Shown here: piece after piece, positions 1 to 64,000 of the stretch
Layout of the letters: every line of letters begins with the position of its first letter
Numbering within the stretch: position 1 is the first letter of the stretch
Source of the DNA: Asterias rubens
Taxonomy: Eukaryota
Assembly (NCBI RefSeq): GCF_902459465.1
Contig: NC_047078.1
Coordinates: 6,944,001 to 7,008,000, forward strand
Direction: 5' to 3'
Length of the DNA: 64,000 nucleotides
Notes under the pieces: model-generated
Told to the model about the DNA's origin: nothing
Database searches by the model: none
Seen by the model: the letters and a program-made list of their open reading frames with translations, nothing else
Position numbers and translations under genes: made by a program

Positions 1-489
1 ACAATAGTTATTTTTCATAACACTTATTTTCACTAAGGTCAACTGATTTCATTTTTATTTGGTTTGGTTTGAAAGCAAAAAACACTATCACAGTTTGTTG
101 CTAATATTATACATGTAATGTATTAAAACATTTGGTTTTTATGCAGGTTATGACTGATCAATCTCATTAACCAAAAAATATTAATACAACATAAAAATAA
201 AAACCACAAAGTTCGTTAATGGGTACAACAGATTAATCCACAGATTACTCCAGATTAAGCCTTAAATACACAATTAAGTACCATAATGTGATAATGGAAT
301 CCAATCCAGAGTGAGTTACGAAATTTAAGGATGACAATTTCAAAACGAAATGTTGCACAGTTAAATCCACTACAACTGATTGGTGTTTACTTATCAATTC
401 AAGTTTCAGTTCCTGCCCTACACGCATGTCAACCAAGCCCAAGCTTATCCCGACCCCACCCCTAATGCACATTTTGATGATTCAGGTCT

Positions 490-764
490 CGAGGCAGTGA
501 ACCTATTGTTAATTCCTCAAACTAATTGTTTCAATAAAAACGTACTCGGTAACAAGCAACGGATAGCTGTTGATAGTATAAAACATTGTGAGAAACAGCT
601 CCCTCTGAAAGAACGTTGTTTTCGAGAAAGAAGTAATTTTCCTTCCATTATTATCTCGCAACTTTGACCAAATTTTCACAGGTTTGGTATTTTGTGCATA
701 TGTTGAGATACACCAATGAGAAGACTGGCCTTTGACAATTACCAAAGAGTGTCCAGTGTCTTTA
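490..764. mobile_element. Same MITE family, internally deleted copy
   Basis: Same core and right TIR ending gtgtctttaa. Confidence 0.8.
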
Positions 765-1203
765 ATAATGCTAAAGATTGTTCGTAAACCATAAACTGGG
801 TGTATATTTTAGGCACCATTATACGTGTTGTGCACGTTAAAACACTTGGAATGCCCATCACCAAATTTTCTGATAAAAATGTTAACAAATCCTGTCCTTT
901 TTTGTTTAAAGTAGTACTCCATAGTCAAAAGTTATTGTTCAAAATAATATTTATTATTCATTGAAGGGAAATGAAATCTTACACTACTGGTTTCTTTATT
1001 TAGATTTGGTTTGATTTAAAACACAAATGGATTATTACCCTTTTTTGCTAACATTAAGTTGTTGTACTCTAAGTATTGTTAAAACTTTGATGTTTACTCA
1101 GGTTGCATTTTATTATTCGTTATCTCAGTTTTTTAGAACAAAATAAAGACCACAGACGTAGAAAACCTTTTACTGTATTCTCCCCTCGATTTGTTTTACC
1201 AAG

Positions 1204-3128
1204 GATAATCCGATTCGTCCAAGGCGCCCCATTTATGGATCTTCAAAGTCATCTTCATCTCCACGTAGTTTCAGTGTAGAACAGCGTGGTAAGTAAATAA
1301 TACAACCTCAAATTTCATCTTTCAAAAAACTATTTTGACCTTTTAAGATATGTTAAATTATTTTATACATATTTAGGTTTAGTAAAATTTCATGTAAGGA
1401 TAGTTCAGTTAGTTTTCATCTTGCAGTGGTCATGTTAAACAAGTAGAGTCTCGAGCACTTGAAACCTGTGGTTATATTAGTTCACAAATAGCACAAGTAA
1501 AGCAAAAGGAACATTCATTATTTTCTATGGTGAGGGCCAACTGATATACTTTCAAAAAAATTAAACACAACACCAAACACAGAAAATATAAGCCTGACAG
1601 AAGAGAGCAAAACATGTTCAGAAAAACAAAGCAAATATTCTCTGTCAATAATTTATATTTGTTATTTCCCTGATTATTGCAGCCTCTCGTACCTAAAATC
1701 TATCAAAAAATAAACACTTTGTCAAGCTTCCATAATATTTATTTCCCTGTCATAAACACCCAGTTTCGAACGTCATTTTTTAGGGAATTTAATTGATGTT
1801 CGCGAAACAATTATGGAATTTGCATGACGCCCGAGAAAATTGATGGAGTAAGTTGCAAAATGATGCTCGGAACTTTATTACCTTTGCGCAATCCGCATCA
1901 GAGCAGAAATTGATTTAGTTTCCAAAAACTAGCTTGTTAACTTCCGACAAGAAATGGCTACAGGTGTAAACCAAAGAGCAACTGAAAGTCAACTGGATCA
2001 ACATCCATCAAGAGACTTGTCAGAATTACATGTTCTTTCAAATAAGATTCACTTGGTGTCATTGAAGCTGAATCTACATAGGATTAAATCTGTAGATGAA
2101 GCTCAAACGAAAACAGACACCAAAGTATCAGAGAAACAAAATCATGACAAAACGAAAGAGGCTCATTTTAAACTAGATTAACACTCAGAAGTGTGTTTAT
2201 TTTGTCATTGTTCTTGCTATCAGTTATACACAGGTGTACTCAATTAATTTGTGCGTGCCTTTTTTAATACACAGAAGTAGAACTACTGAGTGCAAGAGAA
2301 GTGCAGGAAAAAGAAAAGGTTTGCTAATAAATAGTTTGCTATTGCGTACAAAAGATGCCTTATCCACAATTAAATACAATAATGTGATAATGGAATCCGA
2401 TCCAGAGGATGTTGAACTTAAGGACGACACTTTCGAAACGAAATGTTTCACAACAAAATCCATTACAACTGTCACTGGTTGGTTTTTACTAATATCAATT
2501 TTAAGTTTAAGTTTCTGCCTTACAAATATTATCAAGCAAGCTCTGACTTATCATGTCTCCACCTCTGTGCATAAACATCTTTGATGCGGTATACCTACTA
2601 GGGGTTAAGATTGTTACCCTTAAGTTTCATGGCAATGATTATTGAAAGTAAAACTGTCTGATCAAATGCTCAAATTTAAAATGTCAAATTTATATGTTAC
2701 ACAAATATTCAACTTGTAACAAATTATCTGGTGTATTGGCATACAAATTTAACTAAATCCTGGCAAATTAATACATGATGAGCGAAATAACTTACATATA
2801 AGACTCCTACCGGGAACAAACAAGTGTTATTGCTGGGAATCAACTATGATCTACGAAATGTGTTAAGGATTATCAACTTGTGTCATGTAGTTTTGAGCTA
2901 CATTGTTGGATAGGCCTTATAGGTTGATAACATGATGGCTTACTTGTCTTTCACTAAACAATCCACCACTTTAAAAGCAGCTCCCTTTGGTTGAAACTTA
3001 TAAAATAAGTTGTTACTGGTCAACCTTTTACCAGTCTATAAGGAACACTTACGGTTGATCCCTCAGCTATGTGTATAAATAGCTTCACAAACCAAAACTT
3101 CTTACAGGTGACTGCCCTGATTACTCGG
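1204..3128 (+). CDS. Exons H (1204-1288), D (2275-2318) and E (3108-3128), first module
   Basis: H = DNPIRPRRPIYGSSKSSSSPRSFSVEQR with gtaagt donor; D = EVELLSAREVQEKEK; E = VTALITR; phases 0>1, 1>0, 0>0. Confidence 0.55.
1925..2175 (+). pseudogene. Truncated internal fragment of exon A in the H-D intron (also at ~9600, 13640, 18875, 22890, 26965, 52030, 60185)
   Basis: Homologous to QLVNFQQEMAASVEQRATDSQLD...KMKEA of exon A and fused to the pre-D intron; in-frame TAG just upstream, no good acceptor. Confidence 0.75.
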
Positions 3129-3240
3129 GTAGTTTCCCCAACCTTGTATTCCACTTGCATTTGTCCCTTCATACCATCTCTTTATTACACTTTATTCCTA
3201 ACTTTTCACTCATTTCAAAACTGTTCTGATTTTTCTTAAG

Positions 3241-4379
3241 CATTTGAGGCACATCTCAATGGAAATCGAGGAGCTCTCATCTATGGTAAGAACCGAGATG
3301 CTACCAGGTCAGTTACATTCATTGATGGAGAAATTGATCAAAGAGCAGGAACAACTTGTAAACTTCCAACAAGAAATGGCTGCAAGTGTAGAACAAAGAG
3401 CAACTGACAGTCAACTGGATCAACGGAAATCAAGAGACTTGTCAGAATTAGATGTTCTTTTGAGTAAGATCCACTTGGTGTCATTAAAGCTGAATCTACA
3501 TAGGATGAAATCTGTTGATGAAGCTCAAATGAAAACAGACACCAAAGTATCAGACAAACAACATCAAGACAAAATGAAAGAGGCTCTTGTTATACTAGAT
3601 CGGGAACTGGAGTATCTTTGTTATTTCCTGAGAAGTCATTATTTTGTCCTAGAGTGTGATATAAAATGGCATATGACACAAAGTGTATACTACTGCCAAC
3701 AAATGCTAGTTGATGATTTGCAAGGCTTGGCTCAACAAACCCTACTGGATATGGAGCCTGCCTATCAAGAGCAGTACATGAAGAATCTCAATGTGGTCAT
3801 TAACACACAGCAGCAATTGGTTCAGAACCTCACAGATCTGGAGAAGGCGTCCTCTAAGCAAGATGATCTACCTGCACGGGACACTGGCAAGCTGGAACTG
3901 ATCACAGAACAGACTGATTTGATGAAGGAGCCCTCTAAGCAAGATGAATCTACCTGCAGGGGAGATTGGCAAGCAGCAAAATGAACTGGAACTGATCACA
4001 GAACAGACTGATTTGATGAAGGAGCCCTCTAAGCAAGAGGATCTACCTGCAGGGGAGATTGGCAAGCAGCAAAATGAACTGGAACTGATCACAGAACAGG
4101 CTGATTTGTTGCAAGATTGTCTCACATGGTTGCAATGTCATGGAACATGGCTAGAGTTCACTGACCATTCCATATGGATGTTGATATGTTCTGTACTTAC
4201 TGTACATCATATGTCCCGTGGTCTTAGCTGGGAATGTGTTGAGGAGGTCTTCTCATCACATTCACATTTTCATTACAGGCCGAGGTATGGCAAACTGCAA
4301 CAACTTGGTAACATTATAGAAAGGACCATGAACAGTCAAAGAAGATTCTTGAAAGCTGAACTGTGGAATAAAATACAAA
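3241..4379 (+). pseudogene. Exon A copy 1, frameshifted (three repeats)
   Basis: ORFs 3244-3984 and 3944-4420 overlap in different frames; extra A at ~3947 (gatgaatcta vs gatgatcta). Could be an assembly indel. Confidence 0.7.
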
Positions 4380-4859
4380 GTAAGAAGAACAAACTTATTA
4401 CTGATGGTTTGTTATCTTAGTGAAGGATCCAGCATAAACATGCAATTCAACTCAATGAATTTCAAATTTGCATACTTAACTTACATAAGGGATAAAGAAT
4501 AGTTTTATTGCTTTACCCTTACACCTATGTGCGTTATGCAGTGTATAAAATACTTTCCTTGAGTCATGTGAAAAACTCCTAGACCTTGACCTTTTTTTAG
4601 AGCAAATGTCTTGCCACTACAAACCAACGAGATTGACCCTAAGACACCTGCCTTAAAGTACTATGCAAATCTCAGTGTATTAACAGATTTTAATGTATTA
4701 ACCAGATTTCAAGTCAAATCACATAACTTTGAGAAATGTTGCGGATGAAGTGCCCATCAGTGTGTTAACATCAGAAATAACAATGTAGTTTACATCGACT
4801 ACATTATGTGGGTAAACCTTGACATTGTTACTATAGACTTAATTTTTTTTTTTACACAG

Positions 4860-7392
4860 CATACACAGTATATAATAGACTGAAGGGTGACCCAACTGAT
4901 GTGAGACAGTCAAACCAAGAAGGCTCGATTGTAGTGAGACATTCACTGAAGGGTGACCCAACTGATGTGAGACACTCAAAGCAAGAAGACCAAATTGATG
5001 TGAGACATAATTATCTTAGTCAAAAGTTGATTCCACTTTAAACTTTGGTAGCTTCTAAGTTTCATTCTACCTGTTAAATATCAAATAGATACTGCTGATA
5101 ACAATCAAGGTTGAAAGAAAAAAAGATTACAGGTTAACAAATGACCGCCCTACTGTATGTACGATAACCTTGTTTCTTAAAATGAAAAGCACTTAATTTA
5201 ATGCATTTTCATTTAATGTAGCTATGAAGTCTCAAGTTTCCAGAGCATTGTTTCCCCCTGTAGTATAGATATGTTAGATTTGTACTTGTGGTTTGTTTAC
5301 TTTATTTTTGTTTTCAATATGAACAAGCTTGGAGTCACACCATTGATTGATAAAACATTCACATTCTTTTTCTCCTTGGTACAGGAATCTGACCTGGAAG
5401 GGCTCAAGATCAGTACGGAAAAAACTTTGTTGTCAGATAAAGATGAAGGTATACCAACAAACATCTTATATGAAATTAATGATTTCATTTCCCTCACTCT
5501 CTTCATCTTCCCTCACTCCACCTTGGCACACCATGCCTCACTCTCTTCATCTTCCCTCACTCCACCTTGGCACACCATGCCTCACTCTCTTCATCTCCCC
5601 TACTCCACCTTGGCACACCATGCTTCACTCTCTTAATCTTCCCTCACTCCACCTTGGCACACTCGCATGCTTCATTCTCTTAATCTCCCTGACTCCACCT
5701 TGGCTCACCATGCTTCACTCTCTTCATCTCCCTCACTCCACCTTGGCACACCATGCTTCACTATCTTCATCTCCCTCACTCCACCTTGGCACACCATGCT
5801 TCACTCTCTTCATCTCTCTCACTCCACCTTGGCACACCATGCTTCACTCTCTTCATCTCCCTCACTCCACCTTGGCACACCATGCTTCACTATCTTTATC
5901 TCCCTCACTCCACCTTGGTTGACCATGCTTCACTATCTTCATCTCCCTCACTCCACCTTGGCACACCATGCCTCACTATCTTCATCTCCCTCACTCCACC
6001 TTGGCTCACCATGCTTCACTCTCTTTATCTACTTCACTCCACCTTGGCACGCCTCACTATCTTCATCTACCTCACTCCACCTTGGCACACCATGCTTCAC
6101 TATCTTCATCTCCCTCACTCCACCTTGGCACACCATGCTTCACTCTCTGTATCTCCCTCACTCCACCTTGGCACACCATGCTTCATTATCTTTATCTCCC
6201 TTACTCCACCTTGGCACACCATGCCTCACTATCTTCATCTCCCTCACTCCACCTTGGCACACCATGCCTCACTATCTTCATCTCCCTCACTCCACCTTGT
6301 CTCACCATGCCTCACTCTCTTCATCTCCCCTACTCCACCTTGGCACACCATGCTTCACTCTCTTAATCTTCCCTCACTCCACCTTGGCTCACCATGCTTC
6401 ACTCTCTTCATCTCCCTCACTCCACCTTGGCCCACCATGCTTCACTATCTTCACCTCCCTCACTCCACCTTGGCTCACCATGCTTCACTCTCTTCATCTC
6501 CCTTACTCTACCTTGGCACACCATGCCTCACTATCTTCATCTCCCTCACTCCACCTTGGCTCACCATGCCTCACTCTCTTCATCTCCCCTACTCCACCTT
6601 GGCACACCATGCTTCACTCTCTTAATCTTCCCTCACTCCACCTTGGCTCACCATGCTTCACTCTCTTCATCTCCCTCACTCCACCTTGGCACACCATGCT
6701 TCACTCTCTTTATCTCCCTCACCCCCACCTTGGCACACCATGCCTCACTATCTTCATCTCCCTCACTCCACCTTGGCACACCATGCTCCACTCTCTTTAT
6801 CTCCCTCACTCCACCTTGGCACACTATGCTTCACTCTCTTCATCTTCCCTCACTCCACCTTGGCACACCATGCCTCACTATCTTCATCTTCCCTCACTCC
6901 ACCTTGGCACACCATGCCTCACTCTCTTCATCTTCCCTCACTCAACCTTGAAAAAACATGCTTCACTCTCTTCATCGACCCTTACTCCACCTTGGCACAC
7001 CATGCTTCACTCTCTTCATCTTCCCTCACTCCACCTTGGCACACCATGCCTCACTCTCTTCATCTTCCCTCACTTCACCTTGGCACACCATGCTTCACTC
7101 TTCGTCTTCCCTCACTCCACCTTGGCTCACCATGCTTCACTCGCTTCATCTTCCCTCACTCCACCTTGGCACACCATGCTTCACTCTCTTCATCTTTCTT
7201 TACTCAACTTTAAGTTAAAATTTGTGTTTGAAGAACTGTACGGTTGATATTGTTTTGGAAAGCTGGTCTTTCGAAGTTTCCAAATGTGCTTGGTTTAGGA
7301 TATTAACAGAAACTATGAAAGGCCTGATTTATGTTTTGTTTTTTTTGTTTTTTTATAAAGCTCGAAAGAAACGGCAAGAATACCAAACTGAG
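4860..7392 (+). CDS. Exons B (4860-4999), C (5385-5448) and B' (7361-7392), first module
   Basis: B ...LKGDPTD...EDQID|gtgaga; C = ESDLEGLKISTEKTLLSDKDE|gt; B' = ARKKRQEYQTE|gtgaga; phases 1>0, 0>1, 1>0. Confidence 0.55.
5491..7210. repeat. Intronic minisatellite, 43-44-bp unit ctcactccaccttggcacaccatgcttcactctcttcatct(t)cc
   Basis: About 1.7 kb of tandem units, C/T-rich on the + strand; source of the spurious H/S/L/P-rich ORFs in all three + frames. Confidence 0.95.
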
Positions 7393-8147
7393 GTGAGACA
7401 CTTTCTCTGATTCAATAATTACTTTAGTCAAAAGCGGATGCCACTTTATATTGGTACAGGGAATTTTGGTTCAGAGACTAATGCGTAGCGTAATGGAGGT
7501 AAAAGTGGCCTTAAATTTACTTGAACTCAATGAAATTTAATGACACATAGGTTCTTATATTTCTCGGCCAATGTTGACCTTTTATTTGTAACCATTAGTG
7601 ATATATGTTACCTGCAGTTGATCTGAAGAAGTTTGTGCAGACATCGAGGATTACTTGTACAAAAATATACATTATAATCAGCAAATAACTTGCACTTCAT
7701 AATGTAGTTGAATAGAGTAATGCCATCGAGATTTAGTTAATCCTGGAAATTGTTCGCATAATACCTGAAAAGAACAAGTGTTTGTTTGGTATCAGCTATG
7801 ATCTACAAAATGCTGTCAGGATTTCATAATTGTCATGGTAGTTCAGGAAACAGTGAAGTGATGTACTTTTTTCCCTGATGACTAAAGACGTGATGTATTT
7901 TACATGGCTAAGTTAATAAGCTACGTTGTTGGATAGGTCTTTAACTTGACTAGAGAACATCTCAGATTGCCATTGAAAATATCCCTTCCAGAATTACATT
8001 CAGCTCTTCGCTGCACTCGGTTAAAGGTAAACTCTCCCAAAATGTTCCTCCGATGAGTTGTAAACAAATACAGAAGTCTGGAAGCATCCATCAGTCTTGA
8101 GTAATTGTGCACATTATCTAAAATGTCTTGTTTGGGTATAAAGTAGA

Positions 8148-8432
8148 AGCTCCCTCTCAAAGAACGTAGATTTTGAGAAAGAAGTAATTTTCCACAAATT
8201 TGATACATAGAGAAATAAGAGACCTCAGAATTTGATTTTGAGGTCCCGAAATCAAGCATCTGAAAGCACACAACTTAATGTGACAGTGGTGTTTTTTCTT
8301 CCATTATTATCTTGCAACTTTGACGAATTTAGTTCAAATTTTCACAGGTTTGGTATTTTGTGCATATGTTGAAATACACCAAGTGAGAAGACTAGTCTTT
8401 GACAGTTACGAAAGAGTGTCCAGTGTCTTTAA
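8148..8432. mobile_element. Same MITE family, partial copy (duplicated at ~58735-59020)
   Basis: Same core and right TIR. Confidence 0.8.
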
Positions 8433-8872
8433 TAATGCTAAAGTTTTTTCGTAAAACATAAACTGGGTGTTTATTTCAGGCACCATTACACGTGTTGTGC
8501 ACTTTAAAACACTTTGAATGCCCATCACCAAATTTTCTGATAAAAATGTTAACAAATCCTGTGCTTTTTTATTTAAAGTAGTACTCCATAGTCAAAAGTT
8601 ATTATTCAAAATAATATTTATTATTCATTGAAGGGAAATGAAATCTTACACTACTGGTTTCTTTATTTAGATTTGGTTTGATTTAAAACACAAATGGATT
8701 ATTACCCTTTTTTGCTAACATTAAGTTGTTATACTTTAAGTATTGTTAAAACTTTTGTATGTTTATTCAGGTTGCATTTTATTATTCGTTATCTCAGTTT
8801 TTTAGAACAAAATAAAGACCACAGACGTAGAAAACCTTTTACTGTATTCTCCCCTCGATTTGTTTTACCAAG

Positions 8873-9987
8873 GATAATCCGATTCGTCCAAGGCGCCCCA
8901 TTTATGGATCTTCAAAGTCATCTTCATCTCCACGTAGTTTCAGTGTAGAACAGCGTGGTAAGTAAATAATACAACCTCAAATGTCATCTTTCAAAAAGCT
9001 ATTTTGACCTTTTAAGATATGTTAAATTATTTTATACATATTTAGGTTTAGTAAAATTTCATGTAAGGATAGTTCAGTTAGTTTTCATCTTGCAGTGGTC
9101 ATGTTAAACAAGTAGAGTCTCGAGCACTTGAAACCTGTGGTTATATTAGTTCACAAATAGCACAAGTAAAGCAAAAGGAACATTCATTATTTTCTATGGT
9201 GAGGCCCAACTGATATACTTTTAAAAATTTAACAAAACACCAAACACAGAAAATATAAGCCTGACAGAAGAGAGCAAAACATGTTCAGAAAAACAAAGCA
9301 AATATTCTCTGCCAATAATTTATATTTGTTATTTCCCTGATTATTGCAGCCTCTCGTACCTAAAATCTATCAAAAAATAAACACTTTGTCAAGCTTCCAT
9401 AATATTTATTTCCCTGTCATAAACACCCAGTTTCGAACGTCATTTTTTAGGGAATTTAATTGATGTTCGCGAAACAATTATGGAATTTGCATGACACCCG
9501 AGAAAATTGATGGAGTAAGTTGCAAAATGATGCTCGGAACTTTATTACCTTTGCGCAATCCACATCAGAGCAGAAATTGATTTAGGTTAAAAAAAACTAG
9601 CTCGTAAACTTTCGACAAGAAATGGCTACAAGTGTAAACCAAAGAGCAACTGAAAGTCAACTGGATCAACAGACATCAAGAGACTTGTCAGAATTACATG
9701 TTCTTTCGAGTAAGATTCACTTGGTGTCATTAAAGCTGAATCTACATAGGATTAAATCTGTAGATGAAGCTCAAGTGAAAACAGACACCAAAGTATCAGA
9801 GAAACATCATCATGACAAAATGAAAGGGGCTCATTTTAAACTAGAGTTAACACTCAGAAGTGTGTTTATTTTGTCATTGTTCTTGCTATCACTTATACAC
9901 AGGTGTACTCAAATAATTTGTGCGTCCTTTTTTTAATACACAGAAGTAGAACCACTGAGTGCAAGAGAAGTGCAGGAAAAAGAAAAG
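8873..9987 (+). CDS. Exons H (8873-8957) and D (9944-9987)
   Basis: Near-identical to the 1204/2275 copies; splice sites intact. Confidence 0.55.
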
Positions 9988-10865
9988 GTTTGCTAATAAA
10001 TAGTTTGCCATTGCGTACAAAAAATGCCTAGTCCACAATTAAATACAATAATGTGATAATGGAATCCGATCCAGAGGATGTTGAACTTAAGGACGACACT
10101 TTCAAAAGGAAATGTTGCACAACAAAATCCATTACAACTGTCACTGGTTGGTTTTTACTTATCACTTTTAAGTTTAAGTTTCTGCCTTACAAACATTATC
10201 AAGCAAGATCTGACTTATCATGTCCCCACCTCTGTGCATAAACCTCTTTGATGCGGTATACCTACTAGGGGTTAAGATTGTTACCCTTCAGTTTCATGGC
10301 AATGATCTTTGAAAGTAAAACTGTCTGATCAAATGCACAAATTTAAAATGTCAAATTTATATGTTACTCAAATATTCAACTTGTAACAAATTATCTTGTG
10401 TATTTGCATACAAATTTAACTAAATCCTGGCAAATTAATACATGATTAGCGAAATAACTTGAAAGGGAAACCGACGACAGATTCACATCATAAGATGGAC
10501 TTTGTGCAGCCTGGAAAATCTACACACAAGGTTTGAACTATCACCTGATAAATATATATAAAAAGTCTATTTAAATTATATGAGCAGTCTGTTTTCCACT
10601 GTATAGCATGTAGTGGGTGTATTCGCGCACCGTAAGGATACATGTAGTGCAGTTTTGAATCTGTTGGAATGCACATCACCAAAGATCCTGATATAAACTA
10701 TTTAACATATTTTACTTTTTGCTTTAAAATATTACTCCACAGTCAACAATAATTATTTTTCATAACACTTATTTTCACTAAGGTCAACTGATTTCATTTT
10801 TATTTGGTTTGGTTTGAAAGCAAAAAACACTATCACAGTTTGTTGCTAATATTATGTGTTAAATA

Positions 10866-11204
10866 AAAACGTACTCGGTAACAAGCAACGGATAGCTGTT
10901 GATAGTATAAAACATTGTGAGAAACGGCTCCCTCTGAAGTGACATAGTTTTCGAGAAAAAAAAGTAATATTCCACGAATTTGATTTTTAGACCTCAGATT
11001 AAGAATTTGAGGTCTCGAAATCAACCATCTAAACGCACACAACTTCGTGTGACAAGGCTGATTTTTTCTTTCATTATTATCTCGCAACTTCGACGATCAA
11101 TTGAGCTCAAATGTTCACAGGTTTGTTATTTTATGCATATGTTGAGATACACCAAGGGAGAAGACTGGTCTTTGACAATTACCAATAGTGTCCACTGTGT
11201 TTAA
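10866..11204. mobile_element. Same MITE family, one copy per tandem unit (also 14875-16433 interrupted, 20103-20443, 24121-24461)
   Basis: Core gatagtataaaacattgtgagaaacggctccctctgaag...ttgagatacaccaag...aattaccaatagtgtcc; source of ORFs MRDNNERK/MIFRPQIK. Confidence 0.88.
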
Positions 11205-11237
11205 ACCAACATTTTGTTTTATGTTTTGTTTTACCAG

Positions 11238-13995
11238 CTCAAAATGGCCGAGATCCCTAAGATTTCTGAGAGTCCAGTGAGGACAACCGGAACAAAGGAA
11301 GTACAACAAACCAAAGACAAAGGTTAGTGGTGATGATTGGTGATTGGAAACTTATAAACAAGGAGAGACCAGATACTGTGGAAATGCAATACATGCCAAA
11401 ACTGGCAATACAAAACGTATAAATATTATGCAAGTTGTTAACAATTACTTATAAAAAGAATATTACAATCCTACATGCTTCTCATTTCTTTTAGCCGGAT
11501 TTGAAACAAAAGTAATAACATATTTTGCTTTACTTGGGGACTTGGTGAAAGTAAATAAATCTGGACAGACATCGATTGCAACTTATAGTTCAGTCATACT
11601 GCAGCTGGACCTGGAAAAAATTGCAACAGAATTGATTTCAACTGCTATGGGTTCTATAAACACCCAAGTTGAACATATCAAAAGTCCTCCAAAATCCAAG
11701 TGTCAGAAAGCCTTCAAATTCGCAAAAAAACATGATTTTGGAGGACTTTTGATATGTTAAAACTTGGGTGTCTATAGAACCCAAAACAGTTGAAATCGAT
11801 TCTGTTGCAATTTTGTCCAAGTCAAGCCAGTATTTCTGATAGATTGACTGGACAATTAGGCCTATATCATTCTTTGAAAGACTAAAGCTGGTTCACATTT
11901 TGAAAACAAACATGTTGCAGAAATAGTTGAAATCGATTGAATTTTACTAGCAAGGCACAACTTCATCAGATAAAGCTTAACATGGCTAAAGCATAATACA
12001 TGTATTATGTATTTTTTTCTTTTTAGTTATTCACGTGTCTTTGTTTTTATGTTCATATATTCAAAGTCTCTTTTCTTTGTACATGTATGTTAAAAAGGGA
12101 AACCGACGACAGATTCACATCATAAGAAGGCCATTGTGAAGCCTGGAAAATCTACACACAAGGTTTGAATTATCACCTGATAAATATATATAAAAAGTCT
12201 ATTTAAATGATATGAGCAGTCTGTTTTCCACTGTATAGCATGTAGTGGGTGTATTCGTGCACCGTAAGGATACATGTAGTGCAGTTTTGAATCTGTTGGA
12301 ATGCACATCACCAAAGATCCTGATATAAACTATCTAACATATTTTACTTTTTGCTTTAAAATATTACTCCACAGTCAACAATATTTATTTTTCACAACAC
12401 TTATTTTCAACTGATCTCATTTTTATTTGGTTTGGTTTGAAAGCAAAAAACACTAATATTATGTGTTACATGTAATGTATTAAAACATTCGGTTTTATGC
12501 AGGTTATGATTGATCAATGGTTATCTCATTAGACTCATTAGTCAAAAGTTATTATTCAAAATAATATTTATTTGTCATTGAAGGGAAGTTAAATCTTACA
12601 CTTCTGGTTTCTTTATTTAGATTTGGTTTGATTTAAAACACAAATGGATTATTACCCTTTTTTGCTAATATTAAGTTGTTATACTCTAAGTATTGTTAAA
12701 ACTTTGATGTTTACTCAGGTTGCATTTTATTATTCGTTATCTCAGTTTTTTAAAACAAAATAAAGACCACAGACGTAGAAATCCTTTTACTGTATTCTCG
12801 CCTCGATTTGTTTTACCCAGGGTCCTCTGAAGAAGTATGGATCTTCAAAGTCATCTTCATTTTCACGTAGTTTCAGTGTAGAACATCGTGGTAAGTAAAC
12901 AATAATAATATTATTAATAATAATCTATTGATTTTATATTGCGCTCTCTCCTGGATACATTTATGTTGTTTTTGTTTGTTACTGCCAACAACATAAGGCA
13001 ACTTCTATGAAATATGGACCGTTTTACAACCTCAAATGTCATCTTTCAAAAAACTATTTTGACCTTTTAAGATATGTTCAATTATTGTATACATATTTAG
13101 GTTTAGTGAAATGTTCATGTAAGGATAGTTCAGTTAGTTTTCATCTTGCAGTGGTCATGTTAAACAAGTAGAGTCTCGAGCACTTGAAACCTGTGGTTAT
13201 ATTATTTCACAAATAGCACAAGTAAAGCAAAATGAACAGTCATTATTTTCTATGGTGAGGCCCAACTGATATACTTTCAAAAAAATTAAACAAAACACCA
13301 AACACAGGAAATATAAGCCTGACAGAAGAGAGCAAAAAAGTTTCAGAAAAACAAAGCAAATATTCTCTGTCAATAATTTATATTTGTTATTTCCCTCTCG
13401 TACCTAAAATCTATCAAAAAATAAACACTTTGTCAAGCTTCCATACTATTTATTTCCCTGTCATAAACACCCAGTTTCGAACGTAATTTTTTAGGGAATT
13501 TAATTGATGTTCGCGAAACAATTACGGAATTTGCATGACGCCCGAGAAAATTGATGGAGTAAGTTGCAAAATGATGCTCGGAACTTTATTACCTTTGCGC
13601 AATCCACATCAGAGCAGAAATTGATTTAGTTTCCAAAAACTAGCTCGTAAACTTTCGACAAGAAATGGCTACAAGTGTAAACCAAAGAGCAACTGAAAGT
13701 CAACTGGATCAACAGACATCAAGAGACTTGTCAGAATTACATGTTCTTTCGAGTAAGATTAAATCTGTAGATGAAGCTCAAACGAAAACAGACACCAAAG
13801 TATCAGAGAAACAATATCATTACAAAATGAAAGAGGCTCATTTTAAACTAGAGTTAACACTCAGAAGTGTGTTTATTTTGTCATTGTTCTTGCTATCACT
13901 TATACACAGGTGTACTCAATTAATTTGTGCATACTTTTTTTTAATACACAGAAGTAGAACCACTGAGTGCAAGAGAAGTGCAGGAAAAAGAAAAG
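11238..13995 (+). CDS. Tandem unit 1 exon cassette: I 11238-11322, J 11495-11511, H 12821-12890, D 13952-13995
   Basis: LKMAEIPKISESPVRTTGTKEVQQTKDK / AGFETK / GPLKKYGSSKSSSFSRSFSVEHR / EVEPLSAREVQEKEK; 216 nt = 72 codons; strong splice sites at I (long T tract, AG|gttagt) and H (gtaagt). Confidence 0.55.
11608..11823. repeat. Foldback inverted repeat (~90-bp arms, ~36-nt loop), one per tandem unit (also ~16837-17052, 20847-21062, 24865-25081)
   Basis: gacctggaaaaaattgcaacagaa...aaaagtcctccaaaatc pairs with gattttggaggacttttg...ttctgttgcaattttgtccaagtc; probably a MITE. Confidence 0.85.
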
Positions 13996-14911
13996 GTTTG
14001 CTAATAAATAGTTTGCCATTGCGTACAAAAGATGCCTAGTCCACAATTAAATACAATAATGTGATAATGGAATCCGATCCAGAGGATGTTGAACTTAAGG
14101 ACGACACTTTCAAAAGGAAATGTTGCACAACAAAATCCATTACAACTGTCACTGGTTGGTTTTTACTTATCACTTTTAAGTTTAAGTTTCTGCCTTACAA
14201 ACATTATCAAGCAAGATCTGACTTATCATGTCCCCACCTCTGTGCATAAACCTCTTTGATGCGGTATACCTACTAGGGGTTAAGATTGTTACCCTTCAGT
14301 TTCATGGCAATGATCTTTGAAAGTAAAACTGTCTGATCAAATGCACAAATTTAAAATGTCAAATTTATATGTTACTCAAATATTCAACTTGTAACAAATT
14401 ATCTTGTGTATTTGCATACAAATTTAACTAAATCCTGGCAAATTAATACATGATTAGCGAAATAACTTGAAAGGGAAACCGACGACAGATTCACATCATA
14501 AGATGGACTTTGTGCAGCCTGGAAAATCTACACACAAGGTTTGAACTATCACCTGATAAATATATATAAAAAGTCTATTTAAATTATATGAGCAGTCTGT
14601 TTTCCACTGTATAGCATGTAGTGGGTGTATTCGCGCACCGTAAGGATACATGTAGTGCAGTTTTGAATCTGTTGGAATGCACATCACCAAAGATCCTGAT
14701 ATAAACTATTTAACATATTTTACTTTTTGCTTTAAAATATTACTCCACAGTCAACAATAATTATTTTTCATAACACTTATTTTCACTAAGGTCAATTGAT
14801 TTCATTTTTATTTGGTTTGGTTTGAAAGCAAAAAACACTATCACAGTTTGTTGCTAATATTATGTGTTAAATAAAAACGTACTCGGTAACAAGCAACGGA
14901 TAGCTGTTGAT

Positions 14912-16127
14912 TATTACCACATACGACACAGAAACACTTTGGTTTGATCAACAGAGTGGCCTGAGCAGCCTTTTATTTGTTTATGCTGCAATGAGCTAAG
15001 CCATAACAAAATGCTTGTATTTTATCAAACTTAACCAGATCTCCGGCAGTTGCCTGCCATCCGCAAGATCTTCTAAAATGTGTTTAATGCAAACCAATAA
15101 GCTGAACTGATTCCCGGTAGTTGCATCACCCGCGAAATCAAAAGTAACAAATAAAGCAATTAAAGCCAAACTGATTTCCGGCAGTTGCATAAATCCGCGA
15201 AATCAAAAGTAATAAACAAAGCAATTAAAGCCAAACTGATTTCCGCGAAATCAATAACAGTAAATCAACCAATAGCAAAACTGACCTCCGGCCGTAGCTA
15301 AATCCGCGAGGTCGCCAAAACTACTACTGCATACAGGTTTCCGGACGAGGCTGTACGACCGCGAAACCAAAAGCGTTAAAATAAAAGGTTTGCAAAGGAA
15401 CTTGAAATTAAAGCAAATATAGCACAGTTAAATAAACAGCACATATTCCCCGGTTGTTGGCAAATTAAGACAAAGCGACTAAAATATGTTTCATCCCGTC
15501 AACGCAGAATACCATAGTTATAATAATCATAATACATTTAACAAAGACCCCAAAGTAGCAAATTATAACAGCTGAATGAATATACCTGAGGACTATTGAG
15601 GTGTAAACAATGAAATACCGCCTGCGGGACCAACCTGAGAAGAGCGAAAAACTTCAAAAAACCCAAAGGGAAAAAGAAGGAAATTCTCTTACTGGCTCCT
15701 GAGATTTATGGCAGCCGAGTGTAAAAACTCCAGGATGTTCCTCATAAAATCAAATAAGCAACTTACAACGAAACGATAGCAATTTAGCCATTACTAAAAT
15801 TTTAGCTCAAAACGAATTTTAGAAACCGATACCAATTTTTTTAAGAAGGCGGTAGAATGGGGATGGCGGTGGGAATTCGAAAATTGATGACTGAAAAATT
15901 GTCAACTCAACTCAAAGGCTGCTCAGACAAAAGTGATCAAGCCAGCACAGACCGGCTATCAAGGAATGCAAGGCGCCGTCCAAGGGGGTCAATTGGCCGA
16001 AAGGCGAGGCAATAAACCAAATGCCCGGTCCAGACTGGTGACAGATTGAGCACACAGGTCCCGCGACAAGCCCGCCTGACTGTCTAGCGGTAATAAAATA
16101 TTTGAAGCACAAAGTTTTGGCCTCAAA
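14912..16127. mobile_element. Unclassified 1216-bp insertion inside a MITE of tandem unit 2
   Basis: Absent from the other three units; flanked by TTGAT at 14907-14911 and 16128-16132; more GC-rich; no convincing ORF. Confidence 0.88.
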
Positions 16128-16466
16128 TTGATAGTATAAAACATTGTGAGAAACGGCTCCCTCTGAAGTGACATAGTTTTCGAGAAAAAAAAGTAATATT
16201 CCACGAATTTGATTTTTAGACCTCAGATTAAGAATTTGAGGTCTCGAAATCAACCATCTAAACGCACACAACTTCGTGTGACAAGGCTGATTTTTTCTTT
16301 CATTATTATCTCGCAACTTCGACGATCAATTGAGCTCAAATGTTCACAGGTTTGTTATTTTATGCATATGTTGAGATACACCAAGGGAGAAGACTGGTCT
16401 TTGACAATTACCAATAGTGTCCACTGTGTTTAAACCAACATTTTGTTTTATGTTTTGTTTTACCAG

Positions 16467-19226
16467 CTCAAAATGGCCGAGATCCCTAAGATTTCTGAGA
16501 GTCCAGTGAGGACAACCGGAACAAAGGAAGTACAACAAACCAAAGACAAAGGTTAGTGGTGATGATTGGTGATTGGAAACTTATAAACAAGGAGAGACCA
16601 GATACTGTGGAAATGCAATACATGCCAAAACTGGCAATACAAAACGTATAAATATTATGCAAGTTGTTAACAATTACTTATTAAAAGAATATTACAATCC
16701 TACATGCTTCTCATTTCTTTTAGCCGGATTTGAAACAAAAGTAATAACATATTTTGCTTTACTTGGGGACTTGGTGAAAGTAAATAAATCTGGACAGACA
16801 TCGATTGCAACTTATAGTTCAGTCATACTGCAGCTGGACCTGGAAAAAATTGCAACAGAATTGATTTCAACTGCTATGGGTTCTATAAACACCCAAGTTG
16901 AACATATCAAAAGTCCTCCAAAATCCAAGTGTCAGAAAGCCTTCAAATTCGCAAAAAAACATGATTTTGGAGGACTTTTGATATGTTAAAACTTGGGTGT
17001 CTATAGAACCCAAAACAGTTGAAATCGATTCTGTTGCAATTTTGTCCAAGTCAAGCCAGTATTTCTGATAGATTGACTGGACAATTAGGCCTATATCATT
17101 CTTTGAAAGACTAAAGCTGGTTCACATTTTGAAAACAAACATGTTGCAGAAATAGTTGAAATCGATTGAATTTTACTAGCAAGGCACAACTTCATCAGAT
17201 AAAGCTTAACATGGCTAAAGCATAATACATGTATTATGTATTTTTTTCTTTTTAGTTATTCACGTGTCTTTGTTTTTATGTTCATATATTCAAAGTCTCT
17301 TTTCTTTGTACATGTATGTTAAAAAGGGAAACCGACGACAGATTCACATCATAAGAAGGCCATTGTGAAGCCTGGAAAATCTACACACAAGGTTTGAATT
17401 ATCACCTGATAAATATATATAAAAAGTCTATTTAAATGATATGAGCAGTCTGTTTTCCACTGTATAGCATGTAGTGGGTGTATTCGTGCACCGTAAGGAT
17501 ACATGTAGTGCAGTTTTGAATCTGTTGGAATGCACATCACCAAAGATCCTGATATAAACTATCTAACATATTTTACTTTTTGCTTTAAAATATTACTCCA
17601 CAGTCAACAATATTTATTTTTCACAACACTTATTTTCAACTGATCTCATTTTTATTTGGTTTGGTTTGAAAGCAAAAAACACTAATATTATGTGTTACAT
17701 GTAATGTATTAAAACATTCGGTTTTATGCAGGTTATGATTGATCAATGGTTATCTCATTAGACTCATTAGTCAAAAGTTATTATTCAAAATAATATTTAT
17801 TTGTCATTGAAGGGAAGTTAAATCTTACACTTCTGGTTTCTTTATTTAGATTTGGTTTGATTTAAAACACAAATGGATTATTACCCTTTTTTGCTAATAT
17901 TAAGTTGTTATACTCTAAGTATTGTTAAAACTTTGATGTTTACTCAGGTTGCATTTTATTATTCGTTATCTCAGTTTTTTAAAACAAAATAAAGACCACA
18001 GACGTAGAAATCCTTTTACTGTATTCTCGCCTCGATTTGTTTTACCCAGGGTCCTCTGAAGAAGTATGGATCTTCAAAGTCATCTTCATTTTCACGTAGT
18101 TTCAGTGTAGAACATCGTGGTAAGTAAACAATAATAATATTATTAATAATAATCTATTTATTTTATATTGCGCTCTCTCCTGGATACATTTATGTTGTTT
18201 TTGTTTGTTACTGCCAACAACATAAGGCAACTTCTATGAAATATGGACCGTTTTACAACCTCAAATGTCATCTTTCAAAAAAATATTTTGACCTTTTAAG
18301 ATATGTTCAATTATTGTATACATATTTAGGTTTAGTGAAATGTTCATGTAAGGATAGTTCAGTTAGTTTTCATCTTGCAGTGGTCATGTTAAACAAGTAG
18401 AGTCTCGAGCACTTGAAACCTGTGGTTATATTATTTCACAAATAGCACAAGTATAAAGCAAAATGAACAGTCATTATTTTCTATGGTGAGGCCCAACTGA
18501 TATACTTTCAAAAAAATTAAACAAAACACCAAACACAGGAAATATAAGCCTGACAGAAGAGAGCAAAAAAGTTTCAGAAAAACAAAGCAAATATTCTCTG
18601 TCAATAATTTATATTTGTTATTTCCCTCTCGTACCTAAAATCTATCAAAAAATAAACACTTTGTCAAGCTTCCATACTATTTATTTCCCTGTCATAAACA
18701 CCCAGTTTCGAACGTAATTTTTTAGGGAATTTAATTGATGTTCGCGAAACAATTACGGAATTTGCATGACGCCCGAGAAAATTGATGGAGTAAGTTGCAA
18801 AATGATGCTCGGAACTTTATTACCTTTGCGCAATCCACATCAGAGCAGAAATTGATTTAGTTTCCAAAAACTAGCTCGTAAACTTTCGACAAGAAATGGC
18901 TACAAGTGTAAACCAAAGAGCAACTGAAAGTCAACTGGATCAACAGACATCAAGAGACTTGTCAGAATTACATGTTCTTTCGAGTAAGATTAAATCTGTA
19001 GATGAAGCTCAAACGAAAACAGACACCAAAGTATCAGAGAAACAATATCATTACAAAATGAAAGAGGCTCATTTTAAACTAGAGTTAACACTCAGAAGTG
19101 TGTTTATTTTGTCATTGTTGTTGCTATCACTTATACACAGGTGTACTCAATTAATTTGTGCATACTTTTTTTTAATACACAGAAGTAGAACCACTGAGTG
19201 CAAGAGAAGTGCAGGAAAAAGAAAAG
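16467..19226 (+). CDS. Tandem unit 2 exon cassette: I 16467-16551, J 16724-16740, H 18050-18119, D 19183-19226
   Basis: Same exons as unit 1. Confidence 0.55.
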
Positions 19227-20476
19227 GTTTGCTAATAAATAGTTTGCCATTGCGTACAAAAGATGCCTAGTCCACAATTAAATACAATAATGTGATAATG
19301 GAATCCGATCCAGAGGATGTTGAACTTAAGGACGACACTTTCAAAAGGAAATGTTGCACAACAAAATCCATTACAACTGTCACTGGTTGGTTTTTACTTA
19401 TCACTTTTAAGTTTAAGTTTCTGCCTTACAAACATTATCAAGCAAGATCTGACTTATCATGTCCCCACCTCTGTGCATAAACCTCTTTGATGCGGTATAC
19501 CTACTAGGGGTTAAGATTGTTACCCTTCAGTTTCATGGCAATGATCTTTGAAAGTAAAACTGTCTGATCAAATGCACAAATTTAAAATGTCAAATTTATA
19601 TGTTACTCAAATATTCAACTTGTAACAAATTATCTTGTGTATTTGCATACAAATTTAACTAAATCCTGGCAAATTAATACATGATTAGCGAAATAACTTG
19701 AAAGGGAAACCGACGACAGATTCACATCATAAGATGGACTTTGTGCAGCCTGGAAAATCTACACACAAGGTTTGAACTATCACCTGATAAATATATATAA
19801 AAAGTCTATTTAAATTATATGAGCAGTCTGTTTTCCACTGTATAGCATGTAGTGGGTGTATTCGCGCACCGTAAGGATACATGTAGTGCAGTTTTGAATC
19901 TGTTGGAATGCACATCACCAAAGATCCTGATATAAACTATTTAACATATTTTACTTTTTGCTTTAAAATATTACTCCACAGTCAACAATAATTATTTTTC
20001 ATAACACTTATTTTCACTAAGGTCAACTGATTTCATTTTTATTTGGTTTGGTTTGAAAGCAAAAAACACTATCACAGTTTGTTGCTAATATTATGTGTTA
20101 AATAAAAACGTACTCGGTAACAAGCAACGGATAGCTGTTGATAGTATAAAACATTGTGAGAAACGGCTCCCTCTGAAGTGACATAGTTTTCGAGAAAAAA
20201 AAGTAATATTCCACGAATTTGATTTTTAGACCTCAGATTAAGAATTTGAGGTCTCGAAATCAACCATCTAAACGCACACAACTTCGTGTGACAAGGCTGA
20301 TTTTTTCTTTCATTATTATCTCGCAACTTCGACGATCAATTGAGCTCAAATGTTCACAGGTTTGTTATTTTATGCATATGTTGAGATACACCAAGGGAGA
20401 AGACTGGTCTTTGACAATTACCAATAGTGTCCACTGTGTTTAAACCAACATTTTGTTTTATGTTTTGTTTTACCAG

Positions 20477-23244
20477 CTCAAAATGGCCGAGATCCCTAAG
20501 ATTTCTGAGAGTCCAGTGAGGACAACCGGAACAAAGGAAGTACAACAAACCAAAGACAAAGGTTAGTGGTGATGATTGGTGATTGGAAACTTATAAACAA
20601 GGAGAGACCAGATACTGTGGAAATGCAATACATGCCAAAACTGGCAATACAAAACGTATAAATATTATGCAAGTTGTTAACAATTACTTATTAAAAGAAT
20701 ATTACAATCCTACATGCTTCTCATTTCTTTTAGCCGGATTTGAAACAAAAGTAATAACATATTTTGCTTTACTTGGGGACTTGGTGAAAGTAAATAAATC
20801 TGGACAGACATCGATTGCAACTTATAGTTCAGTCATACTGCAGCTGGACCTGGAAAAAATTGCAACAGAATTGATTTCAACTGCTATGGGTTCTATAAAC
20901 ACCCAAGTTGAACATATCAAAAGTCCTCCAAAATCCAAGTGTCAGAAAGCCTTCAAATTCGCAAAAAAACATGATTTTGGAGGACTTTTGATATGTTAAA
21001 ACTTGGGTGTCTATAGAACCCAAAACAGTTGAAATCGATTCTGTTGCAATTTTGTCCAAGTCAAGCCAGTATTTCTGATAGATTGACTGGACAATTAGGC
21101 CTATATCATTCTTTGAAAGACTAAAGCTGGTTCACATTTTGAAAACAAACATGTTGCAGAAATAGTTGAAATCGATTGAATTTTACTAGCAAGGCACAAC
21201 TTCATCAGATAAAGCTTAACATGGCTAAAGCATAATACATGTATTATGTATTTTTTTCTTTTTAGTTATTCACGTGTCTTTGTTTTTATGTTCATATATT
21301 CAAAGTCTCTTTTCTTTGTACATGTATGTTAAAAAGGGAAACCGACGACAGATTCACATCATAAGAAGGCCATTGTGAAGCCTGGAAAATCTACACACAA
21401 GGTTTGAATTATCACCTGATAAATATATATAAAAAGTCTATTTAAATGATATGAGCAGTCTGTTTTCCACTGTATAGCATGTAGTGGGTGTATTCGTGCA
21501 CCGTAAGGATACATGTAGTGCAGTTTTGAATCTGTTGGAATGCACATCACCAAAGATCCTGATATAAACTATCTAACATATTTTACTTTTTGCTTTAAAA
21601 TATTACTCCACAGTCAACAATATTTATTTTTCACAACACTTATTTTCAACTGATCTCATTTTTATTTGGTTTGGTTTGAAAGCAAAAAACACTAATATTA
21701 TGTGTTACATGTAATGTATTAAAACATTCGGTTTTATGCAGGTTATGATTGATCAATGGTTATCTCATTAGACTCCATAGTCAAAGGTTATTATTCAAAA
21801 TAATATTTATTATTCATTGAAGGGAAATGAAATCTTACACTACTGGTTTCTTTATTTAGATTTGGTTTGATTTAAAACACAAATGGATTATTACCCTTTT
21901 TTGCTAATAATAAGTTGTTATACTCTAAGTATTTTTAACAATTTTGATGTTTATTCAGGTTGCATTTTATTGTTCGTTATCTCAGTTTTTTAGAACAAAA
22001 TAAAGACCACAGACGTAGAAAACCTTTTACTGTATTCTCCCCTCGATTTGTTTTACCCAGGGTCCTTCGATGGGTCACACTATTCATTTTCCTCCATCTT
22101 TTTATGGATCATCTTCACCTCCACGTAGTTTCAGTGTAGAACATCGTGGTAAGTAAATAATAATAATAATAATTTATTTATTTTATATTGCGCTCTCTCC
22201 TGGATACATGTTGGTAGTTTTTGTTTGTTACTGCCAACAACATAAGGCACCTTCTTTGAAATATGGAACGTTTTACAACCTCAAATGTCATCTTTCAAAA
22301 AACTATTTTGACCTTTTAAGATATGTTAAATTATTTTATACATATTTAGGTTTAGTAAAATGTTCATGTAAGGATAGTTTAGTTAGTTTTCATCTTGCAG
22401 TGGTCATGTTAAACAAGTAGAGTCTCGAGCACTTGAAACATGTGGTTATATTAGTTCACAAATAGCACAAGTAAAGCAAAAGGAACATTCATTATTTTCT
22501 ATGGTGAGGCCCAACTGATATACTTTCAAAAAAATTAAACAAAACACCAAACACAGAAAATATAAGCCTGACAGAAGAGAGCAAAAAAGTTTCAGAAAAA
22601 CAAAGCAAATATTCTCTGTCAATAATTTATATTTGTTATTTCCCTCTCGTACCTAAAATCTATCAAAAAATAAACACTTTGTCAAGCTTCCATAATATTT
22701 ATTTCCCTGTCATAAATACCCAGTTTCGAACGTCATTTTTTAGGGAATTTAATTGATGTTCGCGAAACAATTACGGAATTTGCATGACACCCGAGAAAAT
22801 TGATGGAGTAAGTTGCAAAATGATGCTCGGAACTTTATTACCTTTGCGCAATCCACATCAGAGCAGAAATTGATTTAGTTTCCAAAAACTAGCTCGTAAA
22901 CTTTCGACAAGAAATGGCTACAAGTGTAAACCAAAGAGCAACTGAAAGTCAACTGGATCAACAGACATCAAGAGACTTGTCAGAATTACATGTTCTTTCG
23001 AGTAAGATTAAATCTGTAGATGAAGCTCAAACGAAAACAGACACCAAAGTATCAGAGAAACAATATCATTACAAAATGAAAGAGGCTCATTTTAAACTAG
23101 AGTTAACACTCAGAAGTGTGTTTATTTTGTCATTGTTGTTGCTATCACTTATACACAGGTGTACTCAATTAATTTGTGCATACTTTTTTTTAATACACAG
23201 AAGTAGAACCACTGAGTGCAAGAGAAGTGCAGGAAAAAGAAAAG
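20477..23244 (+). CDS. Tandem unit 3 exon cassette: I 20477-20561, J 20734-20750, H 22061-22148, D 23201-23244
   Basis: Variant H = GPSMGHTIHFPPSFYGSSSPPRSFSVEHR (88 nt, frame preserved). Confidence 0.55.
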
Positions 23245-24494
23245 GTTTGCTAATAAATAGTTTGCTATTGCGTACAAAAGATGCCTTATCCACAATTAAA
23301 TACAATAATGTGATAATGGAATCCGATCCAGAGGATGTTGAACTTAAGGACGACACTTTCAAAACAAAATGTTGCACAACAAAATCCATTACAACTGTCA
23401 CTGGTTGGTTTTTACTTATCACTTTTAAGTTTAAGTTTCTGCCTTACAAACATTATCAAGCAAGATCTGACTTATCATGTCCCCACCTCTGTGCATAAAC
23501 CTCTTTGATGCGGTATACCTACTAGGGGTTAAGATTGTTACCCTTCAGTTTCATGGCAATGATCTTTGAAAGTAAAACTGTCTGATCAAATGCACAAATT
23601 TAAAATGTCAAATTTATATGTTACTCAAATATTCAACTTGTAACAAATTATCTTGTGTATTTGCATACAAATTTAACTAAATCCTGGCAAATTAATACAT
23701 GATTAGCGAAATAACTTGAAAGGGAAACCGACGACAGATTCACATCATAAGATGGACTTTGTGCAGCCTGGAAAATCTACACACAAGGTTTGAACTATCA
23801 CCTGATAAATATATATAAAAAGTCTATTTAAATGATATGAGCAGTCTGTTTTCCACTGTATAGCATGTAGTGGGTGTATTCGCGCACCGTAAGGATACAT
23901 GTAGTGCAGTTTTGAATCTGTTGGAATGCACATCACCAAAGATCCTGATATAAACTATTTAACATATTTTACTTTTTGCTTTAAAATATTACTCCACAGT
24001 CAACAATAATTATTTTTCATAACACTTATTTTCACTAAGGTCAACTGATTTCATTTTTATTTGGTTTGGTTTGAAAGCAAAAAACATTATCACAGTTTGT
24101 TGCTAATATTATGTGTTAAATAAAAACGTACTCGGTAACAAGCAACGGATAGCTGTTGATAGTATAAAACATTGTGAGAAACGGCTCCCTCTGAAGTGAC
24201 ATAGTTTTCGAGAAAAAAAAGTAATATTCCACGAATTTGATTTTTAGACCTCAGATTAAGAATTTGAGGTCTCGAAATCAACCATCTAAACGCACACAAC
24301 TTCGTGTGACAAGGCTGATTTTTTCTTTCATTATTATCTCGCAACTTCGACGATCAATTGAGCTCAAATGTTCACAGGTTTGTTATTTTATGCATATGTT
24401 GAGATACACCAAGGGAGAAGACTGGTCTTTGACAATTACCAATAGTGTCCACTGTGTTTAAACCAACATTTTGTTTTATGTTTTGTTTTACCAG

Positions 24495-27400
24495 CTCAAA
24501 ATGGCCGAGATCCCTAAGATTTCTGAGAGTCCAGTGAGGACAACCGGAACAAAGGAAGTACAACAAACCAAAGACAAAGGTTAGTGGTGATGATTGGTGA
24601 TTGGAAACTTATAAACAAGGAGAGACCAGATACTGTGGAAATGCAATACATGCCAAAACTGGCAATACAAAACGTATAAATATTATGCAAGTTGTTAACA
24701 ATTACTTATTAAAAGAATATTACAATCCTACATGCTTCTCATTTCTTTTAGCCGGATTTGAAACAAAAGTGATAACATATTTTGCTTTACTTGGGGACTT
24801 GGTGAAAGTAAATAAATCTGGACAGACATCGATTGCAACTTATAGTCCAGTCATACTGCAGCTGGACCTGGAAAAAATTGCAACAGAATTTATTTCAACT
24901 GCTATGGGTTCTATAAACACCCAAGTTGAACATATCAAAAGTCCTCCAAAATCCAAGTGTCCGAAAGCCTTCAAATTCGCAAAAAAAAAATGATTTTGGA
25001 GGACTTTTGATATGTTAAACTTGGGTGTCTATAGAACCCAAAACAGTTGAAATCGATTCTGTTGCAATTTTGTCCAGGTCAAGCCAGTATTTCTGATAGA
25101 TTGACTGGACAATTAGGCCTATATCATTCTTTGAAAGACTAAAGCTGGTTCACATTTTGAAAACTAACATGTTGCAGAAATAGTTGAAATCGATTGAATT
25201 TTACTAGCAAGGCACAACTTCATCAGATAAAGCTTAACATGGCTAAAGCATAATACATGTATTATGTATTTTTTTCTTTTTAGTTATTCACGTGTCTTTG
25301 TTTTTATGTTCATATATTCAAAGTCTCTTTTCTTTGTACATGTATGTTAAAAAGGGAAACCGACGACAGATTCACATCATAAGATGGACTTTGTGAAGCC
25401 TGGAAAATCTACACACAAGGTTTGAATTATCACCTGATAAATATATATAAAAAGTCTATTTAAATGATATGAGCAGTCTGTTTTCCACTGTATAGCATGT
25501 AGTGGGTGTATTCATGCATTCGCGCACCGTTATAAGGATACATGTAGTGCAGTTTTGAATCTGTTGGAATGCACATCACCAAAGATCCTGATATAAACTA
25601 TCTAACATATTTTACTTTTTGCTTTAAAATATTACTCCACAGTCAACAATAGTTATTTTTCACAACACTTATTTTCAACTGATCTCATTTTTATTTGGTT
25701 TGGTTTGAAAGCAAAAAACACTAATATTATGTGTTACATGTAATGTATTAAAACATTCGGTTTTATGCAGGTTATGATTGATCAATGGTTATCTCATTAG
25801 ACTCATTAGTCAAAAGTTATTATTCAAAATAATATTTATTTGTCATTGAAGGGAAGTTAAATCTTACACTTCTGGTTTCTTTATTTAGATTTGGTTTGAT
25901 TTAAAACACAAATGGATTATTACCCTTTTTTGCTAATATTAAGTTGTTATACTCTAAGTATTGTTAAAACTTTGATGTTTACTCAGGTTGCATTTTATTA
26001 TTCGTTATCTCAGTTTTTTAAAACAAAATAAAGACCACAGACGTAGAAATCCTTTTACTGTATTCTCCCCTCGATTTGTTTTACCCAGAGTCCTCGGATG
26101 AGTTACATTCCTCAAATGAGTCGCATTCCTCAAATTCCTCCATCTTTTTGGGGATCTTCAAAGTCATCTTCATCTCCTCGTAGTTTCAGTGTAGAACATC
26201 GTGGTAAGTAAATAATAATAATAATAATAATAATTTATTGATTTTATATTGCGCTCTCTCCAGGATACATATATGTAGTTTTTGTTTGTTACTGCCAACA
26301 ACATAAGGCATCTTCTTTGAAATATGGATCGTTTTACCACCTCAAATGTCATCTTTCAAAAAACTTATTTGACCTTTTAAGATATGTTAAATTATTTTAT
26401 ACATATTTAGGTTTAGTAAAATTTCATGTAAGGATAGTTCAGTTAGTTTTCATCTTGCAGTGGTCATGTTAAACAAGTAGAGTCTCGAGCACTTGAAACC
26501 TGTGGTTATATTAGTTCACAAATAGCACAAGTAAAGCAAAAGGAACATTCATTATTTTCTATGGTGAGGCCCAACTGATATACTTTCAAAAAAATTAAAC
26601 AAAACACCAAACACAGAAAATATAAGCCTGACAGAAGAGAGCAAAACATGTTCAGAAAAACAAAGCAAATATTCTCTGTAAATAATTTATATTTGTTATT
26701 TCCCTGATTATTGCAGCCTCTCGTACCTAAAATCTATCAAAAAATAAACACTTTGTCAAGCTTCCATAATATTTATTTCCCTGTCATAAACACCCAGTTT
26801 CGAACGTCATTTTTTAGGGAATTTAATTGATGTTCGCGAAACAATTATGGAATTTGCATGACACCCGAGAAAATTGATGGAGTAAGTTGCAAAATGATGC
26901 TCGGAACTTTATTACCTTTGCGCAATCCGCATCAGAGCAGAAATTGATTTAGGTTAAAAAAACTAGCTCGTAAACTTTCGACAAGAAATGGCTACAAGTG
27001 TAAACCAAAGAGCAACTGAAAGTCAACTGGATCAACAGACATCAAGAGACTTGTCAGAATTACATGTTCTTTCGAGTAAGATTCACTTGGTGTCATTGAA
27101 GCCGGATCTACATAGGATTGAATCTGTAAATGAAGCTCAAATGAAAACAGACACCAAAGTATCAGAGAAACAACATCATGACAAAATGAAAGAGGCTCAT
27201 TTTAAACTAGAGTTAACACTCAGAAGTGTGTTTATTTTGTCATTGTTCTTGCTATCACTTATACACAGGTGTACTCAAATAATTTGTGCGTCCTTTTTTA
27301 ATTTACAGAAGTAGAACCACTGAGTGCAAGAGAAGTGCAGGAAAAAGAAAAGGTTTGCTAACAAATAGTTTGCTATTGCGTACAAAAGATGCCTTATCCA

Positions 27401-30400
27401 CAATTAAATACAATAATGTGATAATGGAATCCGATCCAGAGGATGTTGAACTTAAGGACGACACTTTCAAAACGAAATGGTGCACAACGAAATCCATTAC
27501 AACTGTCACTGGTTGGTTTTTACTTATCAATTTTAAGTTTAAGTTTCTGCCTTACAAACATTATCAAGCAAGCTCTGACTTATCATGTCCCCACCTCTGT
27601 GCATAAACCTCTTTGATGCGGTATACCTACTAGGGGTTAAGATTGTTACCCTTAAGTTTCATGGCAATGATTATTGAAAGTAAAACTGTCTGATCAAATG
27701 CACAAATTTAAAATGTCAAATTTATATGTTACTCAAATATTCAACTTGTAACAAATTATCTGGTGTATTGGCATACAAATTTAACTAAATCCTGGCAAAT
27801 CAATACATGATGAGCGAAATTACTTACATTAGACTCCTACCGGGAACAAACAAGTGTTATCGGCGGGAATCAACTATGATCTACAAAATGTGTTAAGGAT
27901 TATCAACTTGTGTTATGTAGTTTTGAGCTACATTGTTGGATAGGCCTTATAGCATGATAGCATGATGGTTTACTTGTCTTTCACTAAACAATCCACCACT
28001 TCGAAAGCAGCTCCCTTTAGTTGAAACTCATAAAATAAGTTGTTACTGGTCAACCTTTTACCAGTCTATAAGGAACACTTACGGTTGATCCCTCAGCTAT
28101 GTGTATAAATAGCTTCACAAACCAAAACTTCTTACAGGTGACTGCCCTGATTACTCGGGTAGTTTCCGCAACCTTGTATTCCGTTTGCATTTGTCCCTTC
28201 ATACCATCTCTTTATTACACTTTATCCTTAACTTTTCACTCATTTAAAAACTGTTCTGATTTTTCTTAAGCATTTGAGGCACATCTCAAAGGAAATCGAC
28301 GAGCTCTCATCTATAGTAAGAACGGAGATGCTACCTGGTCAGTTACATTCATTGATCGAGAAATTGATCAAGGAACAGAAACAGCTTGTAAACTTCCAAC
28401 AAGAAATGGCTGCAAGTGTAGAACAAAGAGCAACTGACAGTCAACTGGATCAACGGAAATCAAGAGACTTGTCAGAATTATTTATTCTTTTGAGTAAGAT
28501 CCACTTGGTGTCATTAAGGCTGAATCTACATAGGATGAAATCTGTTGATGAAGCTCAAATGAAAACGGACACCGAAGTATCAGAGAAACAAGATTACAAA
28601 GATTACAAAATGTATCAGGCTCTTTCTAAACTAGAGTGGACACTGCAGCAGCATCTTCATACACTACAACATATCGAAAGGTATGATACAAAACCACAGA
28701 ACATAGAAAGTGTATACTACTTCCAACAGATGCTAGTTGATGATTTGCAAGGCTTGGCTCAACAAACCCTACAGGTAAAGGAGCCTGCCTATCAAGAGCA
28801 GTGCATGAAGAATATGAATGTGTTCATTAACACACAGCAGCAATTGGTTCAAAACCTCACAAATCTGCAAAAGCAAAAAAAAGGCAGCAAGCTGGAGAAG
28901 GCGTCCTCTAAGCAAGATGATCTACCTGCACGGGACACTGGCAAGCAGCAAAATGAACTGGAACTGATCACAGAACAGACTGATTTGATGAAGGAGCCCT
29001 CTAAGCAAGATGATCTACCTGCAGGGGAGGTTGGTAAACAGCTAAATGAACTGGAACTGATCACAGAACAGACTGATTTGATGAAGGAGCCCTCTAAGCA
29101 AGATGATCTACCTGCAGGGGAGGTTGGTAAACAGCAAAACGAACTGGAGCTGATCACAGAACAGACTGATTTGATGAAGGAGCCCTCTAAGCAAGATGAT
29201 CTACCTGCAGGGGAGGTTGGTAAACAGCTAAATGAACTGGAACTGATCACAGAACAGACTGATTTGATGAAGGAGCCCTCTAAGCAAGATGATCTACCTG
29301 CAGGGGAGGTTGGTAAACAGCAAAACGAACTGGAACTGATCACAGAACAGACTGAGTTGTTGCTAGATTGTCTCCGCTGGATGCGATGTCGTGGAGTATG
29401 GCAAGAGTGCACTGACCATTTCATATGGATGTTGATATGTTCTGTACTTACTGTACATCATATGTCCCATGGTCTTAGCTGGGAATGTGTTGAGGAGGTC
29501 TTCTCATCACATTCACATTTTCATTACAGGCCGAGGTATGGCAAACTGCAACAACTTGGTTACATTATAGACAGGACCATGCACAGTCAAAGAAGATTCT
29601 TGAAAGCTGAACTGTGGAATAAAATACAAAGTAAGAAGAACAAACTTATTACTGATGGTTTGTTATCTTAGTGAAGGATCCAGCATAAACATGCAATTCA
29701 ACTCAATGAATTTCAAATTTGCATACTTAACTTACATAAGGGATAAAGAATAGTTTTATTGCTTTACCCATACACCTATGTGCGTTATGCAGTGTATAAA
29801 ATACTTTCCTTGAGTCATGTGAAAAACTCCTAGACCTTGACCTTTTTTTAGAGCAAATGTCTTGCCACTACAAACCAACGAGATTGACCCTAAGACACCT
29901 GCCTTAAAGTACTATGCAAATTTCAGTGTATTAACAGATTTTAATGTATTAACCAGATTTCAAGTCAAATCACATAACTTTGAGAAATGTTGCGGATGAA
30001 GTGCCCATCAGTGTGTTAACATCAGAAATAACAATGTAGTTTACATCGACTACATTATGTTGGTAAACCTTGACATTGTTACTATAGACTTATTTTTTTT
30101 TTTACACAGCAATTAATACAGTTATCAAAATATATGTCTAAAGTGGTGGAAAGAAACGTGGGTATATAATGTTTTTGTTTTTTATGAACAGACTGATTTA
30201 TATTTGTTTACAAATGTTCAGAGGCACTGACACCTCGGAAACGTCGAGCAAGACGCTTAATGAAGGGTGACCCAACTGATGTGAGACACTCAAAGCAAGA
30301 AGACCAAATTGATGTGAGACATAATTATCTTAGTCAAAAGTTGATTCCACTTTAAACTATTCTACCTGTTAAATATCAAATAGATACTGCTGATAATAAT

Positions 30401-31776
30401 CAAGGTTGAAAGAAAAAAAGATTACAGGTTAACAAATGACCGCCCTACTGTATGTACGATAACCTTGTTTCTTAAAATGAAAAGCACTTAATTTAATGCG
30501 TTTTCATTTAATGTACCTATGAAGTCTCAAGTTTCCAGAACTTTTTTCCCCCTGTAGTATATAAATGTTAGATTTGTACTTGTGGTTTGTTTACTTTTTT
30601 TTTTTTTTCAAGATGAACAAGCTTGGAATCACACCATTGATTAATAAAACATTCACATTCTTTTTCTCCTTGGTACAGGAATCTGACCTGGAAGGGCTCA
30701 AGATCAGTATGAAAAAAACTTTGTTGTCGGATAAAGATAAAAGTATACCAACATACATCTTATATGAAATTAATGATTTCATTTCCCTCACTCTCTTCAT
30801 CTCCCTCACTCCACATTGGCACACCATGCCTCACTATCTTCATCTCCCTCACTCCACCTTGGCACACCATGCTTCACTATCTTCATCTTCCCTCACTCCA
30901 CCTTGGCACACCATGCTTCACTATCTTCATCTCCCTCACTCCACCTTGGCTTACCATGCCTCACTCTCTTCATCCTCCCTCACTCCACCTTGGCTCACCA
31001 TGCCTCACTATCTTCATCTCCCTCACTCCACCTTGGCACACCATGCTTCACTATCTTCATCTTCCCTCACTCCACCTTGGCACACCATGCTTCACTATCT
31101 TCATCTCCCTCACTCCACCTTGGCTTACCATGCCTCACTCTCTTCATCCTCCCTCACTCCACCTTGGAACACCATGCTTCACTCTCTTCATCCTCCCTCA
31201 CTCCACCTTGGCACACCATGCTTCACTCTCTTCATCTTCCCTCACTCCACCTTGGCACACCTTGCTTCACTCTCTTCATCTCCCTCACTCCACCTTGGCA
31301 CACCTTGCTTCACTCTCTTCATCTTCCCTCACTCCACCTTGGCACACCATGCTTCACTCTCTTCATCTTCCCTCACTCCACCTTGGCACACCTTGCTTCA
31401 CTCTCTTCATCTCCCTCACTCCACCTTGGCTCACCATGCTTCACTCTCTTCATCTTCTCTCATTCTCTTCTTCTACCCTCATTCTTTCCTGGCTCACTAA
31501 GACTCACTCTCTTCATCTTCCCGCACTCCACATTGACACCATGCCTCACCCTCTTCATCTTGCCTCACTCCACCTTGGCTCACCATGCTTCACTCTCTTC
31601 ATCTTCCCTCACTACACATTGGCTCACCATGCCACACTCTCTTCATCTTTCCTCAGGATACCTCATTGTTCTTAATATCAGTTATACACAGGTGGATTTT
31701 ATTAATTTGTTTGTGTCTTTTTTGTACACAATCCATCTATTTCGAAGAACCAAAGAGAGCAAGAATGACAAAGAAG
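24495..31776 (+). CDS. Predicted N-terminal modular exons of the ZU5-Death gene (I-J-H-D-E-A-B-C-D')
   Basis: I 24495-24579, J 24752-24768, H 26089-26203, D 27309-27352, E 28138-28158, A 28271-29630, B 30222-30313, C 30679-30742, D' 31748-31776. All are open and phase-compatible. From the ATG at 24501 through the Death exons the model totals 3507 nt (1168 aa plus stop). Micro-exons J, E and D' are the weakest links. Confidence 0.55.
28271..29630 (+). CDS. Exon A copy 2: coiled-coil-rich exon with five 31-aa repeats
   Basis: Matches ORF 28274-29671; cttaag acceptor and CAA A|gtaaga donor; Q/E/L/K-rich helical sequence; no recognisable family. Confidence 0.75.
28901..29365 (+). repeat. Coding VNTR, 93-bp unit (EPSKQDDLPAGEVGKQ[Q/L]NELELITEQTDLMK) x5
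   Basis: Directly visible tandem repeats; approximate ends. Confidence 0.95.
30785..31660. repeat. Same 43-44-bp minisatellite, shorter array
   Basis: Follows exon C as in the other copies; ~0.9 kb. Confidence 0.95.
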
Positions 31777-31926
31777 GTAAAGAAAAGTACATGGTTTGCT
31801 TACACATAGTTTGTTAATGGATACAACAGATTAATCCACAGATTACTCCATATTAAGCCTTATTCACAATTAAGTACCAATGTGACAATGGAATCCAATC
31901 CAGAGTGAGTTACGAAATTTAAGGAT

Positions 31927-32097
31927 ATCAATATAAACCACAAGGGAAACTGACTGGGTAAATTTGTAAATGATTTTTGGGGTTGAACAAAGAATTGACT
32001 AGAGTGGGATTCGAACCAACGACCTCCGGCACGTTAATCCGGAGGTCGTTGGTTCGAATCCCACTCTAGTCAATTCTTTGTTCAACCCCAAAAAAAA
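31927..32097 (-). mobile_element. tRNA-derived SINE insertion, 5'-truncated and partly inverted
   Basis: B-box-like ggttcgaatccc; 13-bp TSD gaaatttaaggat (31914-31926, 32098-32110); the empty site is visible in the paralog at ~318-330. Confidence 0.85.
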
Positions 32098-32269
32098 GAA
32101 ATTTAAGGATGACACTTTCAAAACGAATAGTTGCACAGCTAAATCCACTACAACTGTCACTGGTTGGTTTCTACTTATCAATTTAAGTTTCAGTTCCTGC
32201 CCTACACACATATCCACCAAGCTCAAGCTTATCCCGACCCCACCTCTATAGCACATTTTGATAATTCAG

Positions 32270-32520
32270 GTTTCGAGGCATTGAACACTATTGGTAATTG
32301 CTCAAAATAATTGTTACTATAAAAACGTACTTGGTATCAAGCCACGGAGAGCTGTCGATAGTTTAAAACATTGTGAGAAACGGCTCCCTCTGAAAGAACA
32401 TAGTTTTCGAGAAAGAAGTAATTTTCCACGAATTTGATCTGGATACCTCAGAATTAGATTTTTAGGTCCCGAAATCAATATCTGAGAGCACAAAACTTAA
32501 TGTGACAGGGGTGTTTTTTC
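32270..32520. mobile_element. Same MITE family, left part truncated at the inversion breakpoint
   Basis: ggcattgaacactattggtaattgctcaaaataattg...; ends where the inverted duplication begins. Confidence 0.78.
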
Positions 32521-32535
32521 TAAGAAGAACAGTGA

Positions 32536-33406
32536 TGTGATCCTTCGATTTCCTCTGAGATGTGCCTTAAACGCTTAAGAAAAATCAGAACAGTTTTTAA
32601 ATTATTAAAAAGTTAAGGATAAAGTGTAATAAAGAGATGGTATGAAGGGACAAATGCAGACGGAATACAAGGTCGGGGAAACTACCCGAGTAATCAGGGC
32701 AGTCACCTGTAATCAGTCTTGGTTTGTGAAACTATTATACACACTGGTAAAAGGTTAACCAGTAACAATTTATTTTATAAGTTTCAACCAAAGGGAGCTG
32801 CTTTCGAAGTGGTGGATTGTTTAGTGAAAGACAAGCAAACCATCATGCTATCATGCTATAAGGCCTATCCAACAATGTAGCTCAAAACTACATGACACAA
32901 GTTGATAATCCTTAACACATTTTGTAGATCATTGTTGATTCCCAGCGATAACACTTGTTTGTTCCCGGTAGGAGTCTTATATGTAAGTTATTTCGCTCAT
33001 CATTTATTAATTTGCCAGGATTTAGTTAAATTTGTATGCCAATACACCAGATAACTTGTTACAAGTTGAATATTTGAGTAACATATAAATTTGACATTTT
33101 AAATTTGTGCATTTGATCAGACAGTTTTACGTTCAAAGATCATTGCCATGAAACTGAAGGGTAACAATCTTTACCCCTAGTAGGTATACCGCATCAAAGA
33201 GGTTTATGCACAGAGGTGGGGACATGATAAGTCAGAGCATGCTTGATAATGTTTGTAAGGCAGAAACTTAAACTTAAAATTGATAAGTAAAAACCAACCA
33301 GTGACAGTTGTAATGGATTTCGTTGTGAAACATTTCGTTTTGAAAGTGTCGTCCTTAAGTTCAACATCCTCTGGATCGGATTCCATTACACATTATTGTA
33401 TTTAAT
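32536..33406 (-). repeat. Inverted duplication of post-D intron, exon E and the start of exon A
   Basis: Reverse complement matches ~27420-28305, including the ttcttacag-type acceptor/GTGACTGCCCTGATTACTCGG exon and the cttaag acceptor; ORF 33204-33386(-) repeats the intronic MESDPED peptide. Confidence 0.92.
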
Positions 33407-33472
33407 CAGCATTTGATCAGACACTTTTACTTTCATTGGTCATTGCCATGAAACTTAAGGGTAACAATAATA

Positions 33473-33668
33473 TTTTCCAGCGCTGTGCAGCAAACACTTC
33501 GAGCCGCCGTGCTTCAAATATCGCGCCTCTATTGACGTCACGAACAGTGCCCTCTCGGGTCGTGTCTACTTTTAAATTTGTTAATAAAATGGAAACTAAA
33601 TTTTTAGAACCTTAGATAATTGTTTATTCATATTCTACTCATCAAAACACATATTTTAGTGACAAAAA
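33473..33668 (+). mobile_element. Fragment of the THAP/Kolobok-like element
   Basis: Matches 47023-47065 and 47460-47605 (LCSKHFEP motif, ttgacgtcacgaacag). Confidence 0.8.
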
Positions 33669-33855
33669 CATTCCTCCGATGAGATGTAAACAAATACAGA
33701 AGTCTCGAAGCATGCACCAGTCTTGAGTATTAGCTGTTTCTTGTGTCCGAATGTTTTTCCAGTTTGATAAGAAAATGTCTGCCAATCAGTTTCAAGAACA
33801 AAAAGTATACATGAGAGTGAATGTACAACCAAAAATATTTTTTTTTTGTGATCAG

Positions 33856-33961
33856 GATGCCACTGACGAGCCCATTGATGAAGACAGCAATGTAGATGCT
33901 GCAGGATTTACTTCAATCACACAGACTACTCAAGCAGTTACACAGATGGCACCAAGAAATG
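33856..33961 (+). CDS. Exon F, acidic linker (DATDEPIDEDSNVDAAGFTSITQTTQAVTQMAPRN)
   Basis: T-rich tract plus atcag acceptor; G|gtgagc donor; 106 bp; phase 1 matches the ZU5 exon. Confidence 0.75.
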
Positions 33962-36900
33962 GTGAGCAAACAGTCAAAGGCTGGTCCATACAAATTCAGT
34001 TTTGAACTAAATAATGCCTGGCTATATTACCATGAGGAGAAGCACTGTAGTAGAGGATGAGTATACTTTGCTTTTTTTGTCATAATAATCATCTAGAAAC
34101 TTACACCTTGTGTGTTATTTTTTAAAAGGAAAACAAAACTCTAGTTACTTCAATCGCGGTATTTCTTAACTCACTTGCCTTTTGAATATTGGCTTTAAAA
34201 ACAAATACCATTATTGTGTGCTTAACTTGTGCAACCTAAACCTATATGATCAAGTGAGGTTTGCAGAGACACCATGCAAATAAAAAGAAGCTCCCCCTTC
34301 CCTCTATGACATGTGGTATTTATAAGAATAACTGATTGTTAACAACCCGTTTTTCTCCGAACCACTGCAGCTTATAGAGAAAGTGTATTTACATGATGTC
34401 TCTGCAAACCACCACACTTGATTGTTTTTCAACTATGTACAGTTTCAAATCCATTGAAACTAATTTAACTCTTTTCTCTGATAAAAAAAATGTTGTGAAT
34501 GTGATAACTTTTTTATTTTCCAGAATCGCCTTTTCATCTTGAAGATGTACTGAATGAGTTTAACAAACAGACATTGGACATCAGTGCTAATGAGAAGACT
34601 GACATCTTGCTGCAGTTACCATACATGGCTGTTGGCTTCTTCAATGAAAAAGGTGGCATTTTGGCTCTGGTGAAATTTGATGTGCACCTTTACATTCCGC
34701 ATGGTGCAATAGCTGAAGGCCCTCCCCAGCTTGTGTATATCTATGTCAACCCTGATATAGTTGTTGATGATAAAGTCTATGGTGAAGAGAAACAATTGTC
34801 ACCAGAGGTTCAGTGTGGTCCTCCAGGTCTTACATTTGAAGACAGTGTGGTGTTGTCTTTTCCTCATCATGCAGACTCATCTGGCTGGGAGTTTACTGCT
34901 AAGATGTGTCCAGCTTCTTCAGAATCCTGGCAAGCCCTTGATAGCAGCACTGATGGTCAGCTGGTGTCTGCTAAGGGAGGCAGAGCAATTTTTCTGGTCA
35001 ATCATTTCACTGGGTTTGCATTGTTTGGCACATCATCGGGTGTTAATGGAATTTGTGTGAGAGTTGGAGCCTTTGGAAATATCTTTGATTTGAGGAGTTA
35101 TGCTTTTCGAGTTTATATGTGGAAGGATGACAAGGTGTCTGAGGAGGTAATACGATTTTCCAAATTTGTTTATGAAAGAACGTTAAGGAATTTTTCATAC
35201 TGAAAATCTGATTGGCTCTGCAAAATCGAGTCACAAGGGGGACAATTGACTTCTTGGGTTTTATACATAGCTGAAAAGAGCAAACAAGCTCCAGTTTGAC
35301 ATATATTACACATTTGTATGACGTTTGGTTCAAAAGTAATGACCTTTTGAAAAAACAATTATGTCACAATCTGAAAATATGACCCATACTGGGGAAACAG
35401 CCTGTTTCATAAAAACATCAACTATTGATGTCTAGGGGATGAACAAAAAGTACACGTTTTATTCACCCTTATTGATCAAAAACAAATGTGTTTTTTCTTC
35501 AGAAAATGTCAAAATATAGACCCTAAAGAAGCATAAAACCACATAAAATAAATTCAAGATTAATTTATTTTCACCCTCCCATCATTCAACAGCCCTGTAC
35601 TGGAAAGCGGGTTGTGGGACAAGCAACTCATTAATGTAGAACCTGTCACATATAGGTACATGGGGGTATGCAAGTAATTCTTTTATAAATCAGAAAACTT
35701 GTATGTTTGAGTTGTATTTCAAGTGTTTATGTTGAAATCAGTGATTACAGATCTATTGTAGGAATCATGCTTGTTTTATTTGAAAGGATGCACAATGCAC
35801 ATGTAAAAGTCGTTATAGGAAATAAAATGAAGAATTTTAAACAGCTACCTGAGCGGAATGTTTTTAACAGAAATGCTTTTTTAACTTGTTTATAATGCAG
35901 TTGTTCACCATTTTAATGTAATTTTGATATGTGAACACTTCTGAAATTTTCATAATTATCGAATAAAAAATCAGGCCCCAACCTAAAGGTTTTCAAAAAC
36001 TAAAAACACTTCTGCCATTGACGGCGCGTGTCAAAGGACAATGCTCGCTGACGTTGTTTGCGGGAGTTTGCTACAGAGCAAATTTATCAGAAAAGCGCTG
36101 GATAAGGGTATTCAAAATGATTGTTTTTTTTTACACAATTAAAATCTATTTATAATCGTATGACTCGATTTCCTTATTCATTGAAAACATTTTAAATGAA
36201 ATTCAGCAAAGTTCACGACTTGACATTTTCGTTCAACCAGGTCTTTAAATTAAAACTCACTTGTTACAAAGTTGGACAAGATGTCATAGTTGGTTGTTGT
36301 TTTTTGTGAATTTTTAATTTAAAATACCATGCTGTTCTGAAAAGTAAAAACTCGTTCTTGTTATTCTGCATTTTTGTTTGTCTCGCAGAGAGTTGAGGAA
36401 CTTGAGAAGAAACAAAAATCAGAAATGTTGGATACCTATAAGAATTTGATTTTTGTCAAAGATAGAGGACACATGCATGTGGAGATGACAGAAACCGTTG
36501 AGGGATGGGAAGTGAGACCACAAACAACCCAGGTAAAGAAATCTAATACAAAGACATTATCGTAATTACTACATCAGGTGAAACAAGTTTGACATTTGAG
36601 TTTATTTACCTGTAACCTTTAGGAGACCAAAGCAGTTGTCAAGGGAGACTTGAAAATACAAGTACAGAATGAGTATTTGGCCATGGAAGCTGTGTATGTG
36701 TCTAGGGGCAAAGCCCTTTGGTAGGGTGAGGCAGCCGATCCCTCTTTAAGATTTTTTGTTTTTAGCTTGGCTTAAAAAAGCTCTCCTTGCTATAGAATAT
36801 TTATATCGCAATTAAACTTAGGCTTGGTTCAGTTCCTGGAAGCTTTTGACTTTCTGCATATGCTATAGAATATTTATATCGTATTAAATTAAACTTAGAC

Positions 36901-39900
36901 TTGGTTCAGTTCCTGGAGGCTTTTGACTTTCTGCATATTTGTTGACTAGGGAGGACTCTCAATCTTCATTAATATCATTAATAGGCAAGTTTTGATAGAA
37001 TGACACTTTAAAAGAATTCTTGAATACTCTTGAAAAAACCTATACTCCTAATTTTTAATGTTAGGCTTTTGTAACAAAATGCCCTTAGTTATTTTTTACT
37101 TCTCCCTTTCTTTTATAGTCCCTATTCAATTTTTCTTCTTTTTACTTTCTATTTTTCCGTTTTTTGTTGTTTACTTTCCCCCTTTTTTATTATTTAAAAA
37201 AACAATTAAATGATGGGGGAAGCCGCCTTGTTCCTCCCTGCAGCGCAAAATGCTACTAATTGTCTTACTTCGGTGTAATAAAACAAGTCAAACAATCCAG
37301 ACAACAGAAAACAATAATTTGTATCTTTTATGAGAGCCGGTGATATCATAGTAAAAGGAGAGTTTTTCCTCTAGCAGTAAAGTTCCCACAAATTGATTTT
37401 TTTGTTCAGGAGATCCGAGAAGAGGATGTATGGGCGTTCTCTCAGAATTCAGTCTCATTCAATGTGAGAATTAGGGGAGGCAACAAAGATGAAATTCCTT
37501 ACATGGCTGTAAATTGCTACCAGCAACAAGAAGGAGATGATGGTCAAGGAAGGAAGCTTCTACTCGATGTTGGGCCAAAGCCAGTGGGTATTTTCAGACA
37601 GCTATTGAAACATGATAAGATATAACCAGGAAGATACAAATATAACTGAAGGGATGTTTTGATCAGTAAGCTATGGTTGTCTTCAGGAGGATGCTGGACT
37701 CTTTTGCTGGATGCTATTTAAGTAATAATATAATAATAGCAGTTTTTACCAAACAAGGTACTGAAGGCACTGAGTATATACAAATAGTCAGGTTATTGCA
37801 GTGATGAATTCTGAAACCCAAGTACTGCCTTGGGGATGAACTTCAGTTTAGTGAGCACACACTGCCTACCCAAACCCAGTGGTGGGTTTTTGAGTTTTCA
37901 GTTCCAACTCCAGCCAACATGCTTCACCGAGCTCAGCCCAGTATTTCTCGTTTCTGTTCCCACATTTTTACACCATAGAGCAATGCCCAGCTACAATTTC
38001 CAAGGCTTAAAGCAGCATTCAACAACAGAGTCAAGCACCCTCCTGAAGACGATCAGAGCATACTGATCCAAAGGTTGAGTTGTCAACCACCGGTTCTTTT
38101 CAGAACTAACACTAACCAAAAATAGATAATCACATGGTGTTACCGCAAACCTCACCTGGTTGTATTAAGAATGGTCATTTTTCACTCTTGTGTATTTTTT
38201 AATTAATGAGTTTATTTTATAGGCAACCAAGTAAAATAGATACTTGTACAAGTAAATGCTCTACTTACTGTAATACAGAAAATTATATGAATACAAATAA
38301 TAATATGATAAATGCAAATTTTGTGTGTCTGAACGTTATTAAAACTTCAACGAAAAAGTTAAGGTCGTGTTTAGTAAAATCGGTCGGCGAGGGTGGCTTT
38401 ATAACGCTAAACCGCTTGACTTTGCTCCGTAATACACAGTCATCATTGGTGCACCGCAATGATTGATTGCATTTGTTTTTACACTACAGGCTCAAATGAG
38501 GAATAACAACTTTACCCAAACCTGTGATGCTCAGCAGAGGCGTATGTGCGATGCTGCTCATTCAATTGTAAGAGCTACAGGCAACTAAATGTATCAGTTA
38601 TAGCAATAGTATATTAAAACAACTAATGAATTAAAATTCCAGAAAATATGAAACTATGAGTCGGGGAAAACAATTGATGTTTATTTGTGGTTTCCACACA
38701 TGCTTTCGCTTGAATGCAGTATTGGCACAGCAATAACTACTCAAGGCTAGGAATTGCAGGGACTACAATGGAAACATTTCATTCTGAACCAATTGTCTGA
38801 TAAATAATAGGCTTATATAAAACAAGACTTTGATGGAAATTTAAGTGTGTAATATGTGACAAATTTAGGCACCACATGGAGAAACATTTTGTAAACTTGT
38901 TTTGAATGGCCCTTACTGACCACTTAATTCTATGAACATCCTTGGATAAATGAAACCCGTTTAAAACGCAAAAAAACAACGCACTATTTTGTTTAATGAA
39001 ATAACCACCAAACGGTGACCACTGGCCAAAATCTTTGCTATGGCAAATAAAGCATTGAAACAAGTAAGGCTGCAAATTAGCTAAATAATTTGTGAGACAA
39101 AATTACAGCTACTGACCACTACATGACCATTGACAAATAACTGTTTTAGTAAGATGTTAAAATTTCATCAGGGATTAAAAATACTATTTGTTTGTTGCGC
39201 CTTCTCATTCTGAAATGTAACAGTCCAGATTTCACAGTGTAATTAGTTTTTTTCCGTAGTATGTTAAGATGTGTTGAAACAATTAAATCGAATTTTTTTT
39301 GCACTTGACAGCCTGCTTCATGCCATACTGATGGGAGTGGAGATAATACTATGCCTAGTAAACCAATGACTGAAGTCACTGTGAGTATAGCAGTTTTATC
39401 ATCAGGTTGATATTATTTTAACAGAAAACAAGTAAACATACAAGCATATAGTTTTCATCTGCAACAAGGCGTTTTGTATTCATAGGACAGCCCAAACCTC
39501 TTGCTGTTGATAGTATAAAACATTGTGAGAAATGGCTCCCTCTGGAGTAATGTAGCTTTTGAGAAAGAGTTAATTTTCCACTCAAATATTTGAATTTGAT
39601 TTTGAGATCTCAGAATTAGATTTTGATCTGAAAGCACAGAACTTCGTGTGACAATGGTGTTTTTCCCGTTATTATCTCGCAACTTCAACTACCAATTGAG
39701 TTCAAATTTTCACAGGTTTGTTATTTTGTGCATATTATGTTGAGACACACCAAGTAAGAAGACGGGTCTTTGACAATTACCAAAGGTTTCCATCAGTGTC
39801 TTTTAAGTTTAATAGGCTAAGTTTTGATTTAGTGCCATGTGTTATCAATATTTGTTTATGTATGATCTATACTGCATCAATCCTTCAACGTCAACTGATA

Positions 39901-41331
39901 TGAGTTTATGTAAGAACCCTACTACCTAAATCATCCACAAATCAACCAATATAAGTTTCATATGGAGTTTCCTTAATGTGACTGGGCAATAGAGGGCGCC
40001 ATCATTTTCGCGCAATATGGCTGTTGTGCAAAAGTGTACGTGTACATTGAATAACGCGATCAGCCAACCTCGTTCCCAGGGGTGATCGATCTCGCCGCGC
40101 CATTTTTTCCCAGTATGCCTTGCTCGATCATAACCCCTGGAATTGTCAAATTTAAATGTGCCATAAATGAGCGTATATATTCCATCTTTTCTACGTGCGC
40201 ATGCATGTCTTTCGTCTTAAAGAATGTTTTTGTTTTGTTTTTGTTTTTAAAAAACGTGTTCGTGTCAAAAAAAACGCGGGCGTGGTGAACATGCAAGATG
40301 ACAAGCGCGTCATTCTGCACGCGCGTTGAATATGAAATACACGTTTGAGGGTTTTTTTATTGAACGCTCACGCGATGCTGTTTGTTCAACTTACAAAATG
40401 GCCGCACAAACACACGCTGTGAGATGCCAGTTTTGTCAACTTAGAAAATGGCCGCCTTGGCGCATGCCGGGGCGCCAATATAGGCAAGTGCGCTCTCTAG
40501 TTCTTACATATAACTCTATGGCTACAACAATATAAGGTTTGGGTAAATTTGTGCGTATTGACCATAGAAATAGAACGTGTGTTATTCAGTGAAGTGCGCA
40601 TTTTAGGCGACGCGGCATTTACACGTAAACCTTTAGACGATCCCTATCATTTGGCCACACATTTCAACTCGGTATGTATGTAGTATCCCTACTGCCTGAC
40701 TTCTCTAAAATAAACCACAATACAATACTGACCCAATCCTTCAAAATCAAGAATTTAAGATACAGCCTTTTCTCAAGTCTGTTGCTATTCATCCCTCTAC
40801 CTCAAAATAAAAAAATGAAACATGTATCACATTTATATTGTTTGTCATTCAAATATTGTTTGTCTGCTGTTAAGAATGCCATTTCAAGTGTAACCAGAAG
40901 AAGACCTTGCCAGGTGTTGTATGGTGGCTTATCAGACCAGAAAGTGAATGATCTTTGTGAGTTTCTTGACAATCAAGCTGCTGGTTACCATGGTTTGCCT
41001 CTTCTGGATTATCTCTCTGGTAATGGATACATACCTCCCAAGACACCTAAAAAGGAAGTTCTATCAACGTACTTTAGCCTGTGTACAAAGCACAACATTC
41101 CTGACCAGGACGCTGTTCAATATCTGAAACTGGTCTTCCATGAACTCAATTGCACAAGAGCAGCAGAGATAATAGAACCAGGTATGTTCTTATGCTTAAA
41201 ACAGCTTACTAGGCATGTTAGTTGTTTGCAAAAATGCTCCAATAGAAATAGAATTAGAAACACTTTTTCAAATCTATAAAATTTTCAGAGATGCCAAGTT
41301 CAGAGGCCAGCTATGCGTGAGATTTTTCAAC

Positions 41332-41362
<31 letters not shown>

Positions 41363-44324
41363 AAAAAAAAGTTTTTACAGAATCACCGAATCACCGCCCG
41401 GGAAAAAAAAAAAAAATTATATAAGAAATATCTTCTTTTTTTCATATAACTATTTGTGGAGAAAAATGTTTTTGAAAAACCTCTTTTGTATACTTCGAAC
41501 TCACATGAGGTACACAGGAGATGTTGCTGGTTAATGTGGAGGTACGATTGTGTCAGATTATTTTCCCAAAAAAGATAAATTTCTGGCTTAATAATGTTCA
41601 AAATCCTCCGCTCACCCCACTTCTCTGCTCGTAGAGTACATCCAACGAATTTGTTAAGAAATCGTGACAAAGTTGTGCGCAATTCACATTTTGCGCTTTA
41701 CCGAATTGCTGAATTGTCGTCTGAATCCTCTGATAGAGCAAAAAGCGTGCGCAATCTTCAAATTTGCACTCTGTTTTCATGCCAGCTCAAGTTAATTCTG
41801 AAAAACTGCGTGCAATCAGAAGATTGTGCATTATTTTAATTTTTTTCCCGGTCTGCCCCCAATGCTGTGAAAATTATTGCAGTGCGTGAGAGCGTGAGAC
41901 AGGACCCTTATTCCAAGGTGGCGTTATATGCTACCACACAACGTAGTACCCGGGCTAGTGCCTATCTTGTTTTATGAGATCTTTGCTCTAGCCAACCTTT
42001 CTATTTCAATGTGTGTTCCAAAGCACTACAATAGCTACCATAAAAGTTGACCGTTTTTACAAATTACTCAAATAGAAGCATATCACTGACATTCTTACAA
42101 TTACACTTTTAACACAAATCGTTAATATAAGTGAGCTCAAGGATGTCTACCTATTAACATTGGTCATGTAAAAGTTATTTTTTTCATCTTAATCATGGGG
42201 AAACATTGTATATTTTTCAAAATGTTGTATCTTTGAGTCTTCTTTCATGCCAAATCACACTGCCGAAAAAAAGGTTCAGGTGTCTTAATTTTATTATGCG
42301 AGGTAACGGACACCAGTTTTTCCCGGACAAAAAGACATTCTAAATTCAAAATTAGCATTGGGGTGGGGAGTCTGGAGATAACCTTTTTTGTTTTCAAAGG
42401 AAAACCCCCATAACCAAGGCATAACATGTTTGTTAAACATAGTATTGGGCAATAACACTAGAAAAAAGGGAACTCTTGAAAACTTAAAACTTTAGTGCTG
42501 GAGCTCCCCTGGACAAAGTGGACAACAAGTCTCAATTAATTAAAGTTTAGAAAACAAATGGTATTTAATAAAAAAGTGAACTTCCATATTGTCTTTCTTA
42601 AACTCATGATTCAATCTCCGTTTAATATCAGGTGGTGAAAGAGCAGATGCTGAATCAATCCCGCAGTTTCTTGACAATGAGTCACTGGTAATGTATGATT
42701 CAATTACTCAGTATTCAAACAAACATTTACAGCTAAAACGTCCAGATTTAGAAAGTTGGATGTTGGCAATGGTCTGGAGGATTGACTAAATTTCAAATGT
42801 CTCATATTGTAAGACTATGTTTAATTGAATTTTTAAGGGTGAAAACATTTTTAAAAGTTCAGCAAAAAACTTCTTTGTATAAGAAATATACAATACCTAT
42901 GGTTATTTGACATTGGTTTGTTTTCCAAGTTTAGCAAAAAAAGGTTAATGCCGTGATGTGTCGACCCTAGTAAAGTCTTTCTTAAAGGCCAAAGTGAAGA
43001 TGAATAAATCAAGAAATGGGAGGGGGGAGGGTAGGCAAGAAGTGCACAAAAAAAGTAAGGGGTAGACACATAAAACTGATAAGGGGTGGGGCCGGTTTGA
43101 CCACAAGAGGTGGATTGAGGCAGATTAAACAAGTGGATATCTGTGAAAAATATAGCAGGCAAAGACACATTGGAGTTGTCTTTCTTGTACAGCTTATTGA
43201 AGTCGACCATGATTAAAAGAAAAATCAATTATTTTTGAAATTGCCGTGGGTAAAAGGAATTATAACTAAAAATTAAAAAAATCTGAGTTAAATCAGTTGA
43301 TGCCGGGTTTTGTGTTTTGCAAATTAATTCCTTTGCAAACATGTTTTTCATGTATCTTTAATGACTGATAAGAAAGGTCATTCTTAACATGCATTCTTAA
43401 TGTGCAAAGCTTCGATTCACCTAAACAACGAGGACAACTCGTCATTTCTAATGTTGTTTTGTTAATGCCTCCACGGTTGTATTCATTGTATTTGAGCACA
43501 ATGGAGACAAATACGAGGGGATTGAGATTCCATTCCATGATTTTGTGTATGCCCGTCAGTTTTCTCTCGTTGAAAACTACCTATGGTTGCATTCCTTTTG
43601 AGAAACTAATACCCATTATCAGAACTCAATATCAACTTCACATAAAGGCACTTTGGACCTCAGTATAAATAGTATATTGAACAGTCAGTCAACATGTTTT
43701 AAAATAACCAATTAATGGAATGAGAGGGTCATCAAACAAAGAAGTTTAACATGTGTTAATGTTTATGGAATTTTGCTTGTATGTATTTACTTTCAGACGA
43801 AAGGAGATGCTGAGATATGTCTTAGAGATTTAGCTAAAAAGCTAGGTCCAGAGTGGGAAGACTTAGCAACCTATTTAGGCATCATAAATAGTGAACTTAC
43901 TGCAGTGAGAAGCGAAGGTTCTGGGAGAGTCAACAGCCAGATATTCAGCATGCTAGTCAGATGGATGCAGGGATTTGGTCCATTTGGACAGGCGGCTTTC
44001 AACACTTTGTCATCAAACTTGGGGAGGATAGAAAGGAATGATCTGGTTGAGTTGTTAAAGGGAAAGGTAACAAGCATATTGTTCTTTAACAAACAAAACA
44101 ACAGACAATTGTTAATGAAGGTAAACAAAGGTTCCAGCTCTTGAGTATTCGGTCAGTGTCTGTGTCACTGCTAATGCATGTGGAGTAATGCAAACAAAAA
44201 ATGCACTTACCAATTCTTTTAGAAAAAAAAGATCAAATAAAAGATGTGTTGTTACTAATTTAAGGCTGTAAAAACATTACTCTCATTGTTCCTTTTCAGT
44301 TTTATTGTTTTATTTCAGACTTGA
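33856..44324 (+). CDS. Spliced gene, 3' half: ZU5 - UPA-like - death-fold-like - Death domain protein (UNC5/PIDD/UNC5CL-like architecture)
   Basis: Exons 33856-33961 (phase 0>1), 34524-35146 (1>0), 36389-36532 (0>0), 37410-37583 (0>0), 40875-41181 (0>1), 42632-42687 (1>0), 43797-44066 (0>0), terminal 44319-44324 (ACT TGA; alternative acceptor gives 44300-44365). All have AG/GT boundaries, no stops and compatible phases. Confidence 0.85.
34524..35146 (+). CDS. ZU5 domain exon plus start of UPA-like domain
   Basis: Motifs FFNEKGGILAL, LYIPHGAI, LSPEVQCGPPGLTFEDSVVLSFPH and VNHFTGF are typical ZU5 signatures; ttccag acceptor, GAG|gtaata donor. Confidence 0.92.
36389..36532 (+). CDS. UPA-like region exon 1 (RVEELEKKQKSEML...WEVRPQTTQ)
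   Basis: tctcgcag acceptor, CAG|gtaaag donor, 48 codons, phase 0>0; follows ZU5 as UPA does in UNC5/ankyrin/PIDD. Confidence 0.8.
36790..36938. repeat. Tandem duplication of a ~75-bp intronic segment
   Basis: gctatagaatatttatatcg...cttttgactttctgcatat occurs twice in a row. Confidence 0.9.
37410..37583 (+). CDS. UPA-like region exon 2 (EIREEDVWAFSQNSVSFNVRIR...LLDVGPKP)
   Basis: tttgttcag acceptor, 58 open codons, CCA|gtgggt donor giving phase 0. Confidence 0.72.
39505..39805. mobile_element. Same MITE family, partial copy
   Basis: Same core; right end ...gtgtcttttaa. Confidence 0.8.
39985..40640. other. CpG-rich island inside the UPA2 / death-fold intron (promoter-like or transposon-derived)
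   Basis: Visibly CpG-dense against the AT-rich background; two aaaatggccgc (YY1-like) motifs at ~40376 and ~40425; small hairpin at 40076-40140. Confidence 0.4.
40875..41181 (+). CDS. Helical, death-fold-like domain exon (DED/CARD-like, unclassified)
   Basis: Open frame NAISSVTRRR...DLCEFLD...LLDYLSGNGYIP...YLKLVFHELNCTRAAEIIEP; strong G|gtatgt donor. The acceptor could instead be at 40914 (same phase). The fold assignment is inference. Confidence 0.65.
42632..42687 (+). CDS. Short linker exon (GGERADAESIPQFLDNESL)
   Basis: atatcag acceptor, CTG|gtaatg donor; 56 bp bridges phase 1 to phase 0 as required. Confidence 0.7.
43797..44066 (+). CDS. Death domain exon
   Basis: LRDLAKKLGPEWEDLATYLGI...QIFSMLVRW...L..IERNDLVELL matches the Death domain pattern; tttcag acceptor, AAG|gtaaca donor. 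Confidence 0.92.
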
Positions 44325-44419
44325 AAATTGAAACATCTGTCAGAAAAGCTAGAGGGACTCGATAAACCTGGTCACTATGCTTATCTTACCCAAATACCCA
44401 GTGGGTTTAACCTCACTTG

Positions 44420-44742
44420 GTAACGAGTAATGGGGAGAGGTTGATAGTATAAAACATTGTGAGAAACGGCTCCCTCTGAAGTGACGTAGTTTTCCAGAAA
44501 GAAGTAATTTTTCACAAATTCGATTTCGAGACCTCAAGTTTAGAATTGGAGGTCTTGAAATCAAGCATCAGAAAGCACACAACTTCGTGACACAAGGTTT
44601 TTTTTCTTTCATTATTATCTCGCAAATTCGATGACCGATTGAGCTCAAATTTTCACAGGTTTGTTATTTTATGCATATGTTGAGATACACCAACTGTGAA
44701 GACTAGTCTTTGACAATTACCAATAGTGTCTACTGTCTTTAA
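44420..44742. mobile_element. Same MITE family
   Basis: Same core; right TIR aattaccaatagtgtctactgtctttaa. Confidence 0.85.
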
Positions 44743-45249
44743 GTTCCGTATCCATGGACACAGGGACGCATTGAACCCATTCTAAGTATTATACATGTCA
44801 CTCGTCCAAACTCGAGATAGGATTAATCCTAGCGTTTCGTGAAATCGGCGGCAGATCTCTCTGTGACATCACACTAATTAACTCAATCCAAACCGTTGAC
44901 AATGGTGAATACCACAGTAATTAAGATAAAACAACATCATCACAGTCTATACTGCGAGGTGTTGTAGTTTTCTTTCAAATTCTATAAATAAATATTATAA
45001 ATATTAAATTGCTATGAATTTGTTGTGTTTATGATTAGTGTTTGTATCGTAAATTCCTGCTAGATAGCAACATACAATACTCGTAATGGTTATTGGTGCT
45101 CTTCTAGCAATATAATGTGTGGGTTACTTCTTGTTACGAATTATAGTTGTATATGTTGGTTTAAACATTAACACATTTGCAGCCTTGGCATACAGTTGTA
45201 GATTGAAAGCTATAAAATGCAAAAATTGATTAATTGTTAGAGTTATAGA

Positions 45250-45550
45250 CACTGGACACTATTTGTAATTACTCAAAATAATATTGTTAGCATAAAAACT
45301 GACTTCGTCACGAGCAATGGGGAGCTGTGGTAGTATACAACATTGTGAGAAACGGCTCCTCTGAAGTAATGTAGTTTTTGAGAAAGTAAGTTTCCACTTA
45401 AAATATTTGAATTTGATTTCGAGACCTCAGAATAGATTTTGTGGTACTGAACTCAAGCATCTGAAGTGAAGGCACACAACCTCGTGTGACAAGGGTGTTT
45501 TGTCTTTTATTACTATCTCGCAACTTCGACGACCAATTAAGTTCAAATGA
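45250..45550. mobile_element. Same MITE family, right end missing
   Basis: agacactggacactatttgtaattactcaaaataat plus core. Confidence 0.8.
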
Positions 45551-45847
45551 GCCTTGCTAAGCTAACAACAACCTTCATCAGCCTCTTTCAATGTGTATAA
45601 TAAATTGGATGAATATTTCTGCTGGACTGATGTGTGGCGGTCCACTGACAGAGCAAAGTATAAATGGAATTTCTAATTTATAGTACAATTATTGTTTATA
45701 TCCTATAATCCTATCTAGAAATATAGTAAAAAAGTTGTTTGATGTTATATTTCGTTTGCCTTCTTTTAAGAATGATACACAAAAAGGTTCGATAGGGCTT
45801 CAATACTTTAGTAACCCTTACAAACATTATAAAGTGTATTGTTTTAA

Positions 45848-46185
45848 AGGGTCTATGTAACTTTTGTAGGACATAATACACAATGTCCACAGATTTACAC
45901 TAAACTTACACAGTTTGAAGCAGAATGATAGCAGAAAGCTTACCTGAAAATACTACGTGCTGAGGTGCTGTAGTTTTTGAGAATTTAGTAAAACAATGTC
46001 ATGAAAATAATTTTCGTCTCGAGACGAAAATTATTTTAATCATTTACAAACGGATTTTCATGACATTGTTTTACTCATTTCTCAAAAACTACAGCACCTC
46101 AGTAAGTAAGATTTGAAGGGAAGCTTTCCACTATCATTATCTTGAAACCCTTTAAGGTTAATGTAAATCTATGGACATTTTGAAA
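45848..46185. mobile_element. Palindromic (foldback) MITE, right end degraded
   Basis: Perfect 34-bp palindrome at 46004-46037 with long imperfect arms (45881-45905 vs 46156-46180); TTAA at the left end. Confidence 0.8.
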
Positions 46186-46357
46186 AATAGCATCAGATTG
46201 TATTGTATTTTACCTACCTACTGTTTGTTTATTTTAATACATATACCATTGAGTCAAGCTCGAAGTAAACTTAATCATTTTTTGTGGGGAATTCATAAAT
46301 ACCATAGAAAGTTTACGACGTTCTCTTTTTATAGAGTGATATAAATATGCTGTTTAA

Positions 46358-46660
46358 AGGAACACGTTACCTTGGATTGGCCGAGTTGGTCTATAGGTCA
46401 GTAGAATACAATGATCCACACAAATTGGCCCCGAAATTGCGTGGTTTTCCTTTTACTTTGCGAACTAACACGGTCTGCCATTATATGGGAGTCAACAAAA
46501 ATGGCCGACCGTGTTAGTCGACGAGGTAACTGGGAAACCGTGCAATTTCGAGGCATGTTTGTGTGAATCATTGTATTCTACTTTTAAAACATCTTTCTAC
46601 CCATATGCATTTTATCGCTTTTCAAAGACCAACTCGACCGATCCAAGGCATTTTGTTCCT
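46358..46660. mobile_element. Foldback MITE flanked by TTAA
   Basis: TIRs aggaacacgttaccttggat / atccaaggcattttgttcct with further internal inverted arms; shares its right TTAA with the next element. Confidence 0.82.
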
Positions 46661-46664
46661 TTAA

Positions 46665-47638
46665 AGTCACCTGGAAGAATATTTTTTTTTTCGTCAAACA
46701 TTAGAGTATAAGTTTATGAACAATAAAATAAGTAAGTGAGTAAATGTTTGTAACAATTAATTTGTTAAAAAAATAGATAAATTTGTTAAGGGGGTGACTC
46801 CGCCTACCCCTTTTGTCACGTCAATCGAGGCAGACTTTGCCTCGATCGAACATCGAACACACGTACGTGCAAGTACATGCAAGTCCTAGTCGTGAGTTTG
46901 TACGTTTCGAAAAAAGTTGTTTTCGTGCATTATTCCGGCAATGTCGACAAGGTGTATTGATGCTGGATGCAGCAAAACAACTAAAGATGGGGTCAGTTTG
47001 CAAAGTGGTCCGGTCCGACGTCTTTTCTAGCGCTGTGCAGCAAACACGTCGAGCCGTCGTGCTTCCAGAAACCGGAATACACCACACATTTTGACATTAC
47101 GAACAAAGTTCGTTTCTAAAACATGACGCCATCCCAACAATTTTCCAGCTAGTGGGAAGTCGAAGAAAGTACCTAAAAGACGTGACGAACTTTAAGGAGT
47201 ATTTGCCTCACGTGAAAAAAATTCGGGTATTGTTTCAAATATGAGGTCATGTTTTTATTTTGCACCAAAGCGTCACTATCTTGTGTTGGCACTGCATGCG
47301 ATTCACCGTGCCGGGTAATCCGAGTGGACCGTCCGCACAGCAGCCATACAGAGCGTTCAGTCTGCTCCGTGACCGTAGTTCTGTACGTAGGCATCATACC
47401 GATCAGTTATCCAGACGTAGTTTACGGGGCCAGACTACACATTTTCTATTCAAATATGCTGCCTCGATTGACGTCACGAACAGCGCCCTCTCTGGTCAGG
47501 CCTACTTTTAAATTTGTAAGTAAAATGGAAACTAATTTTTTAAAACCTTAGTTTTTTGTTTAATAATATTCCACTCACTAAAACACATATTTTAGTGAGA
47601 AAAGCTTTATTTCGACAAAATACCACATCCAGGTGACT
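46665..47638 (+). mobile_element. Non-autonomous Kolobok-like DNA transposon with degraded THAP domain
   Basis: TIRs agtcacctgga...tccaggtgact, TTAA on both sides. Frameshifted THAP motifs at 46941-47135: MSTRCIDAGCSKTTKDGVSL, WSGPT...LCSKHVEPSCF, LKHDAIPTIF. TTAA TSD, RR..YY ends and THAP fit Kolobok. Confidence 0.78.
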
Positions 47639-47984
47639 TTAAGAATGCGCTTAAAGTGATATTGTTTGTCGCAGTACGTTATGGTACTCGATATTAAAAG
47701 TTATACACCTCATGTACCGAATCCTCTAATCTGATTGGTTAAAATGGAGTCATGTAAATAGCTATGCCCCCCCCCCCCCATCTTTTCTATCAAGATGACG
47801 TCGTAGTGACTATGCCCGCTCTGAAAATAACGCAAATATGATTATGTAGAATGTACAGATGTATGTGTACGACCAGCGTTCCGTGTCACGGCGCGACCTT
47901 TCTTCACAGACGACCTTCCACCGTATAGTCAGAGTGTTGTTGATGAAAAGAATCTGTATTCGGTATATTAAACAAATATTGACT

Positions 47985-48039
47985 GTCAAAACCATGACTA
48001 TGCCCTCGGCTTCGCTTCGGGCATAGTCATAGTTTTGAC
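47985..48039. repeat. 21-bp-arm hairpin inside a probable non-autonomous element (~47.7-48.1 kb)
   Basis: gtcaaaaccatgactatgccc / gggcatagtcatagttttgac (20/21 match) around tcggcttcgcttc; element class not established. Confidence 0.7.
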
Positions 48040-48431
48040 ATCACCTTGGGCCTATAGTTTTAACTATGCCCCTTATAGCAGTCAATATGTCCATACTATA
48101 GACTGCAAGTCTTGTTGCGCGTATTCAAACTGCCATGTATATGTCATTTGGTTTCCACCACGGTGTTTTGATTTACAAAAGTGAAAACAAAAAGTTAAGC
48201 TTAAACATCATCCTTGTCCACGAGTTGTAGTTTTGTTTCAATCTTATTTGAACAAATTATGTTAAATGTTGTTTTAAAAGCTCAAACTCATTTCATAAAA
48301 ACTGTGGTGAGTGTTGTTGTTGTTGTTCATTTATCAAGCGCAAGATCTGCACAGCACTAATGGCAAAATTAGAATCATGTGTAACGCTATTGCCATGTTA
48401 AGCTATTTTTATCAAGTTATAACAAGCTTTT

Positions 48432-48600
48432 AAAGGCACTTAACACCATTGGTAACTACTCAAAATAATTAGTAACGAGCAGTGGAGAGCTGTTAATAGT
48501 AAAAAAAAACATTGCGAAAAACGGTTTCCCCTTATGTAACGTAGTTTTTGAGAAAGAGGTAATTTTTCACTAAAACTTTAAAATACTTTACATCAGGCCT
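48432..48600. mobile_element. Same MITE family, left fragment
   Basis: ttaaaggcacttaacaccattggtaactactcaaaataatt plus partial core. Confidence 0.72.
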
Positions 48601-50039
48601 GAAGCTGTTTATAACCCATCTGAAACTTGTCAAGGGTGGGGGACACAAATATTCTTGTCCCTCCATCATGTTGTTGACCTCCGTTGTCTTGAAGCTCAAG
48701 TAATGCACGGTGTAAGACCAAATCATGTGTCCTGTAATTGGCCCCAGTCCAAGGGGGATGAGGAGAACAATGGTTCACCGTTTACGTAATCAGAGAATCG
48801 TAGCCAATTATTTGTTGATGATTTAAAAACACATTTTTTGTTAATGAAAACAAAAACGCAAAAGGTCAGCGTATACACTTAACCAACTGTTTCAAGTGTG
48901 AAATTAACGGAATACTGCTGCGCATGGCTTTAAGATAGACTGGTGTTTTGATTATTTAAGTGTTCTCTACTGCAAGGTATGATGATCCAGTCTATATATC
49001 AATCAAGCTCAAATGCAATGCACGGGTATTCCAAACGTGACAGTTATAAAAAATATACCCACCCCCTCATTTTTTTCGGTTTAATCAAATTTAGTTTCTT
49101 CCTGCGCCCTCAACGTGAGGTTTTCGGGTGCTCCCAATTTTCGTGTGAAGACAGCTGTAAACATGTACTTCGATTGTCTTCATTCTTACAGGTAAATTTC
49201 CCCTTTTTGTATCATACATTTACATTTCTAAAGTTGTTTCCGTTGTTTGAGTTTATGTTTTAGCTTGTTGTTCGTTAGACGCGAGTTTGGGAAATTATTG
49301 TCTTTAGAATTTGCCATTTATATGCTCTTAGTTTGGTTAACGTTTTGTAAACATTGCCGATGTAAATAGTATTCCAAGATGGCGCGGCCCACAAAGACAT
49401 GGCGGTAATTGCAAATGTATTTGCTGATTTAAGTCGTTTTCAATGAAGTGTTCTGATTATTCATTAGTCATTTATTTTAAGTAACTTTGATAGGACTATG
49501 ATTTACTGTAAAGTGTTTAATTTATGCCATAATTCTTATGAAGACAGCTCTATAACATGTACTTCGGTTGTCTTCATTCTTACAGATAGTAAAACAATAG
49601 CAGAAGCCGAATCCATCCCCAGAGAGATAACGACCCTTATTTTATTGAGTGTCACAAATTGTGGAGAATCCGATTTTTAAGGAAAACCTACGGCCAAATC
49701 TCCAACATCTGATCACAACATGGCGTTTTTCCCAACCCTACGGGTCCCGAAAATCTACAGCTACATGAGTATACGAATCTACAAATCCATCAGTAGTCCG
49801 GTCTGAAAATCATCCAGCCTTGGTCAGCTTCCAGTCGTCCATTTTGTTCTTTCTTCTCGGAACCGTGGTATGTAATCAACCCTTTGTTTCCTGTATTGGT
49901 ATGCTTTAGTACCATTGTCATCCACATTCTGCAATTGTTGAAAGTATCTAGGCCTACAACTGAATCAAAACAGCTGAACGTGTTATGTATCAACAGACAA
50001 TCACAATTGATACTATACCAGTCCACCTTGGCAAACAAA

Positions 50040-50235
50040 TACTGCTCTATAGTTGGTATGACACTGCTCTAGAATTGCAAAGGTCGTGGGTTCAAATTCA
50101 ACCCGAGTAATATGCCTGTGATATTTTGTTCACAGGACTCGGGGGGAAGTACTGAGTATGTGCTAACACACACATTGGTGTATGGGTAAAATCCAAAATT
50201 AATATTTGTTTTCCCCTAGCAAATTTAACATCTAT
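50040..50235 (+). mobile_element. tRNA-derived SINE
   Basis: A-box-like gctctatagttgg and B-box-like ggttcaaattc followed by a non-tRNA body; does not fold into a complete cloverleaf. Confidence 0.65.
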
Positions 50236-50469
50236 ATATAAAGATTGCAGTAGCTAACCTCAGCAGCAACCAGCATACATTTGACTAAATTAAATACAAT
50301 GTTTGTAGAGCCATCTTTGAATGTCATCGGCACGTATTCATGTGTAACTCTCCATGGATTAGCAAATCCATAATAATGATGATTTTTTTCCAGAAATGTA
50401 GTATTCATTCGGGTAAACTCCTGCCGCAGGCATTTTGGGAAACATTCACTGACGTAATACGGAAAATAT

Positions 50470-50680
50470 TAAAGGCACTGGACACTATTGGCAATTACTC
50501 AAAATAATTGTTACCATAAAAACTTACTTGGTAACAAGCAATGGAGAGCTGTTGACAGAGTAAAACGTTGTGAGAAACAGCTCCCTCTAAAGTAACGTAG
50601 TTCTCGAGAAAGGAGTAATTTTCGTCTAAAATATTTGAATTTGATTTCGAGACCTCTTAATTAGAGTTTGAGGTCCCGAA
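50470..50680. mobile_element. High-copy TTAA-flanked MITE family, left part
   Basis: Starts ttaaaggcactggacactattggcaatt, the reverse complement of the family right end aattaccaatagtgtccagtgtctttaa. Confidence 0.85.
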
Positions 50681-50939
50681 CAATAACAAAATCTCAACGA
50701 TATCAAATGGTTGATTGATTGAATTTATTCGGATAAAGTAAAGAGCAAGAACAGGCCAAAAATACATACATTTGTACACAACAACAGGGGAAAACAAAAT
50801 GACATATTATAAGTTAAACCCAAATAGAACCAGGAAAGAAATACTGGAAAAAATTATCCAAGGATAACCCCAACAACAACTTACACTTATTGCCACAGGG
50901 GACCTTTAAGAACAACATGGAGCGTTTTAATTAACTCAC

Positions 50940-51147
50940 CTAAAACGTTTTTGAGCATACTGTGCAACGTTGCAATCCATCCAATCAGCCACAGATGACT
51001 ACTGAAGTCAGCCTCTATAGCAATGAGGAGAACTCCAAATGCTTTCACGTTACCCATTAAAATACCATTTGTGATAAATGAAGCTCCTATTATCACCCAT
51101 CCTATGGGGTGATTGTCATAATTAGTCGATCTTCTTGGAGAGGACAT
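50940..51147 (-). CDS. First coding exon of a monocarboxylate-transporter-like (SLC16, MFS) protein
   Basis: GWVIIGASF...G..KAFGVLL..I...F......IGWI matches SLC16 TM1-TM2; ATG preceded by an in-frame stop; G|gtgagt donor at 50939. No downstream exon recognised. Confidence 0.78.
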
Positions 51148-52339
51148 CTTGATCAGATCTTTTCATCCATGTATCCACCTTGCTCCCATCGTGAAAACAA
51201 AACTTCAATCTTGGAAAAAAAAAAAACTGATATTGGAATCAAATAAAGAATCTACTTGTGAACAGTTCTTTTAAAATGTATTTCAGGCTACAATCGCAAA
51301 TATTTGTCTAGGGGGTCTTTGTATACCTTTTCCTGACACAAAGCAACTTCATCCACTGTGAAGTTGCTCTCTGTGCCAATTTTATTTTGGTTTTCGAAGG
51401 TTTTTAGTCCATTCTATGGTTTTTATTATAAATTGTTGTCCCTTCCTCTTATCACTGCGGTGTTTTGTTGTGGGTGCAGTTTTTTGTTTTTAATAGTCTG
51501 GTTTTGCTTGTGTTTAAATTTTTTCTTTTGTGTGATTTTAAAATGTTTCAGTGCAATCACCTTTTTATATTGTATAATTATATTTTTATCGTTGGCAGGG
51601 GTCTGGTTTTACACATCTTTTGATGACAGTTTTTATACTTTTGTTTTAACCTTGACAGCCCCTGTACAACTTGTAACTATTGTGTATGTCTATAAATATA
51701 GATGTGCCCTTTGCACCAACAAAATTGGAACAGCCTTGTCTCTGTCAATAATTTATATTTGTTATTTCCCTGATTATTGCAGTCTCTCGTACCTAAAATC
51801 TATCAAAAAATAAACACTTTGTCAAGCTTCCATACTATTTATTTCCCTGTCATAAACACCCAGTTTCGAACGTAATTTTTTAGGGAATTTAATTGATGTT
51901 CGCGAAACAATTACGGAATTTGCATGACGCCCGAGAAAATTGATGGAGTAAGTTGCAAAATGATGCTCGGAACTTTATTACCTTTGCGCAATCCACATCA
52001 GAGCAGAAATTGATTTAGTTTCCAAAAACTAGCTCGTAAACTTTCGACAAGAAATGGCTACAAGTGTAAACCAAAGAGCAACTGAAAGTCAACTGGATCA
52101 ACAGACATCAAGAGACTTGTCAGAATTACATGTTCTTTCGAGTAATATTAAATCTGTAGATGAAGCTCAAACGAAAACAGACACCAAAGTATCAGAGAAA
52201 CAATATCATTACAAAATGAAAGAGGCTCATTTTAAACTAGAGTTAACACTCAGAAGTGTGTTTATTTTGTCATTGTTCTTGCTATCACTTATACACAGGT
52301 GTACTCAATTAATTTGTGCATACTTTTTTTAATACACAG

Positions 52340-55300
52340 AAGTAGAACCACTGAGTGCAAGAGAAGTGCAGGAAAACTATCAGGTTTGCTAATAAACAGT
52401 TTGCTATTGCGTACAAAAGATGCCTTATCCACAATTAAATACAATAATGTGATAATGGAATCCGATCCAGAGGATATTGAACTTAAGGACGATATATTCA
52501 AAACGAAATGTTGCACAACGAAATCCATTACAACTGTCACTGGTTGGTTTTTACTTATCACTTTTAAGTTTAAGTTTCTGCCTTACAAACATTATCAAGC
52601 AATCTCTGACTTATCATGTCCCCACCTCTGTGCATAAACCTCTTTGATGCGGTATACCTACTAGGGGTTAAGATTGTTTCCCTTCAGTTTCATGGCAATG
52701 ATCTTTGAAAGTAAAACTGTCTGATCAAATTCACAAATTTAAAATGTCAAATTTATATGTTACTCAAATATTCAACTTGTAACAAATTATCTGGTGTATT
52801 GGCATACAAATTTAACTAAATCCTGGCAAATTAATACATGATGAGCGAAATAACTTACATATAAGACTCCTACCGGGAACAAACAAGTGTTTTCGCTGGG
52901 AATCAACTATGATCTACGAAATGTGTTGAGGATTACCAACTTGTGTCATGTAGTTTTGAGCTACATTGTTGGATAGGCCGTTTAGCTTGATAACATGATG
53001 GTTTACTTGTCTTTCACTAAACAATCCACCACTTCGAAAGCAGCTCCCTTTGGTTGAAACTTATAAAATAAATTGTTACTGGTTAACCTTTTACCAGTGT
53101 GTATAATAGTTTCACAAACCAAGACTGATTACAGATGACTGCCCTGTTTACTCGGGTAGTTTCCCCAACTATGTATTCCGTTTGCATTTGTGCCTTCATA
53201 CCATCTCTTTATTACGCTTATCCTAAACTTTTCACTCATTTAAAAACTGTTCTGATTTTTCTTAAGCATTTGATGCACATCTCAATTGAAATCGATGAGC
53301 TCTCAACTATGGTAACAACCGAGATGCTACCTGGTCAGTTACATTCATTGATGGAGAAATTGATCAAGGAACAGAAACAGCTTGTAAACTTCCAACAAGA
53401 AATGGCTACAAGTGTACACCAAAGAGCATCTGACAGTCAACTGGATCAACATCCATATCCATCAAGAGACTTGTCAGAATTAGATGTTCTTTTGAGTAAG
53501 ATCAACTTGGTGTCATTAAAGCTGAATCTACATAGGATGAAATCTGTTGATGAAGCTCAAATGAAAACGGACACCAAAGTTTCAGAGGTACAAGATCATT
53601 ACAAAATGTAAGAGGCTCGTTCTAAACTGGAGTGGACACTGAGTCATCTTGTTCCCGACCTGATAAAGTCCTGATTATACACCACCACATGTCGGAAAGT
53701 ATGAAACAAAACAGTACATAGAAAGTGTATACTACTGCCAACAAATGCTAGTTGATGATTTGCAAGGCTTGGCTCAACAAACCCTACTGGATAAGGAGCC
53801 TGCCTATCTAGAGCAGTACATGAAGAATCTGAATGTGCTCATTCACATACAGCAGCAATTGGTTCAGAACCTCACAGATCTCCAAAAGCAGAAAAAAGGC
53901 AGCAAGCTGGAGAAGGAGCCCTCTAAGCAAGATGATCTACCTGCAGGGGAGATTGGCAAACAACAACTCAATGAACTGGAACTGATCAATGAACAGACTG
54001 ATTTGGTGAAAGATTTTCAACGCTGGATGGAATGTCATAGAGGATGGCAAGAGCAGCAACCTGGTCATTTCATATTAATTGTGATTTGTTCTGTACTTAC
54101 TGTGCATCATATTCATGGTAGGATGTCCCGTAATTTTATTGGGACGTATTACCTGGAAGCCACCTTGCGTTATCATCACAGGGCGATGCACGACGAACTG
54201 AACGAATTGGCTTTCTATAAAGAGAGGATCATTCACAGTCAAGAAAGATTCTTGGATAAAGCTGAAATGTGGATAAAAAGACAAGGTAAGAAGAACAAAC
54301 TTATTACTTATGGTTTGTTATCTTAGTGAAGGATCACATCATAAACATGCAATTCAATTAAATAAATACTAAATTTTACAAAAGGGATAAAGAATAGTTT
54401 ATAGTTAAACAGTGTATCAAATTATACAATCCTGCAGTCATTCGAAAAAACCTGGACGTTGACCTTTTTTAGAGCAAATGTTCTGCCACTAAAGACCAAC
54501 AAAATTGTTCCTAAAACACCTGCTCTTTGGTTACAAGGGCACTGGGTTCAAATCCCACTTGAGTAATTTGCCCATGGATTTTCCTTTTTTTTCAGGAACA
54601 TGGGAAAGTGTTATGAGTATACAGTGCTTTTAAGCACTATACATTGAAATAATGTTAAAACAGATTTCAGGTATATTAACAAAGTTCAAATCAAATCAAA
54701 TGACTTTGGGAAATGGATGAGGATGAAGTGCTCATCGATGTGTGGGTACAACAGAAAAGAATGGGTTGATGAAGTGGGTTTTTTTCTTTCTTTTTTTCAA
54801 ATCTGGTCTTTCAAATTTTGTAAATGTACCTGATTTAGAGAAACAGACTATTCACGAATGAATTGGTTTACATTTTGTTTACATGCAGAGAAAGAAATGC
54901 AAGATGACTCAAATGTAGTAAGATACTCACTGCAGGGTGACCCAACTGATTTGAAACAGTCGAAGCAAGATGACCAAACTGATGTAAGATATAATTATCT
55001 GAGTCAAAAGCTGATGCCACTTTAAACTTTGGTAGTTTTTAAGTTTCAGTCTACCTGTTAAATATCAAATAATAACAAATTCTTATGTAGCGCATTTCAC
55101 AATAAACCGTATCAATGCGCTTTACATTAGTCGCCTGGTCATTGGGCCAATAAACATCCCTTTAATCTTTCTCAGCTCCCATTATAGGAAGTATACAGCC
55201 CTGAGCTTTCATTCACATTATCAACCTCTACCCTCGCAGGTACACATGTATACCCCTGGGTGAAGAGAAGCAATAGTAAAGTATCTTGCTCAAGGACACA

Positions 55301-58300
55301 AGTGTCACGATAACAATCAAAGTTGAAAGAAAAAAGATTACTGATTAACAAATGACCATCCATACTGTATGAACGATGTACCTTGTTTCTTAAAATGAAA
55401 AGCACTCAATTTAATGCATTTTCGAAGTCTCAAGTTTCCAGAGCATTGTTTCCCCCTGTAGTATATATATGTTAGATTTGTTTACTTTATTTTTGTTTTC
55501 ATGGAGTCACACCATTGATTGATAGAAACATTCACATTCTTTTTCTCCTGGTTCAGGAATCTGACCTGGAAGGGCTCAAGATCAGTATGGAAAAAACTTT
55601 GTTGTCAGATAAAGATGAAGGTAAACCAACATACATCTTATATGAAAGTAATGATTTCATTTGCCCCACTTTCTTCATCTTCCCTCACTCTACCTTGGCA
55701 CACCATGCCTCAATCTCTTCATCCTCCCTCACTCCACCTTGGCTCACCCTTCCTCACTCTCTTCATCTTCCCTCACTCAACTTTGGAAAAACATGCTTCA
55801 CTCTCTTCATCTTTCCTCACTCAACCTTGGCTCACCCTCCCCCACTTTCTTCATATTCCCTCACTCAACCTTGGAACACCATGCTTCACTCTATTCATCT
55901 TTCCTCACTCCTTCTCAGCTCACTATGCCCCCTTCTTCATTTTCCCTCACTCCACCTTGGCACATCATACATCCCCCTCTTCATCTTCCCTCACTCCACC
56001 TTGGCACACCATGCTTCACTCTCTTCATCTTCCCTCACTCAACCGTGCAACACCATGCTTCACTCTCTTCATCTTGCCTCACTCCACCTTGGCTCACCAT
56101 GCTTCACTCTCTTCATCTTCCCTCACTCCACCTTGGCACACCATGCTTCACTCTCCTCATCTTCCCTCACTCCACCTTGGCACACCATGCCTCACTCTCT
56201 TCATCTTGCCTTAATCCACCTTGGCACACCATGCTTCACTCTCTTCATCTTCCCTCACTCCACCTTGGCACACCATGCTTCACTCTCCTCATCTTCCCTC
56301 ACTCAACCTTGGCACACCATGCCTCACTCTCTTCATCTTGCCTTAATCCACCTTGGCACACCATGCTTACTCTCTTCATCTTTCCTCACTCCACCTTGGC
56401 TCACCCTCCCTCATATTCTTTCCTCACTCCACCTTGGCTCACCCTCCCTCACTCTCTTCATCTTCCCTCACTCCAACTTGGCACACCATGCCTCACTCTC
56501 TTCATCTTCCCTCACTCCACCTTGGCCTACAATGCCTCCCCCCTCTTCATCTTCCCTCACTCCACCTTGACACACCATGCCTCACTCATTCATCTTCCCT
56601 CACTCCTTCTCAGCTCACTATGCCCCCCTTCTTCATTTTCCCTCACTCCACCTTGGCTTATCGTACATCCCCCTCTTCATCTTCCCTCACTCCACCTTGG
56701 CACACCATGCTTCACTCTCTTCATCTTCCCTCACTCCTTCTCAGCTCACGATGCCCTCCTTCTTCATTTTCCCTCACTCTACCTTGGCACATCATACATC
56801 CCCCTCTTCATCTTCCCTTACTCCACCTTGGCTCACCATGCCTCACTCTTTCATCTTCCCTCACTCCACCTTGGCACACCATGCTTCACTCTCTTCATCC
56901 TCCCTCACTCCACCTTGGCTCACCCTCCCCACTTTCTTCATATTCCCTCACTCAACCTTGGAATACCATGCTTCACTCTATTCATCTTCCCTCACTCCTT
57001 CTCAGCTCACTATGCCCCCTTCTTCATCTTTCCTCACTCCACCTTGGCATACCATGCTTCACTCTCTTCCTCTTCCCTCACTCCTTCTCAGCTCACGATG
57101 CCCCCCTTCTTCACTTTCCCTCACTCCACCTTGGCACATCATACATCCCCCTCTTCATCTTCCCTCACTCCACCTTGGCTCACCATGCTTCACTCTCTTC
57201 ATCTTCCCTCACTCCACCTTGGCACACCATGCCTCACTCTCTTCATCTTCCCTCACTCCACCTTGGCTTACAATGCCTCCCCCTCTTCATCTTCCCTCAC
57301 TCCACCTTGACACACCATGCCTCACTCTTTCATCTTCCCTCACTCCACCTTGGCACACCATACTTCACTTTCTTCATCCTCCCTCACACCACCTTGGCTC
57401 ACCCTTCCTCACTCTCTTCATCTTCCCTCACTCAACCTTGGAAAAACATGCTTCACTCTATTCATCTTGCCTTACTCCACCTTGGCACACCATGCTTCAC
57501 TCTCTTCATCTTTCCTCACTCCACCTTGGCTCACCATGCTTCACTCTCTTCATCGACCCTTACTCCACCTTGGCACACCATGCTTCACTCTCTTCATCTT
57601 CCCTCACTCCACCTTGGCACACCATGCCTCACTCTCTTCATCTTCCCTCACTCCACCTTGGCACACCATGCTTCACTCTCTTCATCTTCCCTCACTCCAC
57701 CTTGGCTCACCATGCTTCACTCGCTTCATCTTCCCTCACTCCACCTTGGCACACCATGCTTCACTCTCTTCATCTTTCTTTACTCAACTTTAAGTTAAAA
57801 TTTGTGTTTGAAGAACTGTACGGTTGATATTGTTTTTGAAAGCTGTTCTTTCGAAGTTTCCAAATGTGCTTGGTTTAGGATATTAACAGAAACTATGAAA
57901 GGCCTGATTTATGTTTTTTTTTTTTTTTTTTTTTTTATAAAGCTCGAAAGAAACGGCAAGAATACCAAACTGAGGTGAGACACTTTTTCTGATTCAATAA
58001 TTACTTTAGTCAAAAGCGGATGCCACTTTATATTGGTACAGGGAATTTTGGTTCAGAGACTAATGCGTAGCGTAATGGAGGTAAAAGTGGCCTTAAATTT
58101 ACTTGAACTCAATGAAATTTAATGACACATAGGTTCTTATATTTCTCGGCCAATGTTGACCTTTTATTTGTAACCATTAGTGATATATGTTACCTGCAGT
58201 TGATCTGAAGAAGTTTGTGCAGACATCGAGGATTACTTGTACAAAAATATACATTATAATCAGCAAATAACTTGCACTTCATAATGTAGTTGAATAGAGT

Positions 58301-61300
58301 AATGCCATCGAGATTTAGTTAATCCTGGAAATTGTTCGCATAATACCTGAAAAGAACAAGTGTTTTGTTTGGTATCAGCTATGATCTACAAAATGCTGTC
58401 AGGATTTCATAATTGTCATGGTAGTTCAGGAAACAGTGAAGTGATGTACTTTTTTCCCTGATGACTTAAGACGTGATGTATTTTACATGGCTAAGTTAAT
58501 AAGCTACGTTGTTGGATAGGTCTTAAGCTTGACTAGAGAAGATCTCAGAATGCCATTAGTTTGAAAATATCCCTTCCAGAATTACATTCAGCTCTTCGCT
58601 GCACTCGGTTAAAGGTAAACTCTCCCAAAATGTTCCTCCGATGAGTTGTAAACAAATACAGAAGTCTGGAAGCATCCATCAGTCTTGAGTAATTGTGCAC
58701 ATTATCTAAATGTCTTGTTTGGGTATAAAGTAGAAGCTCCCTCTCAAAGAACGTAGATTTTGAGAAAGAAGTAATTTTCCACAAATTTGATACATAGAGA
58801 AATAAGAGACCTCAGAATTTGATTTTGGGGTCCCGAAATCAAGCATCTGAAAGCACACAACTTAATGTGACAGTGGTGTTTTTTCTTCCATTATTATCTT
58901 GCAACTTTGACGAATTTAGTTCAAATTTTCACAGGTTTGGTATTTTGTGCATATGTTGAAATACACCAAGTGAGAAGACTAGTCTTTGACAGTTACGAAA
59001 GAGTGTCCAGTGTCTTTAATAATGCTAAAGTTTTTTCGTAAAACATAAACTGGGTGTTTATTTCAGGCACCATTATACGTGTTGTGCACTTTAAAACACT
59101 TGGAATGCCCATCACCAAATTTTCTGATAAAAATGTTAACAAATGCTGTACTTTTTTATTTAAAGTAGTATTCCATAGTCAAAAGTTATTATTCAAAATA
59201 ATATTTATTATTCATTGAAGGGAAATGAAATCTTACACTACTGGTTTCTTTATTTAGATTTGGTTTGATTTAAAACACAAATGGATTATTACCCTTTTTT
59301 GCTAACATTAAGTTGTTGTACTCTAAGTATTGTTAAAACTGTTGATGTTTATTCAGGTTGCATTTTATTATTCGTTATCTCAGTTTTTTAGAACAAAATA
59401 AAGACCACAGACGTAGAAAACCTTTTACTGTATTCTCCCCTCGATTTGTTTTACCAAGGATAATCCGATTCGTCCAAGGCGCCCCATTTATGGATCTTCA
59501 AAGTCATCTTCATCTCCACGTAGTTTCAGTGTAGAACAGCGTGGTAAGTAAATAATACAACCTCAAATGTCATCTTTCAAAAAGCTATTTTGACCTTTTA
59601 AGATATGTTAAATTATTTTATACATATTTAGGTTTAGTAAAATTTCATGTAAGGATAGTTCAGTTAGTTTTCATCTTGCAGTGGTCATGTTAAACAAGTA
59701 GAGTCTCGAGCACTTGAAACCTGTGGTTATATTAGTTCACAAATAGCACAAGTAAAGCAAAAGGAACATTCATTATTTTCTATGGTGAGGCCCAACTGAT
59801 ATACTTTCAAAAAAATTAAACAAAACACCAAACACAGAAAATATAAGCCTGACAGAAGAGAGCAAAACATGTTCAGAAAAACAAAGCAAATATTCTCTGT
59901 CAATAATTTATATTTGTTATTTCCCTGATTATTGCAGCCTCTCGTACCTAAAATCTATCAAAAAATAAACACTTTGTCAAGCTTCCATAATATTTATTTC
60001 CCTGTCATAAACACCCAGTTTCGAACGTCATTTTTTAGGGAATTTAATTGATGTTCGCGAAACAATTATGGAATTTGCATGACACCCGAGAAAATTGATG
60101 GAGTAAGTTGCAAAATGATGCTCGGAACTTTATTACCTTTGCGCAATCCACATCAGAGCAGAAATTGATTTAGGTTAAAAAAACTAGCTCGTAAACTTTC
60201 GACAAGAAATGGCTACAAGTGTAAACCAAAGAGCAACTGAAAGTCAACTGGATCAACAGACATCAAGAGACTTGTCAGAATTACATGTTCTTTCGAGTAA
60301 GATTCACTTGGTGTCATTGAAGCTGAATCTACATAGGATTAAATCTGTAGATGAAGCTCAAATGAAAACAGACACCAAAGTATCAGAGAAACAACATCAT
60401 GACAAAATGAAAGGGGCTCATTTTAAACTAGAGTTAACACTCAGAAGTGTGTTTATTTTGTCATTGTTCTTGCTATCACTTATACACAGGTGTACTCAAA
60501 TAATTTGTGCGTCCTTTTTTTAATACACAGAAGTAGAACCACTGAGTGCAAGAGAAGTGCAGGAAAAAGAAAAGGTTTGCTAATAAATAGTTTGCTATTG
60601 CGTACAAAAGATGCCTTATCCACAATTAAATACAATAATGTGATAATGGAATCCGATCCAGAGGATGTTGAACTTAAGGACGACACTTTCAAAACGAAAT
60701 GGTGCACAACGAAATCCATTACAACTGTCACTGGTTGGTTTTTACTTATCAATTTTAAGTTTAAGTTTCTGCCTTACAAACATTATCAAGCAAGCTCTGA
60801 CTTATCATGTCCCCACCTCTGTGCATAAACCTCTTTGATGCGGTATACCTACTAGGGGTTAAGATTGTTACCCTTAAGTTTCATGGCAATGATTATTGAA
60901 AGTAAAACTGTCTGATCAAATGCACAAATTTAAAATGTCAAATTTATATGTTACTCAAATATTCAACTTGTAACAAATTATCTGGTGTATTGGCATACAA
61001 ATTTAACTAAATCCTGGCAAATCAATACATGATGAGCGAAATTACTTACATTAGACTCCTACCGGGAACAAACAAGTGTTATCGGTGGGAATCAACTATG
61101 ATCTACAAAATGTGTTAAGGATTATCAACTTGTGTTATGTAGTTTTGAGCTACATTGTTGGATAGGCCTTATAGCATGATAGCATGATGGTTTACTTGTC
61201 TTTCACTAAACAATCCACCACTTCGAAAGCAGCTCCCTTTAGTTGAAACTCATAAAATAAGTTGTTACTGGTCAACCTTTTACCAGTCTATAAGGAACAC

Positions 61301-63860
61301 TTACGGTTGATCCCTCGGCTATGTGTATAAATAGCTTCACAAACCAAAACTTCTTACAGGTGACTGCCCTGATTACTCGGGTAGTTTCCGCAACCTTGTA
61401 TTCCGTTTGCATTTGTCCCTTCATACCATCTCTTTATTACACTTTATCCTAAACTTTTCACTCATTTAAAAACTGTTCTGATTTTTCTTAAGCATTTGAG
61501 GCACATCTCAAAGGAAATCGACGAGCTCTCATCTATAGTAAGAACGGAGATGCTACCTGGTCAGTTACATTCATTGATCGAGAAATTGATCAAGGAACAG
61601 AAACAGCTTGTAAACTTCCAACAAGAAATGGCTGCAAGTGTAGAACAAAGAGCAACTGACAGTCAACTGGATCAACGGAAATCAAGAGACTTGTCAGAAT
61701 TATTTATTCTTTTGAGTAAGATCCACTTGGTGTCATTAAGGCTGAATCTACATAGGATGAAATCTGTTGATGAAGCTCAAATGAAAACGGACACCGAAGT
61801 ATCAGAGAAACAAGATTACAAAGATTACAAAATGTATCAGGCTCTTTCTAAACTAGAGTGGACACTGCAGCAGCATCTTCATACACTACAACATATCGAA
61901 AGGTATGATACAAAACCACAGAACATAGAAAGTGTATACTACTTCCAACAGATGCTAGTTGATGATTTGCAAGGCTTGGCTCAACAAACCCTACAGGTAA
62001 AGGAGCCTGCCTATCAAGAGCAGTGCATGAAGAATATGAATGTGTTCATTAACACACAGCAGCAATTGGTTCAAAACCTCACAAATCTGCAAAAGCAAAA
62101 AAAAGGCAGCAAGCTGGAGAAGGCGTCCTCTAAGCAAGATGATCTACCTGCACGGGACACTGGCAAGCAGCAAAATGAACTGGAACTGATCACAGAACAG
62201 ACTGATTTGATGCAGGAGCCCTCTAAGCAAGATGATCTACCTGCAGGGGAGGTTGGTAAACAGCAAAACGAACTGGAACTGATCACAGAACAGACTGATT
62301 TGATGAAGGAGCCCTCTAAGCAAGATGATCTACCTGCAGGGGAGGTTGGTAAACAGCTAAATGAACTGGAACTGATCACAGAACAGACTGATTTGATGAA
62401 GGAGCCCTCTAAGCAAGATGATCTACCTGCAGGGGAGGTTGGTAAACAGCTAAATGAACTGGAACTGATCACAGAACAGACTGATTTGATGAAGGCGCCC
62501 TCTAAGCAAGATGATCTACCTGCAGGGGAGGTTGGTAAACAGCAAAACGAACTGGAGCTGATCACAGAACAGACTGATTTGATGAAGGAGCCCTCTAAGC
62601 AAGATGATCTACCTGCAGGGGAGGTTGGTAAACAGCTAAATGAACTGGAACTGATCACAGAACAGACTGATTTGATGAAGGAGCCCTCTAAGCAAGATGA
62701 TCTACCTGCAGGGGAGGTTGGTAAACAGCAAAACGAACTGGAACTGATCACAGAACAGACTGAGTTGTTGCTAGATTGTCTCCGCTGGATGCGATGTCGT
62801 GGAGTATGGCAAGAGTGCACTGACCATTTCATATGGATGTTGATATGTTCTGTACTTACTGTACATCATATGTCCCATGGTCTTAGCTGGGAATGTGTTG
62901 AGGAGGTCTTCTCATCACATTCACATTTTCATTACAGGCCGAGGTATGGCAAACTGCAACAACTTGGTTACATTATAGACAGGACCATGCACAGTCAAAG
63001 AAGATTCTTGAAAGCTGAACTGTGGAATAAAATACAAAGTAAGAAGAACAAACTTATTACTGATGGTTTGTTATCTTAGTGAAGGATCCAGCATAAACAT
63101 GCAATTCAACTCAATGAATTTCAAATTTGCATACTTAACTTACATAAGGGATAAAGAATAGTTTTATTGCTTTACCCATACACCTATGTTCGTTATGCAG
63201 TGTATAAAATACTTTCCTTGAGTCATGTGAAAAACTCCTAGACCTTGACCTTTTTTTAGAGCAAATGTCTTGCCACTACAAACCAACGAGATTGACCCTA
63301 AGACACCTGCCTTAAAGTACTATGCAAATTTCAGTGTATTAACAGATTTTAATGTATTAACCAGATTTCAAGTCAAATCATTACTTTGAGAAATGTTGCG
63401 GATGAAGTGCCCATCAGTGTGTTAACATCAGAAATAACAATGTAGTTTACATCGACTACATTATGTTGGTAAACCTTGACATTGTTACTATAGACTTTTT
63501 TTTTTTTTTTACACAGCAATTAATTAAGTTATCAAAATATATGTCTAAAGTGGTGGAAGGAAACGTGGGTATATAATGTTTTGTATTTTATGAACAGACT
63601 GATTTATATTTGTTTACAAATGTTCAGAGAAAAGGAAACATTGGAAACGTTCAGGTGATTATGTTGGACTGGCACTGCATTTTTCCCAACTTGCGGTGAG
63701 ACAATCAAACCAAGATGACCCAATTGCAGAAAGACGCTCACTGAAGGGTAACCCAACTGATGTGAGACTGTCAAACCAAGAAGGCTCGATTGTAGTGAGA
63801 CATTCACTGAAGGGTGACCCAACTGATGTGAGACACTCAACGCAAGAAGACCAAATTGAT
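52340..63860 (+). CDS. Second paralog, N-terminal modules: D 52340-52383, E 53135-53155, A (disrupted), B 54889-54983, C 55557-55620, B' 57943-57974, H 59459-59543, D 60531-60574, E 61360-61380, A 61493-63038, B 63628-63860
   Basis: Same exon order and phases as the first gene but without the four-unit expansion; continues past the window end; no 5' exons found. Confidence 0.5.
53267..54285 (+). pseudogene. Exon A copy 3, disrupted and diverged (one repeat)
   Basis: In-frame TAA at 53609-53611 followed by a frame change before 53745; splice sites retained (cttaag; CAA G|gtaaga). Confidence 0.72.
54525..54650 (+). mobile_element. Degenerate SINE fragment related to the 50040 element
   Basis: gggttcaaatcccacttgagtaat...gaaagt...tgagtatac resembles 50085-50165; absent from paralogous introns. 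Confidence 0.5.
55084..55310 (-). mobile_element. SINE fragment with V-SINE-like core
   Basis: Reverse strand reads gacacttgtgtccttgagcaagatactttac...cacccaggggtata; absent from paralogous introns (5090-5110, 30380-30400); possible ataacaa duplication. Confidence 0.6.
55665..57790. repeat. Same minisatellite, longest and most diverged array
   Basis: About 2.1 kb with recurring variant units (e.g. ctcactccttctcagctcac, cacatcatacatccccct). Confidence 0.95.
61493..63038 (+). CDS. Exon A copy 4: coiled-coil-rich exon with seven 31-aa repeats
   Basis: ORF 61496-63079 (527 aa) is nearly identical to copy 2 apart from 62 extra aa (two repeats); same splice sites. Confidence 0.75.
62123..62773 (+). 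repeat. Coding VNTR, 93-bp unit x7
   Basis: Directly visible tandem repeats; approximate ends. Confidence 0.95.
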
Positions 63861-64000
63861 GTGAGACATAATTATCTTAGTCAAAAGTTGATTCCACTTT
63901 AAACTATTCTACCTGTTAAATATCAAATAGATACTGCTGATAATAATCAAGGTTGAAAGAAAAAAAGATTACAGGTTAACAAATGACCGCCCTACTGTAT

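Follow-up and report, generated by a model that had tools for sequence, protein, structure and literature searches.

Organization of the locus

In the 64,000-nucleotide stretch of Asterias rubens DNA analyzed here (LR699108.1:6944001-7008000; hereafter, the window), the region at 24.5-44.1 kb is probably one intact, transcribed A. rubens gene with a head-plus-tail layout. It belongs to a tandem cluster: upstream are a decayed copy of the head and four 5′ cassettes, which may be alternative or repeatable, and downstream there is a second gene, LOC117301407. When the exon chain at 24.5-44.1 kb was rebuilt with AG/GT at each intron, a single open frame extended from the ATG at 24501 to the stop codon at 44144, encoding 1224 aa, or 1250 aa if a 78-nt cassette (exon Y) is included, in 16-17 exons. 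The original prediction had proposed a 1168-aa model from the same ATG; the open chain from 24501 stands, the length is 1224 aa and some of the boundaries differ. The exon letters used here do not all correspond one-to-one to the earlier ones, exon E probably being the former 'D'.

The product is predicted to be soluble, with a length of ~1224-1250 aa. It probably begins with a low-complexity segment, one exon of which is hypervariable, and continues with a head made entirely of helices and bearing a 31-aa variable-number tandem repeat (VNTR). Basic and acidic linkers would then lead to the tail, in which ZU5 and UPA are followed by two death domains, the first cryptic and the second canonical. 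As previously anticipated, there is no TM segment in the predicted protein (best 19-aa hydropathy, 1.3) and no Pfam match to LRR or NACHT in any exon or in full-length paralogs. All features described below lie on the forward strand unless indicated otherwise.

Exons of the head

Exon I of the last cassette (24495-24579), coding from the ATG at 24501, is 93% identical to residues 1-27 of A. amurensis XP_071806545, and a loose RNA contig end at 24496 shows that its acceptor is used. The 65-nt exon J (25355-25419), matching residues 26-49 of P0004, is connected on both sides in RNA runs X2 and X6, to exon I by the joint 24579>25355 and to exon H by 25419>26089 (GT..AG). Exon H (26089-26203, 115 nt) is hypervariable and Ser/Pro-rich; in other copies it measures 70, 85 or 88 nt, all lengths being 1 mod 3. 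The 44-nt exon E (27309-27352) occurs in eight copies with AG/GT, and the H>E joint is also found in RefSeq LOC117301407. Exon E is spliced directly to exon A (27352>28271, GT..AG) in three runs (X2, X5 and X6), which leaves no space in the main form for the additional micro-exon originally placed between these positions.

Exon A (28271-29630), an ORF 75% identical to P0004, encodes the helical head followed by a Cys/Trp/His-rich segment; it matched no Pfam family, and its AF2 model consists entirely of helices, at low confidence. Embedded in it is the coding VNTR (28897-29359), identified by TRF as 5.0 units of 93 bp (31 aa) with 95% matches and no indels. Other copies contain 2.3 and 7.0 units (TRF), and one RNA contig omits 186 nt, that is, two units. 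This variation in repeat number, along with four frame-keeping variants of exon H, bears out the claim of a variable N-terminus. The exon A donor at 29630 (CAAA/GTAAGA) is used in four RNA runs.

The 5′ boundary of the basic exon B (30222-30313) is predicted, with an acceptor AG at 30220-21 that preserves the frame; its 3′ part and donor are supported by RNA, the joint 30313>30679 being present in all four runs. Exon C (30679-30742, 64 nt) has RNA joints on both sides. The following intron harbors a CT-rich 44-bp minisatellite (30788-31655, TRF, no strand assigned), which is removed in the X1 contig by the joint 30742>31748. This joint leads into the 29-nt micro-exon D′ (31748-31776), itself connected to exon F by 31776>33856 in X1, X2 and X6. 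A single copy of D′ was found across the window and the next 20 kb downstream, and the micro-exon is particular to the gene at 24.5-44.1 kb. Exon F (33856-33961), an acidic linker 86% identical to P0004, has RNA joints on both sides and is spliced to the ZU5 exon by 33961>34524.

Transcript evidence linking head and tail

These joints come from contigs assembled from RNA runs rather than from reads, and such contigs do not give isoform proportions. A single 387-nt contig covers C-D′-F-ZU5, including the 29-nt micro-exon, the existence of which had been predicted partly from its phase; the contigs stop at 35146, the end of the ZU5 exon. The E>A and B>C joints are indistinguishable from those of a near-identical downstream copy. 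The A>B joints contain letters found only in the copies at 4860 and 63730, and none among the RNA contigs leads to the acceptor at 30222 predicted for exon B of the gene at 24.5-44.1 kb. Spliced RNA alignment, one of the checks suggested by the original prediction, recovered B>C, C>D′ and D′>F, and A>B only in paralogous-copy forms.

The same contigs bear on an unlikely alternative, namely that two genes are present: a helical-head protein that reads through the 29630 donor and terminates within exon A (stop at 29671), and a separate short ZU5-UPA-DD-DD protein starting near D′ or F, with the fused contigs representing minor read-through products. RNA depth indeed persists beyond the 29630 donor, the end of the read-through ORF is common to P0002, and an X2 contig runs unbroken from 31584 to 31774 into D′, which contains an in-frame ATG. 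The contiguous RNA coverage over 31428-31776 hints at a short isoform with a start near D′. However, C, D′, F and ZU5 are joined in one contig, while C was observed joined only to B, and every exon phase fits a continuous chain.

The X1 contig contains one surplus A where C meets D′, an insertion that would disrupt the frame and produce a stop in exon F. This could mean that the locus is a decaying duplicate, transcribed into frame-broken, degraded products and yielding no functional protein, a reading also in keeping with the broken state of exon A in two of its four copies in the window and with the failure of protein searches to return an A. rubens protein for the gene at 24.5-44.1 kb. We regard such decay as quite improbable, given that all splice sites are intact and no stop interrupts the reference frame along its 3.7 kb and 16 exons, that the H variants differ by multiples of three only, and that the tail is 80% identical to P0157, the intact A. 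amurensis ortholog.

The ZU5-UPA-death tail

The ZU5 exon (34524-35146) encodes the ZU5 domain (PF00791, 3.4e-18, 66.2 bits against a cutoff of 21) and, by prediction, the first UPA strands, and the family profile matches the UNC5B structure 3g5b at 1.4e-41. At the end of ZU5 lies an HFT motif (35003-35011), in the position of PIDD-type HF/S self-cleavage. In this column the F is nearly invariant, and only a few of the 28 aligned homologs deviate from H-F-T/S/C. The motif is retained in echinoderm, hemichordate and amphioxus homologs and replaced in UNC5D. The role of HF/S-type motifs in ZU5 self-cleavage has been described, with Ser, Thr or Cys each being a possible nucleophile (PMC3210808). 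The candidate nucleophile in the starfish motif is Thr, Ser being the residue proven in PIDD, NLRP1 and CARD8.

Two putative UPA exons follow (36389-36532, 88% identical by tblastn to P0004/P0157 and flanked by AG/GT; 37410-37583, 95% identical to P0157, with splice sites). PF17217 (UPA) scores above cutoff on the paralogs P0004 (31.4 bits) and P0003 (36.5 bits); scanned alone, the two UPA exons of the window gave no Pfam UPA match, and P0157 likewise received no UPA call. Next come the predicted optional in-frame exon Y (38490-38567, 78 nt, AG + GTAAGA), which is present in the A. amurensis ortholog (85% identity to P0157 residues 1096-1121), and linker exon X (39312-39380; tblastn, splice sites). 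The exon at 40875-41181 encodes the cryptic death domain, a death fold by AF2 and VIA, predicted as a six-helix bundle superposable on known DD/DED/PYD/CARD structures. Linker exon L (42632-42687; tblastn, splice sites) precedes the final exon (43797-44144), which contains the canonical death domain (PF00531, 8.4e-11, 42.3 bits against a cutoff of 22.6) and the stop codon; its nearest solved structures are the CRADD (1e-8), ankyrin-3 and PIDD death domains. The ZU5 and Death domains thus lie where they had originally been placed.

Upstream cassettes and partial head copy

Upstream of exon A, four ~4-kb tandem cassettes (10460-27830), 97-99.8% identical to one another by self-BLAST, each contain exon I with the ATG, exon J, the variable exon H and exon E, together with an extra J-like exon and a partial exon A that has decayed. 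All cassette exon copies are flanked by AG/GT. The sum of I (85), J (65), H (70/70/88/115) and E (44) is divisible by three in all four units, and no stop interrupts the translation of the four-unit chain. The H variants of units 1/2 and unit 4 are present in RNA contigs. In a variable-first-exon cluster of the protocadherin or UGT1A type, every cassette would have a promoter of its own and be spliced singly to the common downstream exons; here, differing H variants are each joined to J, whereas exon I also has a used acceptor, the joint beyond H being lost at the repeat. No joint in the RNA contigs uses the long, incomplete exon A copy at 26967-27224.

Farther upstream lies the partial head copy (637-10460), delineated by self-BLAST, exon copies and RNA contigs, and transcribed. 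It comprises exons H (1204-1288, so that H starts at 1204 as originally stated) and E (2275-2318), exon A (3241-4379), B (4860-4999) and C (5385-5448), a minisatellite (5494-7195), and a second H (8873-8957) and E (9944-9987); 21 letters unique to the B copy at 4860 are carried by RNA contigs.

The original prediction had joined all of these blocks into an unbroken chain from 1204. Exon A at 3241-4379 is frameshifted by 1 nt in the first VNTR unit, and the chain is therefore not an unbroken ORF. A single giant modular gene spanning 1204-44324, with the upstream head copy and the four cassettes in series, is accordingly the least probable of the readings we considered. Its appeal lies in the phase-closed, open cassette exons, the use of the exon I acceptor, the RNA showing that upstream copies are transcribed and spliced, and the A. 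amurensis and A. rubens models P0156, P0001 and P0159, which do chain two head units. Yet the first copy of exon A is frameshifted and carries stops, none of the listed RNA joints connects the last exon of a cassette (E) back to the next exon I, and the 29 letters found upstream of exon I in RNA do not occur within the window. As for the proposed fourfold cassette series, it is phase-closed, open and flanked by AG/GT, whereas no RNA joint links the cassettes serially.

A family of starfish proteins

The single gene at 24.5-44.1 kb is a member of a starfish family with a common layout, the relatives of which in A. amurensis, Patiria miniata and Acanthaster planci are already in databases, annotated as 'uncharacterized'. 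Fused head and tail gene models are present in A. amurensis (XP_071806545, XP_071806112, XP_071806315) as well as in the distant starfish P. miniata (XP_038065471) and A. planci (XP_022086032). All these asteroid proteins share the order of helical head, ZU5 with HF-S/T/C, UPA, cryptic death fold and DD; the A. rubens protein is 63-80% identical to its Asterias relatives and ~34% identical to XP_038065471 and XP_022086032. It differs from the asteroid relatives in having five VNTR units against one or two, its own H exon, its own D′ micro-exon and the four-cassette 5′ array upstream.

These models weigh on the division into two genes from both sides. A. amurensis has a headless paralog of 541 aa (P0003), and for a paralogous locus in A. 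rubens the RefSeq annotation has the head gene LOC117301753 and the ZU5 gene as separate entries, 8.7 kb apart; against this, Patiria and Acanthaster have head and tail in a single model. The fused models and the RNA joints support the view that a repeat-bearing helical head is in frame with the ZU5-UPA-death-fold-Death tail. The N-terminus, which the original prediction did not recognize, does occur in annotated, albeit uncharacterized, Asterias proteins, and has a weak profile link to the Patiria and Acanthaster heads (hhalign probability 81%, E 1.2e-5).

Possible mode of action and comparison with known systems

The tail is of the type found in PIDD1, UNC5CL and similar switches of cell death and inflammation, and an immune, receptor or self-recognition role could be envisaged. 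The protein might operate like PIDD1/UNC5CL and the NLRP1/CARD8 FIIND. Self-cleavage of ZU5, which we put forward tentatively, would occur between HF and T, giving head-ZU5 and UPA-DD-DD pieces that would stay associated. The UPA-DD-DD piece would be freed once the variable head was lost, degraded or rearranged, a step modeled on NLRP1 and CARD8, in which the tail is released once the N-terminal part is lost. The freed piece might oligomerize and recruit death-domain partners (a CRADD-like adaptor or an IRAK/RIP-like kinase), thereby triggering cell death or inflammation. Sensing, or being a target, would fall to the rapidly changing head.

The same gene could instead encode a structural or neuronal scaffold akin to ankyrin or UNC5, its ZU5 binding a cytoskeletal partner. 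UNC5B, ZO-1 and ankyrins are the nearest solved relatives by sequence, and UNC5A-D provide the best sequence match for the starfish ZU5-UPA. Nonetheless, we find a scaffold role unlikely: ectodomain, TM segment and ANK repeats (Pfam) are all absent, there are two death folds, and tandem duplication and head variability are untypical of scaffolds. UNC5A-D carry an Ig/thrombospondin ectodomain and a TM segment, both missing here, and the HF-T/S/C motif kept in the starfish protein is lost in UNC5D. A netrin receptor of the UNC5 type was rejected, with no Ig or thrombospondin Pfam match on the head and low hydropathy throughout.

In the FIIND of NLRP1 and CARD8, ZU5-UPA undergoes cleavage at SF/S, and the UPA-death-fold piece so released assembles with itself (PMC3210808; PMC7794386). 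The output there is a CARD, as opposed to the starfish DD, and NLRP1 has NACHT-LRR; the family-profile search gave no sequence-level match to NLRP1/CARD8. An NLR or inflammasome sensor was likewise rejected, as neither NACHT, LRR, CARD nor PYD was detected by Pfam in the exons or full-length paralogs.

UNC5CL (ZUD) resembles the starfish protein in its short ZU5-UPA-DD tail without a netrin-binding ectodomain, and its ZU5 has kept the self-cleavage activity (PMC10084454). It is anchored in the membrane at its N-terminus and carries one DD, in contrast to the long helical head, lack of a TM segment and two death folds of the starfish protein. PIDD1 shares the ZU5-UPA-DD arrangement and undergoes HF/S self-cleavage directly after ZU5 (PMC3210808). 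It combines an LRR head with two tandem ZU5 domains and HFS, whereas the starfish protein, which for this reason was rejected as a PIDD1 ortholog, has a helical VNTR head without LRR, one ZU5 and HFT; the PIDD death domain is one of the solved structures closest to each of the two starfish death folds.

Gene structure and expression

In one expressed gene of a starfish family, a variable helical head is fused to a tail composed of ZU5, UPA and two death domains (DD). The exon chain of this gene, which we built from homolog alignments, splice signals and RNA joints, runs from an ATG at 24501 to a stop at 44144. In order, the chain comprises exons I (24501-24579), J (25355-25419), H (26089-26203), E (27309-27352), A (28271-29630), B (30222-30313), C (30679-30742), D′ (31748-31776) and F (33856-33961), followed by the ZU5 exon (34524-35146), UPA exons 1 (36389-36532) and 2 (37410-37583), and exons X (39312-39380), DF (40875-41181), L (42632-42687) and DD (43797-44144). 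All introns are GT..AG and the open frame is 1224 aa; inclusion of a further in-frame 78-nt exon with good splice sites (38490-38567), also present in the Asterias amurensis ortholog P0157, gives a protein of 1250 aa. The predicted start codon is upheld by an A. amurensis head whose first 49 residues map to 24501-24581 and 25351-25422, and the protein has no membrane segment, as had been anticipated. A long partial copy of exon A (26967-27224) was considered as a coding exon and rejected, because no RNA joints to it were seen, a RefSeq neighbour splices H directly to E, and H>E>A keeps the frame. Linker exons B and D′ contain dense basic clusters (PRKRRARR, KKPKRARMTKK) which, judged by sequence, look like nuclear-localisation or dibasic processing signals.

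RNA contigs from four A. rubens runs were aligned to 29360-35200 and 24350-30340; these are assembled contigs, not reads, and give no isoform proportions, and rows at the H donor, which lies in a simple repeat, were left out of the joint listing. GT..AG joints were recovered for 24579>25355 and 25419>26089 (two runs each), 30742>31748 (one run), and 31776>33856 and 33961>34524 (three runs each), whereas those for E>A (27352>28271, three runs) and B>C (30313>30679, four runs) are not assignable to one head copy or another, as these sequences do not differ among them. A single 387-nt contig runs from C through D′ and F into the ZU5 exon, of which it includes 189 nt; thus, the 29-nt micro-exon D′ is real, as proposed, and the minisatellite between C and D′ is intronic. 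Of the four junctions on which the original prediction depended, B>C, C>D′ and D′>F are therefore seen in RNA; joints at the exon A donor (29630) carry letters unique to 4860 or to positions near 63730/63784, so that the observed A>B joints derive from the upstream and downstream head copies and not from the copy at 28.3-31.7 kb. In the 387-nt contig, which is from run X1, the A-run at the C/D′ joint (30742/31748) is longer by one A, which, as read, would shift the frame and lead to a stop in exon F. The additional nucleotide could represent an allele, a homopolymer error on either side of the comparison (reference or contig), or an isoform with a broken frame.

Tandem duplication of the head exons

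The window has a G+C content of 33-40% and no N runs. Its segment 44186-64000 is 100% identical over 19,815 bases to the locus of an annotated A. rubens protein, which places the window at 6944001-7008000 of chromosome record LR699108.1. Self-comparison revealed a tandem cluster across it: a partial copy of the head exons (0.6-10.5 kb), four units of ~4 kb with mutual identity of 97-99.8% (10.5-27.8 kb), a head copy (28.3-31.7 kb), unique sequence with the ZU5 to Death exons extending to 44.1 kb, a diverged head copy (51.7-57.8 kb) and, from 58.9 kb onward, a further head copy 98-99% like that at 26.3-30.2 kb. A 93-bp coding repeat (the 31-aa VNTR of exon A) is present in 2.3, 5.0 and 7.0 units in three head copies. 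Every head copy is followed by a 44-bp CT-rich minisatellite with strong strand skew (39, 15 and 48 units at 5494-7195, 30788-31655 and 55662-57776, respectively), always in the intron 3′ of exon C; its 3′ end at 31428-31776 is contiguously covered by RNA contigs in runs X1 and X2. The D′>F intron contains a segment (32545-33406) that matches 52434-53295, within the head block, at 95% in inverted orientation. Repeats at 31995-32072 (minus strand), 31895-32479, 33455-33844 and 24350-24549 are hugely represented in RNA contigs, with depth up to ~1.5 million, and related copies apparently lie at ~39.4-39.6 and ~44.35-44.56 kb. No Rfam family was found in the window; one of these abundant repeats is called tRNA-Val(AAC) by ARAGORN without an Rfam match and is therefore probably a tRNA-derived SINE.

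The four units are indeed phase-closed cassettes, as originally predicted: exons I (85 nt from the acceptor), J (65 nt), H (70, 70, 88 and 115 nt) and E (44 nt) sum to a multiple of 3 in all four, and the units joined in series translate without a stop. Several cassettes are in use, since two H variants occur in RNA contigs joined to upstream sequence: that of units 1/2 and the one shared by the copies at 1.2, 8.9 and 59.5 kb. No backward joint from E to exon I was found among the joints listed in the RNA contigs. The proposed chain from 1204 does begin at an H exon, but is not one intact ORF, because one inserted nucleotide in the first VNTR unit shifts the frame of the upstream copy of exon A (3241-4379). 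A stop and a shift near 53662 likewise break the diverged copy (53267-54326), so that the frame is disrupted in two of the four exon A copies in the window.

In one contig from run X6, exon I is joined at its acceptor (24495/24496) to 29 preceding letters with no counterpart in the window or in the two other A. rubens loci compared, so that a further 5′ exon must lie either beyond the window or in a paralogous locus. Each 4-kb unit also contains a spare J-like exon, J′ (10466-10530, 14474-14538, 19705-19769 and 23723-23787), with AG/GT sites ~780 bp upstream of exon I. No RNA joint to J′ was seen, and an E>J′ joint was rejected because entry after E is in phase 0, whereas the J reading frame requires entry in phase 1.

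Relatives and neighbouring genes

When the ZU5 exon was queried against 1.84 billion representatives, starfish proteins were the top matches. Two A. amurensis proteins and those of Patiria miniata and Acanthaster planci range from 1060 to 1100 aa, ~500 of which form a helical N-terminus ahead of ZU5-UPA-Death. Across 617 residues, the tail of the window gene shares 80% identity with P0157, and exon A matches the A. amurensis head at 75%; profile comparison with the Patiria and Acanthaster heads gave a probability of 81% (E 1.2e-5, 219 columns). The large head ORF has no significant Pfam family, and an ESM Atlas search with the pre-VNTR head returned chance-level rows and no meaningful neighbour (best 0.59, recognition 1220). 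The AlphaFold model of exon A with eight paralogs is entirely helical, but its low confidence (pLDDT 44.6) precluded a fold search, and the proposed coiled coil is therefore tentative.

Protein searches returned no A. rubens protein for the window gene, and no gene is annotated in 44186-54185. The RefSeq neighbour LOC117301407 (685 aa) has its CDS start at 54186, inside the broken head copy and downstream of the break near 53662; the model joins exons B, C, H (59459-59543) and E (60531-60574) to its own F and ZU5 exons, which lie past the window in the adjoining locus (window-equivalent 64001-73927), and leaves out an intact exon A at 61493-63038. In its shorter tail the D′, X, DF and L exons are missing, and with DF the cryptic death domain. 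About 9 kb after LOC117301407 begins an ankyrin-repeat gene that encodes 1389 aa. About 385 kb away, LOC117301753 is a head-only gene with two head units, and a ZU5 gene lies 8.7 kb beyond it. Because the A. rubens protein set queried apparently contains the window gene in split form or not at all, the exon model is a useful annotation correction.

Two death folds and a putative self-cleavage site

For Pfam analysis and folding of the protein, orthologs served as proxies for the spliced model. Pfam scored 66 bits for ZU5 within 34574-35203 and 42 bits for Death within 43773-44144, with no match to the two UPA exons alone, to intergenic ORFs at 46.8-51.8 kb or to ORFs inside the cassettes. The 102-aa DF exon between UPA and DD had no sequence match and is predicted as six helices (pLDDT 74); Foldseek alone gave E>1 for this model, and death folds were set apart from other folds only by a VIA second look. 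This exon is also kept in Patiria and Acanthaster. The tail is accordingly read as ZU5-UPA-DD-DD.

The ZU5 domain ends in HFT, the F of which is nearly invariant among 28 aligned homologs, and the position after it is occupied by T, S or C in almost every echinoderm, hemichordate and amphioxus protein of this alignment. At the corresponding position, PIDD cuts itself at HF/S and NLRP1/CARD8 at SF/S, and Ser, Thr and Cys all serve as nucleophiles in such reactions (PMC3210808). In UNC5D the residues there are unrelated; self-cleavage is retained by UNC5CL and absent in canonical UNC5 (PMC10084454). By analogy with PIDD1, UNC5CL or FIIND proteins, the starfish ZU5 may thus cleave itself at HF|T, which would release a UPA-DD-DD fragment.

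Implications for death-fold signaling

In marine invertebrates, including starfish, death-fold proteins with variable flanking regions are reported to have expanded in a lineage-specific manner (PMC8195603); a literature search on ZU5 and death domains in echinoderms, sea stars or A. rubens found no paper on this starfish family. The locus is a concrete case for studying how tandem duplication, a coding VNTR and phase-closed cassettes can vary one end of a signalling protein while the other stays constant. The protein may act in cell death or immunity, in which case sensing, or being targeted, would fall to the variable head. We consider it rather unlikely, if worth stating, that the protein is a self-cleaving ZU5-UPA-DD-DD switch whose head is diversified by a built-in generator. 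Such a generator would consist of the four near-identical 5′ cassettes with their frame-keeping hypervariable H exons and the copy-number-variable 31-aa VNTR, with diversity arising by alternative cassette choice or variable serial inclusion. Pathogen attack on the variable head would then trigger tail release, making the gene an echinoderm counterpart, with death-domain output, of the NLRP1/CARD8 'tripwire' sensors. Were self-cleavage at HF|T and release of the UPA-DD-DD fragment to hold, sensing by self-cleaving ZU5-UPA with release of a death-fold tail would not be confined to vertebrate NLRP1/CARD8 and PIDD1, and the echinoderm version would combine a different, rapidly changing head with a double death-domain output.

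What the first reader, a model, noticed from the sequence alone, without database searches (positions are those of the whole stretch)
10459..27830. A 4-kb tandem unit is a phase-closed four-exon cassette, so copy number can change protein length freely
Each unit holds I (0>1), J (1>0), H (0>1) and D (1>0), totalling 72, 72, 78 and 87 codons. Gain or loss of a unit by unequal crossover preserves the frame, and so does skipping whole units or I+J / H+D pairs at splicing. The second paralog (59-61 kb) has no such unit, so copy number already varies between paralogs (4 vs 0). About 4 kb of DNA per ~72 aa makes this an exon-level accordion that is invisible to ORF finders.
Basis: partly seen in the sequence, partly recalled or inferred. 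Interest (0 to 1): 0.8.

Follow-up and report, generated by a model that had tools for sequence, protein, structure and literature searches.

The report
Gene's front end repeated four times
In the common starfish, a 4-kb stretch holding the first four coding exons (start codon included) of a death-domain signalling gene sits four times in a row and all copies stay in one reading frame, so they could lengthen the protein, but no RNA evidence yet shows that they do.

Summary
The tandem array is real: four units at 10459-27825 (4008, 5231, 4018 and 4110 bp), 98-99.8% alike. They are told apart by a transposon insertion with a 5-bp target duplication and by three versions of one exon.

Homology shows what they are: the canonical 5' coding end of a coiled-coil/ZU5/UPA/Death gene family of Asterias.
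- I is the start-codon exon (MAEIPK..., 85 nt).
- J is 65 nt.
- H is a hypervariable Ser/Pro exon of 70, 70, 88 and 115 nt.
- D is 44 nt.

The units hold 88, 88, 94 and 103 codons, not 72, 72, 78 and 87. The differences between units are reproduced exactly.

The chain K0-D0-(I-J-H-D)x4-exon A is open for 436 codons. Closure follows from an ancestral splice acceptor 6 nt before the ATG, which carries about a 0.3 chance expectation, so it is not a sign of selection.

The A. amurensis ortholog has one such set, at its start. No RefSeq model I saw has the start exon inside a protein.

RNA-run contigs show J-, H- and D-type exons well above intron depth, but the junction tables were swamped by a SINE. 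Serial inclusion of several units is therefore plausible and unproven.

This is a new member of a known kind (LPA-type multi-exon repeat).

The parts
10459..27825 (+). Tandem array of four ~4-kb units (10459-14466, 14467-19697, 19698-23715, 23716-27825)
   Evidence: Self-BLAST gives 97.9-100% identity over the whole unit. The repeat families show spacings of 4008, 5231, 4018 and 4108 bp.
11238..11322 (+). Copies lie at 16467-16551, 20477-20561 and 24495-24579, and all four are identical. The ATG is at 11244 in a strong context (AAAATGG).
   Evidence: tblastn to residues 1-27/29 of P0003 and P0009 gives 86-93% identity, E about 1e-9. The acceptor is ttttaccag| and the donor |GTTAGT. The acceptor 6 nt before the ATG is conserved in L002 and L003.
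12098..12162 (+). Exon J, 65 nt, phase 1>0 (KPTTDSHHK...STHK). Copies lie at 17327-17391, 21337-21401 and 25355-25419.
   Evidence: tblastn to residues 26-49 of P0003 and P0009. At 25385 the depth in RNA-run contigs is 261, 550 and 123, against an intron background of about 1-30.
12821..12890 (+). It is 70 nt in units 1 and 2 (18050-18119), 88 nt in unit 3 (22061-22148) and 115 nt in unit 4 (26089-26203). Unit 4 holds an 18-nt in-frame repeat.
   Evidence: It is homologous to exon K (85 nt) of RefSeq P0013 and to the matching part of P0012. Units differ by 13-18% here, against 0.1-2% elsewhere. TRF finds a repeat of period 18 at 26098-26135.
13952..13995 (+). Exon D, 44 nt, phase 1>0 (VEPLSAREVQEKEK). 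Copies lie at 19183-19226, 23201-23244 and 27309-27352.
   Evidence: Exact match to residues 132-146 of RefSeq P0013. Splice sites are listed. Depth is raised in bin 27200-27399.
10466..10530 (+). J', a duplicate of exon J at the start of each unit (also 14474-14538, 19705-19769, 23723-23787). It is probably a dead exon.
   Evidence: It lies in a 370-bp internal duplication, 94.6% identical. Its acceptor context is purine-rich. Its depth bin is at background. Inclusion gives a stop.
13644..13866 (+). Fragment of exon A lying in the K'-D intron (also about 18875-19097, 22893-23115 and 26967-27225).
   Evidence: It is paralogous to part of exon A. RefSeq P0013 skips it in the paralog. Its acceptor is A-rich. 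Depth at 27020 equals the unspliced background.
10852..11204 (.). High-copy interspersed repeat (SINE-like) just upstream of e1 in every unit (for example 24155-24461)
   Evidence: Other copies lie at 8220-8432, 32298-32521, 39503-39799, 44415-44742, 45277-45549 and 58807-59019. Depth exceeds 200,000 in the contigs of all four runs. It is also present upstream of e1 in L002.
14912..16127 (.). Unit-2-specific transposon insertion
   Evidence: It is absent from the other units and flanked by a 5-bp duplication, TTGAT.
8873..9987 (+). Head before the array: exon K0 (8873-8957) and exon D0 (9944-9987). Small exon R0 lies upstream at 7360-7395.
   Evidence: These are exact peptide matches to RefSeq P0013, whose own exons lie in the paralogous head at 57942-60574.
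28271..29392 (+). Large coiled-coil exon A2, which follows the array and holds a 93-bp coding repeat (5 copies)
   Evidence: tblastn to P0003 and P0009 gives 75-76% identity. The acceptor is cttaag|CATTTG. TRF detects the repeat. Depth is 47-477.
33856..44141 (+). Tail exons of the same gene: ZU5 (34523-35182), UPA-like exons and the Death domain (43797-44141)
   Evidence: Pfam gives ZU5 at 4e-18 and Death at 1e-10. tblastn to P0003 and P0010 finds all the tail exons.

Best explanation
What it is. This is a young, species-specific fourfold tandem duplication of the 5' coding end of a coiled-coil/ZU5/UPA/Death gene of Asterias rubens.

Why the frame closes. e1 is entered through an old, conserved 3' splice site 6 nt before its ATG, and those 6 nt are in frame and stop-free. 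Every unit is therefore both a possible translation start and a possible internal cassette of 88-103 codons.

How it most likely works (inferred). Pre-mRNAs that begin upstream of a unit are spliced exon by exon through the units that follow. They could begin in the upstream module and head (K0-D0) or at an earlier unit. The message would then carry one to four copies of a Lys/Ser-rich, probably disordered segment in front of exon A2 and the ZU5-UPA-Death tail. Unequal crossing-over in the introns would change the copy number without a frameshift.

Status of each step.
- Shown: the array, the identity of the exons, the splice signals, the phases and the open chain.
- Inferred: transcription through the array and serial inclusion.
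For: - The array is real and its units can be told apart.
- The window is A. rubens LR699108.1: L004 matches window 44186-64000 at 100%.
- e1 and J match residues 1-49 of A. amurensis P0003 and P0009. K and D match A. rubens RefSeq P0013 exactly. P0012 shows the order e1-J-X-K in one model.
- All 16 exons have AG/GT splice sites and open frames. The chain K0-D0-(e1-J-K'-D)x4-A2 runs 436 codons without a stop.
- The e1 acceptor at -6 is conserved in the ortholog L002 and the paralog L003, although the upstream sequence of L003 is otherwise unalignable. e1 is therefore an exon that is spliced into, and read-through RNA should recognise it.
- The upstream module is joined to the head by the same exons (R, K, D) that RefSeq joins in the neighbouring paralog.
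- In RNA-run contigs the J exon has depth 261, 550 and 123, against 1-30 in the flanking intron. The variant typical of units 1-3 (A at 25385) accounts for 92, 441 and 123 of that. The K' and D bins are also raised.
- K-type exons of five lengths (70, 85, 88 and 115 nt here, 97 nt in P0012) all keep phase 0>1.
Against: - No junction between units (D to e1) was seen.
- In every RefSeq protein retrieved, e1 is at the N-terminus and never internal. It occurs once per gene in L002, L003 and L005.
- No A. rubens protein of 585-1860 aa or of 44-140 aa from this locus turned up.
- RefSeq models of the paralog make long skips: D joins an exon 6.8 kb on, past exon A4. The array could be skipped in the same way.
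- Contigs were laid at 92% likeness or more, so J-, K- and D-type depth may come from paralogs elsewhere in the genome. Run X3 shows exon A but no J.
- The units are too alike (0-2% divergence) for an exon-versus-intron test of constraint.
Confidence: 0.5

Rival explanations
1. One set per message. The array offers four alternative 5' ends, or only unit 4 works as the gene's start, as in the ortholog. Each mRNA then carries a single e1-J-K'-D set joined to exon A2. Copy number would change the choice of variable exon K' or nothing at all, and would not change protein length.
For: - e1 holds the family's ATG in a strong context. It is the first coding exon, once per gene, in L002, L003 and L005 and in all RefSeq models seen.
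- Unit 4 plus A2 plus the tail reproduces the ortholog's architecture.
- K' differs between units, as variable first-exon sets do.
Against: - e1 has a strong, conserved acceptor. Downstream units should therefore be spliced in rather than skipped. This differs from protocadherin-type variable exons, which lack a 3' splice site (from established knowledge).
- No expressed exon that could serve as a unit-internal 5' UTR exon appears in the bins upstream of e1, outside the SINE-masked part.
- The sequence upstream of the SINE in the ortholog is not present in the unit.
Confidence: 0.25
2. Inert duplication. The array lies in what is effectively an intron, or in a decaying gene. Under this reading, transcripts from the upstream module splice from D0 straight to exon A2 or to the exon at 33856. 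Messages that do include array exons are rare by-products.
For: - RefSeq joins D to a far downstream exon in the neighbouring paralog, skipping exon A4.
- That paralog's model starts at an internal Met inside a truncated module, so the cluster holds decaying copies.
- No fitting A. rubens protein model was found.
- The units are young enough that intact exons prove nothing.
Against: - J-type exons occur in this window only inside the array. In three RNA runs their depth is like that of exon A, and 4-20 times the depth of the flanking intron.
- All 16 exons and their splice sites are intact.
- The length variants of K' all keep the frame.
Confidence: 0.2
3. The copy number is an assembly artefact: a long-read assembly over-expanded or collapsed a shorter or longer array.
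For: Units 1 and 2 differ at only 5 of about 3,450 aligned non-exon sites outside the insertion. Such repeats are hard to assemble.
Against: - Unit 2 has its own transposon insertion with a target-site duplication.
- Units 3 and 4 have their own K' versions and 1.3-2% divergence.
- At least three, and probably four, distinct copies therefore exist.
Confidence: 0.05

Closest known systems
Human LPA kringle IV-2 repeat (multi-exon coding tandem repeat)
   Same: A kb-sized unit is repeated head to tail inside one gene. Each unit holds whole exons whose lengths sum to a multiple of three, so copy number sets protein length. LPA is listed as an intragenic tandem repeat in PMC4063668, and the remaining details come from my own knowledge. 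Large tandem repeats that hold exons are a recognised class (PMC4063668).
   Different: The LPA unit encodes a folded domain from the middle of the protein, and its inclusion and polymorphism are proven. Here the unit is the gene's 5' end with the start codon, the product looks disordered, and neither inclusion nor polymorphism was shown.
Other in-frame multi-exon intragenic duplications: CR1 long homologous repeats, the NEB triplicate region, the haptoglobin Hp2 exon 3-4 duplication (from my own knowledge, not checked here)
   Same: Blocks of several exons are duplicated in frame by unequal crossing-over, giving length alleles.
   Different: Those blocks are internal. None contains the initiator exon.
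Asterias amurensis ortholog XP_071806545.1 (P0003, locus L002)
   Same: The exon family and order are the same: e1, J, a D-like exon, exon A, ZU5, UPA, Death. The 3' flank is syntenic at 92-97% identity.
   Different: It has one e1-J set, at the CDS start, with an extra exon X that the starfish array units lack. It has no upstream module or head within 10 kb.
Clustered variable first exons (protocadherin or UGT1A type; from my own knowledge)
   Same: A tandem row of alternative start-containing exon sets lies in front of shared downstream exons. One exon differs between sets.
   Different: Those variable exons have their own promoters and no 3' splice site. Here e1 has a conserved 3' splice site and no unit-internal promoter was found.
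ZU5-UPA-Death tails of UNC5, PIDD1 and ankyrins
   Same: The downstream part of the gene has Pfam ZU5 and Death hits. Its ortholog also carries a UPA hit, which marks as weak.
   Different: The N-terminal part (the e1-J-K-D segment and the coiled-coil exon A with its 93-bp repeat) has no Pfam family above the curated cut-off. It resembles none of those proteins.

Membership tests
Coding multi-exon tandem repeat (LPA KIV-2 type) | kb-sized units repeated head to tail within one transcription unit | tested here: met
   There are four units, 98-99.8% alike. Same-strand family exons lie on both sides of the array. That it is one transcription unit is inferred.
Coding multi-exon tandem repeat (LPA KIV-2 type) | Each unit holds complete exons with intact splice sites | tested here: met
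   All 16 exons have AG/GT sites and open frames. Their identity comes from homology to RefSeq proteins.
Coding multi-exon tandem repeat (LPA KIV-2 type) | Exon lengths of a unit sum to a multiple of three, and the frame stays open across units | tested here: met
   The units hold 264, 264, 282 and 309 nt. The chain is open for 436 codons.
Coding multi-exon tandem repeat (LPA KIV-2 type) | Exons of several units occur together in one mature mRNA | tested here: inconclusive
   The exon types lie above intron depth, but the junction tables were swamped by a SINE. No protein model with repeated sets was found.
Coding multi-exon tandem repeat (LPA KIV-2 type) | Copy number varies between individuals | not tested
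Between species the count is 4 versus 1.
Variable first-exon cluster (protocadherin/UGT1A type) | Variable exons lack a 3' splice site, so downstream ones are not spliced in | tested here: not met
   e1 has a polypyrimidine tract plus AG 6 nt before the ATG, conserved in three loci.
Variable first-exon cluster (protocadherin/UGT1A type) | Each variable exon has its own promoter | not testable with these tools
   There are no 5'-end data. No raised depth appears upstream of e1 outside the SINE-masked part.
ZU5-UPA-Death proteins | ZU5 domain followed by a Death domain in the same gene | tested here: met
   Pfam gives ZU5 at 4.2e-18 (34508-35200) and Death at 1.3e-10 (43716-44141). The exon order matches P0003 and P0010.
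ZU5-UPA-Death proteins | UPA domain between ZU5 and Death | tested here: inconclusive
   The ortholog carries a precomputed PF17217 hit, marked weak in the locus listing. The window's exons at 36.4-37.6 kb gave no Pfam hit when scanned alone.

The most novel reading that the evidence does not exclude
A gene's initiator-exon module has been recruited as an internal, in-frame, copy-number-variable cassette. On this reading, starfish individuals would carry different numbers of an 88-103-residue disordered spacer, each copy with its own version of a fast-changing Ser/Pro exon. The spacer would sit between two coiled-coil modules of a ZU5-UPA-Death signalling protein, tuning the reach or the valency of a putative immune or cell-death adaptor.
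Probability: 0.3. Interest if true: 0.55.

Novelty: new member of a known kind. Interest (0 to 1): 0.33.

Why it matters
If several units are spliced into one message, this would be a clear invertebrate case of a multi-exon length "accordion". It would also be an unusual one, because it is built from the gene's own start module and sits in a lineage-specific, fast-evolving death-domain gene cluster.

It also shows how an acceptor just upstream of an ATG lets a duplicated 5' end become internal coding sequence at once.

If the units are not spliced in, the locus is simply a young partial gene duplication in a cluster that is visibly in flux. That is ordinary.

In either case the locus warns annotators. 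The exons are 44-115 nt long in 4 kb of DNA, and in my searches no protein from this locus turned up in the length ranges covered.

Tried and rejected
1. My first guess for exons I and J was the two 65-nt copies (10466 and 12098). I rejected it because 65+65 nt does not close the frame, and J has a stop in the frame that I would need.
2. My first guess for exon H was the exon-A-like open stretch at 13644-13866. I rejected it for four reasons. RefSeq skips it in the paralog. Its acceptor is A-rich. Depth at 27020 is at background. The raised bin in run X2 comes from an exon-A-type contig (A>C at 27020).
3. Read laying on 23600-29590 gave joint, loose-end and piece tables filled by the repeat at 24155-24461, so no splice junctions were readable.
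4. Protein searches with the exon-A fragment and with P0009:1-80 found no transcript-derived fragments. The search with P0003 found no A. rubens model of this locus in 585-1860 aa.
5. Exact scans of metagenome contigs for the e1-J and D-e1 junctions were empty, as expected.
6. Comparing exon and intron divergence between units is uninformative: 0/194 exon sites differ against 1.3%, but the two relics also show 0.
7. Exon X of the A. amurensis models was not found in the window.
8. Rfam found nothing in 8-32 kb.
Full report
**1. Is the array there?**

Yes. Self-comparison shows four head-to-tail units at 10459-14466, 14467-19697, 19698-23715 and 23716-27825, 97.9-100% identical to unit 1.
- Unit 2 is longer because of a 1216-bp insertion (14912-16127) flanked by a 5-bp duplication, TTGAT. 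This is a transposon that landed in one copy.
- Pairwise divergence outside the exons is 0.14% (units 1 and 2), 1.3% (units 1 and 3) and about 2% (any unit against unit 4).
- The unit-specific insertion and three versions of one exon make a pure assembly artefact unlikely.
- The copies of the flanking region at 0.6-2.8 kb and 58.9-61.0 kb run straight into exon A without any unit.

**2. Where the window comes from**

Locus L004 was fetched through the RefSeq protein XP_033641264.1 (P0013, LOC117301407). It matches window 44186-64000 at 100% over 19,815 bases. The window is therefore Asterias rubens GCA_902459465.3, LR699108.1, at about 6,944,001-7,008,000.

**3. What the exons are**

No ORF finder sees them. 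Homology does.

The large exon after the array (A2, 28271-29392) finds two starfish proteins in a search without length limits.

tblastn of these proteins on the window and a splice-site scan give the following for every unit:
- e1, 85 nt (unit 1: 11238-11322), phase 0>1. It matches residues 1-27 (MAEIPK...) of A. amurensis P0003 and P0009.
- J, 65 nt (12098-12162), phase 1>0. It matches residues 28-48.
- K', 70, 70, 88 and 115 nt in units 1-4 (12821-12890, 18050-18119, 22061-22148, 26089-26203), phase 0>1. It is homologous to the 85-nt exon K of RefSeq P0013 and to the matching part of P0012.
- D, 44 nt (13952-13995), phase 1>0. It is an exact match to EVEPLSAREVQEKEK of P0013.

So H is K'.

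The unit totals are 264, 264, 282 and 309 nt, which is 88, 88, 94 and 103 codons. The differences between units are the same.

**4. Two further exon-like pieces**

Each unit starts with a 370-bp duplicate of the J region (94.6% identical), which holds a second 65-nt exon copy, J' (10466-10530 in unit 1).
- Its acceptor context is purine-rich, because the duplication breakpoint lies 8 nt upstream.
- Its depth bin is at background.
- Splicing it between D and e1, or between D and J, gives a stop.

Between K' and D lies a fragment of exon A (13644-13866 in unit 1).
- RefSeq skips this fragment in the neighbouring paralog.
- Depth at 27020 equals the unspliced background.
- The raised bin in one run comes from an exon-A-type contig.

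I treat both pieces as relics.

**5. The frame**

The chain K0 (8873-8957) - D0 (9944-9987) - (e1-J-K'-D)x4 - start of A2 is 1308 nt, or 436 codons, without a stop. e1+J is 150 nt, and K'+D is 114, 114, 132 and 159 nt.

Why does the frame close? J, K' and D follow e1 in the normal coding sequence, so their phases are given. Closure needs only that e1 be enterable in frame.

e1 has a polypyrimidine tract and an AG 6 nt before its ATG (ttttaccag|CTCAAAATGG), and those two codons are stop-free. The same acceptor at -6 is present in the A. amurensis ortholog (L002). It is also present in an A. rubens paralog (L003), whose upstream sequence is otherwise unalignable.

So the acceptor is an old feature. 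e1 is normally exon 2, entered from a non-coding exon. Being in frame and stop-free over 6 nt has an expectation of about 0.3. Closure is therefore a fortunate by-product and not evidence of selection for an accordion.

**6. The unit is the gene's own front end**

- In L002, L003 and L005, e1 occurs once, at the first codon. In L002 and L005 it is followed by a single J. L004 has neither exon.
- L002 is the ortholog by 3' synteny: L002 24047-34978 matches window 41281-51226 at 92-97%. It has one e1-J set, preceded by the same SINE.
- Unit 4 plus A2 plus the tail reproduces the ortholog's architecture. The tail runs from 33856 and comprises ZU5 at 34523-35182, UPA-like exons and Death at 43797-44141 (Pfam hits).
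- The array is therefore a post-speciation fourfold duplication of the 5' coding end, minus the ortholog's exon X.
- It lies downstream of a further family module (0.6-7.2 kb) and a "head" (R0, K0, D0). That head is built like the one RefSeq splices together in the neighbouring gene.

**7. RNA evidence**

I had one read-laying run, which I used on 23600-29590 with four runs kept as contigs. The joint, loose-end and piece tables were filled by a high-copy repeat at 24155-24461, so no splice junction can be read.

The depth tables still help.
- At 25385, inside J of unit 4, depth is 261, 550 and 123 in three runs, against about 1-30 in the flanking introns.
- The letter typical of J in units 1-3 accounts for 92, 441 and 123 of that depth.
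- The bins holding K' and D are raised as well, and exon A2 stands at 47-477.
- Unspliced contigs at low depth cross e1/intron, H/intron and D/intron, so the runs also hold pre-mRNA or DNA.

Caveats:
- Contigs were laid from 92% likeness, so paralogs elsewhere may contribute.
- The e1 bin is masked by the repeat.
- Run X3 shows exon A but no J.

**8. What was not found**

- No retrieved RefSeq protein has e1 in an internal position.
- No A. rubens protein from this locus appeared among candidates of 585-1860 aa or 44-140 aa.
- This absence is ambiguous. There may be no model, or a model outside those length ranges. A model holding the upstream module, the array and the tail would exceed 1860 aa by my rough estimate.

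**9. Reading**

Shown:
- the array;
- the identity of the exons, their intact splice signals and their phases;
- the open chain;
- the single-copy state in the ortholog.

Inferred:
- RNA that starts upstream of a unit will recognise the strong, conserved acceptor of the next e1 and splice the sets in series. This would add 88-103 residues per unit.
- The added segment looks disordered: Lys, Ser, Glu, Thr and Pro make up 58% of the unit-1 cassette, disorder-promoting residues 77%, and hydrophobic residues 18%.

My estimates are:
- about 0.5 that several sets occur together in at least some messages;
- 0.25 that each message carries only one set (alternative or single start);
- 0.2 that the array is skipped or inert, since RefSeq models in the paralog skip 6.8 kb including exon A4;
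- 0.05 that the copy number is an assembly error.

**10. Comparison with what is known**

Multi-exon, in-frame tandem repeats whose copy number sets protein length are a known kind. LPA is listed as an intragenic tandem repeat, and exon-bearing macrosatellites are recognised as a class, in PMC4063668. CR1, NEB and haptoglobin Hp2 are examples from my own knowledge.

This locus would be a new member of that kind, with one twist: the unit is the initiator module. It does not fit the protocadherin/UGT1A scheme, because e1 has a 3' splice site.

The K' exon is a local hot spot. Units differ by 13-18% there, with length changes that include an 18-nt in-frame repeat, and every version keeps the frame. 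Frame-keeping could, however, be inherited through gene conversion from working paralogs.

Noticed in passing
window 3892-4108, 28897-29359, 62119-62767: There is a 93-bp (31-codon) tandem repeat inside the large coiled-coil exon A, with 2.3, 5.0 and 7.0 copies in three of the four copies of that exon. It is open in frame.
   Followed up: partly
window 5494-7195, 30788-31655, 55662-57776: A 43-44-bp C/T-rich minisatellite follows each module, with about 39, 15 and 48 copies. In the RefSeq model of the neighbouring gene it lies in the intron between the exons at 55557-55619 and 57942-57977.
   Followed up: partly
window 24155-24461 and the same place in each unit; also 8220-8432, 32298-32521, 39503-39799, 44415-44742, 45277-45549, 58807-59019: This is a very high-copy interspersed repeat. 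Thousands of contigs and summed depths above 200,000 in all four runs swamped the read-laying tables. It also sits just upstream of the start exon in the A. amurensis ortholog. Rfam gives no hit.
   Followed up: partly
window 54186-60574 and beyond (L004): RefSeq LOC117301407 starts at an internal Met inside a truncated module (copy 3). It then uses exons R, K and D of the next head, and joins D to an exon 6.8 kb further on, skipping the intact exon A4 with its 7-copy repeat. The model may be incomplete, or the gene may be decaying.
   Followed up: partly
window 32743-33406 (- strand): This is an inverted copy (96%) of the stretch 27403-28065, which lies between exon D and exon A. It sits between the A2 module and the ZU5 exons. 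The same element occurs near 210-460 and 32098-32247.
   Followed up: no
window 31995-32072 (- strand): ARAGORN calls a tRNA-Val (AAC)-like sequence next to that repeat. It may be the head of a tRNA-derived SINE.
   Followed up: no
window 5494-10460 vs 56060-61047: There is a higher-order duplication. The pair (module + spacer + head) occurs twice in the window at 94% identity, and 26335-29359 matches 59556-62581 at 99.1%. That points to very recent exchange between the two genes.
   Followed up: partly
window 59357-59374 (also 12722-12736, 17951-17965, 25990-26004): An optional six-codon piece (VAFYYS) distinguishes RefSeq isoforms X1 and X2 of the neighbouring gene. Copies of its AFYYS part lie upstream of K' in units 1, 2 and 4.
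   Followed up: no

Follow-up and report, generated by a model that had tools for sequence, protein, structure and literature searches.

A short hypervariable exon in near-identical tandem units of an asteroid coiled-coil gene behaves like a coding exon

In venoms, immunity, and fertilization, exons that outpace their introns in divergence are a classic sign of evolution driven by conflict, and to our knowledge the mechanism of one such process, "segment switching", is still unexplained. The window analyzed here, a stretch of 64,000 nucleotides of DNA, carries 4-kb units that are 95-100% identical and in which one small exon, H, occurs as four distinct alleles (85, 70, 88, and 115 nt) among seven copies. 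Is H translated, and how did its diversity arise? The near identity of the units allows the switch to be placed within ~60 nt directly after the splice acceptor and, as recombination breakpoints fall at the same spot, makes the choice between mutagenic gene conversion and selection directly testable.

All seven exon H copies reported by the first-pass annotation were confirmed from the sequence, with their positions and peptides. On the forward strand, which also carries exons 1, 2, X, and A, psiA', and the (AAT)n tract described below, the 85-nt allele (H85), the one with the weaker acceptor (AAG/G), is found at 1204-1288, at 8873-8957 and, upstream of gene C, at 59459-59543, the three copies being mutually identical. 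The 70-nt allele (H70) lies in unit 1 (12821-12890) and, as an identical copy, in unit 2 (18050-18119); the 88-nt allele (H88, GPSMGHTIHFPPSFYGSSSPPRSFSVEHR) lies in the truncated unit 3 (22061-22148); and the 115-nt allele (H115), which contains an internal 18-nt tandem duplication (MSYIPQ/MSRIPQ), belongs to gene B (26089-26203). Each copy is bounded by an AG acceptor and a G/gtaagt donor, and the common 3' end and gtaagt donor ascribed earlier to the variants hold across all four alleles. The 3' half is conserved as YGSS..PRSFSVE[H/Q]R, and the variable part amounts to 17-66 nt. A conserved RSFSVE motif follows each variable part.

The alleles were also said to be stop-free and 3n+1 in length, which is true for all four, and their length differences are all multiples of 3. 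H is open in one frame only, the conserved 3' end having stops in the other two, and reading on from exon 2 leads into exactly this frame (phase 0 in, phase 1 out). Indels within H measure 9, 15, 18, 27, and 45 nt, versus 1, 2, 14, and 122 nt in the flanking introns.

Gene B is the sole copy in the window that combines exon 1, exon 2, H, and exon X with a full exon A, giving a structure of at least 5 exons. Exon 1 (24495-24579, 85 nt) has its ATG at 24501 and ends in phase 1; identical copies start at 11238, 16467, and 20477. Exon 2 (25355-25419, 65 nt) ends in phase 0, is homologous to A. rubens exon 2 (L001:10628-10699), and recurs at 12098, 17327, and 21337, with partial copies that lack the acceptor near 10472, 14480, 19711, and 23729. 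Neither exon was found in the window upstream of the three H85 copies. Between H and X every unit harbors psiA' (26939-27240 in gene B), where the 5' half of exon A recurs in degenerate form; psiA' carries a 36-nt indel and marks the units as partial gene duplicates. H70 and H88 sit in truncated gene copies that have no terminal exon of their own. The unit borders lie at a partial exon 2 and at an interspersed repeat, away from microsatellites. An interspersed repeat at 24120-24465 matched no Rfam family and no tRNA. Downstream of H115, a candidate 103-nt exon (26461-26563) with strong splice sites was rejected as coding in this setting, as it meets a stop when entered from H.

Exon A (28271-29671), the large coiled-coil exon of gene B, has a phase-0 acceptor, a 93-bp coding repeat, a stop codon, and, 36 nt before that stop, a conserved internal GTAAGA donor. 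Exon X (27309-27352; 44 nt, 3n+2; EVEPLSAREVQEKEK) leads from phase 1 to phase 0 and was chosen partly for closing the frame. Its splice sites are intact in all eight copies (2275, 9944, 13952, 19183, 23201, 27309, 52340, and 60531), and an environmental contig (L002) holds a 65-nt X allele that, with a 24-nt duplication and a 3-nt loss, is still 3n+2. The gene B open reading frame spans 567 aa with H and X and 514 aa without both, while including only H leads to a stop at residue 141, and including only X to one at residue 49.

The phase at the H acceptor is fixed as 0 by the homology of exons 1 and 2 with the A. rubens model LOC117301753, an uncharacterized protein (P0001) with 65% amino-acid identity over exon A (E=4e-149). 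Homology of exon A (tblastn) and of exons 1 and 2 (DNA alignment) places gene B in a LOC117301753-like asteroid coiled-coil family, and the two loci are syntenic, each with a 43/44-bp satellite and a ZU5/death-domain gene downstream. By contrast, the LOC117301753 locus lacks H, psiA', an alignable X, and the 4-kb cassette array; its RefSeq model splices exon 2 straight to exon A and links A to a second A via a 32-nt 3n+2 exon. Sensitive BLAST and Smith-Waterman searches of the 27-kb A. rubens locus and of the intron that precedes the real exon A revealed no homologue of H and its 1.4-kb surroundings, and phmmer found no match to the H115 peptide among 1.84 billion protein representatives; H therefore appears to be lineage-specific. 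Neither the conserved H 3' end nor the upstream intron gave a match in exact-pattern scans of metagenome contigs. To catch open reading frames of spliced transcripts, exon A and its first 123 aa were each used as queries in word-indexed protein searches, which returned just P0001 and three open reading frames from unspliced environmental DNA (P0002-P0004). The predicted protein had no match in Pfam and no relation in the atlas, it lacks a signal peptide and any recognizable interaction domain, and its N-terminus (MAEIPKISESPVRTTG) is hydrophilic.

When the units were aligned and divergence was plotted in a 60-nt sliding window, as the first-pass annotation had proposed, H emerged as the single sharp peak of the 4-kb unit. 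The variable 5' part of H shows 0.21-0.52 substitutions per aligned site, along with 15-45 nt indels, versus 0.003-0.055 substitutions per site in flanks of ~290 nt upstream and ~680 nt downstream (Fisher p 9e-5 to 5e-16). The shoulders of H diverge by 3-10% over ~350 bp on each side and sequence farther out by 0-2%; the divergence of H is 5-10x that of its own shoulders. The flanks are mosaic: H70 and H115 differ at 1/289 sites upstream and by 4.1% downstream, while H85 and H115 differ by 5.2% upstream and 0.9% downstream. The earlier description of introns that differ by scattered changes only thus stands as regards low divergence but not as regards simple scatter, because the flanks switch partner at H and the shoulders are elevated. 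Directly after the H donor lies an (AAT)n microsatellite (26204-26243, masked as a repeat in the RNA mapping), the length of which differs among units and at the position of which the H85 units have a 122-nt deletion. No donor sequences for the variable segments were found elsewhere in the window on either strand. Compensated frameshifts were considered as a source of the H peptide differences and rejected, the free nucleotide alignments being ambiguous with no clear +1/-1 pair.

In the variable part, H88 and H115 are separated by 12 non-synonymous and 0 synonymous substitutions, and pN is 0.34-0.49 with a pS of 0 for H115 compared to both H88 and H70. This excess of amino-acid-changing differences agrees with the diversifying selection first proposed. 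The selection signal is not clean, however, as older H haplotypes transferred by gene conversion account for the mosaic flanks and shoulders no less well than recent diversifying selection does, and a selection test would need more than four H alleles.

RNA from four runs was mapped onto 23720-28890, with depth bins as the usable output, since the repeat at 24120-24465 (depth 1e5-1e6) swamped the joint tables, from which no splice junction of H and none from X to exon 1 was recovered. Depths over H115 were 16.5 and 52.4 in run X1 and 33.2 and 10.2 in X5, and those in the intron bins beside it were 0-3.3. The exon 2 bin had high depth, and in X1 the exon X bin had the highest depth between H and exon A. 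In X2 the H bins reached 5.5 and 0.1 versus 100-150 for exon A, a low depth suggesting that H may be skipped often. RNA depth at the H115 position is a weak sign of H expression. Three sampled H88-specific words were absent from RNA runs X1, X5, and X9, in which contigs drop rare forms. The translation of H claimed at the outset is partly supported: H behaves like a coding exon in having a frame that equals the exon 2 phase, lengths differing by 3n, closure of the frame by X, the 12:0 substitutions, and the depth at H115, and on the other side stand H88, which was not found in runs X1, X5, and X9, the missing junctions, the truncated copies with H70 and H88, and the H85 copies with neither exon 1 nor exon 2 ahead of them in the window. 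We infer that H is translated.

The explanation that we favor, to which we give about an even chance, is that H is a genuine young coding cassette exon whose old haplotypes have moved between units and whose amino-acid sequence has changed fast. H would lie in an N-terminal, unstructured region of a coiled-coil protein that is specific to asteroids and related to LOC117301753, and the 4-kb units would be partial gene duplicates, stacked ahead of the complete gene B and each in the order exon 1 - exon 2 - H - psiA' - X. Because H and X are needed together for the frame into exon A, purifying selection would keep H 3n+1 and stop-free, while its 5' half may serve as a tolerant linker. The peak at H would then have two causes. 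First, the H haplotypes may be older than the rest of the unit, which was recently duplicated or homogenized, and gene conversion or unequal crossing-over with breakpoints at H would have carried them from unit to unit. Second, substitutions that change amino acids, along with in-frame indels, probably accrued faster in H than in its flanks. The alignments point to this combination of older, shuffled haplotypes and accelerated amino-acid change; it is from them that we infer both the haplotype age and the selection. Weighing against this explanation are the unrecovered H junctions, the H88 words missing from runs X1, X5, and X9, the low H depth in X2, the empty phmmer search, the A. rubens protein in which exon 2 meets exon A directly, the H85 copies that no phase-0 exon precedes in the window, and the choice of X partly for its frame.

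The alternative that survives best, though we consider it unlikely, is that a mutagenic recombination hot spot left the H variants behind as neutral relics, whereby repeated double-strand-break repair or gene conversion beside the (AAT)n would cluster substitutions and indels, the 3n lengths and open frame would arise by chance with help from TCT/TCA repeats of 3-nt period, and the H copies of truncated units would be dead pseudo-exons, gene B at most using its H. The coincidence of recombination breakpoints with H, the variable (AAT)n and the 122-nt deletion adjoining the H donor, the units without a terminal exon, the failure to see H88 in RNA runs X1, X5, and X9, and the absence of H from the A. 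rubens locus are all in keeping with it. There are moreover only three independent length differences, so that the chance of all being 3n is ~1 in 27. Chance must, however, account jointly for the 3n lengths, four stop-free alleles, a frame that matches the phase of exon 2, and an X that closes the frame, when indels in the flanks are not 3n, none of the 12 differences is synonymous, and H diverges 5-10x more than shoulders that share its history.

We regard as doubtful, and distinctly less probable, a second alternative in which all cassettes are translated, for example with four strung in one mRNA, under recent adaptive diversifying selection that gives each variant its own function. An 837-aa open frame runs through a four-cassette chain in which exon 1 is entered by its own acceptor and read as LKMAE..., and the exon 1 acceptor stands 6 nt ahead of the ATG both here and in A. 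rubens LOC117301753. As truncated units have no terminal exon, transcripts that start upstream should run on to gene B. The pN and pS values of H115 against H88 and H70 are also as this alternative would have them. Against it, the 3-10% shoulders and mosaic flanks indicate that the H haplotypes predate the duplication of the units and did not diverge recently in place; H88 was not found in runs X1, X5, and X9; the RNA mapping showed no junction from X to exon 1; H70 is present in two of the four cassettes; and a protein without a signal peptide or recognizable interaction domain does not suggest a conflict-driven target.

It is very improbable that H is a spliced non-coding or "poison" exon that, when included without X, shifts the frame and leads to decay, thereby tuning protein amount. 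The stops at residue 141 with H alone and residue 49 with X alone, the X2 depth of H far below that of exon 2 and exon A, and the A. rubens model without H would fit such a role, but a poison exon would not have to be 3n+1 long and open in every allele, and the X splice sites are intact in 8/8 copies, H and X together restoring the frame. Hardly credible is an assembly artefact, in which collapsed or chimeric repeat units yield false H variants: units 1 and 2, at 99.8% identity over 4 kb, could be a duplicated haplotype, but the variants differ by structured in-frame changes unlike junction noise and the three sampled H88-specific words are present in seven DNA-type data sets (three samples of one organism, X6-X8, and four marine-metagenome runs, possibly the assembly source), and H88 is not an assembly artefact.

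By analogy, the closest known patterns to the young coding cassette that we favor would be exon segment switching in venom genes (ASSET) and the Sp185/333 clusters. As mechanisms of ASSET, its authors discuss recombination, point mutations, and compensated frameshifts. As in ASSET, a short exon segment is radically changed between paralogues while the introns remain highly similar and the frame is kept; here, the divergent segment (0.21-0.52 substitutions per site) lies between conserved introns (0.3-5.5%). Unlike ASSET, which concerns secreted toxins, this locus encodes an apparently intracellular coiled-coil orphan, the H segment lies directly next to the acceptor, the paralogues are incomplete copies of the gene with four alleles only, and RNA depth is seen here at the H115 position only.

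The Sp185/333 (SpTransformer) genes of the purple sea urchin lie in tandem segmental duplications of ~4.5 kb with similar flanks bounded by microsatellites and have a diverse coding part in which blocks are present or absent in frame; gene conversion and microsatellite-promoted instability have been proposed (PMC3091723). Our locus shares with them an echinoderm setting, tandem duplicates with similar flanks, and in-frame coding diversity. Here the (AAT)n microsatellite adjoins the H donor, and the unit borders lie at a partial exon 2 and an interspersed repeat. The variation affects 17-66 nt within a single small exon, however, and an immune role is not indicated. Comparison with Sp185/333 showed no sequence relationship, Pfam match, signal peptide, or two-exon structure.

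Arrays of variable exons spliced to constant exons are also familiar from the Dscam exon clusters, the clustered protocadherins, and UGT1A. The four cassettes (H70-H70-H88-H115) resemble these in being tandem variable exons, one per cassette, upstream of one constant exon that is complete (exon A of gene B). Unlike in those arrays, two of the four cassettes are identical; no sign of mutually exclusive use or of per-cassette promoters emerged, and since the cassettes are phase-closed and have an acceptor on the first exon, serial inclusion is just as plausible as the choice of one. That the four form a working variable module, strung in one mRNA or chosen singly from cassette-specific starts, with H diversity actively maintained, strikes us as rather improbable. 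For an orphan gene with four alleles only, the immediate biological weight is modest. Were the module real, it would provide, in an echinoderm, a hypervariable exon array that is intracellular and concerns neither immunity nor venom, and the locus offers a compact and very young example of segment switching to set beside those of venom genes.

Self-comparison and feature mapping showed that the plus strand of this sea-star window carries a tandemly duplicated gene, with copies of its large exon A in gene A (~3200-4420), gene B (28271-29671), copy D (53226-54326) and gene C (61493-63079), all on the plus strand. The product of the exon A copies is a coiled-coil protein, for which no family was found in Pfam or the ESM atlas. 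The exon contains a 93-bp coding repeat, numbering 2.3 copies in gene A, 5 in gene B and 7 in gene C. The gene A exon (3244-4420) comprises two overlapping ORFs, 3244-3984 and 3944-4420, with the break within this repeat, indicating a frameshift; gene A may thus be a pseudogene. The duplicated window gene is lineage-specific. Among annotated genes its nearest relative is LOC117301753 of Asterias rubens (P0001, 65% identity), whose locus (L001) is syntenic with the window. Common to both loci are a ZU5/death-domain gene, which lies downstream of gene B, and a C-rich 43/44-bp satellite found 3′ of every exon A copy (arrays of 15-48 copies at 5494-7195, 30786-31655, 55662-57776 and L001 22986-24364). 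Satellite position and sequence (84-90%) are conserved in A. rubens, and the repeat length is not divisible by 3. Between the gene B satellite and the ZU5 gene is an inverted piece of the exon A upstream region with the first 70 nt of exon A (32545-33406, minus strand, 95-97% identical).

From 10.4 to 27.8 kb the window contains four ~4 kb units sharing 94-99.8% identity. The A. rubens exon 1 (the ATG exon) aligns to 24495-24579 and exon 2 to 25355-25419 in gene B, and the units hold three more copies of each. At 25385-25395, gene B exon 2 carries three clustered substitutions relative to the remaining full copies (12128-12138, 17357-17367, 21367-21377), each of them amino acid-changing (KMDF in gene B versus KKAI) in otherwise identical surroundings. 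Each unit has a degenerate copy of the exon A 5′ half, psiA′, between the small variable exon H and exon X, and at its border a partial exon 2 without acceptor; the units are partial gene duplicates. A ~345 bp interspersed repeat, also found in A. rubens (L001 21153-21488), precedes exon 1 by 30 bp in every unit (24120-24465, 10863-11208, 20102-20447, 32319-32521, 44415-44742 and others); it has no match in Rfam or to tRNA and its summed RNA contig depth is enormous (1e5-3.5e6). In unit 1 it is interrupted by a 1.2-kb insertion (14911-16128), probably a transposon, containing a 65-bp tandem repeat (15105-15245).

Pattern search and multiple alignment confirmed seven H copies with the coordinates and peptides given in the first-pass annotation, and the alignment likewise recovered four variants of 85 (H85; 1204, 8873, 59459), 70 (H70; 12821, 18050), 88 (H88; 22061) and 115 nt (H115; 26089-26203) with a common 3′ end. 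The presence of H88-specific words in seven DNA-type data sets ruled out an assembly error for that variant. The seven are not independent, as all three H85 copies have one and the same sequence and the H70 pair resides in units that are 99.8% identical. Every copy has a pyrimidine tract followed by an AG acceptor and a G|gtaagt donor, and the shared 3′ end contains stops in both other frames. The reading frame leaves exon 1 in phase 1 and exon 2 in phase 0, and H is open in the latter phase alone. From H the frame exits in phase 1, exon X (27309-27352, plus strand, 44 nt, with canonical splice sites in all eight copies) leads from phase 1 to phase 0, and exon A of gene B begins at 28271 in phase 0, as in A. 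rubens. The ~4 kb unit is thus a phase-closed four-exon cassette. Joining exon 1, exon 2, H115, X and exon A gives an ORF of 567 aa with no interruption; leaving out both H and X shortens it to 514 aa, H alone or X alone leads to an early stop, and a four-cassette chain is also open (837 aa). The earlier argument that H is coding and keeps the frame largely stands; use of all variants is not demonstrated.

Neither H with ~1.4 kb of its surroundings nor psiA′ and X have counterparts in the A. rubens locus, where exon 2 is spliced straight to exon A; on this evidence, H appears young and specific to its lineage. In A. rubens two A-type exons are linked via a different, 32-nt 3n + 2 exon (L001 15394-15425), which the RefSeq model reaches from a GTAAGA donor (L001 ~14680) conserved in the window at 29630-29640, 36 nt upstream of the stop codon in exon A. 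By analogy, splicing may also link the tandem genes of the window into multi-module transcripts. All three H85 copies are found behind satellites, with no exon 1 or exon 2 upstream of them within the window. As the donor conserved within exon A leaves the frame in phase 1, which is compatible with X and not with H, the H85 copies may be skipped.

Expression of the H115 region was judged from depth bins of RNA contigs, which remained informative although the interspersed repeat at 24120-24465 dominated the mapping and obscured splice junctions. The two H115 bins had depths of 16.5 and 52.4 in run X1 (adjacent bins, 3.3 and 0) and 33.2 and 10.2 in run X5 (adjacent bins, 0 and 0), indicating that H is present in RNA of organism A; in X1, depth between the two exons H and A peaked at exon X. 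The H115 bins of run X2 reached 5.5 and 0.1 versus 100-150 over exon A. In organism B, H may be skipped or too divergent for reads to be placed. H88-specific words were absent from runs X1, X5 and X9, a weak negative given that only three such words were tried, against runs stored in contig form. The H115 peptide had no similar protein in a library of 1.84 billion sequences.

Windowed divergence across the aligned units revealed H as the only sharp peak. Flanks alignable in all seven copies (~290 nt upstream, ~680 nt downstream) differ by 0.3-5.5%, whereas in the first 17-66 nt of H 21-52% of alignable sites differ, with 9-45 nt indels in addition (Fisher p 9e-5 to 5e-16). The similarity of the flanks forms a mosaic: between H70 and H115, 1/289 sites differ upstream but 4.1% downstream, and between H85 and H115, 5.2% upstream and 0.9% downstream; units 1 and 3 show no differences along most of their length, but diverge by 3-10% in shoulders spanning ~350 bp on each side of H. 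These patterns indicate that the H haplotypes are older than the latest unit duplication or homogenisation, and the alignments suggest that they were exchanged between units, the breakpoints falling at H. A simple picture of recent duplication followed by selection is thereby contradicted, and the diversifying selection initially proposed is not demonstrated. An environmental hybrid ORF (P0003, JGI metagenome 3300045300), which starts 97% identical to copy D exon A and continues as psiA′-like readthrough into the intron, suggests recombinant gene copies in other individuals.

The sequence comparisons favour a translated H under frame constraint with accelerated amino acid change, since H divergence is 5-10x that of its own shoulders, H88 and H115 differ by 12 non-synonymous and 0 synonymous changes, and every indel in H has a length divisible by 3, compared to 1, 2, 14 and 122 nt in the flanking introns (psiA′ carries one of 36 nt). 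Further support comes from L002, a contig of the ENA SOLA marine metagenome from another individual of the window species or a very close one, 95.8% identical to gene A (window 1832-2929). Its exon X allele (~444-508) is 65 nt rather than 44, owing to a 24-nt tandem duplication and 3-nt loss, and is still 3n + 2. The main neutral alternative is a mutagenic recombination hot spot beside the variable (AAT)n tract; no donor sequences for the H variable segments were found elsewhere in the window. Compensated frameshifts as the source of the H differences were not evident in the alignment.

The H divergence pattern matches that described in snake-venom genes as accelerated segment switch in exons, the mechanism of which is unresolved (PMC2711939). 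The four cassettes upstream of gene B exon A might also form an array of the Dscam or protocadherin kind. The window gene belongs neither to those genes nor to the echinoderm Sp185/333 family by sequence or architecture. H, with four alleles in an orphan gene, is a small but interesting example, and its locus recalls the pattern of the Sp185/333 clusters, with their ~4.5-kb duplications, conserved flanks and microsatellites (PMC3091723).
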